From: Auanema rhodensis
Lineage: Eukaryota > Animalia > Nematoda
NCBI GenBank assembly: GCA_964057225.1
Contig: OZ059900.1
Coordinates: 19,964,001-20,028,000 of the forward strand
Direction: 5' to 3'
Length of the DNA: 64,000 bases
Shown: piece after piece, positions 1 to 64,000 of the stretch
How positions within the stretch are numbered: the stretch's first letter is position 1
Layout: each line of letters starts with the position of its first letter
Notes under the pieces: generated by a model
The model's input: only the letters and a program-made list of their open reading frames with translations
Databases searched by the model: none
Told to the model about the DNA's origin: nothing
Translations under genes and position numbers: made by a program

Positions 1-342
1 TTGAGCTATGTTTCATTGACATTGCATGAGTTTGAACACATGAAATCGTAAGTCAAAACCTTGTTTACAGCGAAATTTCCAAAAACTGGTTTTCCAGCAT
101 AATAAAATATTTCTCATGGGAAATACTGTGTTTTTGTATTTTTCTAGTGTTCAGCATGTAAAATGCTTCATTTTAGTATGTAACACGCTGAAATTCGTTG
201 CATTTGACGACTCATATGAACAAAAATCGATTTAATCAATATTAGCCATAAGGGGCGTGCCCTCAGAATATGCTAATTTCCTTAATTTTCTAACCCCTGT
301 TTTTTTGTCGTGAAAGTGGAACTAGACGTTGTACGAACAATT
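1..342 (+). repeat. Representative 342-bp monomer (~34% GC, rich in A/T tracts, one GC-rich island GGGGCGTGCCC at 252-262)
   Basis: Hand count of 116 G+C in the 342-nt consensus. This copy differs from consensus only by G9T. A centromeric/pericentromeric role is inferred from architecture only. Confidence 0.95.
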
Positions 343-3300
343 TTGAGCTAGGTTTCATTGACATTGCATGAGTTTGAACACATGAAATCGTAAGTCAAAA
401 CCTTGTTTACAGCGAAATTTCCAAAAACTGGTTTTCCAGCATAATAAAATATTTCTCATGAGAAATACTGTGTTTTTGTATTTTTCTAGTGTTCAGCATG
501 TAAAATGCTTCATTTTAGTATGTAACACGCTGAAATTCGTTGCATTTGACGACTCATATGAACAAAAATCGATTTAATCAATATTAGCCATAAGGGGCGT
601 GCCCTCAGAATATGCTAATTTCCTTAATTTTCTAACCCCTGTTTTTTTGTCGTGAAAGTGGAACTAGACGTTGTACGAACAATTTTGAGCTAGGTTTCAT
701 TGACATTGCATGAGTTTGAACACATGAAATCGTAAGTCAAAACCTTGTTTACAGCGAAATTTCCAAAAACTGGTTTTCCAGCATAATAAAATATTTCTCA
801 TGGGAAATACTGTGTTTTTGTATTTTTCTAGTGTTCAGCATGTAAAACGCTTCATTTTAGTATGTAACACGCTGAAATTCGTTGCATTTGACGACTCATA
901 TGAACAAAAATCGATTTAATCAATATTAGCCATAAGGGGCGTGCCCTCAGAATATGCTAATTTCCTTAATTTTCTAACCCCTGTTTTTTTGTCGTGAAAG
1001 TGGAACTAGACGTTGTACGAACAATTTTGAGCTAGGTTTCATTGACATTGCATGAGTTTGAACACATGAAATCGTAAGTCAAAACCTTGTTTACAGCGAA
1101 ATTTCCAAAAACTGGTTTTCCAGCATAATAAAATATTTCTCATGGGAAATACTGTGTTTTTGTATTTTTCTAGTGTTCAGCATGTAAAATGCTTCATTTT
1201 AGTATGTAACACGCTGAAATTCGTTGCATTTGACGACTCATATGAACAAAAATCGATTTAATCAATATTAGCCATAAGGGGCGTGCCCTCAGAATATGCT
1301 AATTTCCTTAATTTTCTAACCCTTGTTTTTTTGTCGTGAAAGTGGAACTAGACGTTGTACGAACAATTTTGAGCTAGGTTTCATTGACATTGCATGAGTT
1401 TGAACACATGAAATCGTAAGTCAAAACCTTGTTTACAGCGAAATTTCCAAAAACTGGTTTTCCAGCATAATAAAATATTTCTCATGGGAAATACTGTGTT
1501 TTTGTATTTTTCTAGTGTTCAGCATGTAAAATGCTTCATTTTAGTATGTAACACGCTGAAATTCGTTGCATTTGACGACTCATATGAACAAAAATCGATT
1601 TAATCAATATTAGCCATAAGGGGCGTGCCCTCAGAATATGCTAATTTCCTTAATTTTCTAACCCCTGTTTTTTTGTCGTGAAAGTGGAACTAGACGTTGT
1701 ACGAACAATTTTGAGCTAGGTTTCATTGACATTGCATGAGTTTGAACACATGAAATCGTAAGTCAAAACCTTGTTTACAGCGAAATTTCCAAAAACTGGT
1801 TTTCCAGCATAATAAAATATTTCTCATGGGAAATACTGTGTTTTTGTATTTTTCTAGTGTTCAGCATGTAAAATGCTTCATTTTAGTATGTAACACGCTG
1901 AAATTCGTTGCATTTGACGACTCATATGAACAAAAATCGATTTAATCAATATTAGCCATAAGGGGCGTGCCCTCAGAATATGCTAATTTCCTTAATTTTC
2001 TAACCCCTGTTTTTTTGTCGTGAAAGTGGAACTAGACGTTGTACGAACAATTTTGAGCTAGGTTTCATTGACATTGCATGAGTTTGAACACATGAAATCG
2101 TAAGTCAAAACCTTGTTTACAGCGAAATTTCCAAAAACTGGTTTTCCAGCATAATAAAATATTTCTCATGGGAAATACTGTGTTTTTGTATTTTTCTAGT
2201 GTTCAGCATGTAAAATGCTTCATTTTAGTATGTAACACGCTGAAAGTCGTTGCATTTGACGACTCATATGAACAAAAATCGATTTAATCAATATTAGCCA
2301 TAAGGGGCGTGCCCTCAGAATATGCTAATTTCCTTAGTTTTCTAACCCCTGTTTTTTTGTCGTGAAAGTGGAACTAGACGTTGTACGAACAATTTTGAGC
2401 TAGGTTTCATTGACATTGCATGAGTTTGAACACATGAAATCGTAAGTCAAAACCTTGTTTACAGCGAAATTTCCAAAAACTGGTTTTCCAGCATAATAAA
2501 ATATTTCTCATGGGAAATACTGTGTTTTTGTATTTTTCTAGTGTTCAGCATGTAAAATGCTTCATTTTAGTATGTAACACGCTGAAAGTCGTTGCATTTG
2601 ACGACTCATATGAACAAAAATCGATTTAATCAATATTAGCCATAAGGGGCGTGCCCTCAGAATATGCTAATTTCCTTAATTTTCTAACCCCTGTTTTTTT
2701 TGTCGTGAAAGTGGAACTAGACGTTGTACGAACAATTTTGAGCTAGGTTTCATTGACATTGCATGAGTTTGAACACATGAAATCGTAGGTCAAAACCTTG
2801 TTTACAGCGAAATTTCCAAAAACTGGTTTTCCAGCATAATAAAATATTTCTCATGGGAAATACTGTGTTTTTGTATTTTTCTAGTGTTCAGCATGTAAAA
2901 TGCTTCATTTTAGTATGTAACACGCTGAAATTCGTTGCATTTGACGACTCATATGAACAAAAATCGATTTAATCAATATTAGCCATAAGGGGCGTGCCCT
3001 CAGAATATGCTAATTTCCTTAGTTTTCTAACCCCTGTTTTTTTGTCGTGAAAGTGGAACTAGACGTTGTACGAACCATTTTGAGCTAGGTTTCATTGACA
3101 TTGCATGAGTTTGAACACATGAAATCGTAAGTCAAAACCTTGTTTACAGCGAAATTTCCAAAAACTGGTTTTCCAGCATAATAAAATATTTCTCATGGGA
3201 AATACTGTGTTTTTGTATTTTTCTAGTGTTCAGCATGTAAAATGCTTCATTTTAGTATGTAACACGCTGAAATTCGTTGCATTTGACGACTCATATGAAC

Positions 3301-4446
3301 AAAAATCGATTTAATCAATATTAGCCATAAGGGGCGTGCCCTCAGAATATGCTAATTTCCTTAGTTTTCTAAACCCTGTTTTTTGTCGTGAAAGTGGAAC
3401 TAGACGTTGTACGAACAATTTTGAGCTAGGTTTCATTGACATTGCATGAGTTTGAACACATGAAATCGTAAGTCAAAACCTTGTTTACAGCGAAATTTCC
3501 AAAAACTGGTTTTCCAGCATAATAAAATATTTCTCATGGGAAATACTGTGTTTTTGTATTTTTCTAGTGTTCAGCATGTAAAATGCTTCATTTTAGTATG
3601 TAACACGCTGAAATTCGTTGCATTTGACGACTCATATGAACAAAAATCGATTTAATCAATATTAGCCATAAGGGGCGTGCCCTCAGAATATGCTAATTTC
3701 CTTAGTTTTCTAACCCCTGTTTTTTTGTCGTGAAAGTGGAACTAGACGTTGTACGAACAATTTTGAGCTAGGTTTCATTGACATTGCATGAGTTTGAACA
3801 CATGAAATCGTAAGTCAAAACCTTGTTTACAGCGAAATTTCCAAAAACTGGTTTTCCAGCATAATAAAATATTTCTCATGGGAAATACTGTGTTTTTGTA
3901 TTTTTCTAGTGTTCAGCATGTAAAATGCTTCATTTTAGTATGTAACACGCTGAAATTCGTTGCATTTGACGACTCATATGAACAAAAATCGATTTAATCA
4001 ATATTAGCCATAAGGGGCGTGCCCTCAGAATATGCTAATTTCCTTAATTTTCTAACCCCTGTTTTTTTGTCGTGAAAGTGGAACTAGACGTTGTACGAAC
4101 AATTTTGAGCTAGGTTTCATTGACATTGCATGAGTTTGAACACATGAAATCGTAAGTCAAAACCTTGTTTACAGCGAAATTTCCAAAAACTGGTTTTCCA
4201 GCATAATAAAATATTTCTCATGGGAAATACTGTGTTTTTGTATTTTTCTAGTGTTCAGCATGTAAAATGCTTCATTTTAGTATGTAACACGCTGAAATTC
4301 GTTGCATTTGACGACTCATATGAACAAAAATCGATTTAATCAATATTAGCCATAAGGGGCGTGCCCTCAGAATATGCTAATTTCCTTAATTTTCTAACCC
4401 CTGTTTTTTTGTCGTGAAAGTGGAACTAGACGTTGTACGAACAATT

Positions 4447-7400
4447 TTGAGCTATGTTTCATTGACATTGCATGAGTTTGAACACATGAAATCGTAAGTC
4501 AAAACCTTGTTTACAGCGAAATTTCCAAAAACTGGTTTTCCAGCATAATAAAATATTTCTCATGGGAAATACTGTGTTTTTGTATTTTTCTAGTGTTCAG
4601 CATGTAAAATGCTTCATTTTAGTATGTAACACGCTGAAATTCGTTGCATTTGACGACTCATATGAACAAAAATCGATTTAATCAATATTAGCCATAAGGG
4701 GCGTGCCCTCAGAATATGCTAATTTCCTTAATTTTCTAACCCCTGTTTTTTTGTCGTGAAAGTGGAACTAGACGTTGTACGAACAATTTTGAGCTATGTT
4801 TCATTGACATTGCATGAGTTTGAACACATGAAATCGTAAGTCAAAACCTTGTTTACAGCGAAATTTCCAAAAACTGGTTTTCCAGCATAATAAAATATTT
4901 CTCATGGGAAATACTGTGTTTTTGTATTTTTCTAGTGTTCAGCATGTAAAATGCTTCATTTTAGTATGTAACACGCTGAAATTCGTTGCATTTGACGACT
5001 CATATGAACAAAAATCGATTTAATCAATATTAGCCATAAGGGGCGTGCCCTCAGAATATGCTAATTTCCTTAATTTTCTAACCCCTGTTTTTTTGTCGTG
5101 AAAGTGGAACTAGACGTTGTACGAACAATTTTGAGCTAGGTTTCATTGACATTGCATGAGTTTGAACACATGAAATCGTAAGTCAAAACCTTGTTTACAG
5201 CGAAATTTCCAAAAACTGGTTTTCCAGCATAATAAAATATTTCTCATGGGAAATACTGTATTTTTGTATTTTTCTAGTGTTCAGCATGTAAAATGCTTCA
5301 TTTTAGTATGTAACACGCTGAAATTCGTTGCATTTGACGACTCTGATGAACAAAAATCGATTTAATCAATATTAGCCATAAGGGGCGTGCCCTCAGAATA
5401 TGCTAATTTCCTTAATTTTCTAACCCCTGTTTTTTTGTCGTGAAAGTGGAACAAGACGTTGTACGAACAATTTTGAGCTAGGTTTCATTGACATTGCATG
5501 AGTTTGAACACATGAAATCGTAAGTCAAAACCTTGTTTACAGCGAAATTTCCAAAAACTGGTTTTCCAGCATAATAAAATATTTCTCATGGGAAATACTG
5601 TGTTTTTGTATTTTTCTAGTGTTCAGCATGTAAAATGCTTCATTTTAGTATGTAACACGCTGAAATTCGTTGCATTTGACGACTCATATGAACAAAAATC
5701 GATTTAATCAATATTAGCCATAAGGGGCGTGCCCTCAGAATATGCTAATTTCCTTAGTTTTCTAACCCCTGTTTTTTTGTCGTGAAAGTGGAACTAGACG
5801 TTGTACGAACAATTTTGAGCTAGGTTTCATTGACATTGCATGAGTTTGAACACATGAAATCGTAAGTCAAAACCTTGTTTACAGCGAAATTTCCAAAAAC
5901 TGGTTTTCCAGCATAATAAAATATTTCTCATGGGAAATACTGTGTTTTTGTATTTTTATAGTGTTCAGCATGTAAAATGCTTCATTTTAGTATGTAACAC
6001 GCTGAAATTCGTTGCATTTGACGACTCATATGAACAAAAATCGATTTAATCAATATTAGCCATAAGGGGCGTGCCCTCAGAATATGCTAATTTCCTTAAT
6101 TTTCTAACCCTTGTTTTTTTGTCGTGAAAGTGGAACTAGACGTTGTACGAACAATTTTGAGCTAGGTTTCATTGACATTGCATGAGTTTGAACACATGAA
6201 ATCGTAAGTCAAAACCTTGTTTACAGCGAAATTTCCAAAAACTGGTTTTCCAGCATAATAAAATATTTCTCATGGGAAATACTGTGTTTTTGTATTTTTC
6301 TAGTGTTCAGCATGTAAAATGCTTCATTTTAGTATGTAACACGCTGAAATTCGTTGCATTTGACGACTCATATGAACAAAAATCGATTTAATCAATATTA
6401 GCCATAAGGGGCGTGCCCTCAGAATATGCTAATTTCCTTAATTTTCTAACCCCTGTTTTTTTGTCGTGAAAGTGGAACTAGACGTTGTACGAACAATTTT
6501 GAGCTATGTTTCATTGACATTGCATGAGTTTGAACACATGAAATCGTAAGTCAAAACCTTGTTTACAGCGAAATTTCCAAAAACTGGTTTTCCAGCATAA
6601 TAAAATATTTCTCATGGGAAATACTGTGTTTTTGTATTTTTCTAGTGTTCAGCATGTAAAATGCTTCATTTTAGTATGTAACACGCTGAAATTCGTTGCA
6701 TTTGACGACTCATATGAACAAAAATCGATTTAATCAATATTAGCCATAAGGGGCGTGCCCTCAGAATATGCTAATTTCCTTAATTTTCTAACCCCTGTTT
6801 TTTTGTCGTGAAAGTGGAACTAGACGTTGTACGAACAATTTTGAGCTATGTTTCATTGACATTGCATGAGTTTGAACACATGAAATCGTAAGTCAAAACC
6901 TTGTTTACAGCGAAATTTCCAAAAACTGGTTTTCCAGCATAATAAAATATTTCTCATGGGAAATACTGTGTTTTTGTATTTTTCTAGTGTTCAGCATGTA
7001 AAATGCTTCATTTTAGTATGTAACACGCTGAAATTCGTTGCATTTGACGACTCATATGAACAAAAATCGATTTAATCAATATTAGCCATAAGGGGCGTGC
7101 CCTCAGAATATGCTAATTTCCTTAATTTTCTAACCCCTGTTTTTTTGTCGTGAAAGTGGAACTAGACGTTGTACGAACAATTTTGAGCTAGGTTTCATTG
7201 ACATTGCATGAGTTTGAACACATGAAATCGTAAGTCAAAACCTTGTTTACAGCGAAATTTCCAAAAACTGGTTTTCCAGCATAATAAAATATTTCTCATG
7301 GGAAATACTGTGTTTTTGTATTTTTCTAGTGTTCAGCATGTAAAATGCTTCATTTTAGTATGTAACACGCTGAAATTCGTTGCATTTGACGACTCTGATG

Positions 7401-8550
7401 AACAAAAATCGATTTAATCAATATTAGCCGTAAGGGGCGTGCCCTCAGAATATGCTAATTTCCTTAATTTTCTAACCCCTGTTTTTTTGTCGTGAAAGTG
7501 GAACTAGACGTTGTACGAACAATTTTGAGCTAGGTTTCATTGACATTGCATGAGTTTGAACACATGAAATCGTAAGTCAAAACCTTGTTTACAGCGAAAT
7601 TTCCAAAAACTGGTTTTCCAGCATAATAAAATATTTCTCATGGGAAATACTGTGTTTTTGTATTTTTCTAGTGTTCAGCATGTAAAATGCTTCATTTTAG
7701 TATGTAACACGCTGAAATTCGTTGCATTTGACGACTCATATGAACAAAAATCGATTTAATCAATATTAGCCATAAGGGGCGTGCCCTCAGAATATGCTAA
7801 TTTCCTTAGTTTTCTAACCCCTGTTTTTTTGTCGTGAAGGTGGAACTAGACGTTGTACGAACAATTTTGAGCTAGGTTTCATTGACATTGCATGAGTTTG
7901 AACACATGAAATCGTAAGTCAAAACCTTGTTTACAGCGAAATTTCCAAAAACTGGTTTTCCAGCATAATAAAATATTTCTCATGGGAAATACTGTGTTTT
8001 TGTATTTTTATAGTGTTCAGCATGTAAAATGCTTCATTTTAGTATGTAACACGCTGAAATTCGTTGCATTTGACGACTCATATGAACAAAAATCGATTTA
8101 ATCAATATTAGCCATAAGGGGCGTGCCCTCAGAATATGCTAATTTCCTTAATTTTCTAACCCTTGTTTTTTTGTCGTGAAAGTGGAACTAGACGTTGTAC
8201 GAACAATTTTGAGCTAGGTTTCATTGACATTGCATGAGTTTGAACACATGAAATCGTAAGTCAAAACCTTGTTTACAGCGAAATTTCCAAAAACTGGTTT
8301 TCCAGCATAATAAAATATTTCTCATGGGAAATACTGTGTTTTTGTATTTTTCTAGTGTTCAGCATGTAAAATGCTTCATTTTAGTATGTAACACGCTGAA
8401 ATTCGTTGCATTTGACGACTCATATGAACAAAAATCGATTTAATCAATATTAGCCATAAGGGGCGTGCCCTCAGAATATGCTAATTTCCTTAATTTTCTA
8501 ACCCCTGTTTTTTTGTCGTGAAAGTGGAACTAGACGTTGTACGAACAATT
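4447..8550 (+). repeat. 6-monomer higher-order repeat (2052 bp), two copies
   Basis: Variant pairs exactly 2052 bp apart: 4455/6507, 4797/6849, 5344/7396, 5757/7809, 5958/8010, 6111/8163. Confidence 0.92.
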
Positions 8551-10259
8551 TTGAGCTAGGTTTCATTGACATTGCATGAGTTTGAACACATGAAATCGTA
8601 AGTCAAAACCTTGTTTACAGCGAAATTTCCAAAAACTGGTTTTCCAGCATAATAAAATATTTCTCATGGGAAATACTGTGTTTTTGTATTTTTCTAGTGT
8701 TCAGCATGTAAAATGCTTCATTTTAGTATGTAACACGCTGAAATTCGTTGCATTTGACGACTCATATGAACAAAAATCGATTTAATCAATATTAGCCATA
8801 AGGGGCGTGCCCTCAGAATATGCTAATTTCCTTAATTTTCTAACCCCTGTTTTTTTGTCGTGAAAGTGGAACTAGACGTTGTACGAACAATTTTGAGCTA
8901 GGTTTCATTGACATTGCATGAGTTTGAACACATGAAATCGTAAGTCAAAACCTTGTTTACAGCGAAATTTCCAAAAACTGGTTTTCCAGCATAATAAAAT
9001 ATTTCTCATGGGAAATACTGTGTTTTTGTATTTTTCTAGTGTTCAGCATGTAAAATGCTTCATTTTAGTATGTAACACGCTGAAATTCGTTGCATTTGAC
9101 GACTCATATGAACAAAAATCGATTTAATCAATATTAGCCATAAGGGGCGTGCCCTCAGAATATGCTAATTTCCTTAATTTTCTAACCCCTGTTTTTTTGT
9201 CGTGAAAGTGGAACTAGACGTTGTACGAACAATTTTGAGCTAGGTTTCATTGACATTGCATGAGTTTGAACACATGAAATCGTAAGTCAAAACCTTGTTT
9301 ACAGCGAAATTTCCAAAAACTGGTTTTCCAGCATAATAAAATATTTCTCATGGGAAATACTGTGTTTTTGTATTTTTCTAGTGTTCAGCATGTAAAATGC
9401 TTCATTTTAGTATGTAACACGCTGAAAGTCGTTGCATTTGACGACTCATATGAACAAAAATCGATTTAATCAATATTAGCCATAAGGGGCGTGCCCTCAG
9501 AATATGCTAATTTCCTTAGTTTTCTAACCCCTGTTTTTTTGTCGTGAAAGTGGAACTAGACGTTGTACGAACAATTTTGAGCTAGGTTTCATTGACATTG
9601 CATGAGTTTGAACACATGAAATCGTAAGTCAAAACCTTGTTTACCGCGAAATTTCCAAAAACTGGTTTTCCAGCATAATAAAATATTTCTCATGGGAAAT
9701 ACTGTGTTTTTGTATTTTTCTAGTGTTCAGCATGTAAAATGCTTCATTTTAGTATGTAACACGCTGAAATTCGTTGCATTTGACGACTCATATGAACAAA
9801 AATGATTTAATCAATATTAGCCATAAGGGGCGTGCCCTCAGAATATGCTAATTTCCTTAATTTTCTAACCCCTGTTTTTTTGTAGTGAAAGTGGAACTAG
9901 ACGTTGTACGAACAATTTTGAGCTAGGTTTCGTTGACATTGCATGAGTTTGAACACATGAAATCGTAAGTCAAAACCTTGTTTACAGCGAATTTTCCAAA
10001 AACTGGTTTTCCAGCATAATAAAATATTTCTCATGGGAAATACTGTGTTTTTGTATTTTTCCAGTGTTCAGCATGTAAAATGCTTCATTTTAGTATGTAA
10101 CACGCTGAAATTCGTTGCATTTGGCGACTCGTATGAACAAAAATCGATTTAATCAATATTAGCCATAAGGGGCGTGCCCTCAGAATATGCTAATTTCCCT
10201 AATTTTCTAACCCCTGTTTTTTTGTCGTGAAAGTGGAACTAGACGTTGTACGAACAATT

Positions 10260-12994
10260 TTGAGCTAGGTTTCATTGACATTGCATGAGTTTGAACACAT
10301 GAAATCGTAAGTCAAAACCTTGTTTACAGCGAAATTTCCAAAAACTGGTTTTCCAGCATAATAAAATATTTCTCATGGGAAATACTGTGTTTTTGTATTT
10401 TTCTAGTGTTCAGCATGTAAAATGCTTCATTTTAGTATGTAACACGCTGAAATTCGTTGCATTTGACGACTCATATGAACAAAAATCGATTTAATCAATA
10501 TTAGCCATAAGGGGCGTGCCCTCAAAATATGCTAATTTCCTTAATTTTCTAACCCCTGTTTTTTTGTCGTGAAAGTGGAACTAGACGTTGTACGAACAAT
10601 TTTGAGCTAGGTTTCATTGACATTGCATGAGTTTGAACACATGAAATCGTAAGTCAAAACCTTGTTTACAGCGAAATTTCCAAAAACTGGTTTTCCAGCA
10701 TAATAAAATATTTCTCATGGGAAATACTGTGTTTTTGTATTTTTCTAGTGTTCAGCATGTAAAATGCTTCATTTTAGTATGTAACACGCTGAAATTCGTT
10801 GCATTTGACGACTCATATGAACAAAAATCGATTTAATCAATATTAGCCATAAGGGGCGTGCCCTCAGAATATGCTAATTTCCTTAATTTTCTAACCCCTG
10901 TTTTTTTGTCGTGAAAGTGTAACTAGACGTTGTACGAACAATTTTGAGCTAGGTTTCGTTGACATTGCATGAGTTTGAACACATGAAATCGTAAGTCAAA
11001 ACCTTGTTTACAGCGAAATTTCCAAAAACTGGTTTTCCAGCATAATAAAATATTTCTCATGGGAAATACTGTGTTTTTGTATTTTTTCAGTGTTCAGCAT
11101 GTAAAATGCTTCATTTTAGTATGTAACACGCTGAAATTCGTTGCATTTGACGACTCATATGAACAAAAATCGATTTAATCAATATTAGCCATAAGGGGCG
11201 TGCCCTCAGAATATGCTAGTTTCCTTAATTTTCTAACCCCTGTTTTTTTGTCGTGAAAGTGGAACTAGACGTTGTACGAATAATTTTGAGCTAGGTTTCA
11301 TTGACATTGCATGAGTTTGAACACATGAAATCGTAAGTCAAAACCTTGTTTACAGCGAAATTTCCAAAAACTGGTTTTCCAGCATAATAAAATATTTCTC
11401 ATGGGAAATACTGTGTTTTTGTATTTTTCTAGTGTTCAGCATGTAAAATGCTTCATTTTAGTATGTAACACGCTGAAATTCGTTGCATTTGACGACTCAT
11501 ATGAACAAAAATCGATTTAATCAATATTAGCCATAAGGGGCGTGCCCTCAGAATATGCTAATTTCCTTAATTTTCTAACCCCTGTTTTTTTGTCGTGAAA
11601 GTGGAACTGGACGTTGTACGAACAATTTTGAGCTAGGTTTCATTGACATTGCATGAGTTTGAACACATGAAATCGTAAGTCAAAACCTTGTTTACAGCGA
11701 AATTTCCAAAAACTGGTTTTCCAGCATAATAAAATATTTCTCATGGGAAATACTGTGTTTTTGTATTTTTCTAGTGTTCAGCATGTAAAATGCTTTATTT
11801 TAGTATGTAACACGCTGAAATTCGTTGCATTTGACGACTCATATGAACAAAAATCGATTTAATCAATATTAGCCATAAGGGGCGTGCCCTCAGAATATGC
11901 TAATTTCCCTAATTTTCTAACCCCTGTTTTTTTGTCGTGAAAGTGGAACTAGACGTTGTACGAACAATTTTGAGCTAGGTTTCATTGACATTGCATGAGT
12001 TTGAACACATGAAATCGTAAGTCAAAACCTTGTTTACAGCGAAATTTCCAAAAACTGGTTTTCCAGCATAATAAAATATTTCTCATGGGAAATACTGTGT
12101 TTTTGTATTTTTCTAGTGTTCAGCATGTAAAATGCTTCATTTTAGTATGTAACACGCTGAAATTCGTTGCATTTGACGACTCATATGAACAAAAATCGAT
12201 TTAATCAATATTAGCCATAAGGGGCGTGCCCTCAAAATATGCTAATTTCCTTAATTTTCTAACCCCTGTTTTTTTGTCGTGAAAGTGGAACTAGACGTTG
12301 TACGAACAATTTTGAGCTAGGTTTCATTGACATTGCATGAGTTTGAACACATGAAATCGTAAGTCAAACCTTGTTTACAGCGAAATTTCCAAAAACTGGT
12401 TTTCCAGCATAATAAAATATTTCTCATGGGAAATACTGTGTTTTTGTATTTTTCTAGTGTTCAGCATGTAAAATGCTTCATTTTAGTATGTAACACGCTG
12501 AAATTCGTTGCATTTGACGACTCATATGAACAAAAATCGATTTAATCAATATTAGCCATAAGGGGCGTGCCCTCAGAATATGCTAATTTCCTTAATTTTC
12601 TAACCCCTGTTTTTTTGTCGTGAAAGTGGAACTAGACGTTGTACGAACAATTTTGAGCTAGGTTTCGTTGACATTGCATGAGTTTGAACACATGAAATCG
12701 TAAGTCAAAACCTTGTTTACAGCGAAATTTCCAAAAACTGGTTTTCCAGCATAATAAAATATTTCTCATGGGAAATACTGTGTTTTTGTATTTTTCCAGT
12801 GTTCAGCATGTAAAATGCTTCATTTTAGTATGTAACACGCTGAAATTCGTTGCATTTGACGACTCATATGAACAAAAATCGATTTAATCAATATTAGCCA
12901 TAAGGGGCGTGCCCTCAGAATATGCTAGTTTCCTTAATTTTCTAACCCCTGTTTTTTTGTCGTGAAAGTGGAACTAGACGTTGTACGAATAATT
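10260..12994 (+). repeat. 5-monomer higher-order repeat (~1710 bp), partial second copy
   Basis: CTCAAAAT at 10525/12235, GCTAGT at 11219/12928 and GAATAA at 11281/12990. The offset is 1710, or 1709 after a 1-bp deletion near 12366. Confidence 0.85.
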
Positions 12995-15730
12995 TTGAGC
13001 AAGGTTTCATTGACATTGCATGAGTTTGAACACATGAAATCGTAAGTCAAAACCTTGTTTACAGCGAAATTTCCAAAAACTGGTTTTCCAGCATAATAAA
13101 ATATTTCTCATGGGAAATACTGTGTTTTTGTATTTTTCTAGTGTTCAGCATGTAAAATGCTTCATTTTAGTATGTAACACGCTGAAATTCGTTGCATTTG
13201 ACGACTCATATGAACAAAAATCGATTTAATCAATATTAGCCATAAGGGGCGTGCCCTCAGAATATGCTAATTTCCTTAATTTTCTAACCCCTGTTTTTTT
13301 GTCGTGAAAGTGGAACTAGACGTTGTACGAACAATTTTGAGCTAGGTTTCGTTGACATTGCATGAGTTTGAACACATGAAATCGTAAGTCAAAACCTTGT
13401 TTACAGCGAAATTTCCAAAAACTGGTTTTCCAGCATAATAAAATATTTCTCATGGGAAATACTGTGTTTTTGTATTTTTCCAGTGTTCAGCATGTAAAAT
13501 GCTTCATTTTAGTATGTAACACGCTGAAATTCGTTGCATTTGACGACTCATATGAACAAAAATCGATTTAATCAATATTAGCCATAAGGGGCGTGCCCTC
13601 AGAATATGCTAATTTCCCTAATTTTCTAACCCCTGTTTTTTTGTCGTGAAAGTGGAACTAGACGTTGTACGAACAATTTTGAGCTAGGTTTCATTGACAT
13701 TGCATGAGTTTGAACACATGAAATCGTAAGTCAAAACCTTGTTTACAGCGAAATTTCCAAAAACTGGTTTTCCAGCATAATAAAATATTTCTCATGGGAA
13801 ATACTGTGTTTTTGTATTTTTCTAGTGTTCAGCATGTAAAATGCTTCATTTTAGTATGTAACACGCTGAAATTCGTTGCATTTGACGACTCATATGAACA
13901 AAAATCGATTTAATCAATATTAGCCATAAGGGGCGTGCCCTCAGAATATGCTAATTTCCCTAATTTTCTAACCCCTGTTTTTTTGTCGTGAAAGTGGAAC
14001 TAGACGTTGTACGAACAATTTTGAGCTAGGTTTCATTGACATTGCATGAGTTTGAACACATGAAATCGTAAGTCAAAACCTTGTTTACAGCGAAATTTCC
14101 AAAAACTGGTTTTCCAGCATAATAAAATATTTCTCATGGGAAATACTGTGTTTTTGTATTTTTCTAGTGTTCAGCATGTAAAATGCTCCATTTTAGTATG
14201 TAACACGCTGAAATTCGTTGCATTTGACGACTCATATGAACAAAAATCGATTTAATCAATATTAGCCATAAGGGGCGTGCCCTCAGAATATGCTAATTTC
14301 CTTAATTTTCTAACCCCTGTTTTTTTGTCGTGAAAGTGGAACTAGACGTTGTACGAACAATTTTGAGCTAGGTTTCGTTGACATTGCATGAGTTTGAACA
14401 CATGAAATCGTAAGTCAAAACCTTGTTTACAGCGAATTTTCCAAAAACTGGTTTTCCAGCATAATAAAATATTTCTCATGGGAAATACTGTGTTTTTGTA
14501 TTTTTCCAGTGTTCAGCATGTAAAATGCTTCATTTTAGTATGTAACACGCTAAAATTCGTTGCATTTGGCGACTCATATGAACAAAAATCGATTTAATCA
14601 ATATTAGCCATAAGGGGCGTGCCCTCAGAATATGCTAATTTCCCTAATTTTTTAACCCCTGTTTTTTTGTCGTGAAAGTGGAACTAGACGTTGTACGAAC
14701 AATTTTGAGCTAGGTTTCATTGACATTGCATGAGTTTGAACACATGAAATCGTAAGTCAAAACCTTGTTTACAGCGAAATTTCCAAAAACTGGTTTTCCA
14801 GCATAATAAAATATTTCTCATGGGAAATACTGTGTTTTTGTATTTTTCTAGTGTTCAGCATGTAAAATGCTTCATTTTAGTATGTAACACGCTGAAATTC
14901 GTTGCATTTGACGACTCATATGAACAAAAATCGATTTAATCAATATTAGCCATAAGGGGCGTGCCCTCAGAGTATGCTAATTTCCTTAATTTTCTAACCC
15001 CTGTTTTTTTGTCGTGAAAGTGGAACTAGACGTTGTACGAACAATTTTGAGCTAAGTTTCATTGACATTGCATGAGTTTGAACACATGAAATCGTAAGTC
15101 AAAACCTTGTTTACAGCGAAATTTCCAAAAACTGGTTTTCCAGCATAATAAAATATTTCTCATGGGAAATACTGTGTTTTTGTATTTTTCTAGTGTTCAG
15201 CATGTAAAATGCTTCATTTTAGTGTGTAACACGCTGAAATTCGTTGCATTTGACGACTCATATGAACAAAAATCGATTTAATCAATATTAGCCATAAGGG
15301 GCGTGCCCTCAGAATATGCTAATTTCCTTAATTTTCTAACCCCTGTTTTTTTGTCGTGAAAGTGGAACTAGACGTTGTACGAACAATTTTGAGCTAAGTT
15401 TCATTGACATTGCATGAGTTTGAACACATGAAATCGTAAGTCAAAACCTTGTTTACAGCGAAATTTCCAAAAACTGGTTTTCCAGCATAATAAAATATTT
15501 CTCATGGGAAATACTGTGTTTTTGTATTTTTCTAGTGTTCAGCATGTAAAATGCTTCTTTTTAGTATGTAACACGCTGAAATTCGTCCCCTTTGACGACT
15601 CATATGAACAAAAATCGATTTAATCAATATTAGCCATAAGGGGCGTGCCCTCAGAATATGCTAATTTCCTTAATTTTCTAACCCCTGTTTTTTTGTCGTG
15701 AAAGTGGAACTAGACGTTGTACGAACAATT

Positions 15731-16030
15731 TTGAGCTAGGTTTCATTGACATTGCATGAGTTTGAACACATGAAATCGTAAGTCAAAACCTTGTTTACAG
15801 CGAAATTTCCAAAAACTGGTTTTCCAGCATAATAAAATATTTCTCATGGGAAATACTGTGTTTTTGTATTTTTCTAGTGTTCAGCATGTAAAATGCTTCA
15901 TTTTAGTATGTAACACGCTGAAATTCGTTGCATTTGACGACTCATAGCCCTCAGAGTATGCTAATTTCCTTAATTTTCTAACCCCTGTTTTTTTGTCGTG
16001 AAAGTGGAACTGGACGTTGTACGAACAATT
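15731..16030 (+). repeat. Shortened 300-bp monomer (42-bp deletion of monomer positions 217-258)
   Basis: GACTCATA|GCCCTCAGAGTATG at 15946/15947. The next monomer starts 300 bp later. Confidence 0.95.
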
Positions 16031-17740
16031 TTGAGCTAGGTTTCATTGACATTGCATGAGTTTGAACACATGAAATCGTAAGTCAAAACCTTGTTTACAG
16101 CGAAATTTCCAAAAACTGGTTTTCCAGCATAATAAAATATTTCTCATGGGAAATACTGTGTTTTCGTATTTTTCTAGTGTTCAGCTTGTAAAATGCTTCA
16201 TTTTAGTATGTAACACGCTGAAATTCGTTGCATTTGACGACTCATATGAACAAAAATGGATTTAATCAATATTAGCCATAAGGGGCGTGCCCTCAGAATA
16301 TGCTAATTTCCCTAATTTTCTAACCCCTGTTTTTTTGTCGTGAAAGTGGAACTAGACGTTGTAGGAACAATTTTGAGCTAGGTTTCATTGACATTGCATG
16401 AGTTTGAACACATGAAATCGTAAGTCAAAACCTTGTTTACAGCGAAATTTCCAAAAACTGGTTTTCCAGCATAATAAAATATTTCTCATGGGAAATACTG
16501 TGTTTTTGTATTTTTCTAGTGTTCAGCATGTAAAATGCTTCATTTTAGTATGTAACACGCTGAAATTCGTTGCATTTTACGACTCATATGAACAAAAATC
16601 GATTTAATCAATATTAGCCATAAGGGGCTTGCCCTCAGAATATGCTAATTTCCTTAATTTTCTAACCCCTGTTTTTTTGTCGTGAAAGTGGAACTAGACG
16701 TTGTACGAACAATTTTGAGCTAGGTTTCATTGACATTGCATGAGTTTGAACACATGAAATCGTAAGTCAAAACCTTGTTTACAGCGAAATTTCCAAAAAC
16801 TGGTTTTCCAGCATAATAAAATATTTCTCATGGGAAATACTGTGTTTCTGTATTTTTCTAGTGTTCAGCATGTAAAATGCTTCATTTTAGTATGTAACAC
16901 GCTGAAGTTCGTTGCATTTGACGACTCATATGAACAAAAATCGATTTAATCAATATTAGCCATAAGGGGCGTGCCCTCAGAATATGCTATTTTCCTTAAT
17001 TTTCTAACCCCTGTTTTTTTGTCGTGAAAGTGGAACTAGACGTTGTACGAACAATTTTGAGCTAGGTTTCATTGACATTGCATGAGTTTGAACACATGAA
17101 ATCGTAAGTCAAAACCTTGTTTACAGCGAAATTTCCAAAAACTGGTTTTCCAGCATAATAAAATATTTCTCATGGGAAATACTGTGTTTTTGTATTTTTC
17201 TAGTGTTCAGCATGTAAAATGCTTCATTTTAGTATGTAACACGCTGAAATTCGTTGCATTTGACGACTCATATGAACAAAAATCGATTTAATCAATATTA
17301 GCCATAAGGGGCGTGCCCTCAGAATATGCTAATTTCCTTAATTTTCTAACCCCTGTTTTTTTGTCGTGAAAGTGGAACTAGACGTTGTACGAACAATTTT
17401 GAGCTAGGTTTCGTTGACATTGCATGAGTTTGAACACATGAAATCGTAAGTCAAAACCTTGTTTACAGCGAAATTTCCAAAAACTGGTTTTCCAGCATAA
17501 TAAAATATTTCTCATGGGAAATACTGTGTTTTTGTATTTTTCCAGTGTTCAGCATGTAAAATGCTTCATTTTAGTATGTAACACGCTGAAATTCGTTGCA
17601 TTTGGCGACTCATATGAACAAAAATCGATTTAATCAATATTAGCCATAAGGGGCGTGCCCTCAGAATATGCTAATTTCCCTAATTTTCTAACCCCTGTTT
17701 TTTTGTCGTGAAAGTGGAACTAGACGTTGTACGAACAATT

Positions 17741-18040
17741 TTGAGCTAGGTTTCATTGACATTGCATGAGTTTGAACACATGAAATCGTAAGTCAAAACC
17801 TTGTTTACAGCGAAATTTCCAAAAACTGGTTTTCCAGCATAATAAAATATTTCTCATGGGAAATACTGTGTTTTTGTATTTTTCTAGTGTTCAGCATGTA
17901 AAATGCTTCATTTTAGTATGTAACACGCTGAAATTCGTTGCATTTGACGACTCATAGCCCTCAGAGTATGCTAATTTCCTTAATTTTCTAACCCCTGTTT
18001 TTTTGTCGTGAAAGTGGAACTAGACGTTGTACGAACAATT
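17741..18040 (+). repeat. Second 300-bp monomer with the identical 42-bp deletion
   Basis: GACTCATA|GCCCTCAGAGTATG at 17956/17957, with the same linked AGAGT variant. Confidence 0.95.
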
Positions 18041-20434
18041 TTGAGCTAAGTTTCATTGACATTGCATGAGTTTGAACACATGAAATCGTAAGTCAAAACC
18101 TTGTTTACAGCGAAATTTCCAAAAACTGGTTTTCCAGCATAATAAAATATTTCTCATGGGAAATACTGTGTTTTTGTATTTTTCTAGTGTTCAGCATGTA
18201 AAATGCTTCATTTTAGTGTGTAACACGCTGAAATTCGTTGCATTTGACGACTCATATGAACAAAAATCGATTTAATCAATATTAGCCATAAGGGGCGTGC
18301 CCTCAGAATATGCTATTTTCCTTAATTTTCTAACCCCTGTTTTTTTGTCGTGAAAGTGGAACTAGACGTTGTACGAACAATTTTGAGCTAAGTTTCATTG
18401 ACATTGCATGAGTTTGAACACATGAAATCGTAAGTCAAAACCTTGTTTACAGCGAAATTTCCAAAAACTGGTTTTCCAGCATAATAAAATATTTCTCATG
18501 GGAAATACTGTGTTTTTGTATTTTTCTAGTGTTCAGCATGTAAAATGCTTCATTTTAGTATGTAACACGCTGAAATTCGTTGCATTTGACGACTCATATG
18601 AACAAAAATCGATTTAATCAATATTAGCCATAAGGGGCGTGCCCTCAGAATATGCTAATTTCCTTAATTTTCTAACCCCTGTTTTTTTGTCGTGAAAGTG
18701 GAACTAGACGTTGTACGAACAATTTTGAGCTAGGTTTCGTTGACATTGCATGAGTTTGAACACATGAAATCGTAAGTCAAAACCTTGTTTACAGCGAAAT
18801 TTCCAAAAACTGGTTTTCCAGCATAATAAAATATTTCTCATGGGAAATACTGTGTTTTTGTATTTTTCCAGTGTTCAGCATGTAAAATGCTTCATTTTAG
18901 TATGTAACACGCTGAAATTCGTTGCATTTGGCGACTCATATGAACAAAAATCGATTTAATCAATATTAGCCATAAGGGGCGTGCCCTCAGAATATGCTAA
19001 TTTCCCTAATTTTCTAACCCCTGTTTTTTTGTCGTGAAAGTGGAACTAGACGTTGTACGAACAATTTTGAGCTAGGTTTCATTGACATTGCATGAGTTTG
19101 AACACATGAAATCGTAAGTCAAAACCTTGTTTACAGCGAAATTTCCAAAAACTGGTTTTCCAGCATAATAAAATATTTCTCATGGGAAATACTGTGTTTT
19201 TGTATTTTTCTAGTGTTCAGCATGTAAAATGCTTCATTTTAGTGTGTAACACGCTGTAATTCGTTGCATTTGACGACTCATATGAACAAAAATCGATTTA
19301 ATCAATATTAGCCATAAGGGGCGTGCCCTCAGAATATGGTAATTTCCTTAATTTTCTAACCCCTGTTTTTTTGTCGTGAAAGTGGAACTAGACGTTGTAC
19401 AAACAATTTTGAGCTAGGTTTCATTGACATTGCATGAGTTTGAACACATGAAATCGTAAGTCAAAACCTTGTTTACAGCGAAATTTCCAAAAACTGGTTT
19501 TCCAGCATAATAAAATATTTCTCATGGGAAATACTGTGTTTTTGTATTTTTCTAGTGTTCAGCATGTAAAATGTTTCGTTTTAGTATGTAACACGCTGAA
19601 ATTCGTTGCATTTGACGACTCATATGAACAAAAATCGATTTAATCAATATTAGCCATAAGGGGCGTGCCCTCAGAGTATGCTAATTTCCTTAATTTTCTA
19701 ACCCCTGTTTTTTTGTCGTGAAAGTGGAACTAGACGTTGTACGAACAATTTTGAGCTAAGTTTCATTGACATTGCATGAGTTTGAACACATGAAATCGTA
19801 AGTCAAAACCTTGTTTACAGCGAAATTTCCAAAAACTGGTTTTCCAGCATAATAAAATATTTCTCATGGGAAATACTGTGTTTTTGTATTTTTCTAGTGT
19901 TCAGCATGTAAAATGCTTCATTTTAGTGTGTAACACGCTGAAATTCGTTGCATTTGACGACTCATATGAACAAAAATCGATTTAATCAATATTAGCCATA
20001 AGGGGCGTGCCCTCAGAATATGCTATTTTCCTTAATTTTCTAACCCCTGTTTTTTTGTCGTGAAAGTGGAACTAGACGTTGTACGAACAATTTTGAGCTA
20101 AGTTTCATTGACATTGCATGAGTTTGAACACATGAAATCGTAAGTCAAAACCTTGTTTACAGCGAAATTTCCAAAAACTGGTTTTCCAGCATAATAAAAT
20201 ATTTCTCATGGGAAATACTGTGTTTTTGTATTTTTCTAGTGTTCAGCATGTAAAATGCTTCTTTTTAGTATGTAACACGCTGAAATTCGTCCCCTTTGAC
20301 GACTCATATGAACAAAAATCGATTTAATCAATATTAGCCATAAGGGGCGTGCCCTCAGAATATGCTAATTTCCTTAATTTTCTAACCCCTGTTTTTTTGT
20401 CGTGAAAGTGGAACTAGACGTTGTACGAACAATT

Positions 20435-23400
20435 TTGAGCTAGGTTTCATTGACATTGCATGAGTTTGAACACATGAAATCGTAAGTCAAAACCTTGTTT
20501 ACAGCGAAATTTCCAAAAACTGGTTTTCCAGCATAATAAAATATTTCTCATGGGAAATACTGTGTTTTGTATTTTTCTAGTGTTCAGCTTGTAAAATGCT
20601 TCATTTTAGTATGTAACACGCTGAAATTCGTTGCATTTGACGACTCATATGAACAAAAATGGATTTAATCAATATTAGCCATAAGGGGCGTGCCCTCAGA
20701 ATATGCTAATTTCCCTAATTTTCTAACCCCTGTTTTTTTGTCGTGAAAGTGGAACTAGACGTTGTAGGAACAATTTTGAGCTAGGTTTCATTGACATTGC
20801 ATGAGTTTGAACACATGAAATCGTAAGTCAAAACCTTGTTTACAGCGAAATTTCCAAAAACTGGTTTTCCAGCATAATAAAATATTTCTCATGGGAAATA
20901 CTGTGTTTTTGTATTTTTCTAGTGTTCAGCATGTAAAATGCTTCATTTTAGTATGTAACACGCTGAAATTCGTTGCATTTTACGACTCATATGAACAAAA
21001 ATCGATTTAATCAATATTAGCCATAAGGGGCGTGCCCTCAGAATATGCTAATTTCCCTAATTTTCTAACCCCTGTTTTTTTGTCGTGAAAGTGGAACTAG
21101 ACGTTGTACGAACAATTTTGAGCTAGGTTTCATTGACATTGCATGAGTTTGAACACATGAAATCGTAAGTCAAAACCTTGTTTACAGCGAAATTTCCAAA
21201 AACTGGTTTTCCAGCATAATAAAATATTTCTCATGGGAAATACTGTGTTTCTGTATTTTTCTAGTGTTCAGCATGTAAAATGCTTCATTTTAGTATGTAA
21301 CACGCTGAAGTTCGTTGCATTTGACGACTCATATGAACAAAAATCGATTTAATCAATATTAGCCATAAGGGGCGTGCCCTCAGAATATGCTATTTTCCTT
21401 AATTTTCTAACCCCTGTTTTTTTGTCGTGAAAGTGGAACTAGACGTTGTACGAACAATTTTGAGCTAGGTTTCATTGACATTGCATGAGTTTGAACACAT
21501 GAAATCGTAAGTCAAAACCTTGTTTACAGCGAAATTTCCAAAAACTGGTTTTCCAGCATAATAAAATATTTCTCATGGGAAATACTGTGTTTTTGTATTT
21601 TTCTAGTGTTCAGCATGTAAAATGCTTCATTTTAGTATGTAACACGCTGAAATTCGTTGCATTTGACGACTCATATGAACAAAAATCGATTTAATCAATA
21701 TTAGCCATAAGGGGCGTGCCCTCAGAATATGCTAATTTCCTTAATTTTCTAACCCCTGTTTTTTTGTCGTGAAAGTGGAACTAGACGTTGTACGAACAAT
21801 TTTGAGCTAGGTTTCATTGACATTGCATGAGTTTGAACACATGAAATCGTAAGTCAAAACCTTGTTTACAGCGAAATTTCCAAAAACTGGTTTTCCAGCA
21901 TAATAAAATATTTCTCATGGGAAATACTGTGTTTTTGTATTTTTCTAGTGTTCAGCATGTAAAATGCTTCATTTTAGTATGTAACACGCTGAAATTCGTT
22001 GCATTTGACGACTCATATGAACAAAAATCGATTTAATCAATATTAGCCATAAGGGGCGTGCCCTCAGAATATGCTAATTTCCCTAATTTTCTAACCCCTG
22101 TTTTTTTGTCGTGAAAGTGGAACTAGACGTTGTAGGAACAATTTTGAGCTAGGTTTCATTGACATTGCATGAGTTTGAACACATGAAATCGTAAGTCAAA
22201 ACCTTGTTTACAGCGAAATTTCCAAAAACTGGTTTTCCAGCATAATAAAATATTTCTCATGGGAAATACTGTGTTTTTGTATTTTTCTAGTGTTCAGCAT
22301 GTAAAATGCTTCATTTTAGTATGTAACACGCTGAAATTCGTTGCATTTTACGACTCATATGAACAAAAATCGATTTAATCAATATTAGCCATAAGGGGCG
22401 TGCCCTCAGAATATGCTAATTTCCCTAATTTTCTAACCCCTGTTTTTTTGTCGTGAAAGTGGAACTAGACGTTGTACGAACAATTTTGAGCTAGGTTTCA
22501 TTGACATTGCATGAGTTTGAACACATGAAATCGTAAGTCAAAACCTTGTTTACAGCGAAATTTCCAAAAACTGGTTTTCCAGCATAATAAAATATTTCTC
22601 ATGGGAAATACTGTGTTTCTGTATTTTTCTAGTGTTCAGCATGTAAAATGCTTCATTTTAGTATGTAACACGCTGAAGTTCGTTGCATTTGACGACTCAT
22701 ATGAACAAAAATCGATTTAATCAATATTAGCCATAAGGGGCGTGCCCTCAGAATATGCTATTTTCCTTAATTTTCTAACCCCTGTTTTTTTGTCGTGAAA
22801 GTGGAACTAGACGTTGTACGAACAATTTTGAGCTAGGTTTCATTGACATTGCATGAGTTTGAACACATGAAATCGTAAGTCAAAACCTTGTTTACAGCGA
22901 AATTTCCAAAAACTGGTTTTCCAGCATAATAAAATATTTCTCATGGGAAATACTGTGTTTTTGTATTTTTCTAGTGTTCAGCATGTAAAATGCTTCATTT
23001 TAGTATGTAACACGCTGAAATTCGTTGCATTTGACGACTCATATGAACAAAAATCGATTTAATCAATATTAGCCATAAGGGGCGTGCCCTCAGAATATGC
23101 TAATTTCCTTAATTTTCTAACCCCTGTTTTTTTGTCGTGAAAGTGGAACTAGACGTTGTACGAACAATTTTGAGCTAGGTTTCATTGACATTGCATGAGT
23201 TTGAACACATGAAATCGTAAGTCAAAACCTTGTTTACAGCGAAATTTCCAAAAACTGGTTTTCCAGCATAATAAAATATTTCTCATGGGAAATACTGTGT
23301 TTTTGTATTTTTCTAGTGTTCAGCATGTAAAATGCTTCATTTTAGTATGTAACACGCTGAAATTCGTTGCATTTGACGACTCATATGAACAAAAATCGAT

Positions 23401-25562
23401 TTAATCAATATTAGCCATAAGGGGCGTGCCCTCAGAATATGCTAATTTCCCTAATTTTCTAACCCCTGTTTTTTTGTCGTGAAAGTGGAACTAGACGTTG
23501 TACGAACAATTTTGAGCTAGGTTTCATTGACATTGCATGAGTTTGAACACATGAAATCGTAAGTCAAAACCTTGTTTACAGCGAAATTTCCAAAAACTGG
23601 TTTTCCAGCATAATAAAATATTTCTCATGGGAAATACTGTGTTTTTGTATTTTTCTAGTGTTCAGCATGTAAAATGCTTCATTTTAGTATGTAACACGCT
23701 GAAATTCGTTGCATTTGACGACTCATATGAACAAAAATCGATTTAATCAATATTAGCCATAAGGGGCGTGCCCTCAGAATATGCTAATTTCCTTAATTTT
23801 CTAACCCCTGTTTTTTTGTCGTGAAAGTGGAACTAGACGTTGTACGAACAATTTTGAGCTAGGTTTCATTGACATTGCATGAGTTTGAACACATGAAATC
23901 GTAAGTCAAAACCTTGTTTACAGCGAAATTTCCAAAAACTGGTTTTCCAGCATAATAAAATATTTCTCATGGGAAATACTGTGTTTTGTATTTTTCTAGT
24001 GTTCAGCTTGTAAAATGCTTCATTTTAGTATGTAACACGCTGAAATTCGTTGCATTTGACGACTCATATGAACAAAAATGGATTTAATCAATATTAGCCA
24101 TAAGGGGCGTGCCCTCAGAATATGCTAATTTCCCTAATTTTCTAACCCCTGTTTTTTTGTCGTGAAAGTGGAACTAGACAATGTAGGAACAATTTTGAGC
24201 TAGGTTTCATTGACATTGCATGAGTTTGAACACATGAAATCGTAAGTCAAAACCTTGTTTACAGCGAAATTTCCAAAAACTGGTTTTCCAGCATAATAAA
24301 ATATTTCTCATGGGAAATACTGTGTTTTTGTATTTTTCTAGTGTTCAGCATGTAAAATGCTTCATTTTAGTATGTAACACGCTGAAATTCGTTGCATTTT
24401 ACGACTCATATGAACAAAAATCGATTTAATCAATATTAGCCATAAGGGGCGTGCCCTCAGAATATGCTAATTTCCCTAATTTTCTAACCCCTGTTTTTTT
24501 GTCGTGAAAGTGGAACTAGACGTTGTACGAACAATTTTGAGCTAGGTTTCATTGACATTGCATGAGTTTGAACACATGAAATCGTAAGTCAAAACCTTGT
24601 TTACAGCGAAATTTCCAAAAACTGGTTTTCCAGCATAATAAAATATTTCTCATGGGAAATACTGTGTTTCTGTATTTTTCTAGTGTTCAGCATGTAAAAT
24701 GCTTCATTTTAGTATGTAACACGCTGAAGTTCGTTGCATTTGACGACTCATATGAACAAAAATCGATTTAATCAATATTAGCCATAAGGGGCGTGCCCTC
24801 AGAATATGCTATTTTCCTTAATTTTCTAACCCCTGTTTTTTTGTCGTGAAAGTGGAACTAGACGTTGTACGAACAATTTTGAGCTAGGTTTCATTGACAT
24901 TGCATGAGTTTGAACACATGAAATCGTAAGTCAAAACCTTGTTTACAGCGAAATTTCCAAAAACTGGTTTTCCAGCATAATAAAATATTTCTCATGGGAA
25001 ATACTGTGTTTTTGTATTTTTCTAGTGTTCAGCATGTAAAATGCTTCATTTTAGTATGTAACACGCTGAAATTCGTTGCATTTGACGACTCATATGAACA
25101 AAAATCGATTTAATCAATATTAGCCATAAGGGGCGTGCCCTCAGAATATGCTAATTTCCTTAATTTTCTAACCCCTGTTTTTTTGTCGTGAAAGTGGAAC
25201 TAGACGTTGTACGAACAATTTTGAGCTAGGTTTCATTGACATTGCATGAGTTTGAACACATGAAATCGTAAGTCAAAACCTTGTTTACAGCGAAATTTCC
25301 AAAAACTGGTTTTCCAGCATAATAAAATATTTCTCATGGGAAATACTGTGTTTTTGTATTTTTCTAGTGTTCAGCATGTAAAATGCTTCATTTTAGTATG
25401 TAACACGCTGAAATTCGTTGCATTTGACGACTCATATGAACAAAAATCGATTTAATCAATATTAGCCATAAGGGGCGTGCCCTCAGAATATGCTAATTTC
25501 CCTAATTTTCTAACCCCTGTTTTTTTGTCGTGAAAGTGGAACTAGACGTTGTACGAACAATT
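20435..25562 (+). repeat. Variable-length HOR zone (4-mer then 6-mer spacing)
   Basis: TTTTAC variant at 20981, 22349, 24400 and TTCTG variant at 21251, 22619, 24670 (offsets 1368 and 2051). Confidence 0.85.
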
Positions 25563-26930
25563 TTGAGCTAGGTTTCATTGACATTGCATGAGTTTGAACA
25601 CATGAAATCGTAAGTCAAAACCTTGTTTACAGCGAAATTTCCAAAAACTGGTTTTCCAGCATAATAAAATATTTCTCATGGGAAATACTGTGTTTTTGTA
25701 TTTTTCTAGTGTTCAGCATGTAAAATGCTTCATTTTAGTATGTAACACGCTGAAATTCGTTGCATTTGACGACTCATATGAACAAAAATCGATTTAATCA
25801 ATATTAGCCATAAGGGGCGTGCCCTCAGAATATGCTAATTTCCTTAATTTTCTAACCCCTGTTTTTTTGTCGTGAAAGTGGAACTAGACGTTGTACGAAC
25901 AATTTTGAGCTAGGTTTCATTGACATTGCATGAGTTTGAACACATGAAATCGTAAGTCAAAACCTTGTTTACAGCGAAATTTCCAAAAACTGGTTTTCCA
26001 GCATAATAAAATATTTCTCATGGGAAATACTGTGTTTTTGTATTTTTCTAGTGTTCAGCATGTAAAATGCTTCATTTTAGTATGTAACACGCTGAAATTC
26101 GTTGCATTTGACGACTCATATGAACAAAAATCGATTTAATCAATATTAGCCATAAGGGGCGTGCCCTCAGAATATGCTAATTTCCTTAATTTTCTAACCC
26201 CTGTTTTTTTGTCGTGAAAGTGGAACTAGACGTTGTACGAACAATTTTGAGCTAGGTTTCATTGACATTGCATGAGTTTGAACACATGAAATCGTAAGTC
26301 AAAACCTTGTTTACAGCGAAATTTCCAAAAACTGGTTTTCCAGCATAATAAAATATTTCTCATGGGAAATACTGTGTTTTTGTATTTTTCTAGTGTTCAG
26401 CATGTAAAATGCTTCATTTTAGTATGTAACACGCTGAAATTCGTTGCATTTGACGACTCATATGAACAAAAATCGATTTAATCAATATTAGCCATAAGGG
26501 GCGTGCCCTCAGAATATGCTAATTTCCTTAATTTTCTAACCCCTGTTTTTTTGTCGTGAAAGTGGAACTAGACGTTGTACGAACAATTTTGAGCTAGGTT
26601 TCATTGACATTGCATGAGTTTGAACACATGAAATCGTAAGTCAAAACCTTGTTTACAGCGAAATTTCCAAAAACTGGTTTTCCAGCATAATAAAATATTT
26701 CTCATGGGAAATACTGTGTTTTTGTATTTTTCTAGTGTTCAGCATGTAAAATGCTTCATTTTAGTATGTAACACGCTGAAATTCGTTGCATTTGACGACT
26801 CATATGAACAAAAATCGATTTAATCAATATTAGCCATAAGGGGCGTGCCCTCAGAATATGCTAATTTCCTTAATTTTCTAACCCCTGTTTTTTTGTCGTG
26901 AAAGTGGAACTAGACGTTGTACGAACAATT

Positions 26931-29900
26931 TTGAGCTAGGTTTCATTGACATTGCATGAGTTTGAACACATGAAATCGTAAGTCAAAACCTTGTTCACAG
27001 CGAAATTTCCAAAAACTGGTTTTCCAGCATAATAAAATATTTCTCATGGGAAATACTGTGTTTTTGTATTTTTCTAGTGTTCAGCATGTTAAATTCTTCA
27101 TTTTAGTATGTAACACGCTGAAATTCGTTGCATTTGACGACTCATATGAACAAAAATCGATTTAATCAATATTAGCCATAAGGGGCGTGCCCTCAGAATA
27201 TGCTAATTTCCTTAATTTTCTAACCCCTGTTTTTTTGTCGTGAAAGTGGAACTAGACGTTGTACGAACAATTTTGAGCTAGGTTTCATTGACATTGCATG
27301 AGTTTGAACACATGAAATCGTAAGTCAAAACCTTGTTTACAGCGAAATTTCCAAAAACTGGTTTTCCAGCATAATAAAATATTTCTCATGGGAAATACTG
27401 TGTTTTTGTATTTTTCTAGTGTTCAGCATGTAAAATGCTTCATTTTAGTATGTAACACGCTGAAATTCGTTGCATTTGACGACTCATATGAACAAAAATC
27501 GATTTAATCAATATTAGCCATAAGGGGCGTGCCCTCAGAATATGCTAATTTCCCTAATTTTCTAACCCCTGTTTTTTTGTCGTGAAAGTGGAACTAGACG
27601 TTGTACGAACAATTTTGAGCTAGGTTTCATTGACATTGCATGAGTTTGAACACATGAAATCGTAAGTCAAAACCTTGTTTACAGCGAAATTTCCAAAAAC
27701 TGGTTTTCCAGCATAATAAAATATTTCTCATGGGAAATACTGTGTTTTTGTATTTTTCTAGTGTTCAGCATGTAAAATGCTTCATTTTAGTATGTAATAC
27801 GCTGAAATTCGTTGCATTTGACGACTCATATGAACAAAAATCGATTTAATCAATATTAGCCATAAGGGGCGTGCCCTCAGAATATGCTAATTTCCTTAAT
27901 TTTCTAACCCCTGTTTTTTTGTCGTGAAAGTGGAACTAGACGTTGTACGAACAATTTTGAACTAGGTTTCATTGACATTGCATGAGTTTGAACACATGAA
28001 ATCGTAAGTCAAAACCTTGTTTACAGCGAAATTTCCAAAAACTGGTTTTCCAGCATAATAAAATATTTCTCATGGGAAATACTGTGTTTTTGTATTTTTC
28101 TAGTGTTCAGCATGTAAAATTCTTCATTTTAGTTTGTAACACGCTGAAATTCGTTGCATTTGACGACTCATATGAACAAAAATCGATTTAATCAATATTA
28201 GCCATAAGGGGCGTGCCCTCAGAATATGCTAATTTCCTTAATTTTCTAACCCCTGTTTTTTTGTCGTGAAAGTGGAACTAGACGTTGTACGAACAATTTT
28301 GAGCTAGGTTTCATTGACATTGCATGAGTTTGAACACATGAAATCGTAAGTCAAAACCTTGTTTACAGCGAAATTTCCAAAAACTGGTTTTCCAGCATAA
28401 TAAAATATTTCTCATGGGAAATACTGTGTTTTTGTATTTTTCTAGTGTTCAGCATGTAAAATGCTTCATTTTAGTATGTAACACGCTGAAATTCGTTGCA
28501 TTTGACGACTCATATGAACAAAAATCGATTTAATCAATATTAGCCATAAGGGGCGTGCCCTCAGAATATGCTAATTTCCCTAATTTTCTAACCACTGTTT
28601 TTTTGTCGTGAAAGTGGAACTAGACGTTGTACGAACAACTTTGAGCTAGGTTTCATTGACATTGCATGAGTTTGAACACATGAAATCGTAAGTCAAAACC
28701 TTGTTTACAGCGAAATTTCCAAAAACTGGTTTTCCAGCATAATAAAATATTTCTCATGGGAAATACTGTGTTTTTGTATTTTTTTAGTGTTCAGCATGTA
28801 AAATGCTTCATTTTAGTATGTAACACGCTGAAATTCGTTGCATTTGACGACTCATATGAACAAAAATCGATTTAATCAATATTAGCCATAAGGGGCGTGC
28901 CCTCAGAATATGCTAATTTCCCTAATTTTCTAACCCCTGTTTTTTTGTCGTGAAAGTGGAACTAGACGTTGTACGAACAATTTTGAGCTAGGTTTCATTG
29001 ACATTGCATGAGTTTGAACACATGAAATCGTAAGTCAAAACCTTGTTTACAGCGAAATTTCCAAAAACTGGTTTTCCAGCATAATAAAATATTTCTCATG
29101 GGAAATACTGTGTTTTTGTATTTTTCTAGTGTTCAGCATGTAAAATGCTTCATTTTAGTATGTAACACGCTGAAATTCGTTGCATTTGACGACTCATATG
29201 AACAAAAATCGATTTAATCAATATTAGCCATAAGGGGCGTGCCCTCAGAATATGCTAATTTCCTTAATTTTCTAACCCCTGTTTTTTTGTCGTGAAAGTG
29301 GAACTAGACGTTGTACGAACAATTTTGAGCTAGGTTTCATTGACATTGCATGAGTTTGAACACATGAAATCGTAAGTCAAAACCTTGTTTACAGCGAAAT
29401 TTCCAAAAACTGGTTTTCCAGCATAATAAAATATTTCTCATGGGAAATACTGTGTTTTTGTATTTTTCTAGTGTTCAGCATGTAAAATGCTTCATTTTAG
29501 TATGTAACACGCTGAAATTCGTTGCATTTGACGACTCATATGAACAAAAATCGATTTAATCAATATTAGCCATAAGGGGCGTGCCCTCAGAATATGCTAA
29601 TTTCCTTAATTTTCTAACCCCTGTTTTTTTGTCGTGAAAGTGGAACTAGACGTTGTACGAACAATTTTGAGCTAGGTTTCATTGACATTGCATGAGTTTG
29701 AACACATGAAATCGTAAGTCAAAACCTTGTTTACAGCGAAATTTCCAAAAACTGGTTTTCCAGCATTATAAAATATTTCTCATGGGAAATACTGTGTTTT
29801 TGTATTTTTCCAGTGTTCAGCATGTAAAATGCTTCATTTTAGTATGTAACACGCTGAAATTCGTTGCATTTGACGACTCATATGAACAAAAATCGATTTA

Positions 29901-32900
29901 ATCAATATTAGCCATAAGGGGCGTGCCCTCAGAATATGCTAATTTCCTTAATTTTCTAACCCCTGTTTTTTTGTCGTGAAAGTGGAACTAGACGTTGTAC
30001 GAACAATTTTGAGCTAGGTTTCATTGACATTGCATGAGTTTGAACACATGAAATCGTAAGTCAAAACCTTGTTCACAGCGAAATTTCCAAAAACTGGTTT
30101 TCCAGCATAATAAAATATTTCTCATGGGAAATACTGTGTTTTTGTATTTTTCTAGTGTTCAGCATGTAAAATTCTTCATTTTAGTATGTAACACGCTGAA
30201 ATTCGTTGCATTTGACGACTCATATGAACAAAAATCGATTTAATCAATATTAGCCATAAGGGGCGTGCCCTCAGAATATGCTAATTTCCTTAATTTTCTA
30301 ACCCCTGTTTTTTTGTCGTGAAAGTGGAACTAGACGTTGTACGAACAATTTTGAGCTAGGTTTCATTGACATTGCATGAGTTTGAACACATGAAATCGTA
30401 AGTCAAAACCTTGTTTACAGCGAAATTTCCAAAAACTGGTTTTCCAGCATAATAAAATATTTCTCATGGGAAATACTGTGTTTTTGTATTTTTCTAGTGT
30501 TCAGCATGTAAAATGCTTCATTTTAGTATGTAACACGCTGAAATTCGTTGCATTTGACGACTCATATGAACAAAAATCGATTTAATCAATATTAGCCATA
30601 AGGGGCGTGCCCTCAGAATATGCTAATTTCCCTAATTTTCTAACCCCTGTTTTTTTGTCGTGAAAGTGGAACTAGACGTTGTACGAACAATTTTGAGCTA
30701 GGTTTCATTGACATTGCATGAGTTTGAACACATGAAATCGTAAGTCAAAACCTTGTTTACAGCGAAATTTCCAAAAACTGGTTTTCCAGCATAATAAAAT
30801 ATTTCTCATGGGAAATACTGTGTTTTTGTATTTTTCTAGTGTTCAGCATGTAAAATGCTTCATTTTAGTATGTAATACGCTGAAATTCGTTGCATTTGAC
30901 GACTCATATGAACAAAAATCGATTTAATCAATATTAGCCATAAGGGGCGTGCCCTCAGAATATGCTAATTTCCTTAATTTTCTAACCCCTGTTTTTTTGT
31001 CGTGAAAGTGGAACTAGACGTTGTACGAACAATTTTGAGCTAGGTTTCATTGACATTGCATGAGTTTGAACACATGAAATCGTAAGTCAAAACCTTGTTT
31101 ACAGCGAAATTTCCAAAAACTGGTTTTCCAGCATAATAAAATATTTCTCATGGGAAATACTGTGTTTTTGTATTTTTCTAGTGTTCAGCATGTAAAATGC
31201 TTCATTTTAGTATGTAACACGCTGAAATTCGTTGCATTTGACGACTCATATGAACAAAAATCGATTTAATCAATATTAGCCATAAGGGGCGTGCCCTCAG
31301 AATATGCTAATTTCCTTAATTTTCTAACCCCTGTTTTTTTGTCGTGAAAGTGGAACTAGACGTTGTACGAACAATTTTGAGCTAGGTTTCATTGACATTG
31401 CATGAGTTTGAACACATGAAATCGTAAGTCAAAACCTTGTTTACAGCGAAATTTCCAAAAACTGGTTTTCCAGCATAATAAAATATTTCTCATGGGAAAT
31501 ACTGTGTTTTTGTATTTTTCTAGTGTTCAGCATGTAAAATGCTTCATTTTAGTATGTAACACGCTGAAATTCGTTGCATTTGACGACTCATATGAACAAA
31601 AATCGATTTAATCAATATTAGCCATAAGGGGCGTGCCCTCAGAATATGCTAATTTCCTTAATTTTCTAACCCCTGTTTTTTTGTCGTGAAAGTGGAACTA
31701 GACGTTGTACGAACAATTTTGAGCTAGGTTTCATTGACATTGCATGAGTTTGAACACATGAAATCGTAAGTCAAAACCTTGTTTACAGCGAAATTTCCAA
31801 AAACTGGTTTTCCAGCATAATAAAATATTTCTCATGGGAAATACTGTGTTTTTGTATTTTTCCAGTGTTCAGCATGTAAAATGCTTCATTTTAGTATGTA
31901 ACACGCTGAAATTCGTTGCATTTGACGACTCATATGAACAAAAATCGATTTAATCAATATTAGCCATAAGGGGCGTGCCCTCAGAATATGCTAATTTCCT
32001 TAATTTTCTAACCCCTGTTTTTTTGTCGTGAAAGTGGAACTAGACGTTGTACGAACAATTTTGAGCTAGGTTTCATTGACATTGCATGAGTTTGAACACA
32101 TGAAATCGTAAGTCAAAACCTTGTTCACAGCGAAATTTCCAAAAACTGGTTTTCCAGCATAATAAAATATTTCTCATGGGAAATACTGTGTTTTTGTATT
32201 TTTCTAGTGTTCAGCATGTTAAATTCTTCATTTTAGTATGTAACACGCTGAAATTCGTTGCATTTGACGACTCATATGAACAAAAATCGATTTAATCAAT
32301 ATTAGCCATAAGGGGCGTGCCCTCAGAATATGCTAATTTCCTTAATTTTCTAACCCCTGTTTTTTTGTCGTGAAAGTGGAACTAGACGTTGTACGAACAA
32401 TTTTGAGCTAGGTTTCATTGACATTGCATGAGTTTGAACACATGAAATCGTAAGTCAAAACCTTGTTTACAGCGAAATTTCCAAAAACTGGTTTTCCAGC
32501 ATAATAAAATATTTCTCATGGGAAATACTGTGTTTTTGTATTTTTCTAGTGTTCAGCATGTAAAATGCTTCATTTTAGTATGTAACACGCTGAAATTCGT
32601 TGCATTTGACGACTCATATGAACAAAAATCGATTTAATCAATATTAGCCATAAGGGGCGTGCCCTCAGAATATGCTAATTTCCCTAATTTTCTAACCCCT
32701 GTTTTTTTGTCGTGAAAGTGGAACTAGACGTTGTACGAACAATTTTGAGCTAGGTTTCATTGACATTGCATGAGTTTGAACACATGAAATCGTAAGTCAA
32801 AACCTTGTTTACAGCGAAATTTCCAAAAACTGGTTTTCCAGCATAATAAAATATTTCTCATGGGAAATACTGTGTTTTTGTATTTTTCTAGTGTTCAGCA

Positions 32901-33770
32901 TGTAAAATGCTTCATTTTAGTATGTAATACGCTGAAATTCGTTGCATTTGACGACTCATATGAACAAAAATCGATTTAATCAATATTAGCCATAAGGGGC
33001 GTGCCCTCAGAATATGCTAATTTCCTTAATTTTCTAACCCCTGTTTTTTTGTCGTGAAAGTGGAACTAGACGTTGTACGAACAATTTTGAACTAGGTTTC
33101 ATTGACATTGCATGAGTTTGAACACATGAAATCGTAAGTCAAAACCTTGTTTACAGCGAAATTTCCAAAAACTGGTTTTCCAGCATAATAAAATATTTCT
33201 CATGGGAAATACTGTGTTTTTGTATTTTTCTAGTGTTCAGCATGTAAAATGCTTCATTTTAGTTTGTAACACGCTGAAATTCGTTGCATTTGACGACTCA
33301 TATGAACAAAAATCGATTTAATCAATATTAGCCATAAGGGGCGTGCCCTCAGAATATGCTAATTTCCTTAATTTTCTAACCCCTGTTTTTTTGTCGTGAA
33401 AGTGGAACTAGACGTTGTACGAACAATTTTGAGCTAGGTTTCATTGACATTGCATGAGTTTGAACACATGAAATCGTAAGTCAAAACCTTGTTTACAGCG
33501 AAATTTCCAAAAACTGGTTTTCCAGCATAATAAAATATTTCTCATGGGAAATACTGTGTTTTTGTATTTTTCTAGTGTTCAGCATGTAAAATGCTTCATT
33601 TTAGTATGTAACACGCTGAAATTCGTTGCATTTGACGACTCATATGAACAAAAATCGATTTAATCAATATTAGCCATAAGGGGCGTGCCCTCAGAATATG
33701 CTAATTTCCCTAATTTTCTACCCCCTGTTTTTTTGTCGTGAAAGTGGAACTAGACGTTGTACGAACAATT
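26931..33770 (+). repeat. Nested HOR: 15-monomer (5130 bp) periodicity composed of 9+6 monomer subunits
   Basis: GTTCAC at 26996/30074/32126 and GTAATAC at 27798/30876/32928. TTGAACTA (27961/33091), ATGTTAAA (27090/32220) and AGTTTGT (28134/33264) recur only at the 5130 offset. Confidence 0.85.
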
Positions 33771-36700
33771 TTGAGCTAGGTTTCATTGACATTGCATGAG
33801 TTTGAACACATGAAATCGTAAGTCAAAACCTTGTTTACAGCGAAATTTCCAAAAACTGGTTTTCCAGCATAATAAAATATTTCTCATGGGAAATACTGTG
33901 TTTTTGTATTTTTCTAGTGTTCAGCATGTAAAATGCTTCATTTTAGTATGTAACACGCTGAAATTCGTTGCATTTGACGACTCATATGAACAAAAATCGA
34001 TTTAATCAATATTAGCCATAAGGGGCGTGCCCTTAGAATATGATAATTTCCTTAATTTTCTAACCCCTGTTTTTTTGTCGTGAAAGTGGAACTAGACGTT
34101 GTACGAACAATTTTGAGCTAGGTTTCATTGACATTGCATGAGTTTGAACACATGAAATCGTAAGTCAAAACCTTGTTTACAGCGAAATTTCCAAAAACTG
34201 GTTTTCCAGCATAATAAAATATTTCTCATGGGAAATACTGTGTTTTTGTATTTTTCTAGTGTTCAGCATGTAAAATGCTTCATTTTAGTATGTAACACGC
34301 TGAAATTCGTTGCATTTGACGACTCATATGAACAAAAATCGATTTAATCAATATTAGCCATAAGGGGCGTGCCCTTAGAATATGATAATTTCCTTAATTT
34401 TCTAACCCCTGTTTTTTTGTCGTGAAAGTGGAACTAGACGTTGTACGAACAATTTTGAGCTAGGTTTCATTGACATTGCATGAGTTTGAACACATGAAAT
34501 CGTAAGTCAAAACCTTGTTTACAGCGAAATTTCCAAAAACTGGTTTTCCAGCATAATAAAATATTTCTCATGGGAAATACTGTGTTTTTGTATTTTTCTA
34601 GTGTTCAGCATGTAAAATGCTTCATTTTAGTATGTAACACGCTGAAATTCGTTGCATTTGACGACTCATATGAACAAAAATCGATTTAATCAATATTAGC
34701 CATAAGGGGCGTGCCCTCAGAATATGATAATTTCCTTAATTTTCTAACCCCTGTTTTTTTGTCGTGAAAGTGGAACTAGACGTTGTACGAACAATTTTGA
34801 GCTAGGTTTCATTGACATTGCATGAGTTTGAACACATGAAATCGTAAGTCAAAACCTTGTTTACAGCGAAATTTCCAAAAACTGGTTTTCCAGCATAATA
34901 AAATATTTCTCGTGGGAAATACTGTGTTTTTGTATTTTTCTAGTGTTCAGCATGTAAAATGCTTCATTTTAGTATGTAACACGCTGAAATTCGTTGCATT
35001 TGACGACTCATATGAACAAAAATCGATTTAATCAATATTAGCCATAAGGGGCGTGCCCTCAGAATATGCTAATTTCCCTAATTTTCTACCCCCTGTTTTT
35101 TTGTCGTGAAAGTGGAACTAGACGTTGTACGAACAATTTTGAGCTAGGTTTCATTGACATTGCATGAGTTTGAACACATGAAATCGTAAGTCAAAACCTT
35201 GTTTACAGCGAAATTTCCAAAAACTGGTTTTCCAGCATAATAAAATATTTCTCATGGGAAATACTGTGTTTTTGTATTTTTCTAGTGTTCAGCATGTAAA
35301 ATGCTTCATTTTAGTATGTAACACGCTGAAATTCGTTGCATTTGACGACTCATATGAACAAAAATCGATTTAATCAATATTAGCCATAAGGGGCGTGCCC
35401 TCAGAATATGCTAATTTCCTTAATTTTCTAACCCCTGTTTTTTTGTCGTGAAAGTGGAACTAGACGTTGTACGAACAATTTTGAGCTAGGTTTCATTGAC
35501 ATTGCATGAGTTTGAACACATGAAATCGTAAGTCAAAACCTTGTTTACAGCGAAATTTCCAAAAACTGGTTTTCCAGCATAATAAAATATTTCTCATGGG
35601 AAATACTGTGTTTTTGTATTTTTCTAGTGTTCAGCATGTAAAATGCTTCATTTTAGTATGTAACACGCTGAAATTCGTTGCATTTGACGACTCATATGAA
35701 CAAAAATCGATTTAATCAATATTAGCCATAAGGGGCGTGCCCTCAGAATATGCTAATTTCCTTAATTTTCTAACCCCTGTTTTTTTGTCGTGAAAGTGGA
35801 ACTAGACGTTGTACGAACAATTTTGAGCTAGGTTTCATTGACATTGCATGAGTTTGAACACATGAAATCGTAAGTCAAAACCTTGTTTACAGCGAAATTT
35901 CCAAAAACTGGTTTTCCAGCATAATAAAATATTTCTCATGGGAAATACTGTGTTTTTGTATTTTTCTAGTGTTCAGCATGTAAAATGCTTCATTTTAGTA
36001 TGTAACACGCTGAAATTCGTTGCATTTGACGACTCATATGAACAAAAATCGGTTTAATCAATATTAGCCATAAGGGGCGTGCCCTCAGAATATGCTAATT
36101 TCCTTAATTTTCTAACCCCTGTTTTTCTGTCGTGAAAGTGGAACTAGACGTTGTACGAACAATTTTGAGCTAGGTTTCATTGACATTGCATGAGTTTGAA
36201 CACATGAAATCGTAAGTCAAAACCTTGTTTACAGCGAAATTTCCAAAAACTGGTTTTCCAGCATAATAAAATATTTCTCATGGGAAATACTGTGTTTTTG
36301 TTTTTTTCCAGTGTTCAGCATGTAAAATGCTTCATTTTAGTATGTAACACGCTGAAATTCGTTGCATTTGACGACTCATATGAACAAAAATCGATTTAAT
36401 CAATATTAGCCATAAGGGGCGTGCCCTCAGAATATGATAATTTCCTTAATTTTCTAACCCCTGTTTTTTTGTCGTGAAAGTGGAACTAGACGTTGTACGA
36501 ACAATTTTGAGCTAGGTTTCATTGACATTGCATGAGTTTGAACACATGAAATCGTAAGTCAAAACCTTGTTTACAGCGAAATTTCCAAAAACTGGTTTTC
36601 CAGCATAATAAAATATTTCTCATGGGAAATACTATGTTTTTGTATTTTTCTAGTGTTCAGCATGTAAAATGTTTCATTTTAGTATGTAACACGCTGAAAT

Positions 36701-39280
36701 TCGTTGCATTTGACGACTCATATGAACAAAAATCGATTTAATCAATATTAGCCATAAACGGCGTGCCCTCAGAATATGCTAATTTCCTTAATTTTCTAAC
36801 CCCTGTTTTTTTGTCGTGAAAGTGGAACTAGACGTTGTACGAACAATTTTGAGCTGGGTTTCATTGACATTGCATGAGTTTGAACACATGAAATCGTAAG
36901 TCAAAACCTTGTTTACAGCGAAATTTCCAAAAACTGGTTTTCCAGCATAATAAAATATTTCTCATGGGAAATACTGTGTTTTTGTATTTTTCTAGTGTTC
37001 AGCATGTAAAATGCTTCATTTTAGTATGTAACACGCTGAAATTCGTTGCATTTGACGACTCATATGAACAAAAATCGATTTAATCAATATTAGCCATAAG
37101 GGGCGTGCCCTCAGAATATGCTAATTTCCCTAATTTTCTAACCCCTGTTTTTTTGTCGTGAAAGTGGAACTAGACGTTGTACGAACAATTTTGAGCTAGG
37201 TTTCATTGACATTGCATGAGTTTGAACACATGAAATCGTAAGTCAAAACCTTGTTTACAGCGAAATTTCCAAAAACTGGTTTTCCAGCATAATAAAATAC
37301 TTCTCATGGGAAATACTGTGTTTTTGTATTTTTCTAGTGTTCAGCATGTAAAATGCTTCATTTTAGTATGTAACACGCTGAAATTCGTTGCATTTGACGA
37401 CTCATATGAACAAAAATCGATTTAATCAATATTAGCCATAAGGGGCGTGCCCTCAGAATATGCTAATTTCCCTAATTTTCTAACCCCTGTTTTTTTGTCG
37501 TGAAAGTGGAACTAGACGTTGTACGAACAATTTTGAGCTAGGTTTCATTGACATTGCATGAGTTTGAACACATGAAATCGTAAGTCAAAACCTTGTTTAC
37601 AGCGAAATTTCCAAAAACTGGTTTTCCAGCATAATAAAATATTTCTCATGGGAAATACTGTGTTTTTGTATTTTTCTAGTGTTCAGCATGTAAAATGCTT
37701 CATTTTAGTATGTAACACGCTGAAATTCGTTGCATTTGACGACTCATATGAACAAAAATCGATTTAATCAATATTAGCCATAAGGGGCGTGCCCTCAGAA
37801 TATGCTAATTTCCCTAATTTTCTACCCCCTGTTTTTTTGTCGTGAAAGTGGAACTAGACGTTGTACGAACAATTTTGAGCTAGGTTTCATTGACATTGCA
37901 TGAGTTTGAACACATGAAATCGTAAGTCAAAACCTTGTTTACAGCGAAATTTCCAAAAACTGGTTTTCCAGCATAATAAAATATTTCTCATGGGAAATAC
38001 TGTGTTTTTGTATTTTTCTAGTGTTCAGCATGTAAAATGCTTCATTTTAGTATGTAACACGCTGAAATTCGTTGCATTTGACGACTCATATGAACAAAAA
38101 TCGATTTAATCAATATTAGCCATAAGGGGCGTGCCCTCAGAATATGCTAATTTCCTTAATTTTCTAACCCCTGTTTTTTTGTCGTGAAAGTGGAACTAGA
38201 CGTTGTACGAACAATTTTGAGCTAGGTTTCATTGACATTGCATGAGTTTGAACACATGAAATCGTAAGTCAAAACCTTGTTTACAGCGAAATTTCCAAAA
38301 ACTGGTTTTCCAGCATAATAAAATATTTCTCATGGGAAATACTGTGTTTTTGTATTTTTCTAGTGTTCAGCATGTAAAATGCTTCATTTTAGTATGTAAC
38401 ACGCTAAAATTCGTTGCCTTTGACGACTCATATGAACAAAAATCGATTTAATCAATATTAGCCATAAGGGGCGTGCCCTCAGAATATGCTAATTTCCTTA
38501 ATTTTCTAACCCCTGTTTTTTTGTCGTGAAAGTGGAACTAGACGTTGTACGAACAATTTTGAGCTAGGTTTCATTGACATTGCATGAGTTTGAACACATG
38601 AAATCGTAAGTCAAAACCTTGTTTACAGCGAAATTTCCAAAAACTGGTTTTCCAGCATAATAAAATATTTCTCATGGGAAATACTGTGTTTTGTATTTTT
38701 CTAGTGTTCAGCTTGTAAAATGTTTCATTTTAGTATGTAACACGCTGAAATTCGTTGCATTTGACGACTCATATGAACAAAAATCGATTTAATCAATATT
38801 AGCCATAAGGGGCGTGCCCTCAGAATATGCTAATTTCCCTAATTTTCTAACCCTTGTTTTTCTGTCGTGAAAGTGGAACTAGACGTTGTACGAACAATTT
38901 TGAGCTAGGTTTCATTGACATTGCATGAGTTTGAACACATGAAATCGTAAGTCAAAACCTTGTTTACAGCGAAATTTCCAAAAACTGGTTTTCCAGCTTA
39001 ATAAAATATTTCTCATGGGAAATACTGTGTTTTTGTATTTTTCTAGTGTTCAGCATGTAAAATGCTTCATTTTAGTATGTAACACGCTGAAATTCGTTGC
39101 ATTTGACGACTCATATGAACAAAAATCGATTTAATCAATATTAGCCATAAGGGGCGTGCCCTCAGAATATGCTAATTTCCTTAATTTTCTAACCCCTGTT
39201 TTTTTGTCGTGAAAGTGGAACTAGACGTTGTACGAACAATTTTGAGCTAGGTTTCATTGACATTGCATGAGTTTGAACAC

Positions 39281-39310
39281 ATGAAATCGTAAAACGAATT
39301 CCAGCGTGTT
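39281..39310. other. Orientation-switch (inversion) junction between 39292 and 39293
   Basis: ...ATGAAATCGTAA|AACGAATTCCAGCGTGTTAC...: the + monomer ends at position 51 and the - monomer starts at position 199. There is no insertion and no overlap. A private T>C substitution lies at 39301. Confidence 0.97.
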
Positions 39311-42030
39311 ACATACTAAAATGAAGCATTTTACATGCTGAACACTAGAAAAATACAAAAACACAGTATTTCCCATGAGAAATATTTAGTTATGCTGGAA
39401 AACCAGTTTTTGGAAATTTCGCTGTAAACAAGGTTTTGACTTACGATTTCATGTGTTCAAACTCATGCAATGTCAATGAAACCTAGCTCAAAATTGTTCG
39501 TACAACGTCTAGTTCCACTTTCACGACAAAAAAACAGGGGGTAGAAAATTAGGGAAATTAGCATATTCTGAGGGCACGCCCCTTATGGCTAATATTGATT
39601 AAATCGATTTTTGTTCATATGAGTCGTCAAATGCAACGAATTTCAGCGTGTTACATACTAAAATGAAGCATTTTACATGCTGAACACTAGAAAAATACAA
39701 AAACACAGTATTTCCCATGAGAAATATTTTATTATGCTGGAAAACCAGTTTTTGGAAATTTCGCTGTAAACAAGGTTTTGACTTACGATTTCATGTGTTC
39801 AAACTCATGCAATGTCAATGAAACCTAGCTCAAAATTGTTCGTACAACGTCTAGTTCCACTTTCATGACAAAAAAACATGGGTTAGAAAATTAAGGAAAT
39901 TAGCATATTCTGAGGGCACGCCCCTTATGGCTAATATTGATTAAAACGATTTTTGTTCATATGAGTCGTCAAATGCAACGAATTTCAGCGTGTTACATAC
40001 TAAAATGAAGCATTTTACATGCTGAACACTAGAAAAATACAAAAACACAGTATTTCCCATGAGAAATATTTTATTATGCTGGAAAACCAGTTTTTGGAAA
40101 TTTCGCTGTAAACAAGGTTTTGACTTACGATTTCATGTGTTCAAACTCATGCAATGTCAATGAAACCTAGCTCAAAATTGTTCGTACAACGTCTAGTTCC
40201 ACTTTCACGACAAAAAAACAGGGGTTAGAAAATTAAGGAAATTAGCATATTCTGAGGGCACGCCCCTTATGGCTAATATTGATTAAATCGATTTTTGTTC
40301 ATATGAGTCGTCAAATGCAACGAATTTCAGCGTGTTACATACTAAAATGAAGCATTTTACATGCTGAACACTAGAAAAATACAAAAACACAGTATTTCCC
40401 ATGAGAAATATTTTATTATGCTGGAAAACCAGTTTTTGGAAATTTCGCTGTAAACAAGGTTTTGACTTACGATTTCATGTGTTCAAACTCATGCAATGTC
40501 AATGAAACCTAGCTCAAAATTGTTCGTACAACGTCTAGTTCCACTTTCACGACAAAAAAACAGGGGTTAGAAAATTAAGCAAATTAGCATATTCTGAGGG
40601 CACGCCCCTTATGGCTAATATTGATTAAATCGATTTTTGTTCATATGAGTCGTCAAATGCAACGAATTTCAGCGTGTTACATACTAAAATGAAGCATTTT
40701 ACATGCTGAACACTAGAAAAATACAAAAACACAGTATTTCCCATGAGAAATATTTAGTTATGCTGGAAAACCAGTTTTTGGAAATTTCGCTGTAAACAAG
40801 GTTTTGACTTACGATTTCATGTGTTCAAACTCATGCAATGTCAATGAAACCTAGCTCAAAATTGTTCGTACAACGTCTAGTTCCACTTTCACGACAAAAA
40901 AACAGGGGGTAGAAAATTAGGGAAATTAGCATATTCTGAGGGCACGCCCCTTATGGCTAATATTGATTAAATCGATTTTTGTTCATATGAGTCGTCAAAT
41001 GCAACGAATTTCAGCGTGTTACATACTAAAATGAAACATTTTACATGCTGAACACTAGAAAAATACAAAAACACAGTATTTCCCATGAGAAATATTTTAT
41101 TATGCTGGAAAACCAGTTTTTGAAAATTTCGCTGTAAACAAGGTTTTGACTTACGATTTCATGTGTTCAAACTCATGCAATGTCAATGAAACCTAGCTCA
41201 AAATTGTTCGTACAACGTCTAGTTCCACTTTCATGACAAAAAAACATGGGTTAGAAAATTAAGGAAATTAGCATATTCTGAGGGCACGCCCCTTATGGCT
41301 AATATTGATTAAAACGATTTTTGTTCATATGAGTCGTCAAATGCAACGAATTTCAGCGTGTTACATACTAAAATGAAGCATTTTACATGCTGAACACTAG
41401 AAAAATACAAAAACACAGTATTTCCCATGAGAAATATTTTATTATGCTGGAAAACCAGTTTTTGGAAATTTCGCTGTAAACAAGGTTTTGACTTACGATT
41501 TCATGTGTTCAAACTCATGCAATGTCAATGAAACCTAGCTCAAAATTGTTCGTACAACGTCTAGTTCCACTTTCACGACAAAAAAACAGGGGTTAGAAAA
41601 TTAAGGAAATTAGCATATTCTGAGGGCACGCCCCTTATGGCTAATATTGATTAAATCGATTTTTGTTCATATGAGTCGTCAAATGCAACGAATTTCAGCG
41701 TGTTACATACTAAAATGAAGCATTTTACATGCTGAACACTAGAAAAATACAAAAACACAGTATTTCCCATGAGAAATATTTTATTATGCTGGAAAACCAG
41801 TTTTTGGAAATTTCGCTGTAAACAAGGTTTTGACTTACGATTTCATGTGTTCAAACTCATGCAATGTCAATGAAACCTAGCTTAAAATTGTTCGTACAAC
41901 GTCTAGTTCCACTTTCACGACAAAAAAACAGGGGTTAGAAAATTAAGCAAATTAGCATATTCTGAGGGCACGCCCCTTATGGCTAATATTGATTAAATCG
42001 ATTTTTGTTCATATGAGTCGTCAAATGCAA
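39293..42030 (-). repeat. 4-monomer HOR (1368 bp), two copies, directly abutting the junction
   Basis: TTTAGTTA at 39389/40757 and TAAGCAAA at 40580/41948. GGGGGTAG, TCATGAC, CATGGG and AAAACG variants are also paired at 1368 bp. Confidence 0.9.
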
Positions 42031-45000
42031 CGAATTTCAGCGTGTTACATACTAAAATGAAGCATTTTACATGCTGAACACTAGAAAAATACAAAAACAC
42101 AGTATTTCCCATGAGAAATATTTTATTATGCTGGAAAACCAGTTTTTGGAAATTTCGCTGTAAACAAGGTTTTGACTTACGATTTCATGTGTTCAAACTC
42201 ATGCAATGTCAATGAAACCTAGCTCAAAATTGTTCGTACAACGTCTAGTTCCACTTTCACGACAAAAAAACAGGGGTTAGAAAATTAGGGAAATTAGCAT
42301 ATTCTGAGGGCACGCCCCTTATGGCTAATATTGATTAAATCGATTTTTGTTCATATGAGTCGTCAAATGCAACGAATTTCAGCGTGTTACATACTAAAAT
42401 GAAGCATTTTACATGCTGAACACTAGAAAAATACAAAAACACAGTATTTCCCATGAGAAATATTTTATTATGCTGGAAAACCAGTTTTTGGAAATTTCGC
42501 TGTAAACAAGGTTTTGACTTACGATTTCATGTGTTCAAACTCATGCAATGTCAATGAAACCTAGCTCAAAATTGTTCGTACAACGTCTAGTTCCACTTTC
42601 ACGACAAAAAAACAGGGGTTAGAAAATTAAGGAAATTAGCATATTCTGAGGGCACGCCCCTTATGGCTAATATTGATTAAATCGATTTTTGTTCATATGA
42701 GTCGTCAAATGCAACGAATTTCAGCGTGTTACATACTAAAATGAAGCATTTTACATGCTGAACACTAGAAAAATACAAAAACACAGTATTTCCCATGAGA
42801 AATATTTTATTATGCTGGAAAACCAGTTTTTGGAAATTTCGCTGTAAACAAGGTTTTGACTTACGATTTCATGTGTTCAAACTCATGCAATGTCAATGAA
42901 ACCTAGCTCAAAATTGTTCGTACAACGTCTAGTTCCACTTTCACGACAAAAAAACAGGGGTTAGAAAATTAAGGAAATTAGCATATTCTGAGGGCACGCC
43001 CCGTATGGCTAATATTGATTAAATCGATTTTTGTTCATATGAGTCGTCAAATGCAACGAATTTCAGCGTGTTACATACTAAAATGAAGCATTTTACATGC
43101 TGAACACTAGAAAAATACAAAAACACAGTATTTCCCATGAGAAATATTTTATTATGCTGGAAAACCAGTTTTTGGAAATTTCGCTGTAAACAAGGTTTTG
43201 ACTTACGATTTCATGTGTTCAAACTCATGCAATGTCAATGAAACCTAGCTCAAAATTGTTCGTACAACGTCTAGTTCCACTTTCACGACAAAAAAACAGG
43301 GGTTAGAAAATTAAGGAAATTAGCATATTCTGAGGGCACGCCCCTTATGGCTAATATTGATTAAATCGATTTTTGTTCATATGAGTCGTCAAATGCAACG
43401 AATTTCAGCGTGTTACATACTAAAATGAAGCATTTTACATGCTGAACACTAGAAAAATACAAAAACACAGTATTTCCCATGAGAAATATTTTATTATGCT
43501 GGAAAACCAGTTTTTGGAAATTTCGCTGTAAACAAGGTTTTGACTTACGATTTCATGTGTTCAAACTCATGCAATGTCAATGAAACCTAGCTCAAAATTG
43601 TTCGTACAACGTCTAGTTCCACTTTCACGACAAAAAAACAGGGGTTAGAAAATTAAGGAAATTAGCATATTCTGAGGGCACGCCCCTTATGGCTAATATT
43701 GATTAAATCGATTTTTGTTCATATGAGTCGTCAAATGCAACGAATTTCAGCGTGTTACATACTAAAATGAAGCATTTTACATGCTGAACACTAGAAAAAT
43801 ACAAAAACACAGTATTTCCCATGAGAAATATTTTATTATGCTGGAAAACCAGTTTTTGGAAATTTCGCTGTAAACAAGGTTTTGACTTACGATTTCATGT
43901 GTTCAAACTCATGCAATGTCAATGAAACCTAGCTCAAAATTGTTCGTACAACGTCTAGTTCCACTTTCACGACAAAAAAACAGGGGTTAGAAAATTAAGG
44001 AAATTAGCATATTCTGAGGGCACGCCCCTTATGGCTAATATTGATTAAATCGATTTTTGTTCATATGAGTCGTCAAATGCAACGAATTTCAGCGTGTTAC
44101 ATACTAAAATGAAGCATTTTACATGCTGAACACTAGAAAAATACAAAAACACAGTATTTCCCATGAGAAATATTTTATTATGCTGGAAAACCAGTTTTTG
44201 GAAATTTCGCTGTAAACAAGGTTTTGACTTACGATTTCATGTGTTCAAACTCATGCAATGTCAATGAAACCTAGCTCAAAATTGTTCGTACAACGTCTAG
44301 TTCCACTTTCACGACAAAAAAACAGGGGTTAGAAAATTAAGGAAAATAGCATATTCTGAGGGCACGCCCCTTATGGCTAATATTGATTAAATCGATTTTT
44401 GTTCATATGAGTCGTCAAATGCAACGAATTTCAGCGTGTTACATACTAAAATGAAGCATTTTACATGCTGAACACTAGAAAAATACAAAAACACAGTATT
44501 TCCCATGAGAAATATTTTATTATGCTGGAAAACCAGTTTTTGGAAATTTCGCTGTAAACAAGGTTTTGACTTACGATTTCATGTGTTCAAACTCATGCAA
44601 TGTCAATGAAACCTAGCTCAAAATTGTTCGTACAACGTCTAGTTCCACTTTCACGACAAAAAAACAGGGGTTAGAAAATTAGGGAAATTAGCATATTCTG
44701 AGGGCACGCCCCTTATGGCTAATATTGATTAAATCGATTTTTGTTCATATGAGTCGTCAAATGCAACGAATTTCAGCGTGTTACATACTAAAATGAAGCA
44801 TTTTACATGCTGAACACTAGAAAAATACAAAAACACAGTATTTCCCATGAGAAATATTTTATTATGCTGGAAAACCAGTTTTTGGAAATTTCGCTGTAAA
44901 CAAGGTTTTGACTTACGATTTCATGTGTTCAAACTCATGCAATGTCAATGAAACCTAGCTCAAAATTGTTCGTACAACGTCTAGTTCCACTTTCACGACA

Positions 45001-46499
45001 AAAAAACAGGGGTTAGAAAATTACGGAAATTAGCATATTCTGAGGGCACGCCCCTTATGGCTAATATTGATTAAATCAATTTTTGTTCATATGAGTCGTC
45101 AAATGCAACGAATTTCAGCGTGTTACATACTAAAATGAAGCATTTTACATGCTGAACACTAGAAAAATACAAAAACACAGTATTTCCCATGAGAAATATT
45201 TTATTATGCTGGAAAACCAGTTTTTGGAAATTTCGCTGTAAACAAGGTTTTGACTTACGATTTCATGTGTTCAAACTCATGCAATGTCAATGAAACCTAG
45301 CTCAAAATTGTTCGTACAACGTCTAGTTCCACTTTCACGACAAAAAAACAGGGGTTAGAAAATTAAGGAAATTAGCATATTCTGAGGGCACGCCCCTTAT
45401 GGCTAATATTGATTAAATCGATTTTTGTTCATATGAGTCGTCAAATGCAACGAATTTCAGCGTGTTACATACTAAAATGAAGCATTTTACATGCTGAACA
45501 CTAGAAAAATACAAAAACACAGTATTTCCCATGAGAAATATTTTATTATGCTGGAAAACCAGTTTTTGGAAATTTCGCTGTAAACAAGGTTTTGACTTAC
45601 GATTTCATGTGTTCAAACTCATGCAATGTCAATGAAACCTAGCTCAAAATTGTTCGTACAACGTCTAGTTCCACTTTCACGACAAAAAAACAGGGGTTAG
45701 AAAATTAAGGAAAATAGCATATTCTGAGGGCACGCCCCTTATGGCTAATATTGATTAAATCGATTTTTGTTCATATGAGTCGTCAAATGCAACGAATTTC
45801 AGCGTGTTACATACTAAAATGAAGCATTTTACATGCTGAACACTAGAAAAATACAAAAACACAGTATTTCCCATGAGAAATATTTTATTATGCTGGAAAA
45901 CCAGTTTTTGGAAATTTCGCTGTAAACAAGGTTTTGACTTACGATTTCATGTGTTCAAACTCATGCAATGTCAATGAAACCTAGCTCAAAATTGTTCGTA
46001 CAACGTCTAGTTCCACTTTCACGACAAAAAAACAGGGGTTAGAAAATTAGGGAAATTAGCATATTCTGAGGGCACGCCCCTTATGGCTAATATTGATTAA
46101 ATCGATTTTTGTTCATATGAGTCGTCAAATGCAACGAATTTCAGCGTGTTACATACTAAAATGAAGCATTTTACATGCTGAACACTAGAAAAATACAAAA
46201 ACACAGTATTTCCCATGAGAAATATTTTATTATGCTGGAAAACCAGTTTTTGGAAATTTCGCTGTAAACAAGGTTTTGACTTACGATTTCATGTGTTCAA
46301 ACTCATGCAATGTCAATGAAACCTAGCTCAAAATTGTTCGTACAACGTCTAGTTCCACTTTCACGACAAAAAAACAGGGGTTAGAAAATTAAGGAAATTA
46401 GCATATTCTGAGGGTACGCCCCTTATGGCTAATATTGATTAAATCGATTTTTGTTCATATGAGTCGTCAAATGCAACGAATTTCAGCGTGTTACATACT

Positions 46500-49400
46500 A
46501 AAATGAAGCATTTTACATGCTGAACACTAGAAAAACACAAAAACACAGTATTTCCCATGAGAAATATTTTATTATGCTGGAAAACCAGTTTTTGGAAATT
46601 TCGCTGTAAACAAGGTTTTGACTTACGATTTCATGTGTTCAAACTCATGCAATGTCAATGAAACCTAGCTCAAAATTGTTCGTACAACGTCTAGTTCCAC
46701 TTTCACGACAAAAAAACAGGGGTTAGAAAATTAAGGAAAATAGCATATTCTGAGGGCACGCCCCTTATGGCTAATATTGATTAAATTGATTTTTGTTCAT
46801 ATGAGTCGTCAAATGCAACGAATTTCAGCGTGTTACATACTAAAATGAAGCATTTTACATGCTGAACACTAGAAAAATACAAAAACACAGTATTTCCCAT
46901 GAGAAATATTTTATTATGCTGGAAAACCAGTTTTTGGAAATTTCGCTGTAAACAAGGTTTTGACTTACGATTTCATGTGTTCAAACTCATGCAATGTCAA
47001 TGAAACCTAGCTCAAAATTGTTCGTACAACGTCTAGTTCCACTTTCACGACAAAAAAACAGGGGTTAGAAAATTAAGGAAATTAGCATATTCTGAGGGCA
47101 CGCCCCTTATGGCTAATATTGATTAAATCGATTTTTGTTCATATGAGTCGTAAAATGCAACGAATTTCAGCGTGTTACATACTAAAATGAAGCATTTTAC
47201 ATGCTGAACACTAGAAAAATACAAAAACACAGTATTTCCCATGAGAAATATTTTATTATGCTGGAAAACCAGTTTTTGGAAATTTCGCTGTAAACAAGGT
47301 TTTGACTTACGATTTCATGTGTTCAAACTCATGCAATGTCAATGAAACCTAGCTCAAAATTGTTCGTACAACGTCTAGTTCCACTTTCACGACAAAAAAA
47401 CAGGGGTTAGAAAATTAGGGAAATTAGCATATTCTGAGGGCACGCCCCTTATGGCTAATATTGATTAAATCCATTTTTGTTCATATGAGTCGTCAAATGC
47501 AACGAATTTCAGCGTGTTACATACTAAAATGAAGCATTTTACAAGCTGAACACTAGAAAAATACAAAACACAGTATTTCCCATGAGAAATATTTTATTAT
47601 GCTGGAAAACCAGTTTTTGGAAATTTCGCTGTAAACAAGGTTTTGACTTACGATTTCATGTGTTCAAACTCATGCAATGTCAATGAAACCTAGCTCAAAA
47701 TTGTTCGTACAACGTCTAGTTCCACTTTCACGACAAAAAAACAGGGGTTAGAAAATTAAGGAAATTAGCATATTCTGAGGGCACGCCCCTTATGGCTAAT
47801 ATTGATTAAATCGATTTTTGTTCATATGAGTCGTCAAAGGGGACGAATTTCAGCGTGTTACATACTAAAAAGAAGCATTTTACATGCTGAGCACTAGAAA
47901 AATACAAAAACACAGTATTTCCCATGAGAAATATTTTATTATGCTGGAAAACCAGTTTTTGGAAATTTCGCTGTAAACAAGGTTTTGACTTACGATTTCA
48001 TGTGTTCAAACTCATGCAATGTCAATGAAGCTTAGCTCAAAATTGTTCGTACAACGTCTAGTTCCACTTTCACGACAAAAAAACAGGGGTTAGAAAATTA
48101 AGGAAATTAGCATATTCTGAGGGCACGCCCCTTATGGCTAATATTGATTAAATCGATTTTTGTTCATATGAGTCGTCAAAGGGGACGAATTTCAGCGTGT
48201 TACATACTAAAAAGAAGCATTTTACATGCTGAGCACTAGAAAAATACAAAAACACAGTATTTCCCATGAGAAATATTTTATTATGCTGGAAAACCAGTTT
48301 TTGGAAATTTCGCTGTAAACAAGGTTTTGACTTACGATTTCATGTGTTCAAACTCATGCAATGTCAATGAAGCTTAGCTCAAAATTGTTCGTACAACGTC
48401 TAGTTCCACTTTCACGACAAAAAAACAGGGGTTAGAAAATTAAGGAAATTAGCATATTCTGAGGGCACGCCCCTTATGGCTAATATTGATTAAATCGATT
48501 TTTGTTCATATGAGTCGTCAAATGCAACGAATTTCAGCGTGTTACATACTAAAATGAAGCATTTTACATGCTGAACACTAGAAAAATACAAAAACACAGT
48601 ATTTCCCATGAGAAATATTTTATTATGCTGGAAAACCAGTTTTTGGAAATTTCGCTGTAAACAAGGTTTTGACTTACGATTTCATGTGTTCAAACTCATG
48701 CAATGTCAATGAAACCTAGCTCAAAATTGTTCGTACAACGTCTAGTTCCACTTTCACGACAAAAAAACAGGGGTTAGAAAATTAAGGAAATTAGCATATT
48801 CTGAGGGCACGCCCCTTATGGCTAATATTGATTAAATCGATTTTTGTTCATATGAGTCGTCAAATGCAACGAATTTCAGCGTGTTACATACTAAAATGAA
48901 GCATTTTACATGCTGAACACTAGAAAAACACAAAAACACAGTATTTCCCATGAGAAATATTTTATTATGCTGGAAAACCAGTTTTTGGAAATTTCGCTGT
49001 AAACAAGGTTTTGACTTACGATTTCATGTGTTCAAACTCATGCAATGTCAATGAAACCTAGCTCAAAATTGTTCGTACAACGTCTAGTTCCACTTTCACG
49101 ACAAAAAAACAGGGGTTAGAAAATTAAGGAAAATAGCATACTCTGAGGGCACGCCCCTTATGGCTAATATTGATTAAATCGATTTTTGTTCATATGAGTC
49201 GTCAAATGCAACGAATTTCAGCGTGTTACATACTAAAATGAAGCATTTTACATGCTGAACACTAGAAAAATACAAAAACACAGTATTTCCCATGAGAAAT
49301 ATTTTATTATGCTGGAAAACCAGTTTTTGGAAATTTCGCTGTAAACAAGGTTTTGACTTACGATTTCATGTGTTCAAACTCATGCAATGTCAATGAAACC

Positions 49401-52400
49401 TAGCTCAAAATTGTTCGTACAACGTCTAGTTCCACTTTCACGACAAAAAAACAGGGGTTAGAAAATTAAGGAAATTAGCATATTCTGAGGGCACGCCCCT
49501 TATGGCTAATATTGATTAAATCGATTTTTGTTCATATGAGTCGTCAAATGCAACGAATTTCAGCGTGTTACATACTAAAATGAAGCATTTTACATGCTAA
49601 ACACTAGAAAAACACAAAAACACAGTATTTCCCATGAGAAATATTTTATTATGCTGGAAAACCAGTTTTTGGAAATTTCGCTGTAAACAAGGTTTTGACT
49701 TACGATTTCATGTGTTCAAACTCATGCAATGTCAATGAAACCTAGCTCAAAATTGTTCGTACAACGTCTAGTTCCACTTTCACGACAAAAAAACAGGGGT
49801 TAGAAAATTAAGGAAAATAGCATATTCTGAGGGCACGCCCCTTATGGCTAATATTGATTAAATCGATTTTTGTTCATATGAGTCGTCAAATGCAACGAAT
49901 TTCAGCGTGTTACATACTAAAATGAAGCATTTTACATGCTGAACACTAGAAAAATACAAAAACACAGTATTTCCCATGAGAAATATTTTATTATGCTGGA
50001 AAACCAGTTTTTGGAAATTTCGCTGTAAACAAGGTTTTGACTTACGATTTCATGTGTTCAAACTCATGCAATGTCAATGAAACCTAGCTCAAAATTGTTC
50101 GTACAACGTCTAGTTCCACTTTCACGACAAAAAAACAGGGGTTAGAAAATTAAGGAAATTAGCATATTCTGAGGGCACGCCCCTTATGGCTAATATTGAT
50201 TAAATCGATTTTTGTTCATATGAGTCGTAAAATGCAACGAATTTCAGCGTGTTACATACTAAAATGAAGCATTTTACATGCTGAACACTAGAAAAATACA
50301 AAAACACAGTATTTCCCATGAGAAATATTTTATTATGCTGGAAAACCAGTTTTTGGAAATTTCGCTGTAAACAAGGTTTTGACTTACGATTTCATGTGTT
50401 CAAACTCATGCAATGTCAATGAAACCTAGCTCAAAATTGTTCGTACAACGTCTAGTTCCACTTTCACGACAAAAAAACAGGGGTTAGAAAATTAGGGAAA
50501 TTAGCATATTCTGAGGGCACGCCCCTTATGGCTAATATTGATTAAATCCATTTTTGTTCATATGAGTCGTCAAATGCAACGAATTTCAGCGTGTTACATA
50601 CTAAAATGAAGCATTTTACAAGCTGAACACTAGAAAAATACAAAACACAGTATTTCCCATGAGAAATATTTTATTATGCTGGAAAACCAGTTTTTGGAAA
50701 TTTCGCTGTAAACAAGGTTTTGACTTACGATTTCATGTGTTCAAACTCATGCAATGTCAATGAAACCTAGCTCAAAATTGTTCGTACAACGTCTAGTTCC
50801 ACTTTCACGACAAAAAAACAGGGGTTAGAAAATTAAGGAAATTAGCATATTCTGAGGGCACGCCCCTTATGGCTAATATTGATTAAATCGATTTTTGTTC
50901 ATATGAGTCGTAAAATGCAACGAATTTCAGCGTGTTACATACTAAAATGAAGCATTTTACATGCTGAACACTAGAAAAACACAAAAACACAGTATTTCCC
51001 ATGAGAAATATTTTATTATGCTGGAAAACCAGTTTTTGGAAATTTCGCTGTAAACAAGGTTTTGACTTACGATTTCATGTGTTCAAACTCATGCAATGTC
51101 AATGAAACCTAGCTCAAAATTGTTCGTACAACGTCTAGTTCCACTTTCACGACAAAAAAACAGGGGTTAGAAAATTAAGGAAAATAGCATATTCTGAGGG
51201 CACGCCCCTTATGGCTAATATTGATTAAATCGATTTTTGTTCATATGAGTCGTCAAATGCAACGAATTTCAGCGTGTTACATACTAAAATGAAGCATTTT
51301 ACATGCTGAACACTAGAAAAATACAAAAACACAGTATTTCCCATGAGAAATATTTTATTATGCTGGAAAACCAGTTTTTGGAAATTTCGCTGTAAACAAG
51401 GTTTTGACTTACGATTTCATGTGTTCAAACTCATGCAATGTCAATGAAACCTAGCTCAAAATTGTTCGTACAACGTCTAGTTCCACTTTCACGACAAAAA
51501 AACAGGGGTTAGAAAATTAAGGAAATTAGCATATTCTGAGGGCACGCCCCTTATGGCTAATATTGATTAAATCGATTTTTGTTCATATGAGTCGTAAAAT
51601 GCAACGAATTTCAGCGTGTTACATACTAAAATGAAGCATTTTACATGCTGAACACTAGAAAAATACAAAAACACAGTATTTCCCATGAGAAATATTTTAT
51701 TATGCTGGAAAACCAGTTTTTGGAAATTTCGCTGTAAACAAGGTTTTGACTTACGATTTCATGTGTTCAAACTCATGCAATGTCAATGAAACCTAGCTCA
51801 AAATTGTTCGTACAACGTCTAGTTCCACTTTCACGACAAAAAAACAGGGGTTAGAAAATTAGGGAAATTAGCATATTCTGAGGGCACGCCCCTTATGGCT
51901 AATATTGATTAAATCCATTTTTGTTCATATGAGTCGTCAAATGCAACGAATTTCAGCGTGTTACATACTAAAATGAAGCATTTTACATGCTGAACACTAG
52001 AAAAATACAAAAACACAGTATTTCCCATGAGAAATATTTTATTATGCTGGAAAACCAGTTTTTGGAAATTTCGCTGTAAACAAGGTTTTGACTTACGATT
52101 TCATGTGTTCAAACTCATGCAATGTCAATGAAACCTAGCTCAAAATTGTTCGTACAACGTCTAGTTCCACTTTCACGACAAAAAAACAGGGGTTAGAAAA
52201 TTAAGGAAATTAGCATATTCTGAGGGCACGCCCCTTATGGCTAATATTGATTAAATCGATTTTTGTTCATATGAGTCGTAAAATGCAACGAATTTCAGCG
52301 TGTTACATACTAAAATGAAGCATTTTACATGCTGAACACTAGAAAAATACAAAAACACAGTATTTCCCATGAGAAATATTTTATTATGCTGGAAAACCAG

Positions 52401-55400
52401 TTTTTGGAAATTTCGCTGTAAACAAGGTTTTGACTTACGATTTCATGTGTTCAAACTCATGCAATGTCAATGAAACCTAGCTCAAAATTGTTCGTACAAC
52501 GTCTAGTTCCATTTTCACGACAAAAAAACAGGGGTTAGAAAATTAGGGAAATTAGCATATTCTGAGGGCACGCCCCTTATGGCTAATATTGATTAAATCG
52601 ATTTTTGTTCATATGAGTCGTCAAATGCAACGAATTTCAGCGTGTTACATACTAAAATGAAGCATTTTACATGCTGAACACTAGAAAAATACAAAAACAC
52701 AGTATTTCCCATGAGAAATATTTTATTATGCTGGAAAACCAGTTTTTGGAAATTTCGCTGTAAACAAGGTTTTGACTTACGATTTCATGTGTTCAAACTC
52801 ATGCAATGTCAATGAAACCTAGCTCAAAATTGTTCGTACAACGTCTAGTTCCACTTTCACGACAAAAAAACAGGGGTTAGAAAATTAAGGAAATTAGCAT
52901 ATTCTGAGGGCACGCCCCTTATGGCTAATATTGATTAAATCGATTTTTGTTCATATGAGTCGTAAAATGCAACGAATTTCAGCGTGTTACATACTAAAAT
53001 GAAGCATTTTACATGCTGAACACTAGAAAAATACAAAAACACAGTATTTCCCATGAGAAATATTTTATTATGCTGGAAAACCAGTTTTTGGAAATTTCGC
53101 TGTAAACAAGGTTTTGACTTACGATTTCATGTGTTCAAACTCATGCAATGTCAATGAAACCTAGCTCAAAATTGTTCGTACAACGTCTAGTTCCACTTTC
53201 ACGACAAAAAAACAGGGGTTAGAAAATTAGGGAAATTAGCATATTCTGAGGGCACGCCCCTTATGGCTAATATTGATTAAATCCATTTTTGTTCATATGA
53301 GTCGTCAAATGCAACGAATTTCAGCGTGTTACATACTAAAATGAAGCATTTTACAAGCTGAACACTAGAAAAATACAAAACACAGTATTTCCCATGAGAA
53401 ATATTTTATTATGCTGGAAAACCAGTTTTTGGAAATTTCGCTGTAAACAAGGTTTTGACTTACGATTTCATGTGTTCAAACTCATGCAATGTCAATGAAA
53501 CCTAGCTCAAAATTGTTCGTACAACGTCTAGTTCCACTTTCACGACAAAAAAACAGGGGTTAGAAAATTAAGGAAATTAGCATATTCTGAGGGCACGCCC
53601 CTTATGGCTAATATTGATTAAATCGATTTTTGTTCATATGAGTCGTCAAAGGGGACGAATTTCAGCGTGTTACATACTAAAAAGAAGCATTTTACATGCT
53701 GAGCACTAGAAAAATACAAAAACACAGTATTTCCCATGAGAAATATTTTATTATGCTGGAAAACCAGTTTTTGGAAATTTCGCTGTAAACAAGGTTTTGA
53801 CTTACGATTTCATGTGTTCAAACTCATGCAATGTCAATGAAGCTTAGCTCAAAATTGTTCGTACAACGTCTAGTTCCACTTTCACGACAAAAAAACAGGG
53901 GTTAGAAAATTAAGGAAATTAGCATATTCTGAGGGCACGCCCCTTATGGCTAATATTGATTAAATCGATTTTTGTTCATATGAGTCGTCAAATGCAACGA
54001 ATTTCAGCGTGTTACATACTAAAATGAAGCATTTTACATGCTGAACACTAGAAAAATACAAAAACACAGTATTTCCCATGAGAAATATTTTATTATGCTG
54101 GAAAACCAGTTTTTGGAAATTTCGCTGTAAACAAGGTTTTGACTTACGATTTCATGTGTTCAAACTCATGCAATGTCAATGAAACCTAGCTCAAAATTGT
54201 TCGTACAACGTCTAGTTCCACTTTCACGACAAAAAAACAGGGGTTAGAAAATTAAGGAAATTAGCATATTCTGAGGGCACGCCCCTTATGGCTAATATTG
54301 ATTAAATCGATTTTTGTTCATATGAGTCGTCAAAGGGGACGAATTTCAGCGTGTTACATACTAAAAAGAAGCATTTTACATGCTGAGCACTAGAAAAATA
54401 CAAAAACACAGTATTTCCCATGAGAAATATTTTATTATGCTGGAAAACCAGTTTTTGGAAATTTCGCTGTAAACAAGGTTTTGACTTACGATTTCATGTG
54501 TTCAAACTCATGCAATGTCAATGAAGCTTAGCTCAAAATTGTTCGTACAACGTCTAGTTCCACTTTCACGACAAAAAAACAGGGGTTAGAAAATTAAGGA
54601 AATTAGCATATTCTGAGGGCACGCCCCTTATGGCTAATATTGATTAAATCGATTTTTGTTCATATGAGTCGTCAAATGCAACGAATTTCAGCGTGTTACA
54701 TACTAAAATGAAGCATTTTACATGCTGAACACTAGAAAAATACAAAAACACAGTATTTCCCATGAGAAATATTTTATTATGCTGGAAAACCAGTTTTTGG
54801 AAATTTCGCTGTAAACAAGGTTTTGACTTACGATTTCATGTGTTCAAACTCATGCAATGTCAATGAAACTTAGCTCAAAATTGTTCGTACAACGTCTAGT
54901 TCCACTTTCACGACAAAAAAACAGGGGTTAGAAAATTAAGGAAATTAGCATACTCTGAGGGCACGCCCCTTATGGCTAATATTGATTAAATCGATTTTTG
55001 TTCATATGAGTCGTCAAATGCAACGAATTTCAGCGTGTTACATACTAAAATGAAGCATTTTACATGCTGAACACTAGAAAAATACAAAAACACAGTATTT
55101 CCCATGAGAAATATTTTATTATGCTGGAAAACCAGTTTTTGGAAATTTCGCTGTAAACAAGGTTTTGACTTACGATTTCATGTGTTCAAACTCATGCAAT
55201 GTCAATGAAACCTAGCTCAAAATTGTTCGTACAACGTCTAGTTCCACTTTCACGACAAAAAAACAGGGGTTAGAAAATTAAGGAAATTAGCATATTCTGA
55301 GGGCACGCCCCTTATGGCTAATATTGATTAAATCGATTTTTGTTCATATGAGTCGTCAAATGCAATGAATTTCAGCGTGTTACATACTAAAATGAAGCAT

Positions 55401-58000
55401 TTTACATGCTGAACACTAGAAAAACACAAAAACACAGTATTTCCCATGAGAAATATTTTATTATGCTGGAAAACCAGTTTTTGGAAATTTCGCTGTAAAC
55501 AAGGTTTTGACTTACGATTTCATGTGTTCAAACTCATGCAATGTCAATGAAACCTAGCTCAAAATTGTTCGTACAACGTCTAGTTCCACTTTCACGACAA
55601 AAAAACAGGGGTTAGAAAATTAAGGAAAATAGCATATTCTGAGGGCACGCCCCTTATGGCTAATATTGATTAAATCGATTTTTGTTCATATGAGTCGTCA
55701 AATGCAACGAATTTCAGCGTGTTACATACTAAAATGAAGCATTTTACATGCTGAACACTAGAAAAATACAAAAACACAGTATTTCCCATGAGAAATATTT
55801 TATTATGCTGGAAAACCAGTTTTTGGAAATTTCGCTGTAAACAAGGTTTTGACTTACGATTTCATGTGTTCAAACTCATGCAATGTCAATGAAACCTAGC
55901 TCAAAATTGTTCGTACAACGTCTAGTTCCACTTTCACGACAAAAAAACAGGGGTTAGAAAATTAAGGAAATTAGCATATTCTGAGGGCACGCCCCTTATG
56001 GCTAATATTGATTAAATCGATTTTTGTTCATATGAGTCGTAAAATGCAACGAATTTCAGCGTGTTACATACTAAAATGAAGCATTTTACATGCTGAACAC
56101 TAGAAAAATACAAAAACACAGTATTTCCCATGAGAAATATTTTATTATGCTGGAAAACCAGTTTTTGGAAATTTCGCTGTAAACAAGGTTTTGACTTACG
56201 ATTTCATGTGTTCAAACTCATGCAATGTCAATGAAACCTAGCTCAAAATTGTTCGTACAACGTCTAGTTCCACTTTCACGACAAAAAAACAGGGGTTAGA
56301 AAATTAGGGAAATTAGCATATTCTGAGGGCACGCCCCTTATGGCTAATATTGATTAAATCCATTTTTGTTCATATGAGTCGTCAAATGCAACGAATTTCA
56401 GCGTGTTACATACTAAAATGAAGCATTTTACAAGCTGAACACTAGAAAAATACAAAACACAGTATTTCCCATGAGAAATATTTTATTATGCTGGAAAACC
56501 AGTTTTTGGAAATTTCGCTGTAAACAAGGTTTTGACTTACGATTTCATGTGTTCAAACTCATGCAATGTCAATGAAACCTAGCTCAAAATTGTTCGTACA
56601 ACGTCTAGTTCCACTTTCACGACAAAAAAACAGGGGTTAGAAAATTAAGGAAATTAGCATATTCTGAGGGCACGCCCCTTATGGCTAATATTGATTAAAT
56701 CGATTTTTGTTCATATGAGTCGTCAAATGCAACGAATTTCAGCGTGTTACATACTAAAATGAAGCATTTTACATGCTGAACACTAGAAAAATACAAAAAC
56801 ACAGTATTTCCCATGAGAAATATTTTATTATGCTGGAAAACCAGTTTTTGGAAATTTCGCTGTAAACAAGGTTTTGACTTACGATTTCATGTGTTCAAAC
56901 TCATGCAATGTCAATGAAACCTAGCTCAAAATTGTTCGTACAACGTCTAGTTCCACTTTCACGACAAAAAAACAGGGGTTAGAAAATTAAGGAAATTAGC
57001 ATATTCTGAGGGCACGCCCCTTATGGCTAATATTGATTAAATCGATTTTTGTTCATATGAGTCGTAAAATGCAACGAATTTCAGCGTGTTACATACTAAA
57101 ATGAAGCATTTTACATGCTGAACACTAGAAAAATACAAAAACACAGTATTTCCCATGAGAAATATTTTATTATGCTGGAAAACCAGTTTTTGGAAATTTC
57201 GCTGTAAACAAGGTTTTGACTTACGATTTCATGTGTTCAAACTCATGCAATGTCAATGAAACCTAGCTCAAAATTGTTCGTACAACGTCTAGTTCCACTT
57301 TCACGACAAAAAAACAGGGGTTAGAAAATTAGGGAAATTAGCATATTCTGAGGGCACGCCCCTTATGGCTAATATTGATTAAATCCATTTTTGTTCATAT
57401 GAGTCGTCAAATGCAACGAATTTCAGCGTGTTACATACTAAAATGAAGCATTTTACAAGCTGAACACTAGAAAAATACAAAACACAGTATTTCCCATGAG
57501 AAATATTTTATTATGCTGGAAAACCAGTTTTTGGAAATTTCGCTGTAAACAAGGTTTTGACTTACGATTTCATGTGTTCAAACTCATGCAATGTCAATGA
57601 AACCTAGCTCAAAATTGTTCGTACAACGTCTAGTTCCACTTTCACGACAAAAAAACAGGGGTTAGAAAATTAAGGAAATTAGCATATTCTGAGGGCACGC
57701 CCCTTATGGCTAATATTGATTAAATCGATTTTTGTTCATATGAGTCGTCAAAGGGGACGAATTTCAGCGTGTTACATACTAAAAAGAAGCATTTTACATG
57801 CTGAACACTAGAAAAATACAAAAACACAGTATTTCCCATGAGAAATATTTTATTATGCTGGAAAACCAGTTTTTGGAAATTTCGCTGTAAACAAGGTTTT
57901 GACTTACGATTTCATGTGTTCAAACTCATGCAATGTCAATGAAGCTTAGCTCAAAATTGTTCGTACAACGTCTAGTTCCACTTTCACGACAAAAAAACAG
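46500..58000 (-). repeat. Imperfect 17-monomer (5812 bp) HOR with internal 9-mer and shorter subrepeats
   Basis: GGGGAC at 47839/53651, GTAAAA at 47152/52964 and ~50229/~56041, AACAC at ~49613/~55425, all 5812 bp apart (17x342-2). Boundaries are approximate. Confidence 0.75.
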
Positions 58001-61000
58001 GGGTTAGAAAATTAAGGAAATTAGCATATTCTGAGGGCACGCCCCTTATGGCTAATATTGATTAAATCGATTTTTGTTCATATGAGTCGTCAAATGCAAC
58101 GAATTTCAGCGTGTTACATACTAAAATGAAGCATTTTACATGCTGAACACTAGAAAAATACAAAAACACAGTATTTCCCATGAGAAATATTTTATTATGC
58201 TGGAAAACCAGTTTTTGGAAATTTCGCTGTAAACAAGGTTTTGACTTACGATTTCATGTGTTCAAACTCATGCAATGTCAATGAAACCTAGCTCAAAATT
58301 GTTCGTACAACGTCTAGTTCCACTTTCACGACAAAAAAACAGGGGTTAGAAAATTAGGGAAATTAGCATATTCTGAGGGCACGCCCCTTATGGCTAATAT
58401 TGATTAAATCGATTTTTGTTCATATGAGTCGCCAAATGCAACGAATTTCAGCGTGTTACATACTAAAATGAAGCATTTTACATGCTGAACACTGGAAAAA
58501 TACAAAAACACAGTATTTCCCATGAGAAATATTTTATTATGCTGGAAAACCAGTTTTTGGAAAATTCGCTGTAAACAAGGTTTTGACTTACGATTTCATG
58601 TGTTCAAACTCATGCAATGTCAACGAAACCTAGCTCAAAATTGTTCGTACAACGTCTAGTTCCACTTTCACGACAAAAAAACAGGGGTTAGAAAATTAAG
58701 GAAATTAGCATATTCTGAGGGCACGCCCCTTATGGCTAATATTGATTAAATCGATTTTTGTTCATATGAGTCGTCAAATGCAACGAATTTCAGCGTGTTA
58801 CATACTAAAATGGAGCATTTTACATGCTGAACACTAGAAAAATACAAAAACACAGTATTTCCCATGAGAAATATTTTATTATGCTGGAAAACCAGTTTTT
58901 GGAAATTTCGCTGTAAACAAGGTTTTGACTTACGATTTCATGTGTTCAAACTCATGCAATGTCAATGAAACCTAGCTCAAAATTGTTCGTACAACGTCTA
59001 GTTCCACTTTCACGACAAAAAAACAGGGGTTAGAAAATTAGGGAAATTAGCATATTCTGAGGGCACGCCCCTTATGGCTAATATTGATTAAATCGATTTT
59101 TGTTCATATGAGTCGTCAAATGCAACGAATTTCAGCGTGTTACATACTAAAATGAAGCATTTTACATGCTGAACACTAGAAAAATACAAAAACACAGTAT
59201 TTCCCATGAGAAATATTTTATTATGCTGGAAAACCAGTTTTTGGAAATTTCGCTGTAAACAAGGTTTTGACTTACGATTTCATGTGTTCAAACTCATGCA
59301 ATGTCAATGAAACCTAGCTCAAAATTGTTCGTACAACGTCTAGTTCCACTTTCACGACAAAAAAACAGGGGTTAGAAAATTAGGGAAATTAGCATATTCT
59401 GAGGGCACGCCCCTTATGGCTAATATTGATTAAATCGATTTTTGTTCATATGAGTCGTCAAATGCAACGAATTTCAGCGTGTTACATACTAAAATGAAGC
59501 ATTTTACATGCTGAACACTAGAAAAATACAAAAACACAGTATTTCCCATGAGAAATATTTTATTATGCTGGAAAACCAGTTTTTGGAAATTTCGCTGTAA
59601 ACAAGGTTTTGACTTACGATTTCATGTGTTCAAACTCATGCAATGTCAATGAAACCTAGCTCAAAATTATTCGTACAACGTCTAGTTCCACTTTCACGAC
59701 AAAAAAACAGGGGTTAGAAAATTAAGGAAACTAGCATATTCTGAGGGCACGCCCCTTATGGCTAATATTGATTAAATCGATTTTTGTTCATATGAGTCGT
59801 CAAATGCAACGAATTTCAGCGTGTTACATACTAAAATGAAGCATTTTACATGCTGAACACTGGAAAAATACAAAAACACAGTATTTCCCATGAGAAATAT
59901 TTTATTATGCTGGAAAACCAGTTTTTGGAAATTTCGCTGTAAACAAGGTTTTGACTTACGATTTCATGTGTTCAAACTCATGCAATGTCAACGAAACCTA
60001 GCTCAAAATTGTTCGTACAACGTCTAGTTCCACTTTCACGACAAAAAAACAGGGGTTAGAAAATTAAGGAAATTAGCATATTCTGAGGGCACGCCCCTTA
60101 TGGCTAATATTGATTAAATCGATTTTTGTTCATATGAGTCGTCAAATGCAACGAATTTCAGCGTGTTACATACTAAAATGAAGCATTTTACATGCTGAAC
60201 ACTAGAAAAATACAAAAACACAGTATTTCCCATGAGAAATATTTTATTATGCTGGAAAACCAGTTTTTGGAAAATTCGCTGTAAACAAGGTTTTGACTTA
60301 CGATTTCATGTGTTCAAACTCATGCAATGTCAACGAAACCTAGCTCAAAATTGTTCGTACAACGTCTAGTTCCACTTTCACGACAAAAAAACAGGGGTTA
60401 GAAAATTAGGGAAATTAGCATATTCTGAGGGCACGCCCCTTATGGCTAATATTGATTAAATCGATTTTTGTTCATATGAGTCGCCAAATGCAACGAATTT
60501 CAGCGTGTTACATACTAAAATGAAGCATTTTACATGCTGAACACTGGAAAAATACAAAAACACAGTATTTCCCATGAGAAAATTTTTATTATGCTGGAAA
60601 ACCAGTTTTTGGAAAATTCGCTGTAAACAAGGTTTTGACTTACGATTTCATGTGTTCAAACTCATGCAATGTCAACGAAACCTAGCTCAAAATTGTTCGT
60701 ACAACGTCTAGTTCCACTTTCACGACAAAAAAACAGGGGTTAGAAAATTAAGGAAATTAGCATATTCTGAGGGCACGCCCCTTATGGCTAATATTGATTA
60801 AATCGATTTTTGTTCATATGAGTCGTCAAATGCAACGAATTTCAGCGTGTTACATACTAAAATGGAGCATTTTACATGCTGAACACTAGAAAAATACACA
60901 AACACAGTATTTCCCATGAGAAATATTTTATTATGCTGGAAAACCAGTTTTTGGAAATTTCGCTGTAAACAAGGTTTTGACTTACGATTTCATGTGTTCA

Positions 61001-61759
61001 AACTCATGCAATGTCAATGAAACCTAGCTCAAAATTGTTCGTACAACGTCTAGTTCCACTTTCACGACAAAAAAACAGGGGTTAGAAAATTAGGGAAATT
61101 AGCATATTCTGAGGGCACGCCCCTTATGGCTAATATTGATTAAAACGATTTTTGTTCATATGAGTCGTCAAATGCAACGAATTTCAGCGTGTTACATACT
61201 AAAATGAAGCATTTTACATGCTGAACACTAGAAAAATACAAAAACACAGTATTTCCCATGAGAAATATTTTATTATGCTGGAAAACCAGTTTTTGGAAAT
61301 TTCGCTGTAAACAAGGTTTTGACTTACGATTTCATGTGTTCAAACTCATGCAATGTCAATGAAACCTAGCTCAAAATTGTTCGTACAACGTCTAGTTCCA
61401 CTTTCACGACAAAAAAACAGGGGTTAGAAAATTAAGGAAATTAGCATATTCTGAGGGCACGCCCCTTATGGCTAATATTGATTAAATCGATTTTTGTTCA
61501 TATGAGTCGTCAAATGCAACGAATTTCAGCGTGTTACATACTAAAATGAAGCATTTTACATGCTGAACACTAGAAAAATACAAAAACACAGTATTTCCCA
61601 TGAGAAATATTTTATTATGCTGGAAAACCAGTTTTTGGAAATTTCGCTGTAAACAAGGTTTTGACTTACGATTTCATGTGTTCAAACTCATGCAATGTCA
61701 ATGAAACCTAGCTCAAAATTGTTCGTACAACGTCTAGTTCCACTTTCACGACAAAAAAA

Positions 61760-63200
61760 CAGGGGTTAGAAAATTAAGCAAATTAGCATATTCTGAGGGC
61801 ACGCCCCTTATGGCTAATATTGATTAAATCGATTTTTGTTCATATGAGTCGTCAAATGCAACGAATTTCAGCGTGTTACATACTAAAATGAAGCATTTTA
61901 CATGCTGAACACTAGAAAAATACAAAAACACAGTATTTCCCATGAGAAATATTTAGTTATGCTGGAAAACCAGTTTTTGGAAATTTCGCTGTAAACAAGG
62001 TTTTGACTTACGATTTCATGTGTTCAAACTCATGCAATGTCAATGAAACCTAGCTCAAAATTGTTCGTACAACGTCTAGTTCCACTTTCACGACAAAAAA
62101 ACAGGGGGTAGAAAATTAGGGAAATTAGCATATTCTGAGGGCACGCCCCTTATGGCTAATATTGATTAAATCGATTTTTGTTCATATGAGTCGTCAAATG
62201 CAACGAATTTCAGCGTGTTACATACTAAAATGAAGCATTTTACATGCTGAACACTAGAAAAATACAAAAACACAGTATTTCCCATGAGAAATATTTTATT
62301 ATGCTGGAAAACCAGTTTTTGGAAATTTCGCTGTAAACAAGGTTTTGACTTACGATTTCATGTGTTCAAACTCATGCAATGTCAATGAAACCTAGCTCAA
62401 AATTGTTCGTACAACGTCTAGTTCCTCTGTCATGACAAAAAAACATGGGTTAGAAAATTAAGGAAATTAGCATATTCTGAGGGCACGCCCCTTATGGCTA
62501 ATATTGATTAAAACGATTTTTGTTCATATGAGTCGTCAAATGCAACGAATTTCAGCGTGTTACATACTAAAATGAAGCATTTTACATGCTGAACACTAGA
62601 AAAATACAAAAACACAGTATTTCCCATGAGAAATATTTTATTATGCTGGAAAACCAGTTTTTGGAAATTTCGCTGTAAACAAGGTTTTGACTTACGATTT
62701 CATGTGTTCAAACTCATGCAATGTCAATGAAACCTAGCTCAAAATTGTTCGTACAACGTCTAGTTCCACTTTCACGACAAAAAAACAGGGGTTAGAAAAT
62801 TAAGGAAATTAGCATATTCTGAGGGCACGCCCCTTATGGCTAATATTGATTAAATCGATTTTTGTTCATATGAGTCGTCAAATGCAACGAATTTCAGCGT
62901 GTTACATACTAAAATGAAGCATTTTACATGCTGAACACTAGAAAAATACAAAAACACAGTATTTCCCATGAGAAATATTTTATTATGCTGGAAAACCAGT
63001 TTTTGGAAATTTCGCTGTAAACAAGGTTTTGACTTACGATTTCATGTGTTCAAACTCATGCAATGTCAATGAAACCTAGCTTAAAATTGTTCGTACAACG
63101 TCTAGTTCCACTTTCACGACAAAAAAACAGGGGTTAGAAAATTAAGCAAATTAGCATATTCTGAGGGCACGCCCCTTATGGCTAATATTGATTAAATCGA
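61760..63200 (-). repeat. Direct copy of the junction-proximal block (~40560-42000)
   Basis: The same ordered rare variants occur at a constant 21,199-bp offset (40580/61779, 40757/61956, 41883/63082, 41948/63147). Confidence 0.88.
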
Positions 63201-64000
63201 TTTTTGTTCATATGAGTCGTCAAATGCAACGAATTTCAGCGTGTTACATACTAAAATGAAGCATTTTACATGCTGAACACTAGAAAAATACAAAAACACA
63301 GTATTTCCCATGAGAAATATTTTATTATGCTGGAAAACCAGTTTTTGGAAAATTCGCTGTAAACAAGGTTTTGACTTACGATTTCATGTGTTCAAACTCA
63401 TGCAATGTCAACGAAACCTAGCTCAAAATTGTTCGTACAACGTCTAGTTCCACTTTCACGACAAAAAAACAGGGGTTAGAAAATTAGGGAAATTAGCATA
63501 TTCTGAGGGCACGCCCCTTATGGCTAATATTGATTAAATCGATTTTTGTTCATATGAGTCGCCAAATGCAACGAATTTCAGCGTGTTACATACTTAAATG
63601 AAGCATTTTACATGCTGAACACTGGAAAAATACAAAAACACAGTATTTCCCATGAGAAAATTTTTATTATGCTGGAAAACCAGTTTTTGGAAAATTCGCT
63701 GTAAACAAGGTTTTGACTTACGATTTCATGTGTTCAAACTCATGCAATGTCAACGAAACCTAGCTCAAAATTGTTCGTACAACGTCTAGTTCCACTTTCA
63801 CGACAAAAAAACAGGGGTTAGAAAATTAAGGAAATTAGCATATTCTGAGGGCACGCCCCTTATGGCTAATATTGATTAAATCGATTTTTGTTCATATGAG
63901 TCGTCAAATGCAACGAATTTCAGCGTGTTACATACTAAAATGAAGCATTTTACATGCTGAACACTAGAAAAATACAAAAACACAGTATTTCCCATGAGAA

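Follow-up and report, generated by a model that had tools for sequence, protein, structure and literature searches.

The 342-bp satellite array in the window (the whole 64-kb stretch of nematode DNA that was analysed) contains two segments that are inverted homologous copies, with equal order of their rare variant monomers and with arm-specific amplification. The most likely origin, to which we give a probability of about 0.55, is that an array segment of at least 15-17 kb was copied in inverted orientation, most likely by a fold-back at or near 39292/39293, after which the arms diverged and the centre was remodelled. From this arrangement we infer the fold-back and the subsequent changes at the centre. 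The features are listed in Table 1.

The window consists throughout of a single satellite family (TRF, 64 kb; 34% GC) and its monomers are 98-99% identical to one another. TRF reports the array on the + strand up to 39292 and its reverse complement from 39293 onwards, and the AT skew changes sign at about 39-40 kb. The two arms (39.3 kb and at least 24.7 kb) are adjacent and in opposite orientation. The window was split into monomers, of which 113 on the left and 71 on the right were scored. There is one strand switch in the window, at 39292/39293, and no second within the 64 kb. Junction mapping shows that the join is blunt, with 0 shared bases and no microhomology, and that the inverted register of the arms is reached only past a 148-bp asymmetric centre (39293-39440). 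A function for the monomer was looked for and rejected: Rfam has no match to it, and it holds neither a tRNA nor an ORF of 40 aa or longer. The array looks like non-coding satellite DNA. No description of a 342-bp satellite was found in the nematode literature by unit length or by consensus 22-24-mers.

Table 1. Features of the satellite array in the window. L and R number the monomers of the left and right arms.
Feature	Position	Strand	Content and basis
Left arm	1..39292	+	342-bp satellite (TRF, segmentation, junction mapping); 113 full scored monomers, L0 at 343 to L112 at 38559; further full monomer at 38900, then 51-bp partial ending at consensus position 51
Left outer zone	343..9917	+	L0-L27; 20 distinct variants including 284G, 193G, 8T, 296T, 143A
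Left copy of shared segment	9918..24878	+	L28-L71 (variant calls, alignment, dot plot); B.. A (5-monomer private duplication) A. 281C 281C C B I H D [300-bp] E F G ... D E F G ... E F G; prolonged to 26930 by a variant-free monomer run
Left core block	12653..16714	+	L36-L47; order found once in left arm
Left inner zone, no mirror partner	26931..39292	+	L78-L113; private local repeats 65C/164T, 281C, 183T (6- and 15-monomer spacing); 272A/263T; three 281C+292C monomers
Strand-switch junction	39292..39293		Position 51 of + monomer joined to position 199 of reverse-complement monomer
Right inner zone, no mirror partner	39293..42569	-	R62-R71; private 4-monomer higher-order repeat: 229T 296A 309A / 281C 292C / 102C 103T 279G / plain; cut by junction
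Right copy of shared segment	44280..60690	-	R9-R56, read from 60690 downward (variant calls, alignment, dot plot); B. A 281C 281C C B. D E F. E F G. I H D. D E F ... E F G ... D D E F G ... 281C G; prolonged to 42570 by a variant-free run
Right core block	56930..60006	-	R11-R19; left-core order, found once in right arm
Direct copy of R63-R69	61033..63426	-	R1-R7; 62 monomers (21.2 kb) apart in same arm; exact matches of 1141 and 922 bp; bounded by recombinant-looking monomers R1 (14G 74T / 279G) and R7 (229T / 281C)
Right arm	39293..64000	-	Reverse-complement satellite (TRF, AT-skew flip, segmentation); 71 full monomers, R0 at 63768 to R70 at 39833; 199-bp partial adjoining junction

The core series A, 281C, 281C, C (167C), B, D, E, F is present in both arms. 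It begins with the A monomer (14G 144C 275G 337T; CGTT+CCAG+CTAGT+GAAT), which at 12653 on the left is identical to that at 60006 on the right. The 281C (CCCT) monomers come next in both arms, followed by the 167C monomer (14188 on the left and 58813 on the right), the B monomer (14G 74T 144C 206G 281C; 14363 and 58638), the D monomer (8A 169T 198C 199C 201C; 15389 and 57954), the E monomer (155T 227G 281C; 16031 and 57612) and the F monomer (205T; 16373 and 57271). The first-pass annotation had read one variant order from 12653 to 16714 on the + strand and from 60006 to 56930 on the - strand, and every item that it listed was found in its place. Its observation that variants of the 15-25 kb zone also populate 47-58 kb is likewise seen in the variant map. 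Across the matched monomer pairs, 26 of 6156 sites differ (0.42%), compared with 1.1% for random pairs.

A monomer-level alignment of the left arm with the right arm, weighted on rare variants, pairs left 9918-24878 with right 60690-44280. The score is 120.4, against 42.9 for the reversed order. Exact inter-arm matches of at least 600 bp were set aside in favour of this alignment, as they are mostly runs of consensus monomers and are uninformative. Monomer shuffles score 55 on average and 88 at most. In the dot plot, rare-variant sharing is in the mirror sense and is limited to the zones L28-L71 and R9-R56, and every rare 25-mer common to both arms lies on opposite strands in them; the rank correlation of positions is -0.44 to -0.61. 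The alignment, the shuffles and the opposite-strand 25-mers uphold the earlier proposal that both arms derive, in inverted orientation, from one ancestral segment. That proposal stands for about 15-17 kb of informative homology per arm, but not for the whole 47-kb span over which the duplication had been drawn.

Could the matching order arise by chance or convergence, and so carry no meaning, if a short higher-order block recurs family-wide? The D-E-F-G block does occur three to five times per arm, and 2 of 300 shuffles in 8-monomer blocks reach the observed score. However, the four-variant A monomer and the A-C-B-D path each occur only once per arm, and the observed score is reached by none of 300 monomer shuffles and none of 300 shuffles in 5-monomer blocks. 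The reversed order scores lower than the shuffles. Additionally, 20 of the 43 variants of the left shared zone recur in the right arm, whereas 0 of the 20 from the left outer zone (343-9917) are found there up to base 64000 (Fisher p=9e-5). Chance is thus already disfavoured, and we regard it as very improbable. The partner of the left outer zone, if there is one, would lie beyond base 64000.

Arm-specific variants are fixed on the common monomer types D, E, F and G. The 10C variant is on all five right D monomers and neither of the two left ones, 333G is on all three left E monomers and none of the five right ones, and 133C+192G is on all four left G monomers and none of the seven right ones. 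The D-E-F-G blocks were therefore multiplied after the arms had separated. There are also private local duplications in each arm. Together with the fixed variants, these support the view, put forward at first pass, that the inverted copies later expanded and contracted independently in each arm.

The symmetry stops short of the junction: no match exists for the adjoining 12.4 kb on the left or 3.3 kb on the right, and among the matched monomers the left ones lie 4-9 kb farther from the junction than the right ones. There is no sharing above chance level between these inner stretches. The 292C/165T sharing near the junction was considered as a proximal mirror and rejected, as other right-arm windows share as much. 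The monomers flanking the junction are not exact mirrors, as the first-pass annotation had remarked. The same annotation had the [sequence]+CCCT variant (281C+292C) reappearing just right of the junction; it is present at 33429, 34797 and 37533, and right of the junction at 39833 and 41201, but a further occurrence at 62400 had been overlooked. Later remodelling could be the cause of the missing symmetry at the junction. Private variants are comparably dense in the inner zones (0.66-0.89 per monomer) and in the rest of the array, so that these zones could come from equally old monomers with few variants.

In the fold-back explanation, a segment of at least 15-17 kb of the 342-bp array would have been copied in inverted orientation through fusion of sister strands or sister chromatids, or through a replication template switch, at or near 39292/39293. 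The arms would then have diverged, each accumulating its own point variants, and the I-H-D-E-F-G block would have been multiplied several times in each arm, separately, by unequal exchange. The centre of the palindrome would have been reworked into two unrelated zones of private repeats. A single event would explain both the junction and the copy. Against this stand the 12.4 kb and 3.3 kb without a match at the junction, the 4-9 kb by which matched monomers lie off a true mirror, the blunt join, which offers no inverted microhomology for priming, and the lack of bridging among the listed read contigs. An alternative, named like the fold-back in the first-pass annotation and considered by us realistic but rather unlikely, has two steps: large-scale unequal exchange produced direct copies and an inversion with two breakpoints, one at 39292/39293 and one outside the window, then flipped one of them. 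This also predicts the same order on the opposite strand, accounts naturally for the unequal copy-to-junction distances and the unrelated junction flanks, and fits a blunt junction of the end-joining type. It is made realistic by the long-range direct duplication in the array (R1-R7/R63-R69), which places a direct duplicate 21 kb away in the right arm. However, it requires two rearrangements where one suffices, and no second breakpoint is visible in the 64 kb. Moreover, the single long-range direct duplicate in the window arose after the arms had split, since its variants 107A 108T, 229T, 296A, 309A, 102C, 103T and 279G are missing from the left arm.

The junction might instead be an assembly artefact, in which a chimeric read or a wrong graph path brought two different stretches of the array, or both haplotypes of a single locus, together head to head. 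Misassembly is frequent in satellite arrays, and the 0.42% divergence and the differences in monomer number would also fit two alleles. A 301-base query found no bridging of 39292/39293 among the fraction of Logan short-read contigs listed for four runs; in these contigs the depth is about tenfold lower at the junction, and the ordinary continuations of both its sides are loose ends. A joint on 'opposite strands' in all four runs proved to be merely an ordinary uninverted monomer and was rejected as support for the junction. Short-read contigs, however, cannot show that a junction is absent. The arms are not identical, which argues against a simple fold-back read artefact, and an overlap-based misjoin cannot yield a join between the non-homologous positions 51 and 199. 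Additionally, the junction-proximal variants of each side are missing from the entire other arm, unlike what a haplotype turn-around would give. We consider an artefact improbable, more so than the two-step inversion, and we favour the fold-back duplication.

Satellite arrays with macro-dyad symmetries have been described in Tribolium beetles, and that work states that they are known only from Tribolium (PMC13081366, PMC12581902). As here, the orientation changes within the array, the inverted subarrays measure a few kb to tens of kb and the arms are unequal. In Tribolium, however, the inversion-site sequence is conserved and present in thousands of copies within a cassette of major and minor satellites, whereas the nematode window has a single satellite and a plain blunt join with no sign of high copy number among the listed read contigs. 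The intermingled major and minor satellites with conserved transition zones of Tribolium are absent from this single 342-bp family. Fold-back duplications and breakage-fusion-bridge palindromes (PMC3907307, PMC7467729, PMC3834830) also have inverted arms from one segment and an asymmetric central spacer. In the classical cases only a short spacer interrupts the symmetry, and short inverted homology is often used at the join, in contrast with the 12.4 kb and 3.3 kb that are unmatched here and the absence of microhomology. Strand switches and inverted duplicated blocks within long arrays are found in the human BSat/HSat mosaic inversions and in the symmetric inverted blocks of the acrocentric short arms (PMC9186530). 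Those cases, in a complete assembly, belong to another family and organism and were validated with several read types.

Satellite rearrangements of this kind have been described before, and the window alone is an ordinary example of them. Its rare-variant order nevertheless dates and sequences events within an otherwise uniform satellite: here an inverted copy, followed by arm-private amplification of blocks and then by a long-range direct copy in the right arm. Provided that the junction is genuine and that strand switches of this kind are frequent in the genome, the record of satellite macro-dyads would extend beyond Tribolium beetles, and a series of fold-backs of different ages would be available for studying the decay of large palindromes. 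It is a tentative and on balance unlikely suggestion that the satellite arrays of this nematode have been built into macro-dyads repeatedly by fold-back, with the window as an old stage of a recurrent process. If this were true, it would provide the first example of this organisation from outside Tribolium, perhaps linked to the way in which this genome breaks and heals its chromosomes.

The window is a single tandem satellite throughout, with a 342-bp unit of 34% GC and copies that are 98-99% alike. TRF places the satellite on the + strand at 1-39292 and as the reverse complement at 39293-64000, and the AT skew changes sign at the strand switch. No Rfam match, tRNA or ORF of at least 40 aa turns up in the monomer, so it looks, from its sequence, like ordinary non-coding satellite DNA. 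It is present in short-read runs labelled with several different organisms, suggesting a family that seems to be common to several related species, or to samples containing them. For the junction region, 28-81% of sampled words occur in runs under eight different organism codes.

The left arm was split into 113 monomers (L0-L112) and the right arm into 71 (R0-R70, counted from the end of the window inward to the junction), and all differences from the consensus were tabulated. This comparison places every variant combination named in the first-pass annotation at the coordinates it claimed. Type A is identical in the two arms and is followed in both by 281C monomers and then by the types listed in the table. 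The shared series extends outward by one more B monomer (L28 and R9) and inward by repeated D-E-F-G blocks; within the window each arm contains a single A-C-B-D path.

Features of the two arms (variants give the base at a consensus position of the monomer)
Feature	Variants or content	Left arm	Right arm	Place
Shared zone		9918-24878 (L28-L71)	60690-44280 (R9-R56)	
Inner zone	private repeats	26931-39292 (12.4 kb)	39293-42569 (3.3 kb)	next to junction
Type A	four variants each	12653 (L36)	60006 (R11)	before 281C monomers
Type C	167C	14188	58813	after 281C monomers
Type B	14G 74T 144C 206G 281C			next after C, both arms
Type D	8A 169T 198C 199C 201C			after B
Type E	155T 227G 281C			after D
Type F	205T			after E
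Type G	275T			
300-bp monomers	42-bp deletion (consensus 216-257), 267G	15731-16030; 17741-18040		
L111	201C	38217		last two left monomers scored before junction (38217-38899)
L112	155T, 281C, 1-base deletion at 130; private 165T, 296T, 304C	38559		as L111
Partial monomer	102C 103T		39388-39389	at junction
Direct copy (- strand)			61033-63426 (R1-R7); 39834-42227 (R63-R69)	62 monomers (21.2 kb) apart

Local alignment of the monomers, weighted by variant rarity, pairs L28-L71 with R9-R40 at a score of 120.4. The best score with the right-arm order reversed is 42.9, and shuffling the right-arm monomers gives a mean of 55 and a maximum of 88 (0/300 reach 120.4). Shuffling in blocks of five monomers likewise never reaches this score (0/300), and blocks of eight reach it in 2/300. 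The dot plot contains an anti-diagonal: apart from some faint dots close to the junction, sharing is limited to L28-L71 against R0-R56, in the mirror sense. Rare 25-mers common to both arms are all on opposite strands, with a negative rank correlation of positions (-0.44 to -0.61). Additionally, the right arm has 20 of the 43 variants of the left shared zone and 0/20 of those of the left outer zone (p=9e-5). Taken together, the data confirm the claimed mirror-image order of rare variant monomers, and the attempt to refute it therefore fails.

The symmetry does not extend to the junction. The left members of matched monomer pairs are 4-9 kb more distant from it than their right partners, and the inner zones are linked only by 292C and 165T, a link not above the left inner zone's sharing with other right-arm windows; 292C is found also at 62400. 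Nothing in the window pairs with the left outer 9.6 kb; because the right arm is shorter, any partner would lie past base 64000. L111 and L112 resemble a decayed D-E pair; the closest true pair is 14 kb away.

The arms have also changed separately, as the first-pass annotation proposed. Among shared types, 10C is carried by 5/5 right and 0/2 left D monomers, 333G by 3/3 left and 0/5 right E monomers, 133C 192G by 4/4 left and 0/7 right G monomers, and 281C by 3/4 left and 0/8 right F monomers. These additions show that the D-E-F-G blocks were amplified separately in each arm after the split. Private local duplications accompany them: on the left, repeats of 5, 6 and 15 monomers and a pair of 300-bp monomers that share one 42-bp deletion; on the right, a 4-monomer repeat adjoining the junction. 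The 300-bp monomers are spaced 2010 bp (six units) apart and confined to the left arm; 267G monomers also occur in the right arm, without the deletion. Across 18 matched monomer pairs 26/6156 sites differ (0.42%), compared with 1.1% for random left-right pairs. By this measure the inverted copy is old, yet clearly younger than the general diversity of the family. Within the right arm, the monomers R63-R69 have a direct copy in R1-R7, identical over stretches of 1141 and 922 bp. The bounding monomers of this copy look recombinant (R1, 14G 74T then 279G; R7, 229T then 281C), which suggests unequal exchange or conversion.

At the junction the left arm ends at consensus position 51 and the right arm, as reverse complement, at 199. 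No base is common to the two ends, so the join is blunt, and the inverted register begins only 148 bp past it. Read contigs ending at 39292 or 39293 run on into normal monomer sequence, confirming where the unit is interrupted. In 39283-39303 similar short motifs precede both breakpoints, TGAAATCGTAA (consensus 40-50) and TGAAATTCGTT (188-198), and the join forms a small TCGT-AAA-ACGA hairpin. All contigs of runs X4 and X11, and almost all of run X9 (about 96-98% of depth), have the consensus letters in place of the variants 102C 103T, which part of the depth in run X1 retains; these variants may be strain-specific.

The inverted duplication first proposed is supported in part, by the mirror order and the arm-specific amplification; the symmetry stops short of the junction. 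Any inverted copy gives the same order on the opposite strand, so the order alone is silent on how the copy arose. We favour, at a probability of roughly 0.55, a fold-back type event at the junction or close by, which would have made the inverted copy and been followed by remodelling of the centre. This takes a single event, and loss of the centre is known from large palindromes. The inner zones have 0.66-0.89 private variants per monomer, a density similar to that in other zones, so they could be same-age descendants of variant-poor monomers, reshaped later; this removes one objection to a fold-back without proving it. The off-centre copies, unrelated junction flanks and blunt join are better fitted by a direct segmental duplication followed by inversion. 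This is nevertheless rather unlikely; a direct copy 21 kb distant does exist in the right arm, but it arose after the arms had split. Misassembly is still less probable: although no contig among those listed bridges the junction, the arms differ, the join connects non-homologous monomer positions, and the variants adjacent to it on each side are missing from the opposite arm.

A diverged inverted satellite copy is an architecture of an already known kind. In Tribolium, orientation switches produce multi-kb inverted subarrays of up to 75 kb. The inversion sites of these macro-dyad symmetries are conserved and high in copy number, the satellites form major/minor cassettes, and the symmetries are said to be known from Tribolium only (PMC13081366). 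For the complete human genome, BSat and HSat arrays with mosaic inversions are described, as are symmetric inverted satellite blocks (PMC9186530), and fold-back inverted duplications have been studied extensively in yeast and humans (PMC3907307, PMC7467729). The A. rhodensis window shares the inverted architecture of all these. Unlike Tribolium, it has no major/minor cassette and, as far as the listed read contigs go, shows no conserved high-copy inversion site, and unlike classical fold-backs it has neither junction-adjacent symmetry nor microhomology. Recurrence of such inverted copies in the A. rhodensis genome, if verified by reads, would be more interesting than one window.

Follow-up and report, generated by a model that had tools for sequence, protein, structure and literature searches.

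The Auanema rhodensis window analysed here, a stretch of 64,000 nt (C8:19,964,001-20,028,000), lies inside a chromosome-specific satellite of 342-bp monomers, and the tandem array reverses its strand at C8:20,003,292/20,003,293 (window positions 39292/39293). This junction is one unamplified instance of a rearrangement that is common in the satellite block. It is probably a real, single-copy breakpoint, formed by head-to-head non-homologous end joining (NHEJ) of two ends of the same polarity within the approximately 10.9-Mb satellite.

Anatomy of the junction and its arms

TRF splits the array at the junction, BLAST with the monomer consensus places positions 1-51 at 39242-39292 on the plus strand and positions 199-1 at 39293-39491 on the minus strand, and AT skew and GC skew both change sign at the same point; the polarity switch reported in the preliminary description is thereby confirmed (Table 1). 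Monomers of both arms are 98-100% identical to one consensus, and the site therefore has what defines a strand switch in a satellite array, a single monomer family in opposite orientations on either side. The junction falls within monomers, no foreign DNA separates the arms, and Ns are absent at and near the join, which contains no gap. Inverted-repeat arms at 38900-39292 and 39441-39833 are 99% complementary and flank a spacer of 148 nt, so that mirror symmetry begins at 39441, as had been described; a second register, which leaves 194 nt (39099-39292) unpaired, is equally valid. Measured against the monomer consensus, neither side of the junction has any microhomology (0 nt) and inserted bases are absent, which upholds the earlier account of the join and fits its interpretation as a blunt end-joining product.

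Table 1. Coordinates of the junction and associated features in the window
Feature	Position	Strand	Description
Left arm	1-39292	+	116 plus-strand 342-bp monomers, mean identity 99.3%, the last ending at position 51 (TRF, consensus BLAST)
Second-to-last full left-arm monomer	38559-38899	+	Rare variant pair 297T + 305C
Quasi-palindrome made by the join	39281-39304	+	Similar 12-nt motifs ATGAAATCGTAA and CTGAAATTCGTT before each breakpoint
Junction	39292-39293		Position 51 abuts the reverse complement of position 199; 0 shared, 0 inserted bases
Asymmetric centre, 148 nt	39293-39440	-	Reverse complement of monomer positions 52-199 (inverted-repeat search)
SNP 191A>G	39301	-	Single carrier in the window is monomer 116; standing variant of the array
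Right arm	39293-64000	-	73 reverse-orientation monomers (TRF, consensus BLAST)

The junction 25-mer has a single copy in the window, which is also the only one in the 180.9-Mb assembly that was searched (180,911,798 bases), a genome-wide count that the preliminary description had proposed as a check. The base at 39301 had been called a private SNP: it is indeed unique in the window, but 41 monomers genome-wide carry 191A>G across the array (22 forward and 19 reverse), making it a standing variant rather than a repair scar. The motifs ATGAAATCGTAA and CTGAAATTCGTT are each followed by G in the intact monomer, and the similarity of the 12-mers upstream of the two breakpoints falls in the top 0.16% among all monomer position pairs; random breakage followed by end joining does not explain the resemblance. 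The hairpin that the junction can form is not unusually stable when compared with shuffled sequence (z = -1.1). An internal half-monomer repeat (342 = 2 x 171) was considered as the source of the 148-nt offset and rejected, the two halves having no meaningful similarity. An Rfam scan returned only long-hairpin models far below threshold (the bicoid 3'UTR and MIR8562, the latter scoring 71.7 bits where the threshold is 211), and these matches arise because of the inverted repeat itself.

Both arms run at least 20 kb past the window edges, the left one upstream and the right one downstream, and their uninterrupted lengths are at least 59 kb and at least 44.7 kb, respectively, save for one 52-bp micro-inversion. 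The left flank pieces (L002 and L003) are plus throughout, and in the right pieces (L004 and L005) the one departure from minus orientation is this scar, an inverted piece in L004 bounded by overlaps of 5 nt and 1 nt. Estimates from strand-specific k-mer matches and spot samples suggest full extents of about 0.5 Mb for the left arm and 0.39 Mb for the right, provided that no paired switches lie between the samples; the far end of the minus block falls between about C8:20.39 and 20.50 Mb. Over the 45-59 kb compared, the longest exact match between the arms is 1.23 kb; matches within an arm exceed 2 kb. Genome-wide k-mer searches found no minus-strand copy of two left-arm markers (the 42-bp-deletion marker and the 243/210 marker) and no plus-strand copy of a four-monomer unit in the right flank; since the variant k-mer of the right flank occurs on the minus strand only, the right arm was not copied in flipped form from plus-strand sequence of the assembly. 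The variant pair 297T + 305C has a single forward copy and 12 reverse copies, mostly 75-137 kb into the right arm. Relative to monomer orientation, the local order of variant monomers is alike in both arms; a mirror test built on monomer variants was given no weight, because the same order is expected of any inverted piece of the array. The left-arm markers also exposed, at 24.63 Mb, a paralogue of the left arm in direct orientation; paralogous segments span 24.56-24.75 Mb (direct), 17.32-17.54 Mb (inverted) and 18.50-18.55 Mb.

Strand switching across the satellite block

The 342-bp satellite makes up about 10.9 Mb of C8, with an array homogeneity of about 99%. The sequence is unlike alpha satellite and belongs to a nematode assembly, and a human origin was dismissed on these grounds. 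Its strand content is nearly equal, a monomer 24-mer being found 15,071 times in forward and 12,395 times in reverse orientation (55% and 45%), and the matches listed in all genome searches lie on C8 without exception. The published Auanema rhodense germline genome preprint gives repeat unit sizes of 167-504 nt, a range that includes 342 bp, and states that the X chromosome too keeps some repeat blocks; its repeats were clustered with strand-invariant k-mers, and a term search of the text found neither a listed 342-bp unit nor any mention of array orientation. The block probably represents germline-restricted DNA on a germline chromosome of A. rhodense.

Strand switches had been described in the preliminary account as uncommon in satellite arrays, a generalization that fails here: k-mer searches detect at least 70 in the approximately 10.9 Mb, drawn from at least five junction families. 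Orientation changes between 31 neighbouring 200-kb samples. Of the 55 samples of 800 bp, 2 have a switch within them. The most heavily copied family, +73/rc194 (offset 121), is present 27 times in four clusters, one of them inverted, with recurring spacings of 829, 1171, 4249 and 8458 bp, and its junction has 1 nt of homology inside an 8-9-nt similar patch. The rc167/A/+91 family (offset 76) has 14 copies on both strands between 15.9 and 24.3 Mb, and the rc72/+216 family combines an offset of 144 with an 11-nt insert. The switch in L040 (offset about 22) is a fold-back with a natural 10-bp palindrome at its centre and, to judge by its sequence, became asymmetric later through deletions. Recurring families with distinct flanks cannot be read chimeras, and strand switching is thus genuine in this satellite; two older families have been amplified, with large segmental duplications carrying their copies onto both strands. 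Among distinct rearrangement types, 8 of 22 breakpoints fall in monomer positions 186-217, where about 2 would be expected, and three independent types break between positions 216 and 217, at the centre of the 8-bp palindrome TCATATGA.

Origin of the junction

We propose that one end was cut after monomer position 51 and the other, of equal polarity, after position 199, that the two would have been joined head to head by NHEJ without microhomology or filler, and that the 148-nt centre would represent the phase difference of the two cuts. Older switch junctions were multiplied by segmental duplication and the present one was not; it either arose later or never underwent copying. We infer that the junction exists in the animal, beyond the assembly alone, and that the repair pathway would have been NHEJ: with 0 nt of homology and no templated insertion, the join has the classical form, and it displays neither the terminal homology nor the templated insert of polymerase-theta joining. 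Such features are present elsewhere in the array, at the L004 scar and in the +73/rc194 family. End joining in the Caenorhabditis elegans germline, however, is mostly carried out by polymerase theta, whose joins as a rule retain 1 nt of homology or more, so the lack of homology sits against the end-joining reading. As for the event itself, it may have been an inversion with two breaks, the partner junction of which has since disappeared or changed, or else an inverted duplication of old date. The reciprocal junction of a simple two-break inversion (rc52/+200) has no genome-wide match with up to 3 mismatches, and when a gapped search tolerated the loss of as many as 30 nt, its sole result was a family of a different kind, located at 17.67 and 18.79 Mb; within these limits, which leave room for larger losses or later turnover, the inversion has no partner.

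Had the switch arisen instead by inverted duplication, whether through a breakage-fusion-bridge cycle, as in sister-chromatid fusion, or through centre-break revision, an end would have been copied or folded back, unequally shortened and joined, the 148 nt would again be a phase difference, and arms that began as mirror images would later have been remodelled by array turnover. This course of events, which we regard as a serious possibility albeit an unlikely one, predicts one head-to-head join, short-centred and unaccompanied by a reciprocal, as seen. Several features of the array agree with it: both arms, read monomer-wise, pass similar variant domains towards the junction (15G/145C, 206T/131del/9A and 293C types), the rare 297T + 305C monomer beside the junction on the left is found elsewhere only inverted, mainly in the right arm, and the L040 switch demonstrates that fold-backs do occur in this array. 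The domain order common to the arms, however, is based on about three domains only, and the flanks are not mirror copies, given the 1.23-kb ceiling on exact shared matches, the two left-arm markers confined to the plus strand and the four-monomer unit confined to the minus strand. A recent fold-back is rejected for want of long mirrored identity between the arms, and turnover could have erased the mirror image left by an ancient one. The preferred reading, end joining of two array ends, also has to be weighed against an artefact in which two true array segments were set head to head, by a misjoin in hifiasm or by chimerism in a HiFi read. A junction found once in an array of about 99% homogeneity leaves such an error a small probability, as does read depth, which in the matching assembly of the A. 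rhodense preprint (HiFi/hifiasm) is about 29x in repeat/satellite blocks against 236x in genic DNA. Yet a +/- join requires a read that itself carries the switch, the site has no gap, and many other switches of the array turn up repeatedly between different flanks, which leaves no doubt that they are real. One form of the artefact, a missed-adapter palindromic read, was discarded, for it predicts zero spacer and identical arms, whereas the arms here are offset by 148 nt and differ in variants and markers.

The choice of break sites raises two further proposals. Breakage could prefer the sequence TGAAAT(T)CGTWW followed by G, with a hot region at positions 186-217, the sites being picked by a nuclease, a topoisomerase or secondary structure. 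The resemblance of the 12-mers upstream of the two breakpoints and the concentration of breakpoints in 186-217, including the three types at the TCATATGA centre, would both follow; these statistics are nevertheless post hoc and come from few events, the other junction families have no motif in common, and direct similarity of the ends offers no pairing advantage in an inverted join. We accordingly think a sequence preference quite improbable as the explanation of this junction. The preliminary description had instead related the 148-nt offset to the 147-bp nucleosome core, with breaks flanking a positioned nucleosome. The numbers are close, and nothing more speaks for the link. The offsets of the other families (about 22, 76, 121 and 144) are so spread that, taken together with 148, they make the match to 147 look like coincidence; the same junction can equally be read with a 194-nt centre, and in a tandem array the two cuts may sit in different monomers. 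Rhabditid nematodes, moreover, have holocentric chromosomes, and a link between their CENP-A and satellite arrays is not known. A nucleosome-guided origin is accordingly very hard to credit.

Wider picture and known systems

Alone, the junction is of little weight, one breakpoint among many; the wider picture of nearly equal strand content, a few junction families with as many as 27 copies running in both directions and clustered breakpoints may be useful, and none of these three features came up in a term search of the matching preprint. This picture offers concrete markers for reconstructing how satellite blocks expand, and the very long inverted repeats of the region are a potential source of error in assembly, read mapping and Hi-C scaffolding. 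On a more speculative reading, to which we attach a low probability, the mosaic of switches would be a record of repeated germline breakage in a block discarded from the soma, fold-back or end joining and two-way duplications together making such blocks grow. Short palindromes and a single motif in positions 186-217 would then be the preferred break sites, a holocentric worm would tolerate broken chromosomes and heal them with telomeres, and the present junction would be a fresh event, as yet unamplified.

Human non-centromeric satellites provide a close parallel: more than 200 inversion breakpoints have been reported in such arrays, counted per Mb (Altemose et al., bioRxiv 10.1101/2021.07.12.452052). 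HSat3 on chromosome 9 and beta satellite likewise form multi-megabase homogeneous arrays with many strand switches, whereas the block described here belongs to a holocentric nematode with programmed DNA elimination, has a 342-bp monomer and is probably germline-restricted. Fold-back and breakage-fusion-bridge duplications share with the junction a head-to-head join and a short asymmetric centre without a detected reciprocal, but differ from it in that the arms here are not mirror copies over 45-59 kb. In centre-break revision, a long palindrome is converted by unequal loss and end joining into an inverted repeat with an asymmetric centre; the L040 switch looks like such an outcome, whereas for the 39292/39293 junction no symmetric ancestor is evident. 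Across 325 eukaryotes, satellite arrays tend towards one strand (bioRxiv 10.64898/2026.09.17.752431). The C8 array resembles the surveyed ones in being tandem, highly homogeneous and locally patterned by higher-order variants, but departs from their same-strand arrangement with its division into 55% forward and 45% reverse.

Anatomy of the junction and its arms

The 64-kb window, at C8:19,964,001-20,028,000, consists entirely of a 342-bp satellite (34% GC, no Ns), with 116 plus-strand monomers ending at 39292 and 73 minus-strand monomers starting at 39293 (mean identity 99.3% by BLAST of a consensus whose position 1 was set at TTGAGCTAGG). Measured against that consensus, the two sides of the join have no base in common and no base is inserted between them; the signs of AT skew and GC skew both flip there. 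A repeat search returned inverted arms at 38900-39292 and 39441-39833 with 99% complementarity around a 148-nt spacer. Together, these searches bear out every coordinate in the preliminary description of the junction, including the 148-nt centre, which is nevertheless not the sole reading: an equally valid register leaves 194 nt between the arms. The inverted repeat has the side effect of resembling the long-hairpin microRNA precursor MIR8562 at 39204-39529; at 71.7 bits against an Rfam threshold of 211, we rejected this as a gene.

The preliminary description proposed counting the junction k-mer genome-wide; in 180,911,798 bases (112 records) the junction 25-mer occurs once. The reciprocal junction expected from a simple inversion, rc52/+200 (monomer positions, rc for reverse complement, the slash marking the breakpoint), was found nowhere in the genome at up to 3 mismatches, nor by a gapped pattern search allowing up to 30 nt to be lost. 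The substitution at 39301, 191A>G, was first taken to be private; 41 monomers over the array carry it, several within the same minus block as the junction, and it is a standing variant, not a repair scar.

Around the junction, orientation is contiguous for at least 59 kb (plus) and at least 44.7 kb (minus). Spot samples and strand-specific k-mers are consistent with plus orientation beginning at ~19.50 Mb and with minus orientation that reaches at least 20.39 Mb, a plus sample coming next at 20.50 Mb; the arms may thus measure ~0.5 and 0.39 Mb, provided that no paired switches lie between samples. When 59 kb of the left arm was compared with 45 kb of the right, the longest exact stretch common to both was 1.23 kb; repeats within the arms exceed 2 kb. 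The right arm opens with a four-monomer unit whose diagnostic k-mer has four copies, all minus (20.004-20.005 and 20.178-20.179 Mb), and the arm is therefore no flipped copy of assembled plus-strand sequence. A rare variant pair has a single plus-strand copy genome-wide, in the penultimate full monomer of the left arm, and 12 minus-strand copies, 10 of which lie in the right arm at 75-137 kb from the junction; this distribution hints at common ancestry or exchange between the arms. Other markers belong to the left arm: 300-bp monomers lacking 42 bp (positions 217-258), whose deletion k-mer is confined genome-wide to two sites there; 520-bp monomers (positions 1-308, then 131-342); and the 243/210 variant, in which 23 nt of filler separate position 243 from position 210, present in 21 copies, all plus. 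Half of the last lie at C8:24.63-24.77 Mb, so that the left arm has, at a distance of 4.7 Mb, a large paralogue in direct orientation. The exact variant of window positions 1-342 also recurs at C8:17.32-17.54 Mb (inverted) and 24.56-24.75 Mb (direct), in one stretch with the left arm's own spacing of 1710, 1710 and 1026 bp; these two regions are segmental duplications, each roughly 100-200 kb in size.

Locations of the junction pieces, marker monomers and strand switches
Feature	Location	Strand or arm	Monomer positions
Terminal plus piece	window 39242-39292	+	1-51
Initial minus piece	window 39293-39491	-	199-1
300-bp monomers	window 15731-16030, 17741-18040	left arm	217-258 deleted
520-bp and 243/210 monomers	L002 (left of window) 308-827, 1854-2373, 3058-3456, 4483-5401, 7112-7510; L003 (left of window) 1-424	left arm	
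Rearrangement scar	L004 (right of window) 8659-9180 = C8:20,036,659-20,037,180	right arm	283-334 inverted
+73/rc194 clusters	C8:16,300,555-16,315,804; 21,904,877-21,920,470; 22,018,506-22,049,159; 23,874,496-23,886,864		
rc167/A/+91 copy	L006 (C8 piece) 6006-6008 = C8:21,622,006-21,622,008		
Palindrome-centred switch	L040 (C8 sample) 1-260 = C8:21,300,001-21,300,260		224-233 (palindrome)

Strand switches across the satellite block

A monomer 24-mer has 15,071 forward and 12,395 reverse matches in the genome, the first at C8:15.02 Mb, and among the matches listed every satellite k-mer search placed every one on C8. One 800-bp sample per 200 kb puts the satellite at ~15.3 to 26.1 Mb. Neighbouring samples differ in orientation 31 times, a switch falls inside two of the 55 satellite samples, and uniform plus orientation is limited to the final 1.4 Mb. 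No 342-bp match was present in the samples at C8:15,100,001 (L009), 22,700,001 (L047) and 26.3-26.7 Mb (L065-L067); at 22.7 Mb, within the block, other AT-rich sequence interrupts the array.

Several switches recur as families. The largest, +73/rc194, whose two sides overlap by 1 nt within a patch of 8-9 similar nt, numbers 27 copies in four clusters by genome k-mer search (one copy at 594 of the C8 sample L015); the same spacings (829, 1171, 4249 and 8458 bp) appear repeatedly and one cluster mirrors another, the product of small inverted blocks amplified within larger units. The rc167/A/+91 family, with one extra A, has 14 copies (5 forward, 9 reverse) across 8 Mb (15.9-24.3 Mb), and rc72/11 nt/+216 has two by k-mer search. 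The switch centred on the natural 10-bp palindrome AAATCGATTT is altered on its left side and lacks 26 nt (positions 187-212) on its right; it resembles a fold-back that small deletions subsequently made asymmetric at the centre. The right-arm scar, comprising a deletion, a 52-bp inverted piece and a second deletion with overlaps of 5 nt and 1 nt, looks like a template-switch event. In all, the block holds at least 70 switches: 27 of +73/rc194, 23 of opposite sense that necessarily lie between its clustered copies, 14 of rc167/A/+91, two of rc72, two in the scar, the palindrome-centred one and the junction studied here. Since the families occur with differing flanks, they are not read chimeras; large segmental duplications in both orientations have spread old switches. 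The sampled orientation changes and recurring families thus make strand switches common in the C8 array, contrary to the initial supposition that they are uncommon.

In the complete human genome, many strand switches likewise occur within megabase satellites, with more than 200 inversion breakpoints in HSat3 of chr9 and beta satellites (bioRxiv 10.1101/2021.07.12.452052). Across 325 surveyed eukaryotes arrays tend to one strand (bioRxiv 10.64898/2026.09.17.752431), unlike the nearly equal strand counts on C8. The 2026 preprint on the A. rhodense germline assembly (180.9 Mb, HiFi/hifiasm, seven chromosome scaffolds) reports tandem-repeat blocks of several megabases, built from units of 167-504 nt and covered by reads at ~29x, its repeats being clustered by strand-invariant k-mers; a term search of its text found no statement on array orientation. 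The phenomenon is therefore already documented in human satellites, with no mention found for A. rhodense in the preprint text.

Origin of the junction

We consider the junction to be, quite probably, a real end-joined rearrangement. The right-hand ends of two plus-oriented pieces, alike in polarity, would have been joined with neither homology nor filler; judged from sequence, this combination would be characteristic of classical end joining and would speak against microhomology-mediated or templated joining. The right-arm scar and +73/rc194, unlike this junction, do show microhomology. An assembly or read artefact is unlikely; a palindromic read from a missed adapter was rejected, since it would leave the two arms identical with no spacer between them, and neither is seen.

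Within the end-joining reading, two histories stand at roughly even odds. A two-break inversion, its partner junction later lost or changed, fits arms that lack mirror identity and markers that are unmirrored, features that an inverted duplication could accommodate only if it were very old. Yet the reciprocal junction is missing, as expected had an old inverted duplication arisen by sister fusion or by a fold-back with unequal loss, and the rare variant pair of the left flank, otherwise found on the minus strand, also leans toward duplication. A recent fold-back is ruled out by the arm-specific markers and by exact stretches between the arms of at most 1.23 kb.

Breakpoint offsets and motifs

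The proximity of the 148-nt offset to the 147-bp nucleosome core, raised at the outset, finds no echo in the junction families, whose offsets of about 22, 76, 121, 144 and 148 nt show no preference for 147; the 194-nt register also tells against it. The hairpin formed by the join is not unusually stable. The 12 nt preceding each breakpoint are alike (ATGAAATCGTAA and CTGAAATTCGTT, with a G after each), a likeness in the top 0.16% of monomer position pairs that, being post hoc, is a lead only; direct likeness of this kind confers no pairing advantage in an inverted join. A second post hoc lead concerns monomer positions 186-217 (for example, 39099-39130 in the plus arm), which hold 8 of the 22 breakpoints seen among distinct rearrangement types against ~2 expected; three independent types break between positions 216 and 217, midway through the palindrome TCATATGA.
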